Positions 1-64,000 of a stretch of 64,000 bases of DNA are shown piece by piece. The stretch is from Ruditapes philippinarum. Lineage: Eukaryota. The notes beneath the pieces are model-generated. The model was not told where the DNA came from. It was given only the letters and a program-made list of their open reading frames with translations, and made no database searches. The number at the start of each line of letters is the position of its first letter. Within the stretch, counting starts at the first letter, position 1. The stretch is taken from NCBI RefSeq assembly GCF_026571515.1, contig NW_026859228.1, positions 124,001 to 188,000 on the forward strand, given 5' to 3'. A program made the translations under genes and the position numbers.

Positions 1-3000
1 GGTTTTATTTAGATAATGGCGTCATATATTGCGTCATTGTATCGACCACCCGACATTGTTGAGCATATCGCGAACTCACTCACTACAGGGCATCCAAATA
101 TTAGAAACCATTGCGTGGGAGCTTTTGGTACCAATGTCACACATTTAATTCAATAGTTAATTTTATAACTTTATATACTTAACACAAATACGTAAAAATA
201 GATATCTAATGCAAAGTAAACAAACGGCAATAGAAAAACCTGCATACGAAGTGAATGTGATATCCGAAATAGCACTGATCCTTTGTAAACGATGACTTAT
301 CATATATCCTTAAAAAGAAACTTTCCTTTAACAAAAATAATGCATCATTTTGTGTTACATATCACCTTTTATTCATTTCACTTCAAAACGAGATTGAGAA
401 CTTTTATTACAAAAATATCAATGACTTCTTTAAAGGAACGGGACAATTGCTCAGCCATGTAAGAAAAATAAAACTTTCAATTGCACTTAAGAAATGATTA
501 AGGCCCAATTGTTGAAAATAATTAATTTCTTTAAAGAATTCTTCGTGGGAAGCCATATCCAATCAAAATGATGATGTTTACATTTAGAGTGATATTGTTG
601 ATTAAATTAAGTAATACTATTGTACGAAGCAGACGACTGGAATTCGTCTGATTCTTTGTCAAGTGTAAAGGGGGCTAAATGTGAAAAGAAAACAGAAACA
701 GACCGAGTGCGTTCATTTCAAACACATTAAATAGTAAAATGCATCCGATAATACTTTGTTTGCGTTTCCTTTAAAATGTTCTAAATTTTTACATTTTTTG
801 AAATTGAATTTGATTCTTTTATTTTTCTTTTGTTAAGTATGTTTTAATTTCATTTGGTCTGTTAACAATCGAAAGTAAGACACTGTTATAGCAACGTAAG
901 ATGAAGGTGATTCTATAACAAAGGTGTTAAAATTAACATTTATTTACAGTATGATATTCCAGATAAATCTAATTATTTTATACCAGTACTGACAAGGCAC
1001 AAAATGACATATTGTAAGTTGGTAGCTGTTACACTTCTGCTAGACAACTAGTATCAATAAAAACTCAATAGAGTATTGCAAATATAATTTAAAAATAAAA
1101 GAACAAACACCACATATATATCAACCAATATTATATGTGCACATGAAAATAAGTAAAAAAGTAATTATGAAAAAAGAAGATAACATAAAAAAATTGCATA
1201 CGTAATACTAGTAAAATATTTTATGAAAGTTCAAAACAGTATCAGAATGGTTAAAATAGTTAATTTAAAGAAAGTGTTAATATGAAATAATAATATTTTA
1301 TAGCCATTTCTTAAATTTCACAAGCCCCATGATAGAGATTTTTAAAGAAAAGCTTGATGTTTCTAAAAGCTATTTATGTTTTGTTTCAAATAGATCTACT
1401 TAGAAACATATAAAGAGCAATGATTCACTATCAACCTTTTTTCTCGTTGATTGTATATTGCTAAATCACTGTTGTACCCTTGGCCGTCGTAGGCAACCAT
1501 AATGCTTATAACCATTCTTTAAAGTATGGAGAACCTATGAATTCAGATTCGCATGTTTTCGCAACTTAAATCAACCTATATACCAAACAAAACCAAAACA
1601 ATTGCTATATTTCAAAATGTATTTCTAGAATAACCTTTTTGTATTAAATATTCCAAGTATTTCAAATATGCGAGCTTGAGCTAATTCTACAGAATTCAAT
1701 TAATTACATTTTATATTCTTCTTTTTTAATCAAATCTGTTTCCCAGCAACAAATCACCAAAAATATTTTTTTTAAAAAAGTATCTTAAATGTTATGTCAA
1801 TGTGTTTTCCATAAAACTTACGTCATATTGTAACAGACTTGTACATTTAAGGCCGCTATAAACAATATCATAAAAAAAACAATGGAATCATAATCTATCA
1901 TTAAACTGTCAAAAGTTTAGTTACTCGGTTTCAGGCAGACAGCCAGAGTGGTTTTGCTTTGAATCAATCAATTTCTCCTTTATTGCTTTGAAATGGAAAT
2001 AACATATACAATGTATCTTAATATGAATTACAGCAATGTAAAAAATAATTATTTAATATTTAATTCAAGCCTGCACACACGTTCAAAATTAAAAAAAAAC
2101 AACAATCAGATAAACGTCCGAAATAGAAATCAAATAAAAAAATAATCAAACAAAGAAAACAACAACTGTAATAAGCTCCTGCTTTTATTGTACAACTGAT
2201 ATTGAATGTTCACGTACCTGAAATATTTAAACAAATGCTTTGTAATACAGTTCTGTTCATGACTGTATTTTGTGTTTTTTTTACTTTTCTATTTTTCACT
2301 CGCTGACAATACTTATTTATTTTGTGCTTTAACCTAAGTTTTGAATTGGTACAGATTAGAAACATTATCGTGCCGGGGAGAGTATATTTAAGATTGTGAA
2401 ATAAGCAAAAAAACTTTGGTTTCCTGGTTTTATTAAATCGACCATTGACTGCTTGAAATCAATTGGAATACTATTTCAAGTTGGCACCATTGGCATACAA
2501 TTTATTTAAGAAATGTTTTGTACATTGTTCCTCTTTTTATGTGTATCTTCTCCAGTACTTTAAAAATGTGTATTATTAATTATATACTAATAAGTTTATT
2601 TCATTAGTATGCATTTATCATGGTCATGTCATATAAATGTATTAATATATCTTGTCTTCATGTGCTTAAGAGCCTAATGGAAATGAAAAAATAAACTTTT
2701 ATACAACGTGCATTATTCAGCTTACCAGTTTCTAATAAAAAAAAGAAACACACATTGGTGTAAAAAAAAACATAAAAAAATATATATCTATGTAGCTTCC
2801 ATGATACAAGAGATGTCACGTATAACTGTTCCATGATTTAATGCGAATTGGTAAGTTTTAAATTGCTCAGTTCAACTCCGTATAAATTTTCATAATTGGC
2901 CGTTTTAACATTAAAACTGCCGATTTCACTAAATTTATAGGTCTTTAATGGTTTCTTTTAGGTAAATAACTACATTTAATTGGATGTAATTGAGATGGGG

Positions 3001-3135
3001 ACCAACCAAATTGTGCATTTTAATCATCTCAATCCACTTACCTTGAGTTATTGCCTTATTGATGAAATTTGATAAAAAAAAATCTCTCCAATATGTGAGA
3101 ATTTTTGTAAAGCACTGTCATACTTGAATACATTT

Positions 3136-3370
3136 GAGCCGTGTCACGACAAAACCAACATAGTGCGTTTGCGACCAGCATGGATCCAGACCAGCCTGCG
3201 CATCCGCGCAGTCTGATCAGGATCCATGCTGTTCGCTTACCAACCCTTTTACAAGTAGAGAAACTGATAGCGAACAGCATGGATTCTGATCAGACTGCGC
3301 GGATGCGCAGGCTGGTCTGGATCCATGCTGATCGCAAACCCATTATGTTGGTTTTGTCGTGACACGGCTC
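3136..3370. mobile_element. Palindromic MITE (non-autonomous DNA transposon, Sola-like termini), copy 1
   Basis: About 100-bp near-perfect inverted arms GAGCCGTGTCACGACAAAACC...GGTTTTGTCGTGACACGGCTC, flanked on both sides by ATTT (4-bp TSD). A second copy lies at 6659-6893. GAG..CTC termini with a 4-bp AWWT TSD resemble Sola; the superfamily call is inference. Confidence 0.85.
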
Positions 3371-6300
3371 ATTTTACTATCCTCTTATTTGGAAAGAATG
3401 GATGATTGGCCAGATATATCTACATTATTGTCTCGTCTGAATGAAGAGCTCTCATCTTAGATAACAAACGTAACAATCGCTATCTTTATGCTATAAAACT
3501 TATTAACTTTGGATTAAAGGAAATAAGCGAAATATTTAAAGAATTTAAGAATGCAGTATTCATTCCAACACGAGTTACGAATAACAAATATAACTAGTTC
3601 ATGGTGGAAACTGATTAAAAATGTCTTTTGCAAATATTTGAGTATTACGGTTGTCGGCGTGGCTGGGTTATATCGAGAACGTTGCATTGCCTTCTTGATA
3701 ATTGTTTCATCCTTTGTATATAATGGTTGCTGTCAATGCATTAAGAAAAAAAGCTGCTCATATTTAAATTTTTATATGCAAAATGTCTTTTTATTAAGTT
3801 CTCAGAAGTTTCTGTTGACAACAATGTTAATTAAATACACACAAGTGACAATACAATATTTACGATGTACAAGAACGAGTCAGTTTATTAATTTACTTTG
3901 AACATGGCTTCATCTGTTTAGTTGACACACGCCTTTGAATCATCTTGTAATTAAAAATATATTTAAAATAATCACTTTAACTGTTTTTAACAAAATATGA
4001 AAATATGAAAGTAAAACATATTTTGTCCTTTAATAATTTTAGTGATACGAGACAATTAAAACAATGATTAATTTTAATTTAAAATTATGCCCCCTTCCAC
4101 CCGACCCCCTCCCCCCAAAAACGACTTTGAAAGTATTAGTTCAATCTTTTGTTGAAATTAACATTATTTAATACATAACTTTGATAAACTTTCTTTTCTG
4201 GTAAGATCCAGAGCCGATATAGGTAAGGTAGTTGCCTTGTCGAATATTATTTTCATTAAGAATGCAGACAAGGAGAGATTGACTTGACCAACTCGTATAA
4301 ATATTGACTACATTTGACGCTTATTGGATGACAGTAAAACAGGTGTATATGATACCGTTGTAATTTAGAATTGGAATGATGCAGTCACAGAAAGCTTATA
4401 ATAATAACATAATAACTTCTTGACCTTGGGCGAACTTTTACAACAATTAGGTAAAGAGTGCAATTATAGTCCAATATATTATCGTAGCTTTATCAACGTG
4501 TTGTCAACCAAGGTAATAATTTACACGTGAAAACTGAAATCGATCAGTTGTAATTTGCACGGTTCGTGGACGATTTGTACAAATTGGTAGCGACTACCTC
4601 TGTCAGTTGAATAACCTCCTAGTAATAATCACCTACTAAGTTTCTACAAGTTTTCAATAGATGAAGAGCCGGCAGATGTTTTCCTTGTTACTAAAGAAAA
4701 TGGTATGACAAAATTCACCGTCGCTTTGCATATGAACGGGCACAGGGTGGACAAAAACCGTACGCTAACAGGCATTCTTTGCTTTACTTAATGATAGATT
4801 GAAATTTATGTCTTTATTTAACAAGTAACCTAATACTGCTATGTCAGCTAGAGGACTATCATCCAGCCTACACCCACTGTCCGTTTATGCTTTTTTTCTC
4901 CTATTTTTAACTGTTACTGAATAACATTGCACTTTTCCGACAACGGTCATTGGCGTCTTATGAAACAGATAATTTAGCGTAGGAATTTGGCATCCTCCTA
5001 CATGTTGTTAAAGAATTTGCTTAGCGATTATTGAAATAAATTAATATGCATCAGACATGGAAAACGTATTTAATTATAATCAGGTGAGGCGTCTAATCAA
5101 GGCATGTCTGTAATAGAAATGAGCGAATTAAAGAATTAAAGTGAATCAGTTAATGAATAAATATGGCCACGTAGCACCTGGATTAATTTATTATATCTGT
5201 ACCACGATGATGGGTAATGGATTAGTGATCAAATGTAATCAAATTGACCATTGATCAGCCATGATGTTTTGGACATTGAGCGTGAAATGTTAAGAAAACC
5301 AGAACATAAAGTTCACTCTTGAATAATTTTTGAAACAAATTTACCGTCAAAAAATCAAGTCTTTTAAGTACTAGCGTCTCAACTGTGTTTTCATATTTCT
5401 ACATTGGTATTTATATGTCTGTAATACATTAATAAGATCGGCGATAGTTAAATACCTTTTTATTGCCGAAAATTAACTTAAAATTGATATTTTCATAAAA
5501 GAGACTCTGAATAGATTCGATAGCACATTTAGATTCAGGGTAGCGTGAAACAGGATTTACCCAATGATATTGAGAAAAATGACGGCCTCCGCGGGAGGCT
5601 CTGGGTTCAAATACTTTCTCTTTTATTCAAGTATTATGCGGTAGAGGGGTTTAAACCCAATATGATTTCAGAATCTATCAACCAGTGGATGATATATTAA
5701 ATACTGTTCATAATATATCGTAATCATATTGTGGCAATATGTTGCCAAAATATGTGTCTTTCTATAGCTTGAAACAAATTTTCTAATTTTACAAATAGAA
5801 TCCATATATCATAAGGACGCACATCAAGATCTAACTTACAAAAAGAAAATACTACAAGAAATAAACCTACATAACAGAGCCGATTTTTCATCCTCTTTAA
5901 CTCTTCCCCAAAATGAAAAAGAAAGTGAAACAAAAACATTATTCACACATACTTACACAAGAACAAAAACCTTTGGTAGATTAGAAGAATGATGTTTACA
6001 CAAGAACTGGAAGAAAAGTTAAACAAATTTGAACCGATGTAACCAAATAAGGTAAGCCTCTTACATTTATTTGAACTTATCTACTTTATAGTCTATTTCT
6101 ATATCATATCCTTAACTTCTACCGATCATTGTAATTAAAGAAAGTGCAAATGAGATTTTCATGTATTATTGCCTGTCCAACTCATACAATGGAAGGTATG
6201 ATGATGATTTTTGCTCGGATGCTCTCTCGAATGCAGAACCACCTTTGAACTGTCAATAAATCTCCAACTTAGATGTAAAAATGGAACTTGAAACTTTCAT

Positions 6301-6658
6301 ATAGTTATAAATCTTTCACTTTATATTTTAAGCTAAAAACACAATGAAGAAAGAAAAAAAAGTAAGAAAAGGAAAAAAGAAGAAAGCGTTTTTTGCAAGT
6401 TTTTCTTATCCGATCATTCTTATTCAAACAGTTGTCTTATTCATGCTACAAACATGAATTAGATGTTTCTACATCACTTCAACTTATCCACAATAAAATC
6501 TTTTAAGCAGAAAACATGTTACATTTCACTTGTTGACATTTATAAATTAAATGTTCACCATTCGTTCAATCGTTTATGTATACCAATATACCAGGTGTAG
6601 AACATAAAACATTCGTATGTGTCACTAAAGTCAATAACTTCATTTTAGAAGATAATTT

Positions 6659-6893
6659 GAGCCGCGTCATGACAAAACCAACATAATAGGTTTGCGACCA
6701 GCATGGATCCAGATCAGCCTGCGCATCCGCGCAGTCTGATCAGGATCCATGCTGTTCGCTAACAAACCCTATTACATGTAGAGAAACTGATAGCGAACAG
6801 CATGGATCCTGATCAGACTGCGCGGATGCGCAGGCTGGTCTGGATCCATGCTGGTCGCAAACCCATTATGTTGGTTTTGTCGTGACGCGGCTC
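6659..6893. mobile_element. Palindromic MITE, copy 2
   Basis: Closely similar to 3136-3370, with the same ATTT-GAGCC...GGCTC-ATTT boundaries. Confidence 0.85.
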
Positions 6894-7030
6894 ATTTCAT
6901 GATACAATTTGATTTCACTTTTTAGGCCGCATAAATCTTTCAAAAACAGAGCTTAATACAGAAAATAAAGTGTTTGTTGTCTTTTTTATATTAAATTTTT
7001 GATTTTAAGTACATCGTACTTGAATGCACT

Positions 7031-7330
7031 GTCCGGTTAGCTCAATTGGTAGACTGTAATTCGGGCAGCCCGGATTCGATTTCCAGACGGTGCAGGCCAC
7101 TTTTGTTGTGATTGCTCATATTAATGCTTTCTAAGGTTATTCGCACTAAACCTTTGCTCTCGCATGTTCAGAAGTTATACCAGTTCCTAGCGAAAATGAA
7201 GGCACTTGTTCTGGTAAACTGCTTGACAGGATGATGTTGTGGCTGAACTGTGCTCTGGTAAATTCTAAGTGGCTAACGCCCGTGATCCGGAGAGTTAACT
7301 ATAAAGAACACCGCCGCACCGTACTTGAAA
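7031..7330 (+). mobile_element. Degenerate tRNA-derived SINE
   Basis: Pol III A-box TAGCTCAATTGG and B-box GGATTCGATTTCC (about 7072-7084), followed by a non-tRNA body. No intact cloverleaf. The 3' end is approximate. Confidence 0.6.
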
Positions 7331-7651
7331 TTCAATGTTTAAGACAAGGAAATATTCCGTAAATAACTTCACATGTACTTCATCTTAGTGATGATAAGTT
7401 TTTCTTACACCCTGGGATCTTTGTTTTGATAAAATAATGTTAAACCGGTGCTACGGGGGTATTAGAAATGTCATGAAATTCATTGTGCCTCATAAAATGA
7501 CCTGTTCAGGAGACTGTGACTATATATGTTTAGTATATTAAACTATCTTTTATAAAATGCATTTTGATGGACACATTCCTCCCCTATTCTCTTTTCTTGT
7601 ACATGTATATTATATATTCAATGCCTCATTTTTAAAATAATTTTATTAAAC

Positions 7652-7790
7652 GGTGGCCTTGTAGTAAAGGTGTCTGATTCTTAATCCAGGGATCCTGAGT
7701 TCGAGCCATACTGGGTCACGACCATGTTTCATCATATGAAAACAGGCTTGAATTCCAGGAATCGGACTCGAATATGAATATAAGTTGGTC
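7652..7790 (+). mobile_element. Degenerate tRNA-derived SINE
   Basis: A-box-like TGGCCTTGTAGT and B-box GAGTTCGAGCC (7697-7707). The body TTCCAGGAATCGGACTCG resembles the SINE body at 19406-19542. Confidence 0.55.
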
Positions 7791-8195
7791 AATCGATAAC
7801 ATGATATCATTTGCTTTGATCTCAAAACTTATTTTTACGGGTATATTTTCTTACCTGATTTATTTGGAGGTCTTACTTTTACATAACTTAACGCTTTACT
7901 GTGTCTAGGACAAAATGACGCTGATTAAATATGGAGAACAGAACATATATATGTAGCTCAATTAATACAAAATGATGATAACTAACTTGATATATTACAC
8001 AAAACTGTATAAGATTATCGATGAACACATACAACTGGAAGTTTTTATGCCATAGGCTTAATACTTATTTTTTTCTGAACCTATCAAACTCAATGGTTTC
8101 TGTGACTTGGAATTTTCCCATATCTGAAGATGTTTAGAATTATGTCCAATACTTTCTTTGGTAACTTTACTGATAAAACTGTTTAATTCAAACAA

Positions 8196-8300
8196 TATGA
8201 TAAACAAGATCAACAAGGAAAGACGGCGTTCAATGAACGTAACCCCCACACGACACGGCAACAAGAACCAGCGGCAAGGAGCCCAGGAGGATCCCAAACA
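8196..8300 (-). repeat. 3' tail of a non-LTR retroelement (dispersed repeat)
   Basis: TAAACAAGATCAACAAGGAAAG(A/G)CGGCGTTCAA(T/C)G..CCCCCACACGA recurs at about 19569-19673 and 35345-35400, and reversed at about 59860-59950. One end is fixed and the other is variable. Confidence 0.6.
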
Positions 8301-8412
8301 AAAACAGAAAGTATAACCTTTTGGCCAAAAAGACAAGCAACGTGGATTTTCTTGTTTTATAAGCTTATAGATAGGGAGACTCCCTTTTGAATACACATAG
8401 CGGCACAAGTAA

Positions 8413-8777
8413 AATAGATAAATACAGAATCCCCGAAGAACGCCCAGCACGACAAAATTGAAAATGTTGCAGGCTCGGTTTGATTGAGCCTGTTCATGGA
8501 CGGTACTGAAAAGTGCAAGTTACCGTCCACGCCCCCTAGCACCGGCTTAAGCAGAATTCAACATTTAACCTGAACTGGTAAAATTTAGAATTTTGGAACA
8601 CCCGCAGATGTGTTCATATGGCGGTTATCATGGAACTTTCAGTGTGGCACGTTGTAGTGCCATGCCATGAAAAGCGGCATATGGTCCCCAAGTAAAAAAA
8701 AATGCGTGTGCCCTAAACGAGAAAACAATGGGCGGAACTAAATAAAATGGAATTTTGAAAGGGGATCTGAGGTTATG
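8413..8777 (+). repeat. Dispersed repeat family A (about 360 bp, putative non-autonomous DNA element)
   Basis: A near-identical reverse copy lies at 22563-22923. Partial copies at about 8790-8880, 9090-9310, 38385-38415 and 45893-46035. Confidence 0.75.
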
Positions 8778-11482
8778 AAACATTATAAAACATGTTGCAG
8801 GTTCGGTTTGACTGACCCTGTTCATTGATACTAGTATTTGCAAGCTTTCGTACAAGTCCCAAAGCTACGACTTAAGCAAATGAACATAAATGAACATTTG
8901 TTTAACGTAAGTAATTGACAGGTCGCTATACATTTGGCTGCAAAGGTTGGTTTATTCAAATGAGTGCATCCGTTATGAGACACTATATATAAAAGTATCA
9001 ATCATATTTAAATCTACAACTAGTCGTACTAAATTGAATTTATAAACTTCTTGTTTATAATCTCTGATATATCAAACAAAAAGAAAAACGCCAAAATAAA
9101 GAACCGACACGGACAAATTGAAACTGTTACAGGCATAGCTGGATGTACGGTAGTGGTAAGTTAATGCGTACATCCAAGAACCCTAAGCTACTTATGCAAA
9201 TTTAACATTATTAAAAATGAAAAGGGTCTGATTTAGAATTTAGGCAGATTTGCAGATGTGTTCATATGGTGGTTATCATTTAACCTAAAATACGATGTAT
9301 GGTCTCCAAGTTGTTTCACGGTTTTCCTGTCAGTACTACCTTCTACTGCCTTTTTATCATTAAATTTAGTGTTCGTATTTAAAAATGAATGGCATTATAA
9401 CAACACATTATGATAAACCTGATGATGTCTTATATCTAATAAAAAAACGTTTTCAATTCAATCATACATAATTTGCATGTAAACGACAGGCGATATTTAA
9501 AGCATATTTTAACGCAGACAAATTTAACAATAATTTCAGATATCTTCGTATTTTAATAAACACCCTTTTTATTGCACTTTTATTACAAATTTGGGAATAA
9601 TACACACATTCCACGGCGGGATTTCTCCCAGACTATGGCAATTTGATAACTGTAGACTACATACAAAATACGTTAATAATAAAAGTAGAATTTAGCTGTG
9701 CATGTTTTTTAAAAACCGTGACAGTTTTACAGGTAATTTAATGTCTATCTAAATAGACGGGCCCACACAGAGTGTGACAGTTTTAAGGTGAACGTCTACT
9801 AATTGGGAATTAAACTTTAGGGTAAGAAGTTGCATTCTCGCATTATCCAGGTATGGAATGGATTGAGTTAATAAACCAAAAGTACTGAAAAAATCTGATT
9901 TGTTTAAATGAAGAACATAAACTGACATATATGGTTATACCTGAAATAAATAACATGGAAACCTTAAAGAACGTCCGAAGAATTATATCTACACTAAAAT
10001 AAGACTATCTAGGAATATAGAACTATTGATGAAATGCGTTGAAACTTATGGCAAATAAAAACAATTTTGTTCGTCATGGGTAAATATAATCAAATTCACA
10101 CACGCTTGAGGATATTCAAATCAACGCTTGCCTTGAATTATTAAAACTTTCCTGTAAATTTTAAATGCCCCTTGCTATGTTTCAAGAAAATTATAAATAT
10201 GTTCTTAATGAAATCGTACTTTTTTCGACCTTGGGTTCTTGCTCTTTGATTTTTAGTTAGATCAACAGTCTATTTGTCATGTTTTCCCGGTATTTGCCGG
10301 AAAGGTTTTCAGAGAACTGTGTCGATACCTAATTTCAGACCATAGGATTACCATAGATATTGTAAAAAGTGTCTGCTTTTAATTTGATGTGAAGAAAGAA
10401 AGAGCAAACAGAAAACTTACAATAAATGTTTACTTGGTAGAAATAAAAGGTATGTTTAAATTTGATAGTGAAAATAGCACATGTTTTCAAGTATAGACAG
10501 TTCTATCTGATATTTTCAAGCGCAGCAAATACGACAGCAGTAAATAGTAATTTCGATATCACAAGATAGGATTAAGAAAACGTTCTAACAATAACTGACT
10601 GCATCTGTGTGCTTCTTGAATTGATACAAGAATTACTCAGACATTACACAGCATTTTTTTGCAATGATAATATTTCTGCATTATTACAAGATTAATAAGA
10701 AATAACACCGGAACTGTTTATTCATGTTTAATTATACTTCTTTTTGAAAAATGATATTTTCCATTGTTGTTTCTTGGTTCACTACCTAACCTTGCAGCAA
10801 CATGATAAATTGATATGGAACATATTAGAAAGATGTTCATTTACTGACTACATGTATTTTGAACTTCTGGTATTGATATTAATTCATTTACAATACTTGC
10901 GAATTATTTGAGAACAAATCATGTCTGTTGATATTCATATCAAACTAGACGAAAATATACTTAAACAGATTTTAAGGTAAGATACTAATTTTAAATTCCA
11001 TTTACTAAGTTATTACAATCATATTAATTTAAATGTTAATATAATAAGGAATTGCTTCTGAATTTAATTAAAAGCTAATTACCAATAACTGTCTTGAAAT
11101 CAAATTTATAGAAAGTATATATTGTTATCGTAAGAAGTCCTAAAACAATTTAGTTCGGAACATTATACTTATAACAACAGGTGTTAAAGTGCTTTGTGGC
11201 CATTGTAAAATAAACTATCTTGCGCCTCATCTCAATGATGTAAAAGTATTGGTCTTCCGGGATCATTGATACTAAAATTTGATATGTTGAGTTTTGATTT
11301 AATTGAGGCAGTGCTTGGAGTGTGAGAGATTCTACACCTTTCATCATTTCAGTCACACCGAATCTACACATTTCAGTGGTCTATTTTTTAGTCATTGCTC
11401 TCGAATGATCAGCCCTTTACAGTGTAGAAACGGAATCACGGAAAAAAAATCTGGAAGAAGGATACTCTCTCGGAAGCATTAA

Positions 11483-11821
11483 AGATCCTGTACGTTGTAA
11501 TTAAAGTTGTAACCACACTTCAGTGAAATTTTATATATGTATATAATTATGCTTCTAGAACAATTTTAAAACATCGAAGAATATGTAAAATATGTACTGC
11601 AAATATTTGTCCACATTATATGTAATCATTTAAATATAAACATTCGTTTCTTATTGAAAAATTTGTTTAGAGTTTATAGAAAATAAATTTCTAATTACCT
11701 CCCTTTATTATTCGGTAATATCGTTACAAATAATGCTTTTTGGTACTTACAATATTGATAAATCTTCGTTTGAGCATTATATTTAGGATATAAAACCATA
11801 AAAAATTGTGTTACAGGATCT
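11483..11821. mobile_element. Kolobok-type MITE (AGATCCTG TIR, TTAA TSD)
   Basis: ttaa-AGATCCTGTA...TACAGGATCT-ttaa. The empty site GAAGCATTAATCAC is visible in the paralogous repeat at about 12088-12101. RR..YY termini with TTAA are Kolobok hallmarks. Confidence 0.85.
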
Positions 11822-12079
11822 TTAATCACGACAAAATTACATGAACATTGCAGAGTCGGGTTAATTGGGTTTGTTCATTAGGGATAAGGAAAAAGTGCAA
11901 CATACCTTACGCCCCCTTGAACCGGCTTAAGCGGTACTCTTCTTAAGAGTGTTGGAATCAATCATCCCGAAGGACAAGAAAAATGAAACAACACTTAAGT
12001 GAAATACGTGGCAACTGTTTACAACTACCACACGGGACTTGGCACCTGCTAGTGTGAAGTATACATTTGGAAGCATGTT

Positions 12080-12253
12080 GATCCTCGGAAGCATTAATCA
12101 CAAAAGAAATACATGAAAATTGCAGGCTCGGTTTGATTTAGTCTTTATATGAGGGATAATTGATAAGTGCAACATGCCTCACGACCCCTAGCATCGGCTT
12201 GAGCGGTACTCAATTTTCAACACTAAAACGTGCTGGAATCAATTATCCCGAAT
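12080..12253 (+). repeat. Dispersed repeat family B (about 175 bp)
   Basis: ATCCTCGGAAGCATTAATCAC...TGGAATCAATGATCCCGAA. Copies at about 11460-11975 (split by the MITE), 22442-22984 (split by family A), 33436-33616 and 58705-58860. Inverted end fragments at about 11251 and 60983. Confidence 0.7.
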
Positions 12254-12631
12254 CCATTACTTAAAAACAAAAAAGAAATTGCAACTTTCTTACGTCATTT
12301 TCTAGGCAAACAAAACCACGGGAAAGACATTCATGCAGGGCTCCGATGTCATCTTTAAATAAAAATATCCTCTACAATTCTGATATATTTATCAAAGGGA
12401 CTAAACTGCACCATATTCGATTGTTACTTAACTGTCGCGATTGTATCCCTTATGTAGCGTCATGTTATTGTTAAAGTAGGACTAAATCTTAAAAGAATTC
12501 TTTAAAAGTACAAGCAAAATTGAAATACGGATTCGTGCCCAATATTACCCATATTTCATAAGAATACGGTCAATTGTATCAACTTAACTTTATATACACA
12601 TAATTTATTAAAGAGTAATAGTTCATACAAA

Positions 12632-12706
12632 AAGAGTGCATTCCCCTTGTTTTTAAACTTCCGCGTTCCAAAGTTCAATGTTTTGCTTGTTGATCAGAAG
12701 GTAAGA
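12632..12706 (+). promoter_or_regulatory. Putative promoter / non-coding exon 1 of TRIM-like copy 1 (donor GT at 12701)
   Basis: ACTTCCGCGTTCCA at 12657-12670 and AG|GTAAG. The module recurs upstream of every paralogue. Confidence 0.65.
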
Positions 12707-12845
12707 CATTTTATAATATTAATATCATACTTACAATGAAATCATATTTCAAACGTTTGTTAACAAGGTGAATTTAAGTACATCATATTGTTGTGTTTTT
12801 ACGTTTTTTAAGGATAAATATGAATATTGATAGATTTCACAACAT

Positions 12846-12855
12846 GTCACGTGAC
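12846..12855. promoter_or_regulatory. Palindromic E-box GTCACGTGAC (CLEAR/USF/MiT-TFE type), intron 1 of unit 1
   Basis: Positionally conserved in units 3 (34250), 4 (38757), 5 (46831, TCACATGA) and 6 (63103); degenerate in unit 2. Confidence 0.55.
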
Positions 12856-13041
12856 TTAAGTACATGGTTGCTAAGACGAACTGGTGCAAAAAGATAAAAA
12901 TGTCTAATTTTAAAATTTTGTCAATACAGTTAACATTAGTTTATAATACCTTTGTGTCCGAAAGGTAGTTATTTGACATACAGTGACTATTTGTTGTGTT
13001 TGCTTTTGTTGCATGAGGGGTTCTTATTTGTTTATTTTTTA

Positions 13042-15139
13042 TTATACCCCCAAAAACGATGTTTGGGGGGGGGGGGGGGGTATATAGGAGTCCACCTGGT
13101 GGTCGTCGGTCGGTTGGTTGGTCGGTCGGTCGGTCCAGCGGTCCGTTGCATTTTCCTTGTCCGGAGCATAGCTTGAAGACTAATCATACAATGGTCAAGA
13201 GCAATGAGAAGAAGTGCGGTGCATAAAAACCGTAACTCTATCTTGACAAATTACAGAGTTATTGCTCTTTGTTACTTTTCCTTGTTCGGAGCATAACTTG
13301 AAAACTACTGGTTGAAACTCGAAACAACTTCATACAATTGTCAAGCACAATAAGGGAAAGTGCAGTGCACAATAACCATAACTCTATCTAAAGTCATAAC
13401 AGAGTTATTGCCCTTTGTTATTTTTCCATTGCTTTCTTTTGTTCGGACTATAACTTGAAGACTAATAGTTGGAATTCAATATAACTTCATACAATGGTTA
13501 AGCACATTGAGAGGAAGTGCAGTGTAAAAGAACCATAACTCCATTTTGACTAATTACAGAGTTACTGCCCTTTGTTACTTTTCCTTGTCCGGAGCATAAC
13601 TTGAAAACTACTAGTTGAAACTCAAAACAACTTCATGCAATTGTCAAGCACAATAAGGGGAAGTGCAGTGCACAAGAACCATAACTCTATCTAAAGTAAT
13701 TACAGAGTTATTGCCCTTTGTTATTTTTCCATTGCTTTCTTTTGTCCGGACTCAAACTTAAAGACTAATTGTTGGAATTCAATATAACTTCATACAATGG
13801 TCAAGCACATTGAGAGGAAGTGCAGTGCATGAGAACCATAACTCCATTTTTACTAATTACAGAGTTATTGCCCTTTGTTACTTTTCCTTGTCCGGAGCAT
13901 AACTTGAAAACTACTGGTTGGAATTCAAAACAACTTAATACAATGGCCAAGCACAATAACGGGAAGTGCCATGCATAAGAACCATAACTCCATTTTGACT
14001 AATTACAGAGTTATTGCCCTTTGTTACTTTTCGATTGCTTTTTTTGCCCGGAGCATAACTTGAAGACTACTAGTTGGATTTCAATATAACTTCATACAAT
14101 GGTCAAGCACATTGAGAGGAAGTGCAATGCATGAGAACCATAACTCCATCTTGACTAATGACAGAGTTATTGCCCTTTGTTACTTTTCCTTGTCTGGAGC
14201 ATAACTTGAAAACTACTGGTTGGAATTCAATACAACTTCATGCAGTTGTCAAGCACATTAAGAGGAAATGCAGTGCATAAGAATTATAACTCCATTTTGA
14301 CAAATAACAGAGTTATTGCCCTTTGATACTTTTCCTTGTCTGGAGCATAACTTAAAACATACTGGTTGGAATTTAAAACAACTTCATACAATGGTCAAGC
14401 ACAATAAGAGAAAGTGCAGTGCACAAGAACCATAACTCCATTTTGACTAAATTACAGAGTTACTGCCCTTCGTTACTTTTCCTTGTCCAGAGCATAACTT
14501 GAAAAACTACTAGTTGGATTTAAACCTATTTCATACTATGGTCAAGTATATTGAGAGGAAGTGCAGTGCACAGAAAGCATAACTCTTTTTTTGACTAATT
14601 TAAAAGTTTTTGGCCTTTTTGTTACTTTTTATTGTCCAGTGCATAACTTTAAAAATTAATGGTTGGAATTCAATGAAACTTTATACAATGGTCAAGGGCA
14701 GTGAGATGAAGTGCAGTAACACAAGAACAATAACTCTATTTGGACTAATTACAGTTATTGCTTTTGTTACTTTTTGTCGCAGTGCATAACTTGAAAACTA
14801 GTAGTTGGAATTCAATACAACTTCATACAATGGTCAAGCGCAATGAGAGGAAGTGCAGTGTACAATAGCCATAACTCAATCTTCATTATTTATAGAGTTA
14901 TTGCCCTTTGTTCCTTTTCCTTGTCTTTCTGGACTTCTTACAGAGTAATCCAATAAAACTTCATCAATGGCCAACCACATTGAAAGGAAATGCAACATAC
15001 AAGAACCACAACTATCTTTAATTGCCCACAACCATAACTCTGTTTCAATTCTTTACAAGGTATTTTGTTACTAGTAACATCCTCATTTCCGAAGCAGTCT
15101 TGCAGGGGGTATTAATCACATTTAGTGATAGTTCTAGTT
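13042..15139 (+). mobile_element. Helentron-associated non-autonomous element (HINE/DINE-1-like) with an internal ~146-bp tandem array
   Basis: 5' ATACCCCC with a nearby inverted GGGGTAT, then a (GGTC)n microsatellite and about 12 tandem monomers. It ends with a 3' GGGGGTAT subTIR (15105), an ATCAC..GTGAT hairpin and CTAGTTT. The element is absent from the matching T-rich intron site in units 2 (about 26290) and 3 (about 34425). Confidence 0.85.
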
Positions 15140-15232
15140 TTATTTAGCCCATCAAATTCCCTTAGAATACCTACACACATTGCAGCAAATTGACAACAGA
15201 TACAAATAGGGTAGAATAAACTTCAACTTTAA

Positions 15233-15533
15233 AGGTACATTTTGCTTTAGAACCGAATAATTTTTCTTCCTTAAAAAGGGTTTAAAACGTTTAAACAATA
15301 TATTTAGATAATGTTAGATCATTATCTCGTAAGACTCCATGTATCGATGAATTTGAAAATATTTGTCATAAAAGTACCAACTGCCCCCATCCCGGCCCCT
15401 CCAAAAAGAAAGCAACAGATGCAATAGTTCAAGTAATTGACCAATAAGTAACTTTTCTGAAATAATAAGAGGGCACCAAAAATAAAAACTGTTGAGAAAT
15501 AAAAATAAAGCAATTTTTCGGTGTCATGGGCCT
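15233..15533. mobile_element. Old Kolobok-type MITE in intron 1 (shared by units 1-3)
   Basis: ttaa-AGGTACAT...ATGGGCCT-ttaa. Paralogous copies at about 26397-26725 and 34531-34885. Confidence 0.5.
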
Positions 15534-15887
15534 TTAAGGAAATAAATTAGCAAACATTATGTATGTTCAAATGTAAGTTAATATAAAATATTTAATACTT
15601 AGTATCCTTTAGTATTTCAAGAAATGATTTATCTTCAATTACTATTGTTTCGCTGGCTTTTTTAGTTAATGACCTTTAGTTTATTTAGTTATTTTATTTA
15701 ATTTTATTAACTCCTTACGCTATGCACGCCCATTAACCAAACAGATAAAGGGTGTAATGATTAGTTTCGTTATATATGTTGAAATTGATGTAAAAGTTTT
15801 ATAAAAAAAATATAAACAATGAAATTGTCTTAATAAGATGTGTACTGTTTAAGGCAAATTTAAGGGTGAAAACTGACGATGCATTAA

Positions 15888-16246
15888 AGGCACACTATGT
15901 CCCAGAAACAAAAAGGTTTTTAATTCTTTAGGAAGTGCAAACATGAATTTTATAATCTTAAAAAATGATTTTAGAGTATGTAAGATGTTTGTTACATGAA
16001 GAAAGTAACGATAAAAGTGAAATAATAAAGGTAGCAAAATGTAAACAACATAGTAATTTAACTTCAATACAAAATACTCATTCAATATAACGGTTCATAT
16101 TGCCAAAAAGGACAGATAAAAAAGATGGTTCAGGTAAATGACCAATGAGTAATTCTTTGGATACTGTAAAAGTACATGTATACCAAAATTAAAAACAAAA
16201 CTTTTGAAAAATAAAAATAAAAACAATTCTGAAGAATAATGGGCCT
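15888..16246. mobile_element. Old Kolobok-type MITE just upstream of the acceptor (shared by units 1-3)
   Basis: ttaa-AGGCACACTAT...ATAATGGGCCT-ttaa. Paralogues at about 27273-27633 and 35528-35860. Confidence 0.5.
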
Positions 16247-16303
16247 TTAAATAAAATCAAAATGTAAATCATTATTTTGATGTAATATTCTTTTCAGGCA
16301 TAA

Positions 16304-18019
16304 ATGGAGGTCCCCGGGAAACTTGGCCATGAAGACACGACATTACTATGTCTCCCGTGTGATAGAGATGGTTTGAAGGAACCAGTTTATGGTTTTTGCC
16401 AGGACTGCCAGGAGCATCTATGTGAAACATGCTACAAACATCACAGACGTGCACGTCCATTAAGAAATCATGTCCTAATCGACAAAGAATCCATGCCAAA
16501 GACCCGGGCAATCGCATCTACAAAATCGGACGATACGGCAGATCTTTGCGAGAAACACCTTGATAAACCATTAGAATTCTATTGTAGAGATCACAAATTG
16601 GTAGCTTGTTATGTTTGTGTGACCCTGGAACACAAACAATGTAACGTGGATTACATTCCTGATGTTTCTGGAAACATATCTGACGAGATGACAGATATAT
16701 TAGAACAAATGGAATCGTTGATTACAAAATGTAAATGGAATGTAGAATATGTTAGCAAAGCTGCGCAAAATCTAGATCAGAGTCATTCTAAAGTTGTTGA
16801 AGATATCAAAGTCTTCAGGAAAGAAATAAATGAATGTTTGGATAGAATGGAAACCCAGATATTAAAAGAAGCTGACACAATTGTAAAAGGTGCAAAAAGT
16901 AAACAGGAAACCGTATTAAATGCTTGCTTAGAGATAACTGAAGAACTTGAATGTTCACATTCGTTGTTAATTGCATTAAGAGAAGAAAACAAGCAAAACA
17001 AGCTTTTCATTGAGATGAAAAACGCCGAAAAACGTCTATCGATATTGACAGATAAGGAAGTGCAAGTATCAGATGCAAATGCAACAATTAAATGTATCAA
17101 ATTTACAAGGAACACAAGCCTCTTAGATCGACTGCGGAATGACAATGAATTTGGAACATTGTTAACAGGTGTACAGCCGTCTTCAGATAAAACATTAAAT
17201 TTACAATATGATGATACACTAAACCTGAAGTATAAATCCGATAAGAAAGAATGTCACATCACTGGTATAGCTATGATTGCTCCTATGAAAATTATTGTTG
17301 CTGACAGTAACAACAACAGTATCAAAATGATTGACGTTGAGACAAGATCTGGTATAAAAGAGATAATTTTGTCTTCACGACCAGATGATGTTGTTACTAT
17401 TCCAGAAAAAAAAATAGCTGTGACTTTAACAAATGAAAAAATTATTCAGTTATTGTCTCATACTGAAGCAGAACTTTCATTAGATCGACGTATAGCTGTA
17501 GGAGAATATTGCAATGGTGTAGCTTATTGCCAGAATAAGTTTGTTGTATCTTGCTGGGATTCAAAGAAAATAATTATTATCAATCATGAAGGAGATATTC
17601 TCAATGTCCTTGGTTCTCCTGCTATGTTTTATGGACCAGTCAGAGTTTCGGTCAGCAATGATGAGAAGTTCATATATGTCTCAGATACGGATTTCAAAAA
17701 CAATAGCAAGGTTGTGAAAATTGATTGGAAAGGAAATGTTATCAACAAATTTGTAGACTCCAGATGTAAATCTCTCTTGGCTCTACACATGTTAGAAGAT
17801 GACACGGCACTAGTGTGTAACAGATACAGTAACACTGTCCTTAGACTGTCAAGCAGCTTAAAGAGATGTGACATCAGTGGACTAGAGAAAGAAAATATCT
17901 ATTTCCCAACAGCTGTAACATACTGTGATAGAGAACAAAAACTGTACGTTTGTTGTTCATCAGTGAAAGAAGACTGGCGGGCTGATATTGTGAAAGTATT
18001 CCAAATGTATTGGATCTAG
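16304..18019 (+). CDS. RING-less TRIM-like protein (B-box1, B-box2, coiled coil, NHL-like beta-propeller), copy 1, intact, 571 aa
   Basis: B-box1 CLPC..CQDCQEHLCETCYKHH..H and B-box2 CEKH..FYCRDH..ACYVC..EHKQC. A heptad-rich helical middle is followed by six blade-like repeats (e.g. ITGIA..IIVAD.NN.IK, CNGVAY..FVVS, GPVRV..FIYVSD, PTAVTY..KLYV). Acceptor TTTTCAG ends at 16297; AATAAA at about 18035. Confidence 0.93.
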   Translation: MEVPGKLGHEDTTLLCLPCDRDGLKEPVYGFCQDCQEHLCETCYKHHRRARPLRNHVLIDKESMPKTRAIASTKSDDTADLCEKHLDKPLEFYCRDHKLVACYVCVTLEHKQCNVDYIPDVSGNISDEMTDILEQMESLITKCKWNVEYVSKAAQNLDQSHSKVVEDIKVFRKEINECLDRMETQILKEADTIVKGAKSKQETVLNACLEITEELECSHSLLIALREENKQNKLFIEMKNAEKRLSILTDKEVQVSDANATIKCIKFTRNTSLLDRLRNDNEFGTLLTGVQPSSDKTLNLQYDDTLNLKYKSDKKECHITGIAMIAPMKIIVADSNNNSIKMIDVETRSGIKEIILSSRPDDVVTIPEKKIAVTLTNEKIIQLLSHTEAELSLDRRIAVGEYCNGVAYCQNKFVVSCWDSKKIIIINHEGDILNVLGSPAMFYGPVRVSVSNDEKFIYVSDTDFKNNSKVVKIDWKGNVINKFVDSRCKSLLALHMLEDDTALVCNRYSNTVLRLSSSLKRCDISGLEKENIYFPTAVTYCDREQKLYVCCSSVKEDWRADIVKVFQMYWI

Positions 18020-18214
18020 GCGTCACAATCGTTTAATAAATTTTTACAGAATTTTGTATGAACGTTTCATGAACGGATAAAATATGGCAGTGTGACGTTT
18101 AAAAATCGAATAATTTTCAATGTTGACATTCTTCATATATAAAGGAAATATACATTGTAACAGTTTCGAATTTTAACAATCTTGTAATGTTGATATGAAC
18201 ATGTTACACAATCA

Positions 18215-18520
18215 TCAGATACATGTTTGAGCAATAGTAAGAATGCTTTAAAATTGATTGTGAAGGGAATTGCATGAACGTTTTTGAAGAAACAGGATCT
18301 TTATGTCTATGGTACTATATGATCTATAACCATAAAAGATGAGATGATACCTGTGTGTTTCAAAGGCAGCGATACGTCTTGAAACCGCCTAGCAGCTTAA
18401 ACAGATATGGTATTATTATACTAGAGAAAGCGAATATTTATCATCCATAAGTTGCAACATTCTTTGACGAATAAATGAATGCTAGTATTGTTAAACTGTT
18501 TCCATTTCAAACGGATCTTC
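18215..18520 (+). pseudogene. Decayed duplicate of the TRIM-like 3' coding end (last propeller blades)
   Basis: AAAATTGATTGTGAAGGGAA..AACGTTTTTGAAGAAACAGGAT..GCAGCTTAAACAGAT..CTAGAGAAAGCGAATATTTATC aligns to about 50735-51035, with many stops and indels. Confidence 0.75.
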
Positions 18521-19039
18521 GCGTAACCAGAAAATATAATGTCATACTTTTTGACTTGAGGATGAAACTGTAGTTATATCAGCTGATTAGCTAGCTTATA
18601 ATATATGCACATTGCGCATGCTCAATAACATATAATGTTAGGGATTTTAGAAAAATAAATGTACATCTTGTAGAGTAAACACGTGTTTGTCTTACATCAC
18701 TATTTTGTGAAGTCTTCTTGATTATTTTAACTCCCAACATCAAAAACAAAAATAATTACCCTTCGCACTTTGCAGAAAAACGATTTAACGCACCTGAATA
18801 TGTTTTTTGCTTCAAAAAAATTAATTTTACTTTATTTAATTGACAATTTACATCATTATTGCAGTATATTTAACATGAAAAAATAGTTCCTCACTTTTAT
18901 TTTTCTGTAGCTCTCAACAAGACAACAATTGTATATATTAGCATTTTATTTACTTCGCTATATGTAACAAAATAATTGGTGATTTTTTAAATGAAATTAA
19001 ATATAATTGAAGAAATAAAATGAATTGTATTAGTGCCAA

Positions 19040-19790
19040 ATGTTCATAATAATAAGACGACGTGTCATGTGCAACACCCATTACCCTACCTTAAATTTCT
19101 GTTATATGGCATATTTTGTATATGGTCCATAATTTTTCATCGTTTATATCAATTTAAAATTACTTGGTACAAAGGTTTAAAATAATGTGACGATGTGACC
19201 CTTCAAGGTCAAGTTCACATTTGAAGGTCAATGTTAACATTGACCTTCGGTCCTTAATTGTTTTCATCGTTCAAGTGATTTTGAAATTACTTGTTCAAGG
19301 GATTTTGAAAATGCTTGCCAAAAATGTTCACAATAATGGAACGACGTATCATGCGCAACACCCGGACCCCTATCTTTAAGGTCAATGTCACACTTAATAC
19401 AGAACTTTTTTTAGTTCTATTGTGTAGGTAGCTGTAAGCTAAGATACACTCTTGAATCCGTTCCTTGAACCAACCAGTACAGAGCAATCAGTGTAAAGTT
19501 TCTTGCTCAAGGAAACGGACTTGCCTCTGACGGGGTTCGAACATATATGTCACACTTGTGGACTAAATATGATAAACAAGATCAACAAGGAAAGGCGGCG
19601 TTCAATGAACGCAACCCCCACACGAACCAGCAACAAACTCCAGTGGCAATGAGCCCAGGAGGACCCCAAACAGTTTAACATAGTTTGTTATAGGATATGT
19701 TTTGTGCCCACGCCATAACATTTTCATCGATCAAGGTACATGTATTTTGAAATAACTTTACTCAAATGTTCACAATAATAATATGACACG
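19040..19790 (+). repeat. Degenerate tandem-repeat core of a HINE-like element, with nested insertions
   Basis: Repeated AATGTTCACAATAATAAGACGACGTGTCATGTGCAACACCC..CAAGGTCAATGTCACA units, homologous to 30860-31510. Confidence 0.55.
19406..19542 (-). mobile_element. 5'-truncated tRNA-derived (CORE-like) SINE
   Basis: The minus strand reads GTTCGAACCCC (B-box), then GTTTCCTTGAGCAAGAAACTTTAC (CORE-like), then an A-rich tail. Flanked by the direct repeat ATGTCACACTT (19385-19395 and 19547-19557). Confidence 0.65.
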
Positions 19791-20139
19791 ATGTTTTAAC
19801 ATGGAAAAACGCGATTTTGTGTATTTTCATCAAGGTTACGTGTAACCAATGCTGAAAAACCTTTGACTCTGTCTCAATCCGTTGATAAGTTGCAGCACTT
19901 TGAAATCAGTTTTGATGGAAAAAGTTAACGCAAACTTGTGATGGTTACAGGAAAGACTGAGCATGTCGTTAGAAAGGCAATGGTCCAGTCAACAAGTTTG
20001 ATTAGTATTGAAGCAGTATTTATAGTTTTATAGCAATTTGAACTTGTAACGGGAGACTTTTCAATGAAAACAGCAAATTTCACAAAATGCTCATGCAGTA
20101 ATGGGTTCAATGACACTACATATCTATAATTCGACCACA

Positions 20140-21660
20140 TATAGTGTTAAGAATTTTAAACATTACATATCTACTTTGTGTGAAATTAAAACATGTTTAT
20201 TTTTAAATTTACAAAGGGACTGAATAGCAATTATCAATGTTTTGTGATATCAAATTTGAGCAAAATATATCTTTGAGGGCTACTTTTTAGAAAAACATGC
20301 TCATGTAATGATTTTTATGCTTAAAATACTCCATACTGCCTCTCCTAATTAAAATCAAGTGCAATTATATAATTGATTAGTCACGCTTCAAATGGTTGAG
20401 GTCACATAATCCGAAACCTCATAATCAATACAGAAATAAATTAGGCATGACTCTTGGGACCTCCATACCAAATCTAAGGTCAAGATTTTCCTAGGTTTTT
20501 GAAATTGACCAGACAAGCATTGTGTGGTCAATGTCACAGTGACTTTTGAGCTATTAACCTCGAAGAATAAGGTGGTCATTTACTAGGTATGACAAAGTCT
20601 CATAAATACTAAAGATCAATATGTTATGTAGTTTTTGGTCGTATAATCTGTCTTGTCAATGTCACAACTACATCAACCTCCAGATATTTGCCATCAATCT
20701 TAATCGGGGTCATCTATTAGTCAACTTCAACCTCCCACTAAATATATGGATTCTTGGCCTTAGTATTTGCTGGTTATAGGTTGGACAAACATTTTTGCGA
20801 GGTCCCAGTGACAATAATAACCTAGGTTTGAGTCACTGTGATTTTACATTTAAGCGACTATTGGCTAAAGCATTTCATAATCATAGGCTAGGTTTAAAGA
20901 CAACATGCAAAGCAATTTCTATGGAAAAGGATTGGGAATACTAGTAATAGTTCTTTAAAAGCTTAATCATTTTTAAATGTTATCATTTTGTAGTCTCTTA
21001 AGTTGAAGCAAGTTATTCATAGTTATATCTGGAATATCAAAAGTTCACTTTGTCAAAAAGTAGTTGATATTTTAGAACCTTGCTTTAATTTAACACGTAA
21101 CACGACAGAGTATTAATTTGAAATTATCACACTAATTTAACGTATAAGTATAGAAATCAACGTCAAAGTAAAAGGTTCGAAAAGCTGAACAGCTTTTTGT
21201 TTTTGTTGTTTTCTTTTTCCCTCAAATGATTCCGTCAAGTGCAAACTTAATAACGTCTTTAGCATTTTCTAACAATTTTACATGTCTTAATAAATGATAT
21301 AATTAGTAAATTGTAAAATTCATTCGATATGAATCACATTAAAACATGGTTTTTATTATCAAACATTTTGATTGCATTTGTTTAATTCATGCATCTGCCA
21401 ATTTTTGTAAATGTTTGATTGCATTGAAATTGCAATAATTTTGTTCTCTTAACTGATAGTTTCCTTATTATTTATTACAAACGAAATCAATGTATGAACA
21501 CATGTTTAAAAGTAATCAACATAACTCCACTACTAAACAACCCATTTATCAGTGCTTGAAAGTAATCAGTATCATTGATGATAAATATTACTTTTAAGGA
21601 TGTGATGAAAATATGGTAAAGTAAAGTAACACGTGTCTACTTTTTAAATTTATCTCTAAT
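20140..21660 (+). repeat. Intergenic segment duplicated with the gene unit (paralogue at about 31878-33385)
   Basis: Colinear high similarity over about 1.5 kb, marking the tandem segmental duplication of units 1-3. Confidence 0.85.
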
Positions 21661-21884
21661 AACTTTATTTGTTTGTATTGTTAAGAGCATTCAGTTGCAA
21701 GTATTAAAAACACATTTCAAATCAATACAATTGTTTTCCGTTGAATATGTATTTAATAATAAACATTTTAGTGAATACAATATATAAATACACTCAGTAT
21801 TATAGTAAAACATGTAATAGATCGCACTATCAACGCTAGAAAGTTTCGCTTTGTTTTAAATACAGATGAAGGACACGTTCGTTT

Positions 21885-22250
21885 AAAATTCAGGATTTAT
21901 TTTCATCGAGAGGTATGAAAATAAATATTTCACAAGTGGCAGTAACCACAAGTGAAATATGAAAATTTTAAACACAAAGGTGAAATAAAATCCCGTATGA
22001 ATAGATAAACTTGAATTTTCAGTTTATGATTTACTTTTCCTCTTTTGTAATCTATGATAAGTAAGAATTACCGTTTAATTTTGTGTATTGACTGAATTTA
22101 GAAGAAACAAATCCGGCAAAACACCACTTAGAATTTGGAAAAGTCCTTCAGTAAAGTTGAATACAATTTTTTACAGTGAAAATACGGAAAATAAAAATAC
22201 GCTTTTTATTTCATCAATTTTTCATTTATAACTATATAAGAAATGTATTT
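21885..22250. mobile_element. Possible Crypton-like non-autonomous repeat, present in unit 2 and absent from unit 3
   Basis: TTTCACAAGTGGCAGTAACCACAAGTGAAATAT motif with the inverted pair GATTTATTTT..AAATAAAATC. It lies in a segment missing at about 33405. The family call is from recollection only. Confidence 0.35.
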
Positions 22251-22562
22251 ATAAGGATAGTTAATGGCTTTGACTTACTAATATCCTGTTCAATTGACAA
22301 AAGACTTTTATACATTTGTATTTTTTTCTTCAAAATAATCATAATTGTTAAACCTGGTATGGTCGTATTGATCTTTACAGTAATTTCAATAATTTCGTAT
22401 GAAACTGCCTTTTTATTTCAGTTCAAAGAAAGAAGAAGGATGAACCCTCAGAAGCATTAGTCACAAATAAATTACATGAAAATTACACACTCGGTTTGAT
22501 TGAGTCTGTATATGTGTAATAATTAATAAATGGAACATGTCTCACAACCACTAGCACCGGCT

Positions 22563-22923
22563 CATAACCTCTGATCCCCTTTCAAAATTCAATTTTAATT
22601 AGTTCCGCCCATTGTTTTCTCGTTTAGGACACACGCTTTTTAATACTTGGGGACCATACGCCGCTTTTCATGGAATGGCACGGAAGTGTCATATTGAAGG
22701 TTCCATGATAACCGCCGTATGAACACATCTGCGGATGTTTCTAAATTCAAAATTTTACTATTTCATGTTTAAATGTTGAATTCTGCTTAAGCCGGTGCTA
22801 GGGGGCGTGGACGGTAACTTACACTTTCCAGTACCGTCCATTAACAGGCTCAATCAAACCGAGCCTGCAACATTTTCAATTTTGTCGTGTTGGGCATTCT
22901 TTACGGATTCTGTATTTATGTAT
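22563..22923 (-). repeat. Family A copy inserted into a family B copy
   Basis: Splits CACCGGCT|TGAGCG, which is intact at about 33549-33562. Confidence 0.8.
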
Positions 22924-23392
22924 TGAGCGGCGGTACTCAGTTTTCAACACTTAAAAGTGCTGGAATAAATGATCCTGAAGCCATGACATAAAGATCAAGA
23001 TATAAATTGCGACTTTCTAACGACATTATCTAGTCAAACAGAACCATGGGAAAGATATTCATGCAGGGCTCTGATGTCATCTTTAAATAAAAATATTTCT
23101 ACAATACCTGCGTTTTCGTTCTTATATCACTTCAATTTATCGTTTCATTTATCAAAGGGACAAAACTGCAACATATTCGAATGTTACTTAGCTGTCGCGA
23201 TTGTTTCCCTTAAGTAGTATCTTGTTATTGTTGAAGTAGGACTAAATCTGTTAAAGAATTCTTAAAAAGTACAATCAACATTGTAATACGGATATGTGCT
23301 CAATATTTCACATATTTCATAAGAATACGAACAATTGTATGAACTTAACTTGATATTCACAGAATTTATTAAAGAGTAATATTTCATACGAA

Positions 23393-23467
23393 AAGAGTGC
23401 ATTCCCCTTGTTTTTAAACTTCCGTGTTCTAAAGTTCAAAAGTTTGCTTTTTGATTAGAAGGTAAGA
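23393..23467 (+). promoter_or_regulatory. Promoter / non-coding exon 1 module of copy 2 (donor GT at 23462)
   Basis: ACTTCCGTGTTCT at 23418 and AAG|GTAAG. The E-box is degenerate (GTCATGTAAC, 23607). Confidence 0.55.
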
Positions 23468-23795
23468 AATGTAATAATAATAATATCATATTTACAATAA
23501 ATCATATTTCAAACGTTTCTTAACAAGGTGAATTTAAGTACTTAATAGTGTTGTGTTTATTACATTCTTTTAGGATAAATATGTATATTGATAGATTTCA
23601 CAACATGTCATGTAACTTAAGTACACATTGTAAATAAACGAACGGGTGTGTTGTATAGTGGATGAACTGACTTTTACATTTTTATACTATTAGTGTATAT
23701 AACTGCTCTGATCAACTCGCACATTCAAACTCCCCAGACTGGGCTTTAAGACAAGTATTTATCATGAAAACTCAACAAGTAAAACCACTGATGTA

Positions 23796-25949
23796 CAGCG
23801 TCCACCGGATATAGCCCCAAAAAACATCGAAAACGAAAGTAGAAAGCTGCACACCGAGTACACCCAAGGTAATGTTTTAACTTATTTCTTCATCATAACT
23901 TTATCGATTTTTCCATACTAAACAATATTGTGAAGCTAAATATGTCTAGTTTTAGAGCAGTGTTTGCTTTTCTCTGCAAATTCAATACTTTTTGTTAAAT
24001 TGGTGATAAATTGTAGCGTATTTGTTGACAATTGCGAACGATGTTGATATTTACCACTAAATCAAGCCCAAAACGCATTTGCTGTATCAAATTTCGCCGT
24101 TAATACAAACTATAGTCATTCCTCTACTAATATTTGAGTTTTCACTCTTCAACTCGAGCTGCTTTTAACAAAATTTACAAAAAACGGCATTGCCTTGTGT
24201 ACAGAGTCTAGCACGGATATGTACGGGGTGTAGTAGGTAAACAAATGTCATTTTCTGCAAAATAAATTCAGAACCAGAGCATATACACGTACGCTGATGA
24301 AGAAAACGATCAATGTCGGGAGCAAGGATTGTGAGTTGAATGATTTTAATTTTATAAAGGATAAAAATGTTTAATAAAATTATTAACATGTTACCAAACA
24401 GTAAACAGTTTCCGTCCTGCTAGACCACTTTTCATGCGTGACTATAAGTTACAATGTAATAGGAAAAATGTTAAACTCAAAAGACCACAATTTCAATCCA
24501 TATTGGAAGAACATTACATCAAATTCTATAATGTGTCTTAAACAATATCAAACCATGTTCGAGTTATGCATTGTGAACAAAACTTGATCTAAACTTGTCA
24601 TATTCGTTTATTAGTTTACCGGTCTTAAGACTTCATTGAAAAACAATAATATACAATGCTGCCGCTTATGCTGCTGCTTTTCAGAAAATGATAATAATGA
24701 CTATTCAATGATGATGACGATGATGATAATATGATGGTATTTTAGTTTTCAGTTCAACAATGCCATATCAATGAACAGCTAGAGTGTGCAGAGATATATG
24801 AAACATTGAAAGAGTCTATTCGGCATATTATAGAATATCCTTTCAATTTGGAAATTCGACATAGAGAGTTAGAAGTGAATTCATCTGATGTTTCTTCCAC
24901 AAATGCTGACATGTATTGGACTTATCTCAAGAAGATGACACATTTGCAGAGTTAGTACAGATTCTACCAGCTGTGATGACAGTGGTCAGCTAGAAGAATA
25001 TGTACTATACAACAAATTGTAGCAGAGAAACGGTATCTCAATTCTAAGTCGACAAGGCGGCTAGAACTGTTTTATAATTTTTTAAGACAGTGCTAATGCC
25101 GTTTTGTAGAAAACGACACTCGTGCATAATCTTTTAAGTGTCTGTCTGATCAATTATCGACCTCCTGTCTTATGTGTAGGTTAGTTATACATGTATATAT
25201 ATGAATATATCCCCATTCGAACCATTTTCATTCAGCGAGTTGGTCAGAAAACTCCCCAACACGTCTTATAAATACCGACAGACACTATTCAGCTTATGAT
25301 TGTCATGGTGTGACACGTAGAACAAAAACACTAAAAAGTTAAATTATTTAACAAATAACTCTTTATCCTCCTCTAATTTTTCATGTTTAGTCTGAAATGA
25401 GATTATTTCCAATTAAAAAATAATATAAAAGACTATACTTTAAAAAATATGTTACTGCTAGACTCCGTAAACATCTACTTAACTCTGTACATTAAAGTAC
25501 TACACCCCGTTCACTTGAATTTGTATTCTTTGCTAGACTCTGTACACAAGGCAAGGCCGTTTTTTTTGCAAATTTTGTTAAAAGCAGCTCGAGTTGAAGG
25601 ATGAATACTGAAACATATGTAGAGGGATGACTATAGTTTGTATTAAGGGCGGAATTTGATACAGCAAATGCATTTTGGGCTTGATTTACTGGTAAATATC
25701 AACATCGTTTGCACATGTCAACAAATAGGCTACATTTTTCACCAAGTTAACAAAAAGTATTCAATTTGCAAACAAAAGCGAATATTGCTCTAAAACTAGA
25801 AACATTTAGCTTCACAAAATTGTTTAGTTTGGAAAAATCGATGAAGTTATGATGAAGAAATAAGTTAAAACATTACCTTGGGTGTACTCGGTGTGCAGCT
25901 TTCTACTTTCGTTTTCGGTGTTTTTAGGGGCTATATCCGGTGGACGCTG
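23796..25949. mobile_element. Tc1/mariner-type non-autonomous element with ~440-bp terminal inverted repeats
   Basis: ta-CAGCGTCCACCGGATATAGCCCC...GGGGCTATATCCGGTGGACGCTG-ta. The arms run to about 24235 and 25500. No transposase ORF; absent from units 1 and 3. Confidence 0.88.
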
Positions 25950-27689
25950 TACAAAAGTGAAAACTGTCAACATAAATATACATTCTCCTAATAATTGATA
26001 TTTGATATACATGCACGCGCCTTGAGTTGTATGTAGAACTGATATCGATCATTCTTGACATATGAATTTTGTACACCTTTATATACATGAATTGTGAAAT
26101 TAGATAAAAGCCTAAATGTATATCTACATGTCGACTTGTCATGATGTGCAAACAGTATTTATCTAAATTTGTCAATACAGTTAACATAAGTTAATAATAA
26201 CTTTGTGTCCGAAAGGTAGTTTTTTGTATATGTAGTGAATATTTGTTGCGTTTGTTTTTGAAGCATGGGGGTTCCTTTTTTGTTTATTTTTTATTTTATT
26301 TTGCCCAGTTACTTATCAAATTTCCTTAGAATACCTACGCATATTGAAGCAAATTAGCAACAGATAAAAATAAAGTAGAACAAACTTTAACTTTAAAGGC
26401 ACATTATGCTTCCAAACCAAATAATTTTCTTTCCTTAGTAAGGGCAACATGAGTTTTAAAACCTTTCAATAAGGTATTTTTATAATGTTAGATCATTATA
26501 TCCTTAAGACTCAATGTATCGATAAATGTGAAAATACTTGTCATGAATGTAGCAAAATGTAAATAAATTAGGATTTTGACTTTCATACAAAATTCAAAGT
26601 TAATAAAACTGTACCAATTGCCCCCCCCCCCCGGCCCCTTCTTTTCGAAAATTATCAGAGGACACCAACAATAATTTGTTTTTTGAAAAATAAAAATTTA
26701 AGCATTTGTTGGGTGTAATGGGCCTTTAAGGAAAGAAATTAGCAAACATTATGAATGTTCAAATGTAAGTTTATATGAAATATTTATACAGTTAAAAAAG
26801 ATTTATTTTCCCAGAAAATCGCTTCTAGTGAATTAATCCGGTGGAGGATACGCGCCCTGCCCCCCCCCCCGGCATATACATATTCTGTGTCATTATTTTT
26901 AAGGCCTGGCTACAGCATTTTTAAAGGTCGTTTATATGAGGAACTTAAGTTTCCGCTAGTTATTCAAGGAAAGGTCTATCTATATTTCTAAATTTGATAC
27001 TTCTTTCATTATATTTAATCAAATGAAAATATCCTTTTATTTCAAAATATTGACCTTTTGTTCATTTAGTTATTTAATTTATTCTTACCTACCCTTTACA
27101 CACTGTATTCCCGTTAATCAGACAGATAAAGGATGCAATAATGAAATTGTTGATAGTATTAGCATTAAATGATGAAACTGATGGTCAAAATTTTATAAAA
27201 ATACAAACGATTAAATCATCTTAATAAGATGTGTACGGCAAAAATAGAGGGTGAAAACTGACGAAGCATTAACGGCACACTTTGTCCCAGAAACAAAAAA
27301 AAGAAGATTTTATTCTTTTGGAAGTGCAAACATGAATTTTATGATGTAAAATAATGATTTTAGAGATTATAAGATGTTTGTTACATGAAGAAAATAATGA
27401 TAAATGTGAAATAATAAAAGTAGCAAAATGTAAACAACATAGAATTTTGACTTCCATACAAAATACTTATTCATTATAACTGTACATATTGTCAAAAAGG
27501 AAGAGATTGAAAAAATGGTTCAGGTTAATGTTCAATGAGTAACTTTTTTGGATACTGTAAAAGTACACCAAAATTAAAAAAAAAAAATTTTGAGAAATAA
27601 AAATTAAAACATTTCTAAAGAATAATGGACCTTTAAATAAAAACAAAATGTAAAACATTATTTTGATGTAATATTGTTTTCAGGCATGA

Positions 27690-29397
27690 ATGGAGGTCTC
27701 CGGGAAACTTGGTCACGACGACTCGACATTAGTATGTATCCCGTGTGATAGAGATGCTGTAAAGGAACCAGCTTATGGTTTTTGCCAGGACTGCCAGGAG
27801 CATCTATGTGAAACATGCTACAAACATCACAGACGTGCACGTCCATTACGAAATCATGTCCTCATTGACAAAGAATCCATGCCAAAGACCCGGGCAATTG
27901 CATCTTCAACATCGGACGATACGGTGGATCATTGCGAGAAACACCTTGATAAACCATTAGAATTCTATTGTAGAGATCACAAACTGGTGGCTTGTTATGT
28001 TTGTGTGACACTGGAACACAAACAGTGTAAGGTGAACTATATTCCTGATGTTTCTGAAAACATGTCTGATGAGATGACTGATGTATTAGAACAGTTGGAA
28101 TCGTTTATTAAAAGATGTAAATCGAAGGTAGAATATGTTAATAAAGCTGCGCGAAATCTAGACCAGAGTCATGCGAAAGTTGTTGAAGATATCAAAGTTT
28201 TCAGGAAAGAAATAAATGAATGTTTGGATAGAATGGAAAACCAAATATTCAAAGAAGCTGACTTAATGGTAAACAGTGAAAAAAGTAAAGAGGAAACCGT
28301 ATTAAATGCTTGCTTAGAGATAACTGAAGAACTTGAATGTTCACATTCGTTGTTAATTGCATTAAGAGAAGAAAACAAGCAAAACAAGCTTTTCATTGAG
28401 ATGAAAAACGCCGAAAAACGTCTACCGATATTGACAGATAAGGAAGTGCAAGTATTAGATGCAAATACAACAATCGAATGTATCCAATTTACAAGGAACA
28501 CGAGCCTCTTAGATCGGCTGAAGAACGAGATTGAATTTGGAACATTGTTAACATGTGTACAACCGTCACCAGATAAAACATTAAACTTACAATATGATCA
28601 TACACTAAACGTGAAGTTTAAATCCGATAAGAAACAATGCCATATCTTGGGTATAGCTATGATTGCTCCTATGAAAATAATTGTTGCTGACAATGCCAAC
28701 AACAGTATCAAAATGATAGACGTTGAGACAAAATCAGTTATAATAGAGACAATTTTGTCTTCACAGCCATATGATGTTATAGCTATTCCAGGAAATAAAC
28801 TAGCTGTGACTTTAACAAATGAAAAATGTATTCAGTTATTGTCTCATACTGAAGCAGAATTTTCATTAGATCGACGTATAGCTGTAGGAGAAAATTGCAG
28901 TGGTGTAGCTTATTGCCAGAATAAGTTTGTTGTCTCTTGCAGGGCATCAAAGAAAATAATTATTATCAATGATGAAGGAAATATTCTCAATGTCCTTGGT
29001 TCTCCTGCTATGTTTTATGGACCAGTCAGAGTTTCGGTCCGCAATGATGAGACGTTCCTATATGTTTCGGATACGGATTTTGAAAACAATAGCAAGGTTG
29101 TGAAAATTGATTGGGAAGGAAAACAAATTCGAAGACTCAAGATGTAAATCTCCTTTGGCCCTACAACTTTTAGAAGATAAAACGACACTCGTGTGTTACA
29201 GAGACAGTAACACTGTCCTGAGATTTTCGAACAGCTTAAAAAGATGTCATACTATTGGACTAGAGAAAGCAAATATTTATTCCCCAACAGCTGTAACATA
29301 CTGTGACAGAGAACAAAAACTGTACGTAAGTTGTTCATCAAAGAAAGAAAATTGGACGGCTGATATTGTTAAAGTATTCCGTGTGAATTGGATCTAG
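27690..29397 (+). pseudogene. TRIM-like copy 2, frameshifted by an 8-bp deletion at about 29122
   Basis: ORFs 27690-29147 and 29107-29397 join. Copy 1 reads GGAAA[TGTTATCA]ACAAA where copy 2 reads GGAAAACAAA. Length 1708 = 1716 - 8. Confidence 0.9.
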
Positions 29398-29694
29398 GCG
29401 TTACAATGAATATTGTTGTCATACGTAACAGGTGTGTAAGTTTCATAAACGTATAAAATTTTCACTTCACAATAAAACGTTGAAGAATCGAATAATTGTC
29501 AATGTTGACATTCTTCACATTTTCTATTGCAAACCGATTTTATTCCCTAACCATAAATGGTGCTTTTAAATATATATAGAACATATATCTTGTGACAGTT
29601 TTGCAATTTTGGATTTGACTAGAAATGTTGATTTAACAAGCATGTTACGTTGATATGAATATGTTACACAAATGATAAAAATTAGTTTCTGACA

Positions 29695-29930
29695 CATATT
29701 AAAAGATTCAGGATATGGAGGTCCTTATGGTCTACAACCATTCGAAGATGAGACGATACTTGTGTGTTTCCAAGATAACGATATTTCTTGAGACAGGCTA
29801 GCAGCTTTAAGAGACATTGAATTATTTGACTAGAGGATATTTATCATCTATTAGCTAAAACATTCTTTGACATAGAATATATGAATGCTGAAATTGTCAA
29901 ATCAAGTGTTTTAATATTAAACGGATATAA
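29695..29930 (+). pseudogene. Decayed duplicate of the TRIM-like 3' coding end
   Basis: TCAGGATATGGAGGTCCTTATGGTCTACAACCATTCGAAGATGAGACGATACTTGTGTGTTTCCAAG closely matches copy 4 at about 42437-42503. Confidence 0.8.
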
Positions 29931-30859
29931 ACATAACCAGAAATAATATAACGTCATAAACATCAACATAATGTGTTTATTTGAACCCTTCGCACTTTGT
30001 AGCAAAGAAAGTTGGCTATTGTTTTACAAAATAATGGTTGACAATTTACACAATTTGACTATAATAATTTAATATGAAAAAAGTACATCTTTTTTATATT
30101 TCTACTGTTCTCAACTAGAAGTGAATTGTATATATTAGCATTTAATTTTCATCGCCATATGTAACAAAATATTTGGTGATTGGTATATAAAATTAAATAT
30201 AATTAAAGAAATAAAAGGAATTGTATTAATATCGTCATTCTGATTTTAATTCTTTCCTGTTAAGTAAGGGATGTTTATATGCTTCTGTTTGTAAACCAGC
30301 TGTAGGGAATTATTTACATTTAAAGGGAGACACAGGCAAAATTTTCATTTCTTCATTTTGATTTTTTCATTCATTATTCTGTAAACGTGACTAAGCAGTC
30401 ACAGGAACAAAACTTTTCTCCTAATAGTCCTTATAGGAAGAAAATGTAGGTTTCCTTACTTGATCCACGTGGGTCAGGTAAGAGCGTTAAGATTTCACAA
30501 TAGTTGTCAAAGTGAACTTTGGAGACGTTAAAAAAACATGTCAAATGAATTACTTAGACTTGTTTCAATAATACATATCCACAACAGTTATAATTGTAAG
30601 TTTCAGTGTTTGTTCAAGCTACACGACTTGTTTTTAAACTACTTGGTGATTCCGTCGGCGCCTAAATTTCGTTTAACTCAACATATAAATATATTTACGA
30701 TTCAAACCCAAAATATATAGAATTTATACAGAAATTCATGCCGAGAATTTATAAAATGTCATTTTGATGTGATTAGAGTACACAATATCATTTTAATATT
30801 TTGTCATTAATTTGCCTGAGTATCACTTTAAGGTTTGTTTAGCGATGATCAAGCCTACG

Positions 30860-31510
30860 TTTATATCCCCGCCTTTTTTTTCTAAACAAATGGTCAAAGC
30901 TTAACATGATTTTATAGCGTATATTTTGTGTCCGGTTCATAACTTTTTCATATATCAAGGGATTTGAATTTTAGAATCAATTGGCACTAATGTTCACAAT
31001 AATAAGATGACGTGTCATGTGCAATACCCGGAACCCTATCTCCAATGTCAATGTCATAAATGTAGATCAATGATTAACATGGTCTATTGAGTATATTTGT
31101 GTCCGGTCAATAATTTTTTCATCGTTTATGTGATTCTTAAATTACTTATAGAAGTGTTTACAATAATAAGATGATGTGTCATGCGTAACACCCGCACCCT
31201 ACCTTTACGGTCAATGTCACACTTGAAGGTCAAGCTTAACATGGTCTGTCATAGGATATATTTTGTGTCCGGTCCATACCATTTCATGAATCAATCAAGG
31301 TTACACTTACATTTCAAAGGTAATCGTGATCTTTTTTTTTTCTTTAACGAGAATAACTTCAAAAGTATTAGAGTTTCCAGAAAAAGAACCACAACTCCGT
31401 ATAGAATAATTGTTATTACACTGAAAGTCCAGATCCATACCTCAATCTTTTGAAAAAGCACAGTGTGATGCTCAATGTAAAACTTCCCTTAGGCGGGGGA
31501 TTTATATCCA
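30860..31510 (+). mobile_element. HINE-like element with degenerate internal repeats
   Basis: TTTATATCCCCGCC at the left end and GGCGGGGGATTTATA at the right end, with GTGTCCGGT..CACAATAATAAGATGA.GTGTCATG repeats inside. Confidence 0.5.
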
Positions 31511-34030
31511 ACAAAAGTGCTTTATTAGTCAATAAGATTTTAGAGTGGTGATGGTGGTTTTAAGGCAGTTGGACTATTCGTGAGATCTATGGGTGAGAAT
31601 AATAGTATTGAATGTTTCGTTGTTGTTTTTTCCGGCTATTTTACCTGACCACTTTTTATGGATATACTATGCTCATCCTTGAGTAAAACATTTTAATCAC
31701 AGAGATTTATTGAAATGTATGAACTTCTTACTGAATATGCTTAATTTGATTAAAAGAATGAAACAATTGTGTACGTGTATGGGAAGCTGCGTTCCCTATT
31801 ACAAGTAAATTAAAGTTGGTGTTTGCCTAAAGAACTGATTTTTATTAACGCTACATATTCATATTTTGACCGCCTTTAGTGTATATTATTTTAAACATTA
31901 TAGATCCACTTTGTGAACAGTCAGAACACGTTTATGTTAATTTACAAAGAGACTTAATAGCAATTATCAATATTTTCTAATATCAAATTTGAGCATAGTA
32001 TATCTCTGAGGTCTACTCTTCAGAGAGACATGCTCATGTAATGTTTTTTATGTTTAACATACTCCATACTCCCTCTTCTTCTCATTAAAATCATCAACTC
32101 AGTTTTCTTATATTATTATTTGGTCAAGCTTCAAATGATTGAGGTCACATAATTCGGAACTTTTGACCTCAAAATCAATACATAAATAAATTGGGCTTGA
32201 CTAATTGAACCTCCACACTAAATCTTAGGTCAAGATATTTTTTTGAGTTTTATATATTGATCAGAAAAGCATTTTGTGGTCAAGGTCACAGTGACCTTCA
32301 AGCTATTAACCTTGCAGTATAAGGTGGTCATCTACTACGTATGACAAAATGTATGTACTATATATCAAAATGATATGAAGATTTTGATCGCATAAGCTTT
32401 CTTTTCAATGTTACAACTACATCAACCTTCAGATATTTGCCCTAAATACTAACCGGTGTCATCTAATAGTCAATACCAACCTCCAACTAAATATATGGAT
32501 TCTTGGCCTTGGCATTTGCTAGTTATAGGTTGGACAAACATTTTTGCGAGGTCCCAGTGACAATTATAACCTAGGGTTTCTCAAGTCACTGTGATCTTAA
32601 ATTTAAGCGACTGTTGTCTAGCATTGTCTAATCATCGTCTGGGTTTACCGACAACATACAAAGCAATTTTTATGGAAGAGGATGGGGAATACTAGTAATA
32701 GTTCTTTAAAAGCTTAATCATTTTAAAATGTTATCATTTTGTAGTCTCTAAAGTTGAAGCAAGTTATTTATAGTTATATCTTCACTTTGTGAAAGAAGTA
32801 GTTTTTATCATTGATATTTTAAAACCTTGCTTTAATTGAACACGTATCATGACAAAGTATTCATTTGAAATGAACGTATAAGTATAGAAATCAACGTCAA
32901 AGTAAAGGTCGAAAGGCTGTACAGCTCTTTGCTTGTGGTGTTTTATTTTTCCCTCAAATGATTTTCGTCAAGTGCAAACTTTATAACGTCTTTAGCATTT
33001 TCTAACAATTTGATATGTCTTAATAAATGATATAATTAGTAAATTGTAAAATTCATTCGCATTTGACATTAAAACATGGTTATTGTTATCAAACATTTTG
33101 ATTGCATTTGTTTAATTCATGCATCTGTCATTTATTCTAAATGTGTGATTGCATTGAAATTGAAATAATCTTGTTATTTTAACTTATAGTTTCCTCATTA
33201 TTTATTACAAATCAAGTTATGAACACATTTTTTAAATTAATCAACATAACTTCAGTACCAAACAACCCATTTATCAGTGCTTGAAAGTAATCAGTATCAT
33301 TGATGATAAATATTACTTTTGAGGATGTGATGAAAATATGGTAAAGTAAAGTAACACTTGTCTACTTTTTAAATTTATCTCTAAATAATCCGTTGAATGT
33401 GTTTATTTATTTCAGTTCAAAGAAAGGAGATGGATGAATCCTCGGAATCATTAGTCACAACAAAATTACATGAAAATAACAGACTCGGTTTGATAGAGTC
33501 TGTACATGTGTGATTAATAATAAATGCAACATGTCTCACCACCACTAGCACCGGCTTGAGCGACGGTACTAAGTTTTTAACACTTAAAAGTGCTGGAATC
33601 AATGATCCTGAAGCCATAACTTAAAGATCAAGATAGAAATTGCGACTTTCTAACGACATTATCTAGTCAAACAGAACCACGGGAAAGACATTCATGCAGG
33701 GTCATGATGTCATCTTTACATAAAGATATTTCTATAATACCTAAGTTCGTTCTCATATCAATTCAATTGATCGTTTTATTCATCAAAGGACAAAACTGCA
33801 ACACATTCGAATGTTACTTAACTGTCGCGATTGTTTCCCTGTGTAGTGTCAAGTTATTGGTAAAGTAAGACTAAATCTGTAACAGAAGGAATTCTTTAAA
33901 AGTTCGAGCAACATTGTAATACGGATATGTGCTTAAATTAATATTGCACATATTTCATAAGAATACGAACAATTGTATAAACTTAACTTTATTTACACAG
34001 AATTTATTAAAGATTAATTTTTCATACAAC

Positions 34031-34109
34031 AAGAGTGCATTCCCCTTTTTTTGAAACTTCCGCGTTCCAAAGTTCAATCAATACGTTGCTTGTTGGTTAG
34101 AAGGTAAGA
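34031..34109 (+). promoter_or_regulatory. Promoter / non-coding exon 1 module of copy 3 (donor GT at 34104)
   Basis: ACTTCCGCGTTCCA at 34056, AAG|GTAAG, and GTCACGTGAC at 34250-34259. Confidence 0.6.
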
Positions 34110-35917
34110 AATTTAATAATATTAATATCATACTTGCAATAAAATCATATTTCAAACGTTTGTCAACAAGATGAATTTAAGTACATAATACTGTTGTGTT
34201 TATAACGTTCTTTTATGATAAATATGTATATTGATAGATTTCACAACATGTCACGTGACTTAAGTACATTGTAAATAAACGATCGGGTGAAAGATAAAAT
34301 TTCTATTCAATACAGTTAACCTTAGTTTATAATACCTTTGTGTCCGAAAGGTAGTTATTTGATATGCAGTGAATATTTGTTGTGTTTGCTTTTGTTGCAC
34401 GGGGATTCTTTATTTGTTTATTTTTTATTTCATTTTGCCCAATTACTTATCAAATTCCCTTCGAAAACCTACACATATTGAAACAAATTGACAATAGATG
34501 AAAATAGAGTAGAATAGATTTTAACTTTAAAGGCAAATTATGCTTCAAAACCAAATAAATTTCTTTCCTTAAAAAGGGCAACATGACTTCTAAAACCTTC
34601 CAATAAGGTATCTATTATCATTATCCCCTTAAGACTCAATGTATCGATAAATGTGAAAATATTCGTCATCAGTGTAGCAAAATGTAAATAAATTAGGATT
34701 TTGACTTTCATACAAAATCAAAGTCACTAAAACTGTACCAGTTGCCCCCCACCCCGGCCCCTCTAAAAAAAAGCAACAGAAGCAACAGTTCAAGTAATTG
34801 ACCAATTAGTAACTTTTCGAAATTATAAGAGGGCACAAAAAATTTTGAGAAATAAAAATAAAGCATTTATTAGGTGTAATGGGCCTTAAGGAAAGACATT
34901 AGTAAACATTATGTATGTTCAAATATTAGTTAAACATTAAAGATTATTATTAAAATACCTAGAAAATCGCTCCTAGTAAAATAATATGTGGGAGCATGCG
35001 TGCACTACACCCGCATATACATATTCTGTTTCATTATTTTCAAGGCCTGGCTACGGTATTGTTAGAGGTCGTTTATTGCGCAAATGAACTTTAGTATCCT
35101 TTGTTGTTCAAGATAAGATCTATCTTCATTTCGAAAAAATTTGATACCTTTTTTCATTTTACTTAATCTGACCAAATGACAATATCGTATTGTTTTGTTG
35201 TTGTTTTTTCTTCGTTTTTTTAGTTAATGACCTTTAGATCATTTAGTTATTTTATCTAATTTTACTTACCCCTAACGCTATGCACGTCCGTAAACTAAAC
35301 AGATAAAGGGTGTAATGATTAGTTTGTTGACAGAATAAATTTGGTAAACAAGATCAACAAGGAAAGGCGGCGTTCAACGCACGCAACCCCCACACGATCC
35401 AGTAACTTGAGTCAGTTATAAATGTTGAAATTGTCAAAGTTTTATAAAAAAATAAACAATGAAATCATCATAATAAGATGTGTACGGTTTAAGGCAAAAT
35501 TGAAGTAAAAACTGATTGAAGCATAACAGGCAAACTATGTCCCAGAAAGAAATAAAGTTTTACTTCTTTAGAAATGGCAAACATGAATTTTATAATGTTA
35601 AAATAATGTTTTTGGAGTCTGTTAGATGCTAGTTATATGAAGGAAGTAACGATAAATGTGAAATAATTTGTCTTAAAGGTAGCAAAATGCAAACAACATA
35701 GTAATTATACAAAATACTAACTGTACATATTACAAAAAAAGAACAGATGAAAAAGATGGTAGTTCAGGCAATTGACAAATGAGTAACATTTTGGATACAC
35801 AATAATTAAAGATTTTTGAGAAACAAAAATAAAAAACATTTCTGAAGATTAATGGGCCATTGAATATAATCAAAATATGAAACATTCTTTTAATGTAATT
35901 ATTGTTTTCAGGTATAA

Positions 35918-37633
35918 ATGGAGGTCCCCGGGAAACTTGGTCATGAAGACTCTACATTACTATGTCTTCCGTGTGATAGAGATGGTTTGAAGGAAACAGT
36001 TTATGGTTTTTGCCAGGATTGCCAGGAGCACCTATGTGAAACATGCTTCAAACATCACCGACGTGCACGTCCATTAAGAAATCATGTCCTCATTGACAAA
36101 GAGTCCATGCCAAAGACGCCGGCAATCGCACCTACAACATCGGACGATACGGCGGGTCATTGCGAGAAACACCTTGATAAACCATTAGAATTCTATTGTA
36201 GAGATCACAAACTAGTGGCTTGTTATGTTTGTGTGACTCTGGAACACAAACAGTGTGATGTGGACTATATTCCTGATGTTTCTGGAAACATGTCTGAAGA
36301 GATGACTGATATATTAGAACAAATGGAATCGTTGATTACAAAATGTAAATCGGATGTAGAATATGTAAGCAAAGCTGCGCAAAATCTAGATCTGAGTCAT
36401 GCGAAAGTTGTTGAAGATATCAAAGTTTTCAGGAAAGAAATAAATGAATGTTTGGATAGAATGGAAACCCAGATATTAAAAGAAACTGACACAACTGTAA
36501 AAAATGCGAAATGTAAACAGGAAACCGTATTAAATGCTTGCTTAGAGATAACTGAAGAACTTGAATGTTCACATTCGTTGTTAATTGCATTAAGAGAAGA
36601 AAACAAGCAAAACAAGCTTTTCATTGAGATGAAAAACGCCGAAAAACGTCTGTCGATATTGACAGATAAGGAAGTGCAAGTATCAGATGCAAATGAAACA
36701 ATCAAATGTATCCAATTTACAAGGAACACGAGCCTCTTAGATCGACTGAAGAATGAGAATGAATTTGGAAAATTGTTAACATGTGTACAACCGTCTTCAG
36801 ATAAAACATTAAATTTACAATATGATGATACACTAAACGTGAAGTATAAATCCGATAAGAAAGAATGTAACATCACCGGTATAGCTATGATTGCTCCTAT
36901 GAAAATTATTGTTGCTGACAATTACAACAACAGTATCAAAATGATTGATGTTGAGACAAAATCAGTTATAACAGAGACAATTTTGTCTTCTCAACCAAAT
37001 GATGTTATAACTATTCCAGGAAATAAACTAGCTGTGACTTTAACAAATGAAAAATGTATTCAGTTATTGTCTCATACTGAAGCAGAACTTTCATTAGATC
37101 GACGTATAGCTGTAGGAGAATATTGCAATGGTGTAGCTTATTGCCAGAATAAGTATGTTGTCTCTTGCTGGGCATCAAAGAAAATAATTATAATCAATCA
37201 TGAAGGTGATATTCTCAATGACCGTGGTTCTCTTGCTAGGTTTTATGGACCAGTCCGAGTTTCCGTCAGCAATGATGAAAAGTTCCTATATATTTCAGAT
37301 ACGGATTCCGAAAACAATGGCAAGGTTGTGCAAATTGATTGGGAAGGAAATGTTAAGAGCATTTCTAACGACTCGGAATGTAAAGTTCCTTTTGGTCTTC
37401 AAATGTTAGAAGATGACACGGCACTTGTGTGTTACGGAGACAGTAACACTATTCTGAGACTGTCAAGCAGCTTAAAATGATGTGACATTATTGGACTAGA
37501 GGTAGCAAATATTTATAGCCCAACAGCTGTATCATACTTTGACAGAGAACAAAAACTGTACGTAAGTTGTTCATCAATGAAAGGAAAATGGAAGGCTGAT
37601 ATTGTTAAAATATTCAATGTGTATTGGACCTAG
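35918..37633 (+). pseudogene. TRIM-like copy 3, premature TGA (from AGA) at 37478-37480
   Basis: 520-aa ORF. The frame continues in register to the homologous TAG at 37631-37633 (total 1716 nt, as in copy 1). The stop removes the last blade. Confidence 0.88.
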
Positions 37634-37842
37634 GCGTCACAAAAACTATTGACGTCATTGAATAAACTCTTACAGAAATTGTGTGTACCTTTCATAAACG
37701 GATAATATATGACATTAATTAAGACGTTTAAGAATCGTATAATTTTCAATGTTGACATTCTTCACATATAAAGAAAATATACATTGCAACAGTTTCGAAT
37801 TTTAACAATCTTGTAACGTTGATATGAACATGTTACACAATT

Positions 37843-38100
37843 ATCAGATACATGTTTGAGCAACAGTAAGAATGTTTTAAAATTGGTTGTGAAGGGAATT
37901 GCATGAACGTTTTTGAAGAAACAGGATCTTTATGTTTATGGTACTATATGATCTATAACTGATACCTGTGTGTTTCAAAGGCAGCGATACTTCTTGAAAC
38001 CGCCTGGCAGCTTAAACAGATATGGTATTATTAGACTAGGGAAAGCTATCATCCATAAGCTGTAACATTCTTTGAGGAATAAATGAATGCTAGTATTGTT
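37843..38100 (+). pseudogene. Decayed duplicate of the TRIM-like 3' coding end
   Basis: Close paralogue of 18215-18495, truncated at about 38100. Confidence 0.75.
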
Positions 38101-38583
38101 AAAAGCGGCTGCAACTAAAATATATATCCGAAATTTAGTTTTTCTTTCATTTCTTCTTTCTGCTTAAAAAAGTAGAAAAAAACTATTCCCGACCCGTACA
38201 TATAATTTTCGATCAGCACGACATTTTTGTTGTTTGTTTGCATGTTCGTGGGGATTTAAGTTATTTTCTTTGACCTTTTTCTGATTAGGTGGTCACTGTA
38301 CTCCTACTTGAATACTATTGAATTGCCCTTAGGATATGTTGTATTTTGTCTTTTGACGTCTTTTCTGTGATATGCAGGCTTTTCAACCTCTGTTCCCCTT
38401 TCAAAATTTCATTTTGTTGAGAAATAGCTTTTAACAATGCAAATAAAGTCCGGTACAGAGCTAATAATATAATGAAGATTGGATATAGATGATTAGTAAT
38501 ATAATTTTTTTTTTAATTAATTATTATTTTAAACCAAATCTATGAGATAATCATGTAAATCCAATGTTTGTTTAACAAGATTA

Positions 38584-38766
38584 ACTTCCGCGTTCCATAA
38601 GCAGATATTCCTAATATATTAGTTAATATTTAAGAATATTTATTAAACATTTCAAGAATAAAATTATAGCTACAACATAATTTATGCCTTCACGATTATT
38701 TTTTGTATATATTTTTGTTGTTATTCTTCTCTTACGCAACGTTTGGTCTTAAACAAGTCACGTGAT
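38584..38766 (+). promoter_or_regulatory. Promoter module of copy 4 (ETS-like motif and E-box kept, GTAAG donor missing)
   Basis: ACTTCCGCGTTCCA at 38584 and GTCACGTGAT at 38757. Compared with unit 6, the segment containing AAAGGTAAG is deleted. Confidence 0.5.
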
Positions 38767-39914
38767 ATTATTAATTTCATAATGTAGACGAACAAGTGTA
38801 CCTTTACGTTGAAGGTGTTTTAATGCTAAATCGGATAATAATATATAAAGGTAGGGGTTTTTTTTACACTAAACGTATCTTTACAAATTCGTAACTTTTT
38901 CATGATTCAAAGACTTGAATGTTTGTTTATCATTTTAACAAGATAACTTGAAGCAACGCCTTTCAGATTTATGAAAACACATGACACGACATGTTTTCGT
39001 TAATTTAAAATAGAACATTTTTCAAAATTGAATATAAATGATGATTTAAATACGTTTTCGGTTGACATTTCCTTATTGATTTATCAAAATATTGATTAAA
39101 ACTACATACGATATGAAATGTTAAATCAACATGTTTAAAGTATGCACCGGGTAGCTATGTCATGTTTAAAACTCTACAAACTAAAGATAACACAGTATTA
39201 ATACTTAGTGATACTAAATTCTTTTCTGGATTTTGCCATTTATTACATGTGCAGAAAACTTTGCAACATATTTAACTCTGTCTTCAGCAATTATGCACAT
39301 TCAAGGTAAATATTCTTATTGTTATCATTTTTATTTTTGATAATAATAGTCTTTAAAATATAGACGTAGAAGTGTAATTGCAAATTATTTATCATTTACG
39401 TTGTGAACTTTGTTTTATATGAATTTTGGCCTACTTTCCTTTTGGACCCACTTAGTGAAAACAAACATGGCTAACAATGCTGAATCACCTTGTTTGATTT
39501 GCTTCATTGTATGTACGTAATGTTGTAGTTTTTTCTACTTTACAATAGCGAAAATAAATGCATCTTTGCAATACAAAACTGGTTATATTTGATCATATAT
39601 ACGTATAACCTATATTTAGAAACATTTCAGACTCATGTGGTATGACAAATAAGAAATTATAATTTTATTGGATATCATCTAAAATTCACACAAATAGTCA
39701 TTTGAACGCAACATTTCATATCTGTGCGAATTCATGAAATTAAATATTTACATATTTGACAGTTTTCGGCTTATATCTACTACATATTCCAAAACACGAA
39801 AATTTCAAGATATAGACATCTAATCATTCAAAAGGCTACCTATAAGGTATTTGCAAGTATTTTCAATTTTTTACATATTGGACAGTTTTCGGCTTATATA
39901 TGGTATACCTTTAA

Positions 39915-40246
39915 AGATCCTGCATGTTGTAATTAAGGATGTAAGTTAAAGTTTATATATGCATATAATTTTTCCTCTAAAACAATTTCAAAACTTCGAA
40001 TAATATGTTAAATATGTAATGCAAATGTTTATACGTATTATAAATAATCTTTAAGAAATATGCATTCATTTCTTATTGAGAAATTTGGCTTAGACTTTAT
40101 CGGAAAAAAATGCCTAATTACCTTCCTTTATTTACACGAAATATAAATTCGTAAGTATGCTTTTTGGAACTTACAATATTGATAAAGTTTCATTTGAGGA
40201 TCATATTTATGATATTAAACCATAAATCAATTGAGTTAAAGGATCT
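39915..40246. mobile_element. Kolobok-type MITE (same family as 11483-11821)
   Basis: ttaa-AGATCCTG...AGGATCT-ttag, with a colinear interior. Confidence 0.8.
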
Positions 40247-40975
40247 TTAGGAAATATAAGTAAAGAAGTCGGGAAGGCGAATTATTCATCTTAACATAAT
40301 TGTGAGAAATACTCGTGGGTTTAGTGTAAGATTTTAATAAGAAAGAAATTATACATGGACACAATAATAAACACAAATTATACCAGTTACACAAAATGTT
40401 GGATTAACACGCATACAGAATACATCAATTTTTACCAAATTGAGTAAAAAAAAGTTTTCACATTTGTTATAAGTATGATATTTTGAATGCTTTGCAGAGA
40501 TGACAAATTTCTTTTATACTGACTATTAAATTATAAACAACGCTTGTCACAGGACTGGTATTGCAATAATTTGATGTGTTATTCAGTATGATATTTATCA
40601 AACATTATTGCCGTGCACTATTTATTTTCTGATTATTTTAGTTAGACACAGATCGGTGTGACAAGCATTTGATAGATTAATCTTTAAATATTACCGGAGA
40701 TCTTTACTTCAGTATAGCAAAATAGGATACAATCTACTATAGATATTTTTTGAAGAACTTGTTAAATGCTTATTGTAATTTTCTATTCACATATGGAGAT
40801 CATTGTACTGAATATTATTATAACTGTTTTTTTTTCAGGAAAGTTTGGTAAAATACGTAATTTTTTTTTATGAATGATATATTTATTAAACATAAAAAGC
40901 GTAAAAATTAATACAAAATAAATTAAATAAAAAAGAAGAAAAATATTATTTTTATTTAACTTTTTTCAGACTTTC

Positions 40976-42696
40976 ATGGAGGTTCCTGGTAAACAAGACG
41001 AAGAAGCTTCAAGAGCTGATGACACAACATTAATATGTCTCTCTTGTGATATTGATGGTTTAAAGGAACCAGCCTATGGCTTCTGTCAGGACTGCCAGGA
41101 GCACCTATGTGAAACATGCTATAAACATCACAGACGTGCACGTCCATTTAAAAACCATGAACTCATTGACAAAGAATCCATGCCAAATATCCGGGTAATT
41201 TCATCGGACGATACCGCAGATCTTTGCGCCAACCACCAAGATAAGCCATTAGAATTCTATTGCAGAGACCACAAATTGGTGGCTTGTTATGTGTGTGTTA
41301 CATTGGAACACAAACAGTGTAAAGTGGACTATATTCCTGATGTTTCTGGAAGCCTGTCTGATGAGTTTAATGATCTATTAAAACAAATGGAATCTTTAAT
41401 AACAAAATGTCAATCAAACATAGAAAATATTAGCAAAGCTGCCCAAAGTCTAGACCAGAGATATGCAAAATTTGTTAAAGATATAAGTGCCTTTAGGAAA
41501 AAATTGAATGAGTGTCTGGATCGAATGGAAACCGAAATAATTAATAAAGCCGAATCGTTTGTAAAGAATGCAAAAATTAAACAAAAAACCATAAAATCTG
41601 CTTGCTTAGATGTAACTGAAGAACTTGAATATTCACATTCGGTTGTAAGTAAATTAAGAGAAGATGCCAAGCACAACAAGCTTTTTATTGCGATGAAAAA
41701 TGTCGCAAAACGTCTGCCTTTACTGGAAGATAAAGAAAATTAGTATTAGATGAAAATACAATAGATGATTGTATCAAATTAACCCGGAACACAGATCTGA
41801 TTAATCAATTTGAATCTGAGAATGTGTATGGAATATTGTTTACAGGTGTACAACCTTCTCCAGATAGAACAATAAATATACAATATACGGATACGATTAA
41901 CATGAAGACCAAATCCGAAGAGAAACAATGTAACATCATGGGTATGGTTATGATTGCTCCTACAAGAATGATCGTTGCTGACAATACAAACTTCAAAATC
42001 AAACTAATTGACAATGAGAAATGTGTAGTCGTGACGGAGAATAAGATGTCCTCACAACCGGTTGATGTTATAATTCTTCCAGAAAATAAGCTTGCTGTGA
42101 CATTGGAAAGTGAAAAGTGTATTCAGATAATGTCTTATACTGATGTAGATCTTTCATCAGATCGACGTATAGATGTTAAAGAACTTTGCAACGGGATAGC
42201 TTATTGTCATTATAAGTTTGTTGTCACTTGCTGGTCATCTAAAAAAATAATCATTATCAATCTTGAAGGATGTATTCTCAAAGTTTTACGTTCTCCTGCT
42301 ATGTTTAATGGGCCTAGCAGAGTTTTGATCAGCAAGGATGAGAAGTTTCTATATGTAACAGACAGAGATTTGAGGTCTAACAGCAGTGTTATGAAAATTG
42401 ATTTGGAAGGAAATCTTATTAGCGTTTTTAAAGAGTCAGGATATGCTGTTCCTTATGGTCTGCAACAATTAGAAGACGAGACGATACTTGTGTGTTTTCA
42501 AGACAGAGGAACTGTCCTGAGACTAACAAGCAGCTTAAAGAGATGTGACATTATTGGACCAGAGAAGGAAAATATGTATCGCCCAAAAGCTATAACATAC
42601 TGTCACATATATCACAAACTTTATGTAAGTTGTTCATCAGAGAAAGGGAAACAAAACGCTGATATTGTGAAAATATTCAATGTTAAGTGGATCTGA
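40976..42696 (+). pseudogene. TRIM-like copy 4, frameshifted by a 1-bp deletion at about 41736-41739 (573 aa if restored)
   Basis: ORFs 40976-41743 and 41824-42696 are in different frames. Adding one base to GAAAA restores ..DKE(K)LVLDENTIDDCI, matching copy 5. Acceptor TTTTTTCAG lies 6 nt before the ATG. Confidence 0.82.
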
Positions 42697-43129
42697 ACTT
42701 TACAAGGGAATATTACGTCATCAAATCACAATATATCTTAATTATGGCAAGGAATTTCAATTATTAATTGCTTTTTGGAAAAAAGAGTTACTAGTATATT
42801 ATCTTTCCCATAACATCTTGGAACCCTAAAATTACACTGATTCATCCAAATTTAATAAGAACGAATGTCTCTAACAGGTACAAAAGTTTCTTTCATATAT
42901 GAAGGGCCTAGATATTGGCAATTTTAAAAATATGATTTACACGTAATTGCTTATTTCTGTTTTGCAACATTTAATAAAAACATATTAGCTAGTATAACAT
43001 TATTGACACTATATTTAGGTCCCATGCCTTGTATAATTCTAACAGTTTTATTTTTACAAAGTTGAGTCCTACTTTTAAAACACTTGTTCAGACTCGGGTA
43101 CCAAAAAGAACATCATGTATAATCGAGGT

Positions 43130-43800
43130 GGCACTGTATTAGTGCTGAGCATAAATATGTTATAGTCCTAAAATATAAACCATTTGCTTGCCTATACACA
43201 AATTTAAGGCGTTAATTTACCTTTGTAAGAATAATATTAACAATAGAATCACCAGACAAAGAATCATTAATATTAAAACCTAGATACATGTATTTGACAG
43301 AGTTTGTGGATTCAATAACATGTCAATTACAAACAATTTTAAATACTTCAACTTGTTTTATTTTATGCTGGGAACCAAACATATATAAGGCCCTCAGTCT
43401 TTCCTAGATGTAGTGGCAATTTGTTATCTTAGATTTTGCGAGCAAAAAGAATTACACTGTCATCCGCATACAGGATAAGCTTACATTCTTCACCTTTACT
43501 AATTCACATGTCATTTACATAGCACAAAATAATAGAGGACCCATGATGCTTCTCTTTGGGAACCCCACATGTAACAGGCATATAATCTGATAGAATACTT
43601 TCAACACTAACAATTTGTTTTATACCTTTTAGATAAGGCATAAACCAGTTAGTATTTGATATACCCATTAATTTAAATTTTCCACATAAAATGTCATAGT
43701 CAACAGTATCGAATGTTTTTTGTAGGTCTAACATTATCTTGCCTGTGTATAAACCTTGGGTGTTATAATCCATAAGGTGAGTAAGACATGTGTCAGTGGC
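43130..43800 (-). mobile_element. LINE reverse-transcriptase relic (L2/CR1-group)
   Basis: Minus-strand peptides LDLQKTFDTVDYDIL, WFMPYL, VTCGVP, LCYVNDM and KLILYADDS (RT motifs, including YADD), with frameshifts. Confidence 0.85.
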
Positions 43801-46039
43801 CTATCGTACGTCATTTGTTTTTCATAAAAAATAGGTTAAAATGGTTTTTGCATAGAAAAGATAACTTTATTCGATTATAATAATCGCGTTTGCTGGATAA
43901 ATTAAAGGATTAATATGATTTGCTTTACAATGACCTAGATTATTTATCATGTTTTATACTGAAATATTCTTAAATAGCGTGCCTTTTATGATGAGACTCT
44001 ATGAAACCGTAACCTCCATTTTCACATTGGACTTTTTATTGCGTTTGAAAGGTATTTAGGTTTTCCTTACAATCAATGACCAAAGCAATGCTGATAAAAA
44101 AAGACTTCATAGCCCACCTTTTCGTACAGAAAATCTGTTTATTTAGTAATTCATAAAATGATGCATATATAGGCCAATTTAACATAAAAACGCTTCTGAA
44201 GTTCAAAAAGGAGTGTCGATTATGGAAATGTTTGATATATAGTTAACTTTGAAACAATTGACTTCAAAGATATTGAAACTTAATACTAGAACATTTTGAC
44301 CGATCTCTTCTGCATAATTATAATGCTGCGTGTGTTTAGATAGCATACTGAAGGTTAAAACTAGTTATAGGGTTAAACTTTTTATAGGATATAAAAGAAG
44401 AAATAAAAAAAGACATTCAGATGAAAAAGTTTCTCTGACAAATGTCACTTTAACTGTATGCTAGCTGTGAGAACATTATGGGCTTATCAAATTTACATCT
44501 TCGCTAATTTGACTGTCTTAACAAGATATAAAATTTTTAGTATGTGCCTAGGTACATTTGTGTAGAGTTAGAACTTAATAATTGACACATCTTACTGCTG
44601 CAAGAACAATACGCAGATAAATTTTAACTAAATCAGCTTATTTGTTTTTGCCAGGACTGTTAAAACGTGAAATATATCAAATGTTTCAAATAAGGATAAA
44701 CAGGATAAAACAGAAGTTCAACATGTTTGCTTGCAATTAATACAATAACAATTACATTATGTAAACAAAAGGAAAAAATCACCGAGATCAAAACATAAAG
44801 CATCTCTGATCCTTTTAGAATTATTAAAAATATGCAATCAAACACGAAAAATACTGTACCAAAATCAGAAAACTGCCTTTCTATCTATAATTTGCATTTT
44901 TTTCACATAATGAACACCTCAATGCAGGCGCCAGTGCTGACAGATTGTTGTAGTGACGACAGAAACCTAAAAATTTGCTGATTACTACATGTAAGTTACA
45001 AACTTATAAAACTATCAAAGGTTGTTTTGAATATCATATTACGCAAATAAGGACATTAGACTTACATTGCTTTAGACTTACTGTCCATTGACTGGTGATA
45101 CTCTCAGGTAATTTTAAACTCGTTTCCCAATTTCCAAAAATATTTTGAGCGTGTTAATATATACAGCTGAAAATGATAGTTTGCTCTTTTTCTTTGTTCA
45201 CAATATTTCTGAAATATATGAAAGGATAACATGTTATACATATACACATTAGATTTATTCATGCCAAATATCAACTCAGTGTGTCTTTCTTGAGAATGTT
45301 ACAGACGTCTAAACATTCCCTGTTGAACTGTATTTCTGATGATATGAAGCAGTATTTATGATTGATGTAAAAGATAGAACATTGTGGGATTTACGAAATG
45401 GTATAATGAATGATTAATTACTTGTTTGATAATACAGCTAGATTGTCGTTTCGGAAAGTATGAAATAATTGCTGATACTTGATACAATCACGGATCTTGC
45501 CGAAAAGTCACCGGAGCGTGATGTAAAATAAATCATATAACAAAATATCACTTAAATTCAATGATGAGAGTTAGTTCTAGCGAAGTAACGTTTAAAGAGT
45601 TTGTAGTTGCAATGTCTGTTATTCAAACAGTTCAAAATGAACTCAAACATAAGAAAAGTTTTTCAATTTACAACTGATGTTCAAATGTAGCTAATTTGTA
45701 TGATCCAGGGCCCATAACCTTATTTCAGGTATTTCCATAGGTCGTTTACCGTGTACTACTTCGTACGATATGTATGTTTGTCTTCGCATTGTCAAGTATG
45801 TGGCGTATGTACACTACTGTTTCTTGATGATCTTCACCATATTCATATAAATTTTAACTACCATATCAAATTCTGTTACACTTTACCATGATTTGCTTAA
45901 GCCGGTGCTAAAGGGCGTAGATGGTAGTTTTCACTTGACAGTACCTACATTGAATAGGCTCAATCAAACCGAGCCTGCAATATTTTCAATTTTGCCGTGT
46001 TGGTCTTTCTTTAGGGATTCCTATTTTCTCTATTTTGTA

Positions 46040-46260
46040 AAGTTGAAATTGTGAATTGATGATTGATGAAATTGAAATAGTGAATTTAAGAATGTAATTT
46101 TTAATTCATGAATTCGAAATTGTGAATTCGTTAAGTTGAAATCGTTAATACATAAAGTTGAAATCATGAATTCACGAATTCAATATGTTGAAATCGTGTA
46201 TTCTTGAAGTCGATATTGTTTACTCATATAAAAGAAATTAAGAACTCATAAAGTTGAAAT
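46040..46260 (+). repeat. Degenerate short tandem repeat (AAGTTGAAATCGTGAATTCAT-like)
   Basis: Repeated TTGAAAT(C/T)GTGAATT units. A paralogous tract lies at about 61130-61260. Confidence 0.6.
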
Positions 46261-46645
46261 ATCCCCACCCGTCTTCCATATATAGTTCTTATATTGCTTC
46301 CAACAATACATTTATATACTATTGCAGGTTTCAATTTACAATTTGATTGATATATTGATAAGCAATTGATTTCTTTATTTTATTCTAAAAGGGGTTGCAA
46401 CTAAAATGTATTCCAAGTTTAGTCAATTGTTATGATTTCTTCTCTTTGTCTATTTACAGTTGAAAACTAATCTTTGTTAACACTGTAAATGAGAAAAAAG
46501 CCTTTTTAATACAAATAAGGTTTGGTACAGAATGGCTCGAGATATACTAGTATAATAAAGATGGGATATATATGGACAGGAATAGTATTTGTTTTATTTG
46601 AATACAGATGTTGAGATAATCATGTAAATCTAATGTTAAGTTAAA

Positions 46646-46711
46646 AAGATGCACTCCCTCTGTTGACAAAATTAAACTTCCGCGTTTCATAAACTTTGTT
46701 TAAAGGTAAGA
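46646..46711 (+). promoter_or_regulatory. Promoter / non-coding exon 1 module of copy 5 (donor GT at 46706)
   Basis: ACTTCCGCGTTTCA at 46676, AAAG|GTAAG, and TCACATGA at 46831. Confidence 0.6.
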
Positions 46712-47331
46712 ATATACTTTTTAAATTTGAAAGGAAAATTTGACGGTTAAAACGTATGATTTAAGTAAATATTATTGTTTATATTGAGGCTGTTTTTTTC
46801 CATCACGTTTGTTCTTTATGGTTAAACAACTCACATGATATTAAATAAAAACTATGGATACATCATTAACAGTAATATTTTCCATAGATACACAAATTAT
46901 TTTGCCTTTTAAATTTACGCCGAATCGGATAATAAGATAAAAGGTAGGCTTTTAATAAACACATTTTACAATGTCATTATCATTATTAATAATTCAAAAA
47001 CTTGTATGTGTGTTTATCATTTTAACATTAACTCTTGAACAGTGACTTAATAATGACATGCTTCCGAAAATTTATATTAAAAAATCGTTCAAAAAAATGA
47101 ATCATAAATATTGATTTAAGGACAATTTTGGTTGATAATTCTTACAAGTGTACATTGAGAAATACCTCTAAAATGGAAAGGCAGTCTTAATATTAAGTAA
47201 AGAAACAACAAGTAATTTAGGTTAAAAATCGTGAACAAAAATACAAAAATACAAAACACAATTGTTAACACATTCAGTGTCTTTTAAACGGACCTATTTC
47301 AAATGGACAAGCATTTAGTGTTACACTTTAA

Positions 47332-47677
47332 AGATCCTGTATGTTGTAATTAACAACGAAACAAAACTTAAGGGAAATTTTAAATATGCATATAGTTAGT
47401 CTCCTAAAAAAAATTCCCAAATATATATTAAATATGTACTGTAGATGTTTATGCGCATTATATGTAATCATTAGATATATGCATTCATTTCTTATTGAAA
47501 GATTTGGCTAAGATTTTATCAAAACTAAATTTCTAATTACCTCCCTTTATGATATGAAATGTAAATTCGGAAATATCTTTACAAATAATGCTTTTTCGAG
47601 CTTACAATATTGACAAATCTTCATTTACGCATCATATTTATGATATTCAACACTAAAAAAAATGAGTAACAGGGTCT
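47332..47677. mobile_element. Kolobok-type MITE
   Basis: ttaa-AGATCCTGT...ACAGGGTCT-ttaa. The empty site GTGTTACACTTTAAG is seen in unit 6 at about 63526-63540. Confidence 0.82.
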
Positions 47678-47881
47678 TTAAGACGTTGGATTTATTAAAT
47701 CATTTCACAGGACTGATGGTACAATAAATTGATCTCCTATTTAACGATAATGAAAATATTTACTAAGACCCAACGAAAGGTAAGAAATTCATGAACATTA
47801 GGATTAATGTATAATTAATATCATATTTAGTACGTCTGCTGACAAGGGTGGTTTCAATATGCAATTTTGTTGTTTACTTTA

Positions 47882-48237
47882 AGATCCTGTATGTTGTACT
47901 TGGGCTTGTATACCACATTTAAATGAAATTATATATATGTATATAATTATGCTTGTAAAACAATTTTCAAACATAGAAGAATATGTCAAATATGTTCTGC
48001 AAATATTTGTACATATTATATGTTATCATAAAAATATATGCATTCATTTTTTATTGATAAATTTGACTGAGACTTTATAAAAAATAATTTTTTATTACCT
48101 CCCTTTATTTACATGAAATGTTAAATTTGGTAATATCTTGATAAATAATGCTTTTTGGAACTTACAAAATTGATAAATCTTAATACGAGCATCATATTTA
48201 TGATACAAAACCATAAAAAATGTGTGCTACAAGATCT
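47882..48237. mobile_element. Kolobok-type MITE
   Basis: AGATCCTGTA...TACAAGATCT-ttaa, same family. Confidence 0.8.
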
Positions 48238-49320
48238 TTAACGGTTTTCTTTTTAGTAAGATTTAAGGTTTTACAACAAGTCATGAAACATTTAATATTT
48301 TATCTAATCTAAATGAACTAAATAAAAGATTTCTAGCTTTGAAATTTTGTTAATGAAAATTAACAGGGAAACGTTATAGTCATGTGCAATAAGAAATTAT
48401 CTGATATGCCATGAAGATTTTAAGTATAAATAACTTTACAGAATCAGAAAATATGTGTGATGACTTAATGACTCGTAGTTGAAAGTTCTTGTCATGTCTC
48501 TGTGTCTTTTTTTTAATTTTGTGTATGTGTGTTTGTATACGCTTAGGCTTTCGCAAACCTTGCTACGGCATTGCTGGACACTTATATTAAAAGCTTTTTA
48601 AATCTGACATTATTAAAGTACGGTCGTTGTTTTTTGAATTTCATAAAGGTTCTTCTTTTTAAATGGACTTAAAAGATGGATAAAAAATTTCCATTCATGG
48701 TCAATATATTAGATAAATTTATGGAATACAAATAGAACACTATGACATAAAACATCATGGGGGCTAGTAAATGTAAAATGAGAAAGCTTGCCTCTTCGGT
48801 TAAAACCTTCTGGAGCAAACTGTTGATTCCTGGAACAAGAAACTTTGAACTCACCTAGTTCTGGTGAATTACAGGAACGGATTCGTATGTGTGTTTTATA
48901 GCTTGCCGAGGAGAAGATAACATTTGATAATATTTACCTGGTTTATATTATATAAGGCAAAAATCAAATGAACAGTCCGTAAACTGAATATTTCCTTATT
49001 TTTACATTATCATGCATTTGAGTGAAGTAAATAAAAATGTTTTGGCCCGAAAATATATAATGAACCTAGACCTAATTGTCTTTAATCAAGTTATGATGTA
49101 TTGACCGTTAATTTAGGCAAATTTATTTGATTTCACTTCCTCAGTCAACTATGTGACATTAAAGTGCGCCGTTCACAAGACATGAAAAAGGTGCAATGAT
49201 TTGATTGTTAAAATACTTAGCTGGTCACTTTATGAAAAGTGTATGGTTTCAGACAAAAATTAAGTTTTAAGCCAAAATATAATTGTTATTTTTTTCATGT
49301 AATATTTTTTTCAGGTATAG

Positions 49321-51036
49321 ATGGAGGTCCCAGGAAAACTAGGCATTGATGTCACAAAATTAGTATGTCTCCCGTGTGACATTGATGGTTTGCAGGAACC
49401 TGCTTATGGCTTCTGCCAAGACTGTCAAGAGCATCTATGTGAAACATGCTACAAACATCAAAGACGCGCACGTCCATTCAAAAACCATGCTCTCATTGAC
49501 AAAGACTCTATGCCAATGTCCCTGATAATGTTACCTAATATATCTGACAATAGAGCGAATCTTTGCGAGAAGCATCAAGATAAACCGCCAGAATTTTATT
49601 GCAACGATCACAAATCGGTGATGTGCTATGTCTGTGCTACACTAGAACACAAACAATGTAATGTGGACTATATACCTGATGTTTCGGAAAACATGTCTGT
49701 GGAGTTGAATGGTATATTACAACAAATGGAATCGTTGGTTATTAAATGTATATCCAACACAGAAAATATTAATAAAGCTACGCAAAATCTAGACCAGAGT
49801 CATGCAAAAGTGGTTGAAGATATCAAAGTATTGAGGAAAGAGAGAAATGAATGTTTGGATAGGATGGAAACAAAAATATTGGAGGAAGCTGATATAGTTG
49901 TCAAGAATGCAAAATATAAACAGGAAACCGTTAAAGCTACTTCCTTAGAGATTATGGAGGAACTCCAATGTTCATATTCGTCGTTAAATACATTAAAAGA
50001 AGAAAACAAGCAAAATACGCTTTTTATTGAGATGAAAAATGCCACAAAACGTCTGCAAATACTGACAGATAAGGAAAAGCAAGTAATAGAAGCAAATACA
50101 GCAGACGATTGTATCCAATTTACACGGAACCCAAGCCTAATAGACGGTCTTAAGACTCTGAATAACTATGGAATATTGTCAACAAGAGTACATCCGTCCT
50201 CTGATAGAGCATTAGATTTACAATATTCGCATACAGTAAATGTGAAATCTGCATCCGATAAAAAAGAGTGTAACATCACAGGTATGGTTATGATTGCTCC
50301 AAAGAAACTGATTGTTGCTGATTATAATAACAACAGCATAAAACTGATTGACGTTGAGAATGGTTCAATAATAATAGAAGCAAGGATGCCTTCCAAAACG
50401 TATGAAGCTATTAAACTTTTAGGAAATACGCTTGCTGTGACTTCGGTGGAGGAAAAGTGTATTCAGATATTGTCTTATAATGACACCGGACTTTCATTAC
50501 AACGACATATAACTGTCAGCGAAGCATGCAATGGGTTAGCTTATTGTCAAAATAAGTTTGTTTTTTCCAGCTGGAAAGTAGGGAAACTAAGCATTCTTAA
50601 CTTAGATGGAGATGTTCTTAATGTGTTTGGTTCTCCTAGTCTATTTCATGGGCCCCTCAGAGTGATATCCAGTAATGACGAGAAGTTCCTTTATGTATCA
50701 GATGCAATGAACGGCCAAAATCACAAGGTTATGAAAATTGACTTTGAAGGAAATGTTAAGAACGTTTTTGAAGAACCAGGATATGAATATCCTTACGGTC
50801 TGCAACAATTAGAAGATGACACGACATTAGTGACTTACAGAGGCAGTGATACTGTCCTTAGATTGTCGAGCAGTTTAAAAAGGTGTGAGATTGTTGGACT
50901 AGATAAATTAAATATTTATCAACCGAAAGCTTTAACATACTGTGACAGAGAACATAAATTGTACGTCAGTTGTTCAACCAAGAAAGGACAACTGAATGCT
51001 GATATTGTCAAAGTATTCAATCAGAAGTGGATATGA
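49321..51036 (+). CDS. RING-less TRIM-like protein (B-box1, B-box2, coiled coil, NHL-like beta-propeller), copy 5, intact, 571 aa
   Basis: Open 571-aa ORF colinear with copy 1. Acceptor TTTTTCAG lies 6 nt before the ATG. Confidence 0.93.
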   Translation: MEVPGKLGIDVTKLVCLPCDIDGLQEPAYGFCQDCQEHLCETCYKHQRRARPFKNHALIDKDSMPMSLIMLPNISDNRANLCEKHQDKPPEFYCNDHKSVMCYVCATLEHKQCNVDYIPDVSENMSVELNGILQQMESLVIKCISNTENINKATQNLDQSHAKVVEDIKVLRKERNECLDRMETKILEEADIVVKNAKYKQETVKATSLEIMEELQCSYSSLNTLKEENKQNTLFIEMKNATKRLQILTDKEKQVIEANTADDCIQFTRNPSLIDGLKTLNNYGILSTRVHPSSDRALDLQYSHTVNVKSASDKKECNITGMVMIAPKKLIVADYNNNSIKLIDVENGSIIIEARMPSKTYEAIKLLGNTLAVTSVEEKCIQILSYNDTGLSLQRHITVSEACNGLAYCQNKFVFSSWKVGKLSILNLDGDVLNVFGSPSLFHGPLRVISSNDEKFLYVSDAMNGQNHKVMKIDFEGNVKNVFEEPGYEYPYGLQQLEDDTTLVTYRGSDTVLRLSSSLKRCEIVGLDKLNIYQPKALTYCDREHKLYVSCSTKKGQLNADIVKVFNQKWI

Positions 51037-51485
51037 ACATTACAAAGAAAATGATGGATATGATAAAAGTTTCTTTACAAAATTGTTGTGTCTTCATTAT
51101 ATGAGAACTATACAATTGAAATATAAACATGCACACTTCGTAATATTTCAACTAATGCATATTTCTAATGCTGTCGTAACATTTGATCCATAATACATAA
51201 ATCTCATTTTAATTTCTACAAGAACGTTTCTTAGTGGACATACCGTATGTAACCATGTCCTCAAATCAAAGACGGTATCTAGATAGAATTGGCTAATGGC
51301 TCAGAGTAATTCCGGTTGTCCCGAACCGACGAAGGTAATCTGTTAAACTATTATGAAATATTAAATAATTCCGATCTTCAGTCGCATGTTTCCTACACAG
51401 TTGGGGCAACTGCTTCTAACAAAACCCATCTTTGTACGCTTTAAAACTAAGCAGTCTGATAAAGCCGTCAATGCTTATTATAAGG

Positions 51486-51915
51486 CTATTTCAGAAGCTT
51501 GTCGTAAATTGTGACTGAGCAGGTGCCACTCGAGGTAATGGATCGGAGACGTTCACTTATCCCGAAGGTGCGAAGGGCCAGAATAGCTGACAAGAAGTCA
51601 GTCTTGGTCCGGGACAAGCTTTTCATCAACAACCAGATGTACGCACAGACCACCAAAGTTGAACCACATGGCACAGCCTCAAAGGCAGGAGAGTGTATGA
51701 CTGGAATGTTCTGTCCTGAAATATTAAGGGTCTAAAAACTGTTAAAGTAATGTTGAATTATTAATTTTTGGATGTACACTTTTCCTCCACCGAAGTCACA
51801 GCAAGCGTATTTCCTAAAAGTTTAATAGCTTATGTTTCAATGTAAATAGATGTTTATCTGTTTATATCATATGTTTATGGGTGTAAAGCAGGAAGAGCCA
51901 CTATCCCCTCTATTT
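51486..51915 (+). mobile_element. LINE relic: ORF1 C-terminal fragment plus a short RT fragment
   Basis: TEQVPLEVMDRRRSLIP..AR...K..LVRDKLFINN resembles invertebrate LINE ORF1 C-termini. GVKQEEPLSPLF resembles the RT motif GV(R/K)QG..LSP.LF. Confidence 0.6.
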
Positions 51916-51928
51916 TATGGGGTTTTAT

Positions 51929-53614
51929 TTTTAGCTCACCTAAGCAAAACTAGCTCATTGCCAGCTATTGTCATTCCCCCTATATCCGTCATCTGGCATC
52001 TAGCGTCGTGTGTTATTATCAATTTCTTTCAACAACATATCATCTGAAACCAAGGACTGCACATTTACAACTTTACAGGAATGATTCTTAGATTGTCCCC
52101 TTTAAAAGTTATACAAATGGTCTGTTGCATAAGTTTTTCACAGAGTCTGAAAAAGAGTTTCAAATGCCAATTTAAAAAAAGTATCTTGTTTGAAAGAACA
52201 AAACCCAGAATTTTGATATTTGGTTCATGATTTTATCTGTAGGTCCTCTACCAAAGTTTGCCAAATTTTATTTTTTGTGTCAAATTGGACCCACCCCGGG
52301 AATCATAATTTTTCCTTTTATGTATATAGTAAGAATTGACAAAGGCTAGATATTAGGTATTTAGCATAAAAAATTGTGTTGTAGACCTCTACAAAGATTG
52401 TTCAATATAATCGTTGTGTCACAATTGGCACCGCTTCGGGGGTCAATAATTATCATTATGTATATATAGTAAAAACTTTTAAAATCTATATAGTAAACAC
52501 TTTAAAATCTTCTTTTCTGAAAGTACAAGACCCAGAGCTTTGATATTTAATATATATCATCTAAAGATTATCTCCCAAATTTGTTCAAATTTTGCCCATA
52601 GTGTCATAATTGACCCTATCCCGAGGGGTCAGAAGTTTTCTTTTAATGTAAAAACTTAAAGAATTTTCTTCTCTGAGAGCATAAAACATCGTTTTCAATG
52701 TTGTTAGAATTTTGTCTCTAGTGTCAAAATTGGCCAAACCCGGTGGCCATATGCTTTCCTTATATGTATATAGTAAGAAAATAAGAAATATCTTCTCTGA
52801 AATGACAAAGGCAAAAGGTTAAATAATTGGCGTGACCTTTTCTAAGTTTGATCAAATAATGGCCTTTGAGTCATATTGGCCCTGCCCCGTTGGCATAGAT
52901 TTTTATTACAAACATATAAAAATAATGGGACACCTTTCCTCTGAAGCGTCAAGGGCTGGAGCTTAGATATTTGGCATGAAACATTGTGAACCTCCACAAA
53001 GATTGTTCAATTTATTGCCCTAAGTACTATTTAAGCATTTCTCTAGGGGTCAAGATCATTCTTTATATACATTTACCAAAAACTAAAAATAATGTTTTCT
53101 GAAAAGGATAAAGCTTTATAGAGCTTAAAATATGACATGAAACATTGTCTTGTGGACCTGTATTAAGATTGTTTAAGTAAATGCCTTTGCCTTTAGTGTA
53201 GAACTATGAAATTTAGACCATGCGCACAGTTCGAGATGTTAAATTGAACTTGGATATAACTGACCTAAATTTTGACAAGTGATGTTCTTTCTTGTCCTTT
53301 GATGTTGATTTTTTAAAATTGGCTTTTTTGGCTTTTTTATACACAGCCATGACATTTTGACACAATGTGTGCACAATTCCAGGAGTAGAACTGAAATTAG
53401 ATATCAAATTACCTTATCATTGACCTACTTTCTTATATTTGGTGTACAGCAATGAAATTATGACCATGTAAATAGTATTATTAAGAAATATATTTGTCAT
53501 GAAGTTTGGTCTAGTGACCAACATCGTTCAATTTCTTGTAATAAAAACTAGTTTTGAATGCTTTTACATAACAGTATAACCTCAGGTGAGCGCTTGAGGC
53601 CAATTGCCCTTATT
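51929..53614 (+). mobile_element. HINE-type element with degenerate internal tandem repeats
   Basis: 5' TTAGCTCACCT and 3' AGGTGAGCG subTIR followed by a GGC..GCC hairpin. Internal AGAGCTTTGATATTTGG..CCTCTACCAAAG..TTCAAAT..TGTCAAATTGG..CCCCGGGG repeats. Confidence 0.7.
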
Positions 53615-54020
53615 ATTTATTGAAAATATGTGTACAGATATTTATGTATGTTATTTTTTATTTTCTTATTCTGTAGTTTTTTTATCGTAAAAACAAACAA
53701 AACTGCAGAAACACAACGCAAACTTGAAGTTGAAGGGAATTGTTGAGTTATTTTATAACAATGAGAAATTTTAATATCAGATAATGATTTGTCAGTATTT
53801 ATAATGTATTATCTTCTTATATTAACATTTATTTATTTATTTTGCTTATCTGGAATACATGTTGATTTAATTAACTTTTCTGAGTTTGTGTGTAAAATAT
53901 GCCAAGAATGTGGTATTTATAAATGCAATGTCCTGCTTAATTTGATTGAAGGATATTTGGCTAGTGTTTTTTTATTATATCAAATCTGTAAGATCTGTTT
54001 ATTGCATTGATTGATTTGTT

Positions 54021-54770
54021 GTTATATACCCGGAACAAAATGTGGGCGTATAATGTTATACACATGGTCGTCCGTAAGTCTGTCCGTCAGTTAGCAGTTT
54101 TCGTGTAAGGTCTGGATCTTTTGAACCGGTAAAAGGAAATTGAAGATACTGGGCAGAAATATAAACAATTAAAAGGCGATGTTAAGGGCGCACATTTGAC
54201 TTTTTCAGGCCATGGTCACACTTAGTCATTTTGTATCAATTTCAAATTTTGCGTTCGCTTTGTATATTTATAACCGAAATAAATTAAAACCTTTTGCAGA
54301 AATATTCCTTTTAATGAGACGGTATGCAGAACACAAGTTCAGATTTCCTGATATCAAAATTGACCCCGCTTCGGGATAACTTGATTTATAAAAAATCTGA
54401 AACAGGAAAACACGTTTAAGTTTCATTGTAGGAATGTCTAGAGCTTAGATATTTAGCATGTAACATTGCCTTAGTAACCTTTACAAAACTTACTTGAATC
54501 GTGCCAAATGGTTCAATATTGGCCCCGTCCCTGGGGTCACTTGATTGATATAGATGCATTTGAGAAAGACACACCTGAGACTTATTGTATGAAACTACAA
54601 TACCCAGAGTTTACATGTTTTACATATAATATCACCTGTATAAGAAAACACATTTTAGTCTTATTTTGGGAAACTGCAATGCCAAAAGCTAAGATGTTCA
54701 ACATGCAACATTACCTTGTGACATATGCAAAATTGTTATTAGTTATGGCCCTGGTGTCAAATTGGTGGGA
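54021..54770 (+). mobile_element. Degenerate HINE-like element
   Basis: TATACCCG..GGGCGTATA short inverted repeat and a GTCCGT microsatellite-like head, then repeats related to 52000-53160. The 3' end is uncertain. Confidence 0.45.
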
Positions 54771-56385
54771 AGTTTCTTTTCCTTCACAACTAACAAGGTT
54801 GATAATAAAATAATATTGACAGTTAAAGCATTATTTTTTCAAACAATAACCTAACATTATCAGCTTTTACTTTGAATATAGCTTGATTTAGAGATTATTC
54901 TCATATATAAATCAAAAGGCTTTTCATTTGACAATTGTAAAAGCATACATACCTGATCCCAAACACACTTTTGACAAAAGTTGATTTTTGAGAGAAGATT
55001 CGACATTTTATAAGTTTTTCCAGGAGGCCATGGGTAAACTGTTTGCATGATATTCACTAAAAAAAACATCGATTTCCAAAAATATCTTCTATATATCCTT
55101 TATATTAATCCGTGTTTGGGAAGGGTCATGACCTCTTTCCCTACCGCTGTATCTACGCGAAATATTTCACAAATTAGCTCAAATTTGTGACTTGTAGCAT
55201 GCTCACAGATTGTTGGTGTTGGGATTTATTAAATTCATATACGACTGTTTAACACTAGTAGTTTGTACACATTTTAAGATTGCATCATGTTTCGGTGCAG
55301 TTTGTCAAAGCTACCATAGATTGTCCTTTTCCTTTCTGGTGGCCCAAGTTGCCTTACTGATTAGGGTCAGCTATATTTTCAGTTTCCCGGATAATTGTGC
55401 GAATTGCAAGCTGAAGTTTTATATTCATTACAACTAAATTCAACAAACTTTGTGGACGTAAAAATGATTCGTCACTAATTTTTTTCCTTCTTTTCCCCTC
55501 TAAGTCAAAAGAAAGATACATTTTGTACCACATTTGCCTCTTTGGAGGCATCTAAATACCACACAGTGCATAATTATTTTCTAATGAATTTAATGAAGAA
55601 GATACTACCGAAAGTTAATTACAATTATTGATATGGAAATAGAATGATAAATGTTCAATTGTTAAATGATGAACTACTCGTATATTAAAATAATATAACA
55701 TGTAATGATATAATTTATGTACAGTACACACTTGCAAATATGTATCTATGCTATGCATTCAGTTTTTACCAGTGTACTTTCTTAACTTTATTAATCATTA
55801 TTGTCATTTTTTGCGATACTGCCCACACGAATAGAATTCTATTCTTAAAGCCAGTCAATCTGTATTAAAATATATACAAAAATCTTAAAAGTATGTCCTG
55901 TTGTTAAGTTTTTATATATAAATATGTTTTCACTTTTCGCATGTATTGTAAATATGTTGATGTGATTAATTATGTCATACCTTTCTGAACCCGCGTATGT
56001 TAATCTTTAAAGACGTATATTGTAACAGCGTATTGGCATGCGATATTCATGTATATATATATTTGTGTATATGTATATATTTTAATTATATTGTGTTTGT
56101 ATAAAGGCCTTTTGTACTTTATTTCAAAGAAATTGCTTTTTCTGCAACCATCGCCCCATTTTTACTCTGGCCACATTTACTTAAATACCGTTAACTCAAC
56201 TTAACTCGCTTGACTGTAGGACCAAGTCTTAAATGTAAGAGAAAATTGCACGAAACCTCACGCGTTCACGGCTTATAGTTCAAAACTTGTTTGCAGTAGA
56301 AAAAAACAACTAAACCAGATAAATCTATTACATGTGTGTATTCAAAATTAAAGTATTTCCTTCCTTTCAGCAGATATTATGGGTT

Positions 56386-57243
56386 TTTATACCCCCACAA
56401 ACGAAGGTAAATAGGAGTTAGCTTGTAGTTCGGTTCATCGGTCTGTCCACTTCATTGTTTCCCTACGATAACTAGAGTCTGGAATGGACAGTGTAATCAA
56501 ATTTAGTTTATATCAACCTTATGCGGATACCCCTATTGATTTGCTTTTGAACCCCCTGGGGTCAAGGTCTATGTCACTGTAACTTAGAAATAGGAAAATG
56601 GCTTCCGGACAATAACTAGAGTTAGTAATGAAATTTTTGATAGAAACTTGCGGTATAAAGCAAGTTTATATAAAGGCCCCAGTTGGGGTTGCGTCTTTCC
56701 CTTTGGTCAAGGGCACTGTAACTAAAAAATAGAAAAATGGTTTCTGGACAATAAAGAAAGGTTACGAATTATATTTTGTAATAAAACTTGGTAAAAAGCA
56801 AGCTTATATGAAGACCCTGGTATGGGTTGCTTCTGGACTCCTTTTGGTCAATGTCACTGTTACTTAAATTAGAAAAAAAATGGTTTCTGGATGATAACTA
56901 AAGTTGACAATGAGATATTGTAATCAAACTTGGTATAAAGCAAGCTTATATGAAGACCCTGGATGGAATTGCTCCCTACGTCAATGTTACTGTTACTAAA
57001 AATAGGAAAATTGCTACTGGAGGAAATGAGCTATTGTAACGAAACTTAGCATTTAGTTCGGTGGGACCCCTAGGACAAGGTACTCAAAATAGAAAAATAA
57101 TTTCTGGAAGATATGCAATTAAGTGTATTAATTATTACACAGTACACAGACAAAACATAAATTATAAGTCGATTTCAAAATTTGCTCCAGAAAGTTAAAG
57201 TTACTGGTGGGAATATGGATCAGCTTTAGTGATATCTCTAGTT
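56386..57243 (+). mobile_element. HINE-type element with ~145-bp internal repeats
   Basis: TTTATACCCCCACAAACG head and GATCAGCTTTAGTGATATCTCTAGTTT tail, both like 13042-15139. Repeats read GTCACTGT.AC.TA.AAATAG.AAAATGG.TTC.GGA.AATAACTA. Confidence 0.7.
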
Positions 57244-59557
57244 TGTTTTATCATAGTAAGATGAGATATAATCAAGGAAATTATTGCTTTAAAAAGACTT
57301 GATAAAAGAATGACAATTGGTTAAATATTTTTGTGTAACAATATATTAAAGTATTTACTGTCTACATCTAAATTTTAGTTTCTCGCCATCATTCAGCTCT
57401 GTATGAAGTTATATATTTTAAAGTGTACATTATGTCAGAAAAAACTTTACTCTTTCAATTATTATCCTTCATAATTAATAAAGAAAATTGGCGAAAACTA
57501 AACAAAGACCAGAACTTGTACATTGTACTCGATATTTTTGACGGGATATTAGAGATGACGAGAAAGGGTGCGTGAGCCCCTAGTACGGTTAGACGGCTAG
57601 CTCCCTTTGCTGGCATAACAGCCCTTTTCAGTGCTACCTCTTTTTCAAATTGTCACAGGTTACTAAACACTTTAGGGTCTTATTGGCCGCCGAACATTTA
57701 CCTACTTTTTGCTTCGAAATTAACCCTTTAGTGACAGTCATGACTAGTGACATGTCTGGGTCCCTACTCGCAAGACTTGCAAACCATAAATCTATAGTCG
57801 CTATTTTACGTCGGTGAAAAAAAAGAATTGGGGTAAATTGCAAAAGTATGCAATTTATTTCCTTACTCAATAAAGAAAACAACAGTAAACACCCTATAGT
57901 GATATGTTTTATTAATATTCTATTTTATTGTACTTAAATAAAGTTAATATATGTTGGTTATAAAATTGCAAAAGATTTTGCTATGGTTGCTGCGAAGATC
58001 CGAGTCGAAGTGCACAAACTATTCTAAAACTTTCAAATGAATATCAGATGAAACGAAAGCTACTTCTTTAAAATGCATGTAATATATTGCCTATAACTAC
58101 AAGTATAAATATGAAAAAGCATTAAATGTAAAGTCTCAAGAAGCAGCCTTGATAACTGTATACAGTTGTTAATTCTGGCGAAGTAATGCCGAAAACTATT
58201 TAAAATATTTCAACTACAGTAAACGGGAACTATTTCTTGCGAACGCTTTCCGAGGTCTGAGGAACTATTTCCATCATTTGCTATGAGTACATGAGGTGGT
58301 CGCACAGTCCGTGTTCTTTCCTTGGTGATTAGGAGCGTGAATAATAATTTGCAAATATTTTCGAAGCCGTCCGAAAAGGTCTACGGTCAATATCACTGAT
58401 AAAGGGATGTACAAGTCTGCAGAAAATGAAATGATAATTTGTGCAATATCTAAAAATATGATGTTAAAAGAATAGAAAAATAACAAACTCTCAAAGATAG
58501 CATATACTATAATATGAATTAAATTCAAATATAGCAGGATATATGTGTACTGATATTCACACTATTTAAGAGGTCACACATCAGGAACTTGCATGCTCCT
58601 TTATAGCTATGGAATAAGAAACTTCTGATGGATATGCTCTTACCACCAACTTCTCCACCAAGTATCTTTAGATGAATTCACCTTTTCAGGAAAATAATCT
58701 GAAAGTGACCCCTCAGAAGCAGTAATTACAACAAAATTACATGAAAATTGCAGACTCGGTTTGATTGAGTCTGTACATGAGGGATAATGAAAAAGTGCAA
58801 CATCCATCACGGCCCCCTAGCACCGATTTGAGCAGTGCATAATTTTCAACATTAAAATCATCGGCCTGTCATTTCAAGTTTTTAGGGATAACCTAATGAA
58901 ACTTTAAAAACACCCAGAACGGAAAATTGAAGATATTGCCGGTGTTACATCGCTGAAAATTGACACCGTACAGATTTTCCAGTTATTTAATGAGCCACCC
59001 ACGCGTGAAAAGGCGACCCCTGTTGAAAAGCGATCGACTATAGACAGGCCGTAAGTGATCAAAATAATAATGCCAAATATGCCTTTATATGGTCATACCC
59101 ATGGAACAGTAATATTTCAATATTCCTTTAAGATTTTTAGTGATACATATTTCTTCATTTTAATCAAGTTGACCAGGAGCTAATTACAATTTGCCAATCC
59201 ATCTGGTACTTACGTTTCGAGCTATAATATTACATATTGTATTAATGTTTTTTCCGCTATAAAAGGGAGTCGCCTGCTATCATTTAAGTGACTGCCTTTT
59301 ACTGTTAATAATGTTTAAAGAATATCACACTAGTGAAAGCCCATCTTATAATGAATGAGATTTGCAAGAGCTGTAATGATAAGGGGAAGTAACCGCTGCG
59401 AGAAATGTAGTGTACCAGCAACGGTAACTTCCCCTGATTAGTACGCAAGGTGCGAGGAGGTTGGTGTAGCAGACGTTAAATATTAACTGGCATGAGAAAT
59501 GTTGAGTAGGGTTAGAAAACAAGCCATAAATTAAAGAGCACAACTTTTATGACTTAA

Positions 59558-59744
59558 AGGAAACCTTAACGGAGTCCATATTGCGGCAATGTAAAACTTT
59601 CGGTTTTAAAGCAGCACGCCTACAGATTAACGTTAATTTTCATGAAAATTTTGGAAATGTGTTTAAGAGTAAAATAATATGAAATGAACAAATAAAGCAA
59701 TTTAGATATTTACAAGTAAACAGAATCAATCTAAGGTAAGGTTT
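59558..59744. mobile_element. Possible short Kolobok-type MITE
   Basis: ttaa-AGGAAACCTTA...TAAGGTTT-ttaa, with only short imperfect TIRs. Confidence 0.3.
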
Positions 59745-61608
59745 TTAAGGAATATGATTAGTTCAATAACCTTTTTTGTTTTCTTTATAATAACGCCCTC
59801 TTTCCCTCCGCCAGTGCTTTGCCCTTGTGCCCATTCCTGTATTTTAGTGTCCTATCGGGTACCATGCCGGTGGTCCTTTGTGGCTGGATTGTGTTGAGGG
59901 TGCGTTCATTGAATACCACTCTTCCTTGTTGATTCTTGTTTTCATATTTTACGAGTTTCAATCTGATATATTTTTCATAACCTTGGTTGATAAGTGATTT
60001 TTTTTTATTGTCATTGAATTACGTGTAAATGTGACATGAATGATTGATTTTATGATATGAACGATTAAGACAGAAATAATCGAACGATAGGTTTGAAAGG
60101 TTATATAAAAACATGCTAGAAGGAACAAAACGTGTGATAATGCGTTGGCAGCCTTGGAGATAAACATAGACAGCCGGTTTAATGTAAAGTTTTTTTTAAG
60201 TTTTTTTTAACTTACAATGCATGTACAGGTTGCCAAACATTTTAGTTTTTACACAATGATTTATTTTTTAAGTATGTTTGAGTAAATATTGTAAAATGCG
60301 ATACAGTCCTAACTCTCAGCTTAAGCTTCTTAGTGTAATAAATAAAGCTGTTATAAAGTGGTTAGATTTTAATTTACTGCTTTTCTTGTAAATATGCACA
60401 ATGTTTTGAATTAATATCATCAAATTCTGTTAGTGCTTTATGTTTATATAAAAGCTAATATCTACCTTTAAACACTAGTTTTTACCATGGTTATTGTGGA
60501 TGTTGATAAATATTTTTCAATAACACTTTCTAAAATAAAACAAATACTTCATTCACTTAAATACAAAAAATGTCTTAGTTATTTGAAATATATAATATTT
60601 AAATCTTTGTATATACCAAAGATTATTTTCGGACATTGTTGTTTGACAGAACGAGAATTTTTACTGGCCCTCGGTCAGGCGCAAATTTCAAACTCTGGGT
60701 CATGGAAAACGTAGAGGACCACACTATAATATTTTCTAATGTGCAAAATTTATCAGCAACGTGCATTTCGCTCACACACTCTATAGTAGACTGCAGTTTG
60801 TTCAGTTGAAGATACATATTTTGTTTTTTCATAAACATGTGCAAATATCTTTAAGCGTTGACTTTTCTCATAGTCCTTTCTATTCAAATATGACATGAAA
60901 TAAATATGAATTCAAAGATAATCAATAGTGTTCGACCCGTACTTTACTTCAGTGGTGTTATATTTTTCGTTATATTTTTCTGGTCTTTCGGGATCATTGA
61001 TTCCAACACATTTAAGTGTTGAAAATTGAGTAAAAATTTTCTTTTTGTGTGTGGGGGCGGGGGTTTTAAGTTACCTTAAAACGCTCAGTTCAAACTATAT
61101 CTTGACCCGTGAACAAGCATTAATTATTCAAGAAGTTAAAATCGTAAAGTTCAAAACGTCATGTCACCAACTTGAAATCGTGAATTCGTGAATTCATTAT
61201 GTTGTGATCGTGAACCATAGAAGTCGAAAAGATGAAATTAAGATCTCATAAAGTTGAATGTATCAACCTGTATTTCGTGCATACGTTCTTATATTGCTTT
61301 CAACACTGTTGCACGTCTACATTTTTCATTTCAATTAATATAATTATATCTATAAGCGATTTATTTCTTTAAATAACTGTTAAAAGGGTTAAAACTACAC
61401 TACATTCCAAATTCAGTAAATCGTCACGATTCTTTCTCTTAAATGTGTAGTTGTATTACGTAGAAAACTTTAACACTGTATTTGACAGTGCACATATGGT
61501 TTGGTACAGATCTACTCTCGATGTAAAAGAATAAATAAAGATCGAATATACATGTATATGGACAATCATTGAAATATATTTTATATGAAAAATAATTTTC
61601 CTAACGTA

Positions 61609-62854
61609 CGAGGGTTGTTCAAAAAAACTAATAGGATGAAGACTCTTGAGTCTTCATATTCCATTAATTTGATAATATTTTCATATGTACGACAATCGTT
61701 GTTTGAATTACTGTTCCCTGTGATATTGAATAACCATGGTAACACGCACCTGGCGCAGCGCATCAGAAAGATTTTGATATACATGTAGTTTATTCATACG
61801 TTGTTGTATGTTTTTCCATATATTCCACCAATACGTTTAATCATATTTAAGGAAATTATGTCCAAATTTAATGTCATTCAGACAAGAAATAAAATAGCTA
61901 AATGATCATCAAGTTTTAAACAACAGTGGTCATAGCGTTAGCCTAAACGTTCGTTGAAAAACGGAACATTTGCGACCGTTGTATCTTGCTTACAATTAGG
62001 CCATACTTCTTCAGCTACATACGAAAAGATTTAATTTACACAGAACAATTATTAGGCTATTAGGGCACCCGATCTTAGCTGGCACAAGCAGTTCAAAGAC
62101 GGTGAATACGAGATCACATGCAGGAAAAGGCGAGAATGAAAGCGGAAAATTGACAAAACGTTAGTGATGCCATTTGCGATTGCGCTATAATAGGATCGAC
62201 TGTAAACAGTCTGCAAAATGTCAGACATGTCCGATGTCTTCCTCGGGTTCTGACCAAATGGTTGAATATAAGAAATTTGTTTTCAAAACTATTTAAAATA
62301 CAAGATATACGTGTTATATTTGAATAAATATGATAATGATACACAGTAATTATTAGTATCATTTTAAATGATTTAGTTTAATGAATAATAGCTTGTGCTC
62401 AGTACAAGAGAACTCTTTTCAATTGGATTTTTTCATTCACTGTACATAATCATATTGTTGTAAGAAAAAGCCGAGATTAGCCGGCCACCGGGTAATTGTT
62501 TCGTAGAGAGGAACGAGAATGTGATTGCTTTCTTTTTCGCCGAGGCCTGGATATAGGTACATGATTCGGACACCTAGAACACTGAGGAGAATACTTTCAG
62601 AAAGAATAAAGTTTGTTATATTTTGAATTGATTATGCGACGTCTTAAACGTCATTTAATTTATTGTTAGCGTGTGCTGGGTCGTGTTCCCCTTAATTGTC
62701 ATTGGTAGGTTTAACAGAATTGTTGTGTTTTGTGTTTTTTTCACTGTATGTAGAGAACATGTTTTGATATTTGTTTTATGTAAAATTGTGTACGGAAATT
62801 AAAAACAATGTGAAAAGTAGAGCAGCAGACCTATTACTTTTTGAACAACCCTCG
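61609..62854. mobile_element. Mariner-type non-autonomous transposon
   Basis: ta-CGAGGGTTGTTCAAAAA..TAATAGG ... CCTATTACTTTTTGAACAACCCTCG-ta; 1246 bp with no transposase ORF. Confidence 0.85.
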
Positions 62855-62882
62855 TATTTGAGATAATCATGTTAAGTATAAC

Positions 62883-63112
62883 AAGACTGCACTCATCTTC
62901 AGGCAAACTTCCGCGTTCCATAGGCAGATATATTGCTAATTGATTAAAAGGTAAGATATTTCTATGTTCAATATTTAAGTATAATATCTTGAATATAACG
63001 TATGCTGTTGTGATAATTTTAGTATATTCATGTATTCTTGCTTTTTGTTTTTGTTGATTTGTTTGTTCTTAAAGGTAAAAGGTATACCAAAAGATTTTAC
63101 AAGTCACGTGAC
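62883..63112 (+). promoter_or_regulatory. Sixth promoter / non-coding exon 1 module (donor GT at 62951); its coding exon is not in the window
   Basis: ACTTCCGCGTTCCA at 62907, AAAG|GTAAG, and GTCACGTGAC at 63103. The flanks align with units 4 and 5. Confidence 0.65.
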
Positions 63113-63863
63113 AATAAATATAATCAAAAGAGGCAATAATTATTTTGCCTTGTAACGCTTAATCGGACGATTAAGTATGAATGTAAGCCTTTTACTAAAA
63201 ATAATTTTACAAAATCATATTTTTTTCATAGTTCAAAAACTAGAATGTTTTTAACAAGGGCACAAATACACGTACAGCGTGATATGACATGATTCCATAC
63301 ATTTTATTGAAAAAAATCGTACAAAATGGTTACTAAATGATAAATAAGGACGTTTGAGTTTACATTGAGAAGCATATCTAGAATGTCGGCAAGGCGATCG
63401 AATCATTTTATTTGTTATGTTTTTGATAAATATTGAAAAATCTTCTTTTGTTTGACTCGTGTACAAAATAGTTATCATAATTTAAGAACTTATTTTGAAC
63501 TAATGTCAATGCAAAAACAATTACAGTGTTACACTTTAAGCCATTGGATGGACTGGTGTTGTAATGATTTTATTTACTATCTTTACTAATAATTATCATT
63601 AACATTATTTCCTACACATTTCTGATTATTTCGGTTAGCACGGTATATAACCGATTTGAACCCCAACCGGATCTTGTGAGCATGTCAAGATCCGGTCAGT
63701 GAAAACAGGTGGGGTAATCAAAATACAACAAAACAATGCATTGCACCCTTTTAAGTATCTTAATGACCAATAATCATATCAAGACATACTTTATCTTTTT
63801 TCGATAAACACCTATCACCAGCTTGTGTATAAAATGATATACTCGTCACAGCGTAATCCGGTT

Positions 63864-63932
63864 ATGTCAACAAATGCTGATAACATTTATGTAAACACAT
63901 GCTGATAACATTAATGTCAACACATGCTGATA
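63864..63932 (+). repeat. 25-bp minisatellite, about 2.8 copies
   Basis: ATGTCAACAAATGCTGATAACATTT / ATGTAAACACATGCTGATAACATTA / ATGTCAACACATGCTGATA. Confidence 0.8.
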
Positions 63933-64000
63933 TCACGTACTAATTGAATGAGTTGAATTTTAAATGTATTTCCCTACCTTAATTGGTGACATATGTACCA

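What the first reader, a model, noticed from the sequence alone, without database searches (positions are those of the whole stretch)
12632..63112. Tandem array of RING-less B-box/coiled-coil/propeller genes behaving like a diversifying receptor locus
Seen: at least five single-coding-exon paralogues plus a sixth 5' module, with one shared regulatory layout, mosaic sequence exchange, variable propeller loops and 3 of 5 copies disrupted. Known: TRIM-NHL proteins use the propeller for ligand or RNA binding, and TRIM-like families are expanded in bivalves. Birth-and-death arrays of this kind are typical of innate-immune recognition genes. Inference: this is a rapidly evolving cytosolic sensor or adaptor repertoire with a constant oligomerisation scaffold and a variable binding head. 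Lacking a RING, it would have to partner with another E3 or act as a cargo receptor.
Basis: partly seen in the sequence, partly recalled or inferred. Interest (0 to 1): 0.8.

Follow-up and report, generated by a model that had tools for sequence, protein, structure and literature searches.

The report
Clam array of RING-less TRIM-like genes
A Manila clam carries a row of duplicated genes for TRIM-like proteins that lack the usual ubiquitin-ligase finger, keep a shared dimerising stalk and vary the binding face of their propeller head, a pattern that suggests but does not prove an immune sensor repertoire.

Summary
Observation confirmed. There are five same-strand copies, each with one coding exon (B-box1, B-box2, coiled coil, six-bladed NHL-type propeller; no RING, no filamin), and six matching 5' modules. 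Best hits are Ruditapes philippinarum. Three copies are broken in the window, but copy 4 has an open frame in two other runs. The array is one cluster of a very large mollusc family (1,416 clusters at 50% identity with E<=1e-30). Top-face propeller loops evolve twice as fast as bottom loops (omega 0.80 vs 0.40, p=7e-5; B-boxes 0.26), but not above 1, and the site-model signal rests on one codon. Exchange is supported: a 133-nt block is identical in copies 1-3, and affinity to other paralogues switches at about residue 225 (shared stalk, different head). A predicted antiparallel dimer fits TRIM architecture, possibly from memory. New here: a disordered N-terminal motif M-[EAD]-V-[SP]-G-[RK] is kept in 61 of 109 distant relatives, a candidate docking site that replaces the RING. 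Ligand, partner and immune induction are untested. Best reading: finTRIM-like cytosolic sensor/adaptor repertoire (0.5).

The parts
12632..12700 (+). Copy 1 putative non-coding first exon/promoter (motif AAACTTCCGCGTTCC at 12655; donor GT at 12701); 5' end not mapped
   Evidence: splicing inferred from signals only
12846..12855 (+). Conserved intronic GTCACGTGAC E-box, 145 nt after the donor; also at 34250, 38757 (GTCACGTGAT) and 63103, degenerate at 23607 and about 46830
16304..18019 (+). Copy 1 CDS, intact, 571 aa: N-terminal motif 1-6, B-box1 16-57, B-box2 79-113, coiled coil 126-279, six-bladed propeller 298-570
16905..17037 (+). 133-nt block (CDS nt 602-734, codons 201-245) identical in copies 1, 2 and 3; probable conversion tract
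   Evidence: 0 of 5000 codon shuffles reach this length
18247..18501 (+). Degenerate relic of blade 5-6 coding sequence after the stop; counterparts at 29699-29958 and 37879-38103
23416..23461 (+). Copy 2 5' module (donor at 23462)
27690..29397 (+). Copy 2 CDS, 8-bp deletion after 29121 in blade 4; open frame of 485 aa
34054..34103 (+). Copy 3 5' module (donor at 34104)
35918..37633 (+). Copy 3 CDS, premature TGA at 37478-37480 (520 aa; blade 6 lost)
38544..38766 (+). Copy 4 5' module: GAGATAATC at 38544, core motif at 38582, E-box at 38757; canonical donor absent
40976..42696 (+). Copy 4 CDS, 1-bp deletion at 41735-41738 in the window; frame open in contigs of runs X1 and X2
46613..46705 (+). 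Copy 5 5' module (GAGATAATC at 46613, core motif at 46674, donor at 46706)
49321..51036 (+). Copy 5 CDS, intact, 571 aa; contigs of X1 and X2 cover most of it and its 3' flank to 51776
62860..63112 (+). Sixth 5' module (GAGATAATC at 62860, core motif at 62905, donor at 62951, E-box at 63103); its CDS would lie beyond the window

Best explanation
A tandem cluster of RING-less TRIM-like genes from a very large mollusc family, working as a repertoire of cytosolic binders in host defence or stress surveillance. Shown by sequence: architecture B1-B2-CC-NHL, no RING, duplication with loss, exchange between copies, faster change on the propeller top face. Predicted: an antiparallel coiled-coil dimer, which in TRIMs presents two heads. 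Inferred: each head binds a different protein, peptide or glycan surface (not RNA in the Brat/LIN-41 manner); the B-boxes allow higher-order assembly; ubiquitin or autophagy machinery is recruited in trans, by a RING-bearing TRIM or through the conserved disordered N-terminal V-x-G-[KR] motif. New specificities arise by duplication, by loop substitution and by recombination near residue 225, which keeps the stalk and changes the head.
For: Domains and fold: Pfam B-box and NHL; AlphaFold pLDDT 91.8; best solved match TRIM2 NHL, Z 31.9, rmsd 2.1 A, 255 residues aligned. Dimer: score 0.66 vs best control 0.00, runs agree in >=88% of contacts, pLDDT >=79; the mark was reached by 17 of 29 eukaryotic homodimers (animals 7 of 16) and 0 of 30 monomers; TRIM dimers are solved, so this may be from memory. 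Selection: omega B-box 0.26, CC 0.35, strands 0.43, bottom loops 0.40, top loops 0.80; top vs bottom p=7e-5; 0.79 vs 0.37, p=4e-4 with c1, c4, c5 only; entropy top>bottom in 33 paralogues, p=1e-5. Exchange: (affinity switch at aa 221-236; p<=0.008 in 5 of 6 triplets, 0.06 in the sixth). Turnover: 3 of 5 copies broken here, 4 of 8 further paralogues on a contig of the same length are short; c2/c3 terminal omega 0.55, below 1 (p=0.003), so they were under constraint for most of their history. Top-face net charge is -1 to +2 in the five copies and -14 to +6 in relatives, without conserved Arg. Oyster transcripts annotated as TRIMs track parasite tolerance, mode of action unknown (PMC9892467, passages).
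Against: Top-loop omega is not above 1 (estimate 0.80; test against 1 p=0.07). The M1a/M2a signal vanishes without codon 534 (p=0.99). Top loops are longer (75 vs 45 residues) and may simply be freer. No top/bottom difference among 94 distant relatives (p=0.23; probably saturated). c5 vs P0001 differences are not head-biased. Synonymous-only clustering among c1-c3 is not significant (p=0.059), MaxChi is significant for 1 of 3 pairs, and none of the 7 pairs with c4 or c5 shows a tract. The residue-225 switch rests on proteins only, so lineage-specific rate change can mimic it. Expression seen is low (contig depth 2.5-8.7), tissue and treatment unknown. The oyster TRIMs of PMC9892467 were not shown to belong to this family.
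Confidence: 0.5

Rival explanations
1. Mostly neutral birth-and-death. The proteins are redundant adaptors for a host target; copy number drifts by unequal crossing-over in a repeat-rich region, and the top loops vary because constraint is relaxed, not because of pathogens.
For: No partition has omega above 1; M1a places 39% of sites at omega=1 and the extra class rests on one codon; low expression; many lesions; shared transposon-like repeats in the flanks and introns.
Against: Promoter motifs stay intact in modules otherwise 50-66% identical; c2 and c3 kept omega<1; stalk-kept, head-changed mosaics; family size.
Confidence: 0.25
2. RNA-binding regulators like Brat/NCL-1 or TRIM56, or sensors of foreign RNA, with varied sequence specificity.
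For: Same domain order as Brat (domain order recalled; Brat listed as TRIM-like in PMC3503706); the fold matches Brat, LIN-41 and Mei-P26 NHL at Z 28-31; RNA-binding residues are poorly conserved even among true RNA-binding NHLs (PMC5908797, passages).
Against: RNA-binding NHLs have an electropositive top surface (PMC4015489). Here the net top-loop charge is near zero or negative, and the central top positions are hypervariable. This is a residue count, not a computed electrostatic surface.
Confidence: 0.13
3. Decoys or tuners of RING-bearing TRIMs: they heterodimerise with, or compete against, RING-B-CC-propeller relatives and damp their ligase output.
For: RING-bearing mollusc clusters with the same propeller fold exist; hetero-interaction is proposed for RING-less TRIMs (PMC2533329, passages); TRIM34 needs TRIM5 (PMC7179944, abstract).
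Against: A pure decoy needs no fast-changing head and no family of over a thousand clusters; no heterodimer was tested.
Confidence: 0.1

Closest known systems
TRIM-NHL class VII / subfamily C (TRIM2, TRIM3, TRIM32, TRIM71, TRIM56)
   Same: Two B-boxes, coiled coil, six-bladed NHL-type propeller closed by an N-terminal strand; best structural match TRIM2 NHL, Z 31.9 at 18% identity
   Different: No RING, no filamin domain, single coding exon, multi-copy and fast-evolving; 15-18% identity, so no orthology to a named TRIM. Labels such as 'TRIM71-like' or 'TRIM33-like' on relatives are source names
RING-less TRIM-like NHL proteins Brat and Wech
   Same: TRIM-like proteins with an NHL head, listed in subfamily C (PMC3503706); lack of RING recalled
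   Different: They are few, conserved RNA-binding regulators with a basic top face; here the top face is variable and not basic
Teleost finTRIMs and the TRIM5/22/34 cluster
   Same: Clustered, lineage-specific expansion with near-constant N-terminal part and variable C-terminal binding domain (PMC2657112, abstract)
   Different: finTRIMs have a RING and a B30.2 head, are virus-induced and show strong positive selection; here no RING, NHL head, induction unknown, selection weak
Bivalve B-box/TRIM-annotated expansions
   Same: A B-box orthogroup (OG708, 135 genes) is listed among bivalve expansions (PMC8382680, table passage); many TRIM-annotated transcripts in oyster disease studies (PMC9892467)
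   Different: In the passages I saw, neither paper describes the RING-less architecture, the N-terminal motif or stalk/head mosaicism; identity with this family was not tested

Membership tests
TRIM (RBCC) strict | N-terminal RING finger | tested here: not met
   No RING pattern in six frames of the window; in-frame stop before ATG in 4 of 5 copies; 0 of 194 proteins by regex; 0 of 77 by Pfam (one family of one protein not shown)
TRIM (RBCC) strict / TRIM-like | One or two B-boxes | tested here: met
   PF00643 above cut-off in all five copies; most Cys/His ligands invariant or >=90% conserved in 119 sequences
TRIM (RBCC) strict / TRIM-like | Coiled coil after B-box2 forming an antiparallel dimer | tested here: met
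   Helices 126-227, 231-259, 271-279; predicted antiparallel dimer 0.66 vs 0.00 (prediction only, possibly from memory)
TRIM (RBCC) strict | E3 ubiquitin ligase activity | not testable with these tools
   Needs an in vitro assay; B-boxes may carry activity (speculation in PMC2533329)
TRIM-NHL class VII | Six-bladed NHL propeller at the C-terminus | tested here: met
   Model residues 298-570; the 11 best VIA-align rows are TRIM-NHL domains, Z 30.2-31.9; PF01436 above whole-protein cut-off in c1 only, not listed for c5
TRIM-NHL class VII (TRIM2/3/71 type) | Filamin domain between coiled coil and NHL | tested here: not met
   Only 18 residues between helix 271-279 and strand 298; no filamin hit. 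TRIM32 also lacks it
RNA-binding NHL (Brat/LIN-41) | Electropositive top surface with conserved basic/aromatic residues | tested here: inconclusive
   Net top-loop charge -1 to +2 in the copies, positions hypervariable; residue count only, no electrostatics or binding assay
finTRIM/TRIM5-type restriction repertoire (works like) | Clustered lineage-specific expansion with turnover | tested here: met
   5 copies plus 8 on a contig of the same length; they fall in a clade (support 100, quick tree) without the 4 Mercenaria rows
finTRIM/TRIM5-type restriction repertoire (works like) | Positive selection on the ligand-binding face | tested here: inconclusive
   Top-loop omega 0.80; site tests p=0.011-0.026, and M1a/M2a lost without codon 534; five sequences only
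finTRIM/TRIM5-type restriction repertoire (works like) | Induction by infection or activity against a pathogen | not testable with these tools
   Runs are coded, without tissue or treatment

The most novel reading that the evidence does not exclude
Venerid clams and other molluscs have built a very large intracellular receptor repertoire on a RING-less TRIM-NHL chassis. A universal N-terminal linear motif, M-[EAD]-V-[SP]-G-[RK], plugs every member into one shared effector (an E3 ligase or autophagy adaptor), while recombination near the end of the coiled coil swaps propeller heads. This would be a substrate-receptor system like F-box proteins, but built from TRIMs and aimed at pathogens.
Probability: 0.22. 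Interest if true: 0.78.

Novelty: new variant of a known kind. Interest (0 to 1): 0.44.

Why it matters
Bivalve disease transcriptomes repeatedly list 'TRIM-like E3 ligases', yet none of the relatives scanned here has a RING, so that label may often mislead. The locus gives testable handles on a large, apparently undescribed family: a six-residue motif to use as bait, a defined variable face, a stalk/head breakpoint, and a frame lesion that differs between samples. If the motif recruits a common effector, it would explain how a clam can add receptors without adding ligase domains, and would matter for resistance breeding. If it does not, this is one ordinary cluster of a drifting multigene family.

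Tried and rejected
No whole genome is held, so the full array, copy order and DNA of the other paralogues were unavailable; codon tests use five copies. The metagenome scan gave 1 distant locus (26% identity) of 172 stretches, of no use for codon tests. Rfam: no match at gathering score. The search for longer fused forms gave 2 unrelated-looking proteins among 4,864 candidates, weak evidence and no Rosetta-stone partner. Hidden upstream RING exon: rejected for the observed acceptor; an internal alternative acceptor was not tested. Conserved uORF: an upstream ATG in the inferred leader is seen only in c1 and c5, in different forms. The three different stops before the ATG differ by single transitions and may be chance. 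IAP-binding-motif idea (pattern recalled from memory): only 17 of the 99 motif-bearing proteins among 208 start M-A-V, and all five window copies start M-E-V, so rejected for this array. The N-terminal motif as a folded part of B-box1: residues 1-10 have mean pLDDT 47 with a 119-sequence alignment and are not named in the dimer interface. Runs X21 and X23 say nothing on expression: 27,261 of 27,549 and 501 of 528 laid reads fit only partly, and X21 depth on c4 equals that on non-coding bins. The c3 stop could not be checked in other samples (no row among those shown; 528 hidden), and c1 and c2 lay outside the stretch laid. Literature: 10 full-text searches listed no paper on this family as such. 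Passages of PMC7653742, PMC10514466, PMC12373286, PMC5549309, PMC9334734 and PMC8195603 did not describe it. The library lacks most subscription journals, and I read no supplements, where orthogroup tables may list the family.
Full report
What is there. The window is AT-rich eukaryotic DNA with five long + strand reading frames, about 74-87% alike in DNA. Copies 1 (16304-18019) and 5 (49321-51036) encode 571 aa. Copy 2 has an 8-bp deletion, copy 3 a premature TGA and copy 4 a 1-bp deletion. Every ATG lies 6 nt after a T-rich tract ending in CAG, and in 4 of 5 copies an in-frame stop (TAA, TGA, TAA, TAG) stands directly before it. Six 5' modules share AAACTTCCGCGTTCC (6 found, 0.72 expected), and five have an AAG|GTAAGA donor, which gives inferred introns of 1.8-4.2 kb. 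Modules 1, 4, 5 and 6 are only 50-66% identical, yet keep three islands: the core motif, TGAGATAATCATGT (copies 4-6) and GTCACGTGA about 145-152 nt into the intron; 9 of 3,000 random triples of regions share a comparable 9-mer. Reading these as ETS, GATA and E-box/CLEAR-like sites is recalled, not tested. No spliced junction was among the joints shown.

Identity. Of 47 hits, 28 are named Ruditapes philippinarum, 7 Mercenaria mercenaria, 3 are the window's own and 9 are unnamed. Eight further paralogues are recorded on a contig of the same length as the window's own proteins (337,378), 4 of them short. In a quick tree of 30 rows, the window copies and the seven same-contig rows included fall in one clade without the four Mercenaria rows; the careful tree did not finish. 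A profile of 37 sequences finds 1,416 clusters at 50% identity with E<=1e-30 and 12,100 with E<=0.001 (the weaker ones will include other B-box or NHL proteins). Atlas neighbours are mostly molluscan. The array is therefore one cluster of a very large family.

Protein. Pfam finds B-boxes and weak NHL repeats. AlphaFold gives two B-boxes, helices 126-227, 231-259 and 271-279, and a six-bladed propeller at 298-570 (pLDDT 91.8), best matched by TRIM2 NHL (Z 31.9, rmsd 2.1 A, 255 residues). There is no filamin domain and no RING: none in the window, 0 of 194 proteins by pattern, 0 of 77 by Pfam (77 picked from the 147 new representatives). RING-bearing mollusc clusters with the same head exist. 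Residues 1-290 fold as an antiparallel homodimer (score 0.66, best control 0.00, >=88% contact agreement, pLDDT >=79; the mark was reached by 17 of 29 eukaryotic dimers and 0 of 30 monomers). Like complexes are solved, so this shows likeness, not binding.

Selection. Top (d-a, b-c) and bottom (a-b, c-d) loops follow the convention in PMC4015489 (passages), with boundaries from the model's DSSP; two strand limits were set by hand, and I had seen the alignment first. My own codon-model code on five copies, breaks masked, gives omega 0.26 for the B-boxes, 0.35 coiled coil, 0.43 strands, 0.40 bottom loops and 0.80 top loops; top vs bottom p=7e-5, stable over three topologies and with c1, c4 and c5 alone (p=4e-4). 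Entropy is higher on top in 33 paralogues (p=1e-5; P0001 and three distant rows dropped) but not in 94 distant relatives (p=0.23). Site models give p=0.026, 0.011 and 0.017, driven by codons 534 (posterior 0.98) and 336 (0.71), both in top loops with multi-nucleotide changes. Without codon 534, M1a vs M2a gives p=0.99. So the binding face is freer or mixed, and positive selection is not established. Against a head-centred arms race, c5 and P0001 differ at 18 of 502 residues, 9 of them in the coiled coil, and ordinary TRIM-NHL paralogues also differ at the top opening (PMC9634614, passages).

Exchange. Copies 1-3 are identical over 133 nt (codons 201-245; 0 of 5,000 shuffles). Informative sites cluster (p=0.004; synonymous only p=0.059), and MaxChi finds a break at codon 419 for 1 of 3 pairs. 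No tract involves c4 or c5 (7 pairs). Against paralogues P0002 and P0003, copy 1 is 82-93% identical over residues 131-210 and 80-82% over 531-570, but 42-68% over 251-530, no closer than to c4 or c5. Affinity switches at residue 221-236 (p<=0.008 in 5 of 6 triplets, 0.06 in one). This fits a shared stalk with a replaced head; it rests on proteins only, so uneven rates are not excluded.

Variation between animals and expression. On 33600-52000, contigs of runs X1 and X2 (two studies, RNA by guess) cover c4 and c5 coding sequence and the c5 3' flank at depth 2.5-8.7, with zero depth in several intergenic and intronic bins, which fits low-level transcripts. Both carry the A missing from c4. The three X21 reads at that site do not show it, so the lesion is either a segregating null or an assembly error; three reads cannot decide. 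No relative above 90% identity to c1-c3 from another sample was found, only P0012 (84%) and P0009 (80%). This is compatible with haplotype or copy-number variation, but database coverage is thin. The terminal branches of c2 and c3 have omega 0.55, below 1 (p=0.003), so their lesions are probably recent.

An unnoted feature. The first six residues, M-[EAD]-V-[SP]-G-[RK], recur in 61 of 109 distant representatives that have B-box1 near the start (of 147 fetched; median 28% identity to the window copies), separated from B-box1 by an unalignable linker (first Cys at position 12-30; the pattern was drawn after seeing the data). Val3 and Gly5 are kept in 76% and 80% of 94 rows. The codons vary synonymously among the five copies, and the stretch is disordered in the model. 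That is the profile of a short linear docking motif at the place where a RING would be. Its partner is unknown.

Mechanism and verdict. Most likely (0.5) the genes encode dimeric cytosolic binders whose heads recognise different non-RNA surfaces and which recruit ligase or autophagy machinery in trans. Structure and evolutionary pattern are shown or predicted; ligand, partner and immune role are inferred by analogy with finTRIMs (PMC2657112, abstract) and from oyster TRIM-annotated transcripts linked to parasite tolerance (PMC9892467, passages). Rivals: relaxed drift (0.25), Brat-like RNA binding (0.13), decoys of RING-TRIMs (0.10). They are not TRIMs in the strict sense (RING absent) but TRIM-like subfamily-C relatives as described in PMC3503706 and PMC2533329 (passages). 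Ten searches of an open-access library found no paper on this family as such; subscription journals and supplements were not seen. Verdict: real, a new variant of a known kind; interest 0.44.

Noticed in passing
window 16304-16321 and the starts of the other copies; proteins P0048-P0194: Family-wide disordered N-terminal motif M-[EAD]-V-[SP]-G-[RK], in 61 of 109 distant relatives with a variable linker to B-box1; candidate docking motif.
   Followed up: partly
window 51775-51831: Perfect 57-bp inverted copy of copy-5 coding sequence (50405-50461) in its 3' flank. Contigs of X1 and X2 stop matching at 51776, so it seems absent in those samples; it could form a hairpin with the CDS if transcribed.
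   Followed up: partly
window 18247-18501, 29699-29958, 37879-38103: Decayed second copy of blade 5-6 coding sequence just after the stop of copies 1-3, about 66-75% identical to the CDSs and nearest to copy 4; relic of an older duplication.
   Followed up: partly
window 16301-16303, 27687-27689, 35915-35917, 49318-49320: In-frame stop directly before the ATG in three forms (TAA, TGA, TAA, TAG); may be chance, or selection against N-terminal extension, which would keep the motif at the very N-terminus.
   Followed up: partly
window 38582-38640: The copy-4 module has lost the GT donor shared by the other five, yet copy 4 is covered by contigs in X1 and X2; another donor may be used. One X2 contig has 16 letters before the copy-4 ATG that are not in the window.
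   Followed up: partly
window 13151-15020: About 10 copies of a 146-bp satellite-like repeat inserted in the inferred intron of copy 1; a 142-bp array lies at 56575-56959.
   Followed up: no
window 23786-24213 / 25531-25959; 3132-3374 / 6655-6897: 430-bp inverted pair (91%) in the inferred intron of copy 2, like the ends of a DNA transposon; two copies of a 243-bp palindromic MITE-like element upstream of the array.
   Followed up: no
window 43507-43800 (-): Decayed reverse-transcriptase fragment between copies 4 and 5 (RVT_1 E=0.0018, below the cut-off).
   Followed up: partly
window 11479-11825, 39911-40249, 47328-47681, 47878-48241: A 350-bp repeat (74-82% alike) near several copies, very deeply covered by reads; a possible substrate for unequal crossing-over.
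   Followed up: no
L001 577-3160: Distant relative (26%) in a metagenome contig, with B-box/coiled-coil and propeller parts in two frames about 740 bp apart, so some relatives may have an intron there.
   Followed up: no

Follow-up and report, generated by a model that had tools for sequence, protein, structure and literature searches.

A window of 64,000 nucleotides from Ruditapes philippinarum contains five tandem copies of one gene in AT-rich animal DNA, all on the forward strand and each with an uninterrupted coding part. Two of the five copies (1 and 5) are intact and three (2, 3 and 4) are broken. Copy 1 (16304..18019) is an intact 571-residue open reading frame encoding B-box 1, B-box 2, a coiled coil and an NHL propeller, without a RING domain, and an in-frame TAA lies directly before its ATG. 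Copy 5 (49321..51036) is likewise an intact 571-residue reading frame and shares 64% identity with copy 1. Copy 2 (27690..29397) carries an 8-bp deletion near 29121 that shifts the frame in blade 4 of the propeller, copy 3 (35918..37633) has a premature TGA at 37478-37480 (codon 521, blade 5), and copy 4 (40976..42696) has a 1-bp deletion in an A-run near 41738, 5' of the propeller, which may be an assembly error. Copy 1 has itself replaced the blade-5 proline with Leu (17774-17776) and has four more private changes at otherwise invariant sites, and may be starting to decay.

Decayed C-terminal halves of the propeller are found 3' of copies 1-3 (18250-18468, 29699-29877 and approximately 37880-38075). 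These relics are closest to copy 4 (about 71% identity for 18250..18468, forward strand) and were duplicated together with the copies that precede them. The closest named homologs of the window genes are uncharacterised proteins of R. philippinarum (17 matches); seven of the named homologs are apparently on the same contig, suggesting that the array runs on past the window. The proteins P0006 and P0007 show just 2 differences ahead of the propeller, compared with 47 inside it. Copies 1-3 share an identical tract of 133-139 nt (16898..17038 in copy 1, forward strand; codons 199-245) within the coiled coil (permutation p=0.0005-0.0015), which is probably the result of gene conversion, and the tree topology among these three copies shifts along the gene. 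The combination of homogenised coiled coils and divergent propellers could allow mixed dimers.

Several other features of the window were recorded. A stop codon stands in frame directly before the ATG of four copies (16301-16303 TAA, 27687-27689 TGA, 35915-35917 TAA and 49318-49320 TAG); it has been kept through both codon changes, and could reflect chance or the end of an upstream open reading frame. A perfect 57-bp inverted copy of 50405-50461 (copy 5 codons 362-381, blade 2) is located at 51775-51831 on the reverse strand, 740 bp after the copy 5 stop and past the first AATAAA/ATTAAA signal at 51360; it looks like a recent templated insertion. Upstream of copy 1, positions 13184-14930 hold a tandem array of approximately ten units of about 146 bp with a higher-order period of 303 bp. 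Two 243-bp elements (3132-3374 and 6655-6897) are 95% identical, each nearly palindromic and MITE-like, and a 430-bp inverted repeat pair (23786-24213 and 25531-25959; 91% identical, 1.3 kb apart) lies between copies 1 and 2.

Domain architecture and propeller fold

The N-terminal half of copy 1 begins with B-box 1 (16349..16474, residues 16-57), which is recognised by its Cys/His pattern and by a Pfam match to ANCHR-like_BBOX (E=8e-4) that falls under the curated cut-off, followed by B-box 2 (16538..16636, residues 79-111), which matches zf-B_box above cut-off (E=6e-6). Pfam searches of the window proteins return B-boxes and weak NHL repeats, and zf-B_box scored above cut-off in all three full-length proteins scanned. 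Residues 119-262 (16658..17089; dN/dS 0.48) are presumed to form a coiled coil, based on their position, sequence character and the TRIM architecture. Only about 35 residues separate this region from the propeller, and no filamin domain was matched by Pfam. A RING domain was likewise absent from the Pfam matches of the four proteins scanned, and a regular-expression search for a RING pattern was negative for all 76 long representatives of the family and for all 44 Mercenaria paralogs. An upstream RING exon is ruled out for four of the five copies, as the in-frame stop directly before the ATG comes after a splice-acceptor-like site. The absence of RING rules out a canonical TRIM (RBCC) E3 ligase, while a C-terminal B30.2/PRY-SPRY domain is ruled out by the identification of the C-terminal domain as an NHL propeller with Pfam, AlphaFold and Foldseek.

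The propeller of copy 1 (17195..18013, residues 298-570) corresponds to the range 17195-18019 singled out by an earlier note on this DNA. The AlphaFold model, built on a 149-sequence alignment (pLDDT 96.8, pTM 0.93), has six four-stranded blades, with the first strand closing blade 6. The best sequence and structure matches are the NHL domains of TRIM2, Mei-P26 and Brat: Foldseek places TRIM2 NHL (7qrv) first (E=2e-14, TM 0.77), with Mei-P26, Brat and TRIM71 near it in rank and seven-bladed G-beta chains at lower TM.

The top face of an NHL propeller is made up of the b-c and d-a loops, and the bottom face of the a-b and c-d loops, as defined in the available text of PMC4015489. Faces were assigned to the clam propeller by this published definition from strand topology (AlphaFold secondary structure) rather than coordinates, giving strict classes of 72 positions in top loops, 48 in bottom loops and 153 in strands. 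By this topology the top face is predicted to face away from the linker. In blade 1 it comprises the d-a loop at 17225..17257 (308-318) and the b-c loop at 17306..17317 (335-338), in which residue 336 reads N/A/Y/T/N across copies 1-5. Blade 2 contributes the d-a loop with the position after the blade proline (P+1) at 17369..17386 (356-361) and the b-c loop at 17429..17440 (376-379), and blade 3 the d-a loop at 17498..17515 (399-404; residue 402 is Y/N/Y/L/A) and the b-c loop at 17555..17566 (418-421). The corresponding segments of blade 4 are the d-a loop and P+1 at 17612..17641 (437-446) and the b-c loop at 17690..17704 (463-467), and those of blade 5 the d-a loop and P+1 at 17756..17779 (485-492), where copy 1 has Leu at the blade proline, and the b-c loop at 17822..17833 (507-510). 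Blade 6 completes the face with the d-a loop through P+1 at 17879..17911 (526-536; residue 534 is F/S/S/R/Q) and the b-c loop at 17960..17986 (553-561). All of these segments are on the forward strand.

The family is common in molluscs and annotated in public genomes (1125 representatives at E up to 0.001), and it forms mollusc-dominated clusters in the ESM Atlas. Its homologs in Mercenaria and Ruditapes are named uncharacterised, TRIM71-like, TRIM25-like or TRIM33-like. An N-terminal motif resembling M-x-V-[SP]-G-[KR] (16304-16321 in copy 1) is present in 37 of 76 long representatives and persists although these representatives share only about 30% identity in the propeller. Furthermore, Cys 317, 403 and 505 (17252-17254, 17510-17512 and 17816-17818) are 82-94% conserved across 136 distant representatives, with Cys 403 standing in for the blade-3 proline.

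Variation on the top face of the propeller

The earlier note had quoted eight sets of motifs that vary at the loops of the propeller blades and had proposed that these sites form one surface. All eight sets match copies 1-5 letter for letter, with several of the quoted residues located downstream of the breaks in copies 2, 3 and 4, and all eight fall in b-c loops, d-a loops or adjoining strand ends, that is, on the top face as assigned from the model topology. The accompanying description of the strands as largely conserved was overstated, as 57% of strand sites vary (71% in d strands). Positions with at least four different residues among the five copies number 11 of 84 in a top set that was widened after the site results were known and 4 of 189 in the rest of the propeller (Fisher p=0.0006).

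A fixed-class codon model of the five copies, the five DNA sequences on which all dN/dS estimates rest, gives dN/dS values of 0.77 for the top loops, 0.43 for the bottom loops and 0.46 for the strands (p=0.0011). Since the bottom loops evolve like the strands, the variation is an effect of the face and not of loops versus strands. The contrast between top and other positions holds when codons with multiple nucleotide changes ("multi-hit") are modelled (p=0.006), when the post-break codons of copies 2 and 3 are masked (p=0.0007), when the two intact copies are taken alone (0.73 for top versus 0.26; p=0.0003) and when the 23 sites of the earlier note are removed (p=0.04); it weakens with class-specific dS (0.72 versus 0.38, p=0.075). 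The probable allele pair formed by copy 5 and P0014 has no top enrichment, as three of its eight propeller differences lie in d-a loops and a further 10 differences lie outside the propeller.

The propeller was also expected to be more divergent non-synonymously than the coiled coil. This is borne out for amino-acid divergence in the window (0.35 versus 0.30) and with shared dS (p=0.0004), but not for dN/dS when dS is free (0.54 versus 0.48, p=0.56), partly because the identical tract of 133-139 nt has made the coiled coils of copies 1-3 more alike. In five sister paralogs the amino-acid divergence is 0.22 for the propeller versus 0.15 for the coiled coil. The non-synonymous excess is restricted to the top face; top loops compared directly with the coiled coil, with free dS, do not differ significantly in dN/dS (p=0.11).

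Three independent sets of paralogs further uphold the mapping to the top face, again with faces taken from the model topology. Seven of the 17 named R. philippinarum homologs, all from outside the window (P0017 masked after residue 478), show 1.46 parsimony changes per site in top loops, 0.62 in bottom loops and 0.58 in strands (p=0.0006). A search from a representative with 30% identity returned 60 proteins, mostly from Mercenaria mercenaria, of which 44 were analysed as groups of 19 and 25 and 16 intermediate, partial or distant sequences were left out. When the copy 1 topology is projected onto the Mercenaria proteins by alignment, 59 of the 72 top columns and all 48 bottom columns are occupied. 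Top loops again change more than bottom loops (5.4 versus 2.1 changes per site in the group of 19 and 8.0 versus 2.6 in the group of 25); p is 5e-5 in both, the lowest value that 20,000 permutations can give. Some of the Mercenaria records on short contigs may be alleles. Maximum-likelihood rates for the top loops relative to the bottom loops are 1.5 in the window, 2.6 in the seven other R. philippinarum paralogs and 3.8 and 4.0 in the Mercenaria groups, and those for the 12 residues on either side of the blade prolines (P±1) are 2.9, 5.2, 8.6 and 8.2 in the same four sets, while the coiled coil and B-boxes evolve at 0.5-1.2 times the bottom-loop rate. The top face changes 2-4-fold faster than any of the other classes (bottom loops, strands, coiled coil and B-boxes). 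In a comparison of 136 distant representatives of the family, top loops vary just as much as bottom loops (entropy 2.94 versus 2.93), probably as a result of saturation.

The identity of the fastest sites differs between lineages: residue 444 is the same in all 12 R. philippinarum sequences and hypervariable in Mercenaria, and residue 361 shows the reverse pattern. Positions equivalent to the RNA contacts of Brat, named in the portions of PMC4015489 at hand, were located by counting along the aligned Brat sequence. H802 corresponds to residue 338, R875 to residue 404, Y829 to the P-1 position of blade 2 (359), and R847 approximately to residue 376, after strand b of blade 2. Three of these residues (359, 376 and 404) rank with the most variable sites of the sister paralogs.

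Positive selection on the variable sites, which the earlier note had raised, is significant in standard codon models and is lost when multi-nucleotide changes are freely fitted. Site models of the propeller favour selection (M1a/M2a p=0.016, M7/M8 p=0.002, M8a/M8 p=0.005), and segment-specific trees keep this signal (p=0.003-0.03). The N-terminal half has no positive-selection signal (M1a = M2a). Residue 534 is the best candidate (posterior 0.98-0.99), and 14 of the top 20 candidates fall inside a 48-position apex set that was defined after the first list of sites. Window P±1 codons have a dN/dS of 2.1 (p=0.004 against 1), a test that is circular in the window because the earlier note had pointed at those sites. 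With multi-hit changes fixed at 2-4% of events, P±1 dN/dS is approximately 2.0 (p=0.008-0.016) and M1a/M2a gives p=0.037-0.081; with the rate freely fitted, P±1 dN/dS is 1.5 (p=0.14) and M1a/M2a gives p=0.50 with one tree or 0.10 with three segments. The freely fitted rate, approximately 11% of events, is above what flanking DNA suggests, as five blocks of flanking sequence contain 85 adjacent mismatch pairs versus 72 expected and allow about 2-4% multi-hit changes. Masking the post-break codons gives an M1a/M2a p of 0.14.

Sites picked from the independent sets and evaluated on the window codons have dN/dS values of 0.95, 0.95 and 1.36, none significantly above 1, placing them at roughly twice the background and not above neutral. 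In simulations, P±1 diversity exceeds the neutral expectation if the background dN/dS is at least 0.36 (all three protein sets) or 0.25 (both Mercenaria groups), while at a background of 0.15 the protein-only data need no positive selection; non-top positions of the window have a dN/dS of 0.26-0.46. Taken together, these results are suggestive, and it is on balance probable that diversifying selection acts on the top face.

Proposed function and rival explanations

The family joins the architecture and fold described above to a tandem array with broken copies and relics and to a conserved blade scaffold (P, G and D positions). The reading that we favour, by a modest lean, is that this RING-less, TRIM-like bivalve family, subject to birth and death in tandem arrays, works as a variable recognition repertoire. 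TRIM proteins are cytosolic, dimerise through their coiled coils and oligomerise through their B-boxes. By the same biology, the clam protein would be cytosolic, dimeric through its coiled coil and oligomeric through its B-boxes, and would present the top face of its propeller. Each paralog's top face would bind a different, fast-changing and probably non-self ligand, such as a pathogen protein, glycan or nucleic acid. Because the family has no E3 domain of its own, output would come from clustering, sequestration or the recruitment of a RING-bearing partner. This suggests that clams may possess a large set of variable intracellular sensors.

The main rival to a recognition repertoire is relaxed constraint, in which the solvent-exposed top face of these redundant duplicates no longer has an essential ligand, or never did, while packing against the linker or the coiled coil constrains the bottom face. 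On this view the asymmetry is genuine and would arise without diversifying selection. We consider this unlikely, but serious. Top loops as a class have a dN/dS of 0.6-0.8, the wider apex has a value of 1.04 that is not different from 1, independently chosen site sets lie near 0.95, and three of the five copies are broken with relics downstream, all of which would be expected under relaxation. However, the fastest class consists of 12 residues wedged between fixed scaffold residues, which change 8.6x compared to 2.4x for other d-a positions, and the hot sites (444 and 361) move between clades. Non-top dN/dS is 0.27-0.58 on every terminal branch, broken copies included, indicating that the fold is maintained. 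Residue composition bears on both sides: at variable apex sites Trp and Tyr account for 56 of 595 distinct residues, compared with 7 of 181 in bottom loops (p=0.019, a weak test), which argues against relaxation, while Tyr at the variable apex sites is approximately 6%, equal to the neutral codon expectation of 6.3%. An aromatic, paratope-like composition was consequently given little weight, as Tyr is at its neutral expectation and the counting of distinct residues inflates rare ones.

It is also conceivable, though improbable in our judgement, that the targets are endogenous (RNA, as for Brat and LIN-41, transposon products or host proteins) and that the face was diversified by genetic conflict or subfunctionalisation and not by pathogens. 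The RING-less architecture resembles that of Brat, NHL top faces are described as plastic RNA readers in the available part of PMC5908797, and in many paralogs the top face carries a mild positive charge (up to +7). On the other hand, the net charge of the top face, taken from residue counts and not electrostatics, is not conserved and spans -4 to +7 across 56 proteins (window copies 0 to +3, sister paralogs -1 to +7, Mercenaria proteins -4 to +6), and the RNA-contact residues of Brat are not kept; the top face of RNA-binding TRIM-NHL proteins is described as largely basic (PMC4015489, in part). Furthermore, in the accessible text of PMC3845644, primate TRIM2, which bears an NHL domain, has no selected site inside known domains. 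Given the spread of charges, conserved RNA binding by the top face is disfavoured, though conceivable. It seems very improbable that the pattern is an artefact produced by the small number of sequences, by gene conversion, by drift in pseudogenes or by cherry-picking of sites. Only five DNA sequences are available, copies 1-3 group differently in different parts of the gene, a probable conversion tract makes the coiled coil more uniform and some Mercenaria records may be alleles, yet the contrast persists when only the two intact copies are used, when the earlier note's sites are dropped, and in three independent sets of proteins that represent two genera. An artefact is thus largely refuted for the top/bottom contrast, and is a live concern only for dN/dS values above 1.

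A more specific form of the recognition repertoire is put forward tentatively. The bivalve NHL propeller would have been turned into a repertoire of numerous cytosolic, RING-less pattern-recognition receptors encoded in the germline, in which approximately 12 proline-flanking residues and the b-c loops form a six-fold, antibody-like variable site under diversifying selection, and in which shared coiled coils could allow mixed dimers. Elsewhere, the NHL propeller is a conserved RNA reader in single-copy developmental genes.

Comparison with known systems

In the available text of the open full-text literature, with supplements and subscription journals outside the scope, nothing was found on the diversification of one particular face in molluscan NHL proteins or on its pairing with RING loss; the parts of PMC8905726, PMC13093298 and PMC12373286 at hand contain nothing relevant on TRIM, B-box or NHL proteins. 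The window genes belong to the same family as bivalve genes named "TRIM2/3/45/71-like" or uncharacterised B-box genes, which the papers examined here treat as E3 ligases by name. According to the available sections of PMC9892467, oyster TRIM2/3-like transcripts, linked to the window family by name only, track Perkinsus tolerance, 79 TRIM-like transcripts occur in one oyster module, and such transcripts recur among bivalve disease-tolerance candidates. A B-box orthogroup, likened to the window family by name only, is listed as expanded in bivalves in part of PMC8382680. These tolerance candidates have been read as E3 ligases by name, without a mechanism, whereas the window family has no RING and its variation lies on a defined binding face. 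Consequently, the P±1 positions and b-c loops of each blade offer testable positions for ligand screens, selection scans and disease association.

The closest structural relatives are the TRIM-NHL proteins (class C-VII or subfamily C: TRIM2, TRIM3, TRIM71/LIN-41, Brat and Mei-P26), which share two B-boxes, a presumed coiled coil and a six-bladed NHL propeller with the clam family (Foldseek TM 0.77-0.79 to TRIM2 and 0.74-0.77 to Brat), and in which the same top face carries the action. Brat, too, is not known to carry a RING. In contrast to this group, the clam family is without RING and without the filamin domain of the TRIM2/3/71 type, has 15-17% identity, and exists as dozens of tandem paralogs instead of single conserved genes, with a top face that is hypervariable and not consistently basic. 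Brat is classed as TRIM-like in the available text of PMC3503706. TRIM56, as described in the portions of PMC13236048 available, is antiviral, binds viral RNA and TRIF through a six-bladed NHL-like domain, and has some RING-independent functions. This precedent indicates that an NHL-like propeller can serve antiviral recognition, although TRIM56, unlike the clam family, is a single gene with a RING and a long disordered linker and forms no repertoire.

The closest evolutionary parallel comes from TRIM5alpha and the fish finTRIM, btr and trim35 genes, described in the accessible part of PMC3137616 as tandem TRIM expansions with hypervariable, positively selected loops in the C-terminal B30.2 domain. 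Like these, the clam genes form a multigene family with hypervariable loops on the predicted ligand face of the C-terminal domain; unlike these, which have B30.2/PRY-SPRY and RING domains, the clam family has an NHL propeller and lacks RING, and its evidence for selection is less firm. The best reading, by analogy, is that the clam ligand face may be diversified as TRIM5 and finTRIM diversify B30.2. The underlying logic of tandem TRIMs diversifying a ligand face is already known, and the family is already annotated; it is a RING-less, TRIM-like NHL family that appears to work like B30.2 restriction factors. If true, this would place a propeller-based TRIM repertoire alongside the B30.2-based ones of vertebrates.
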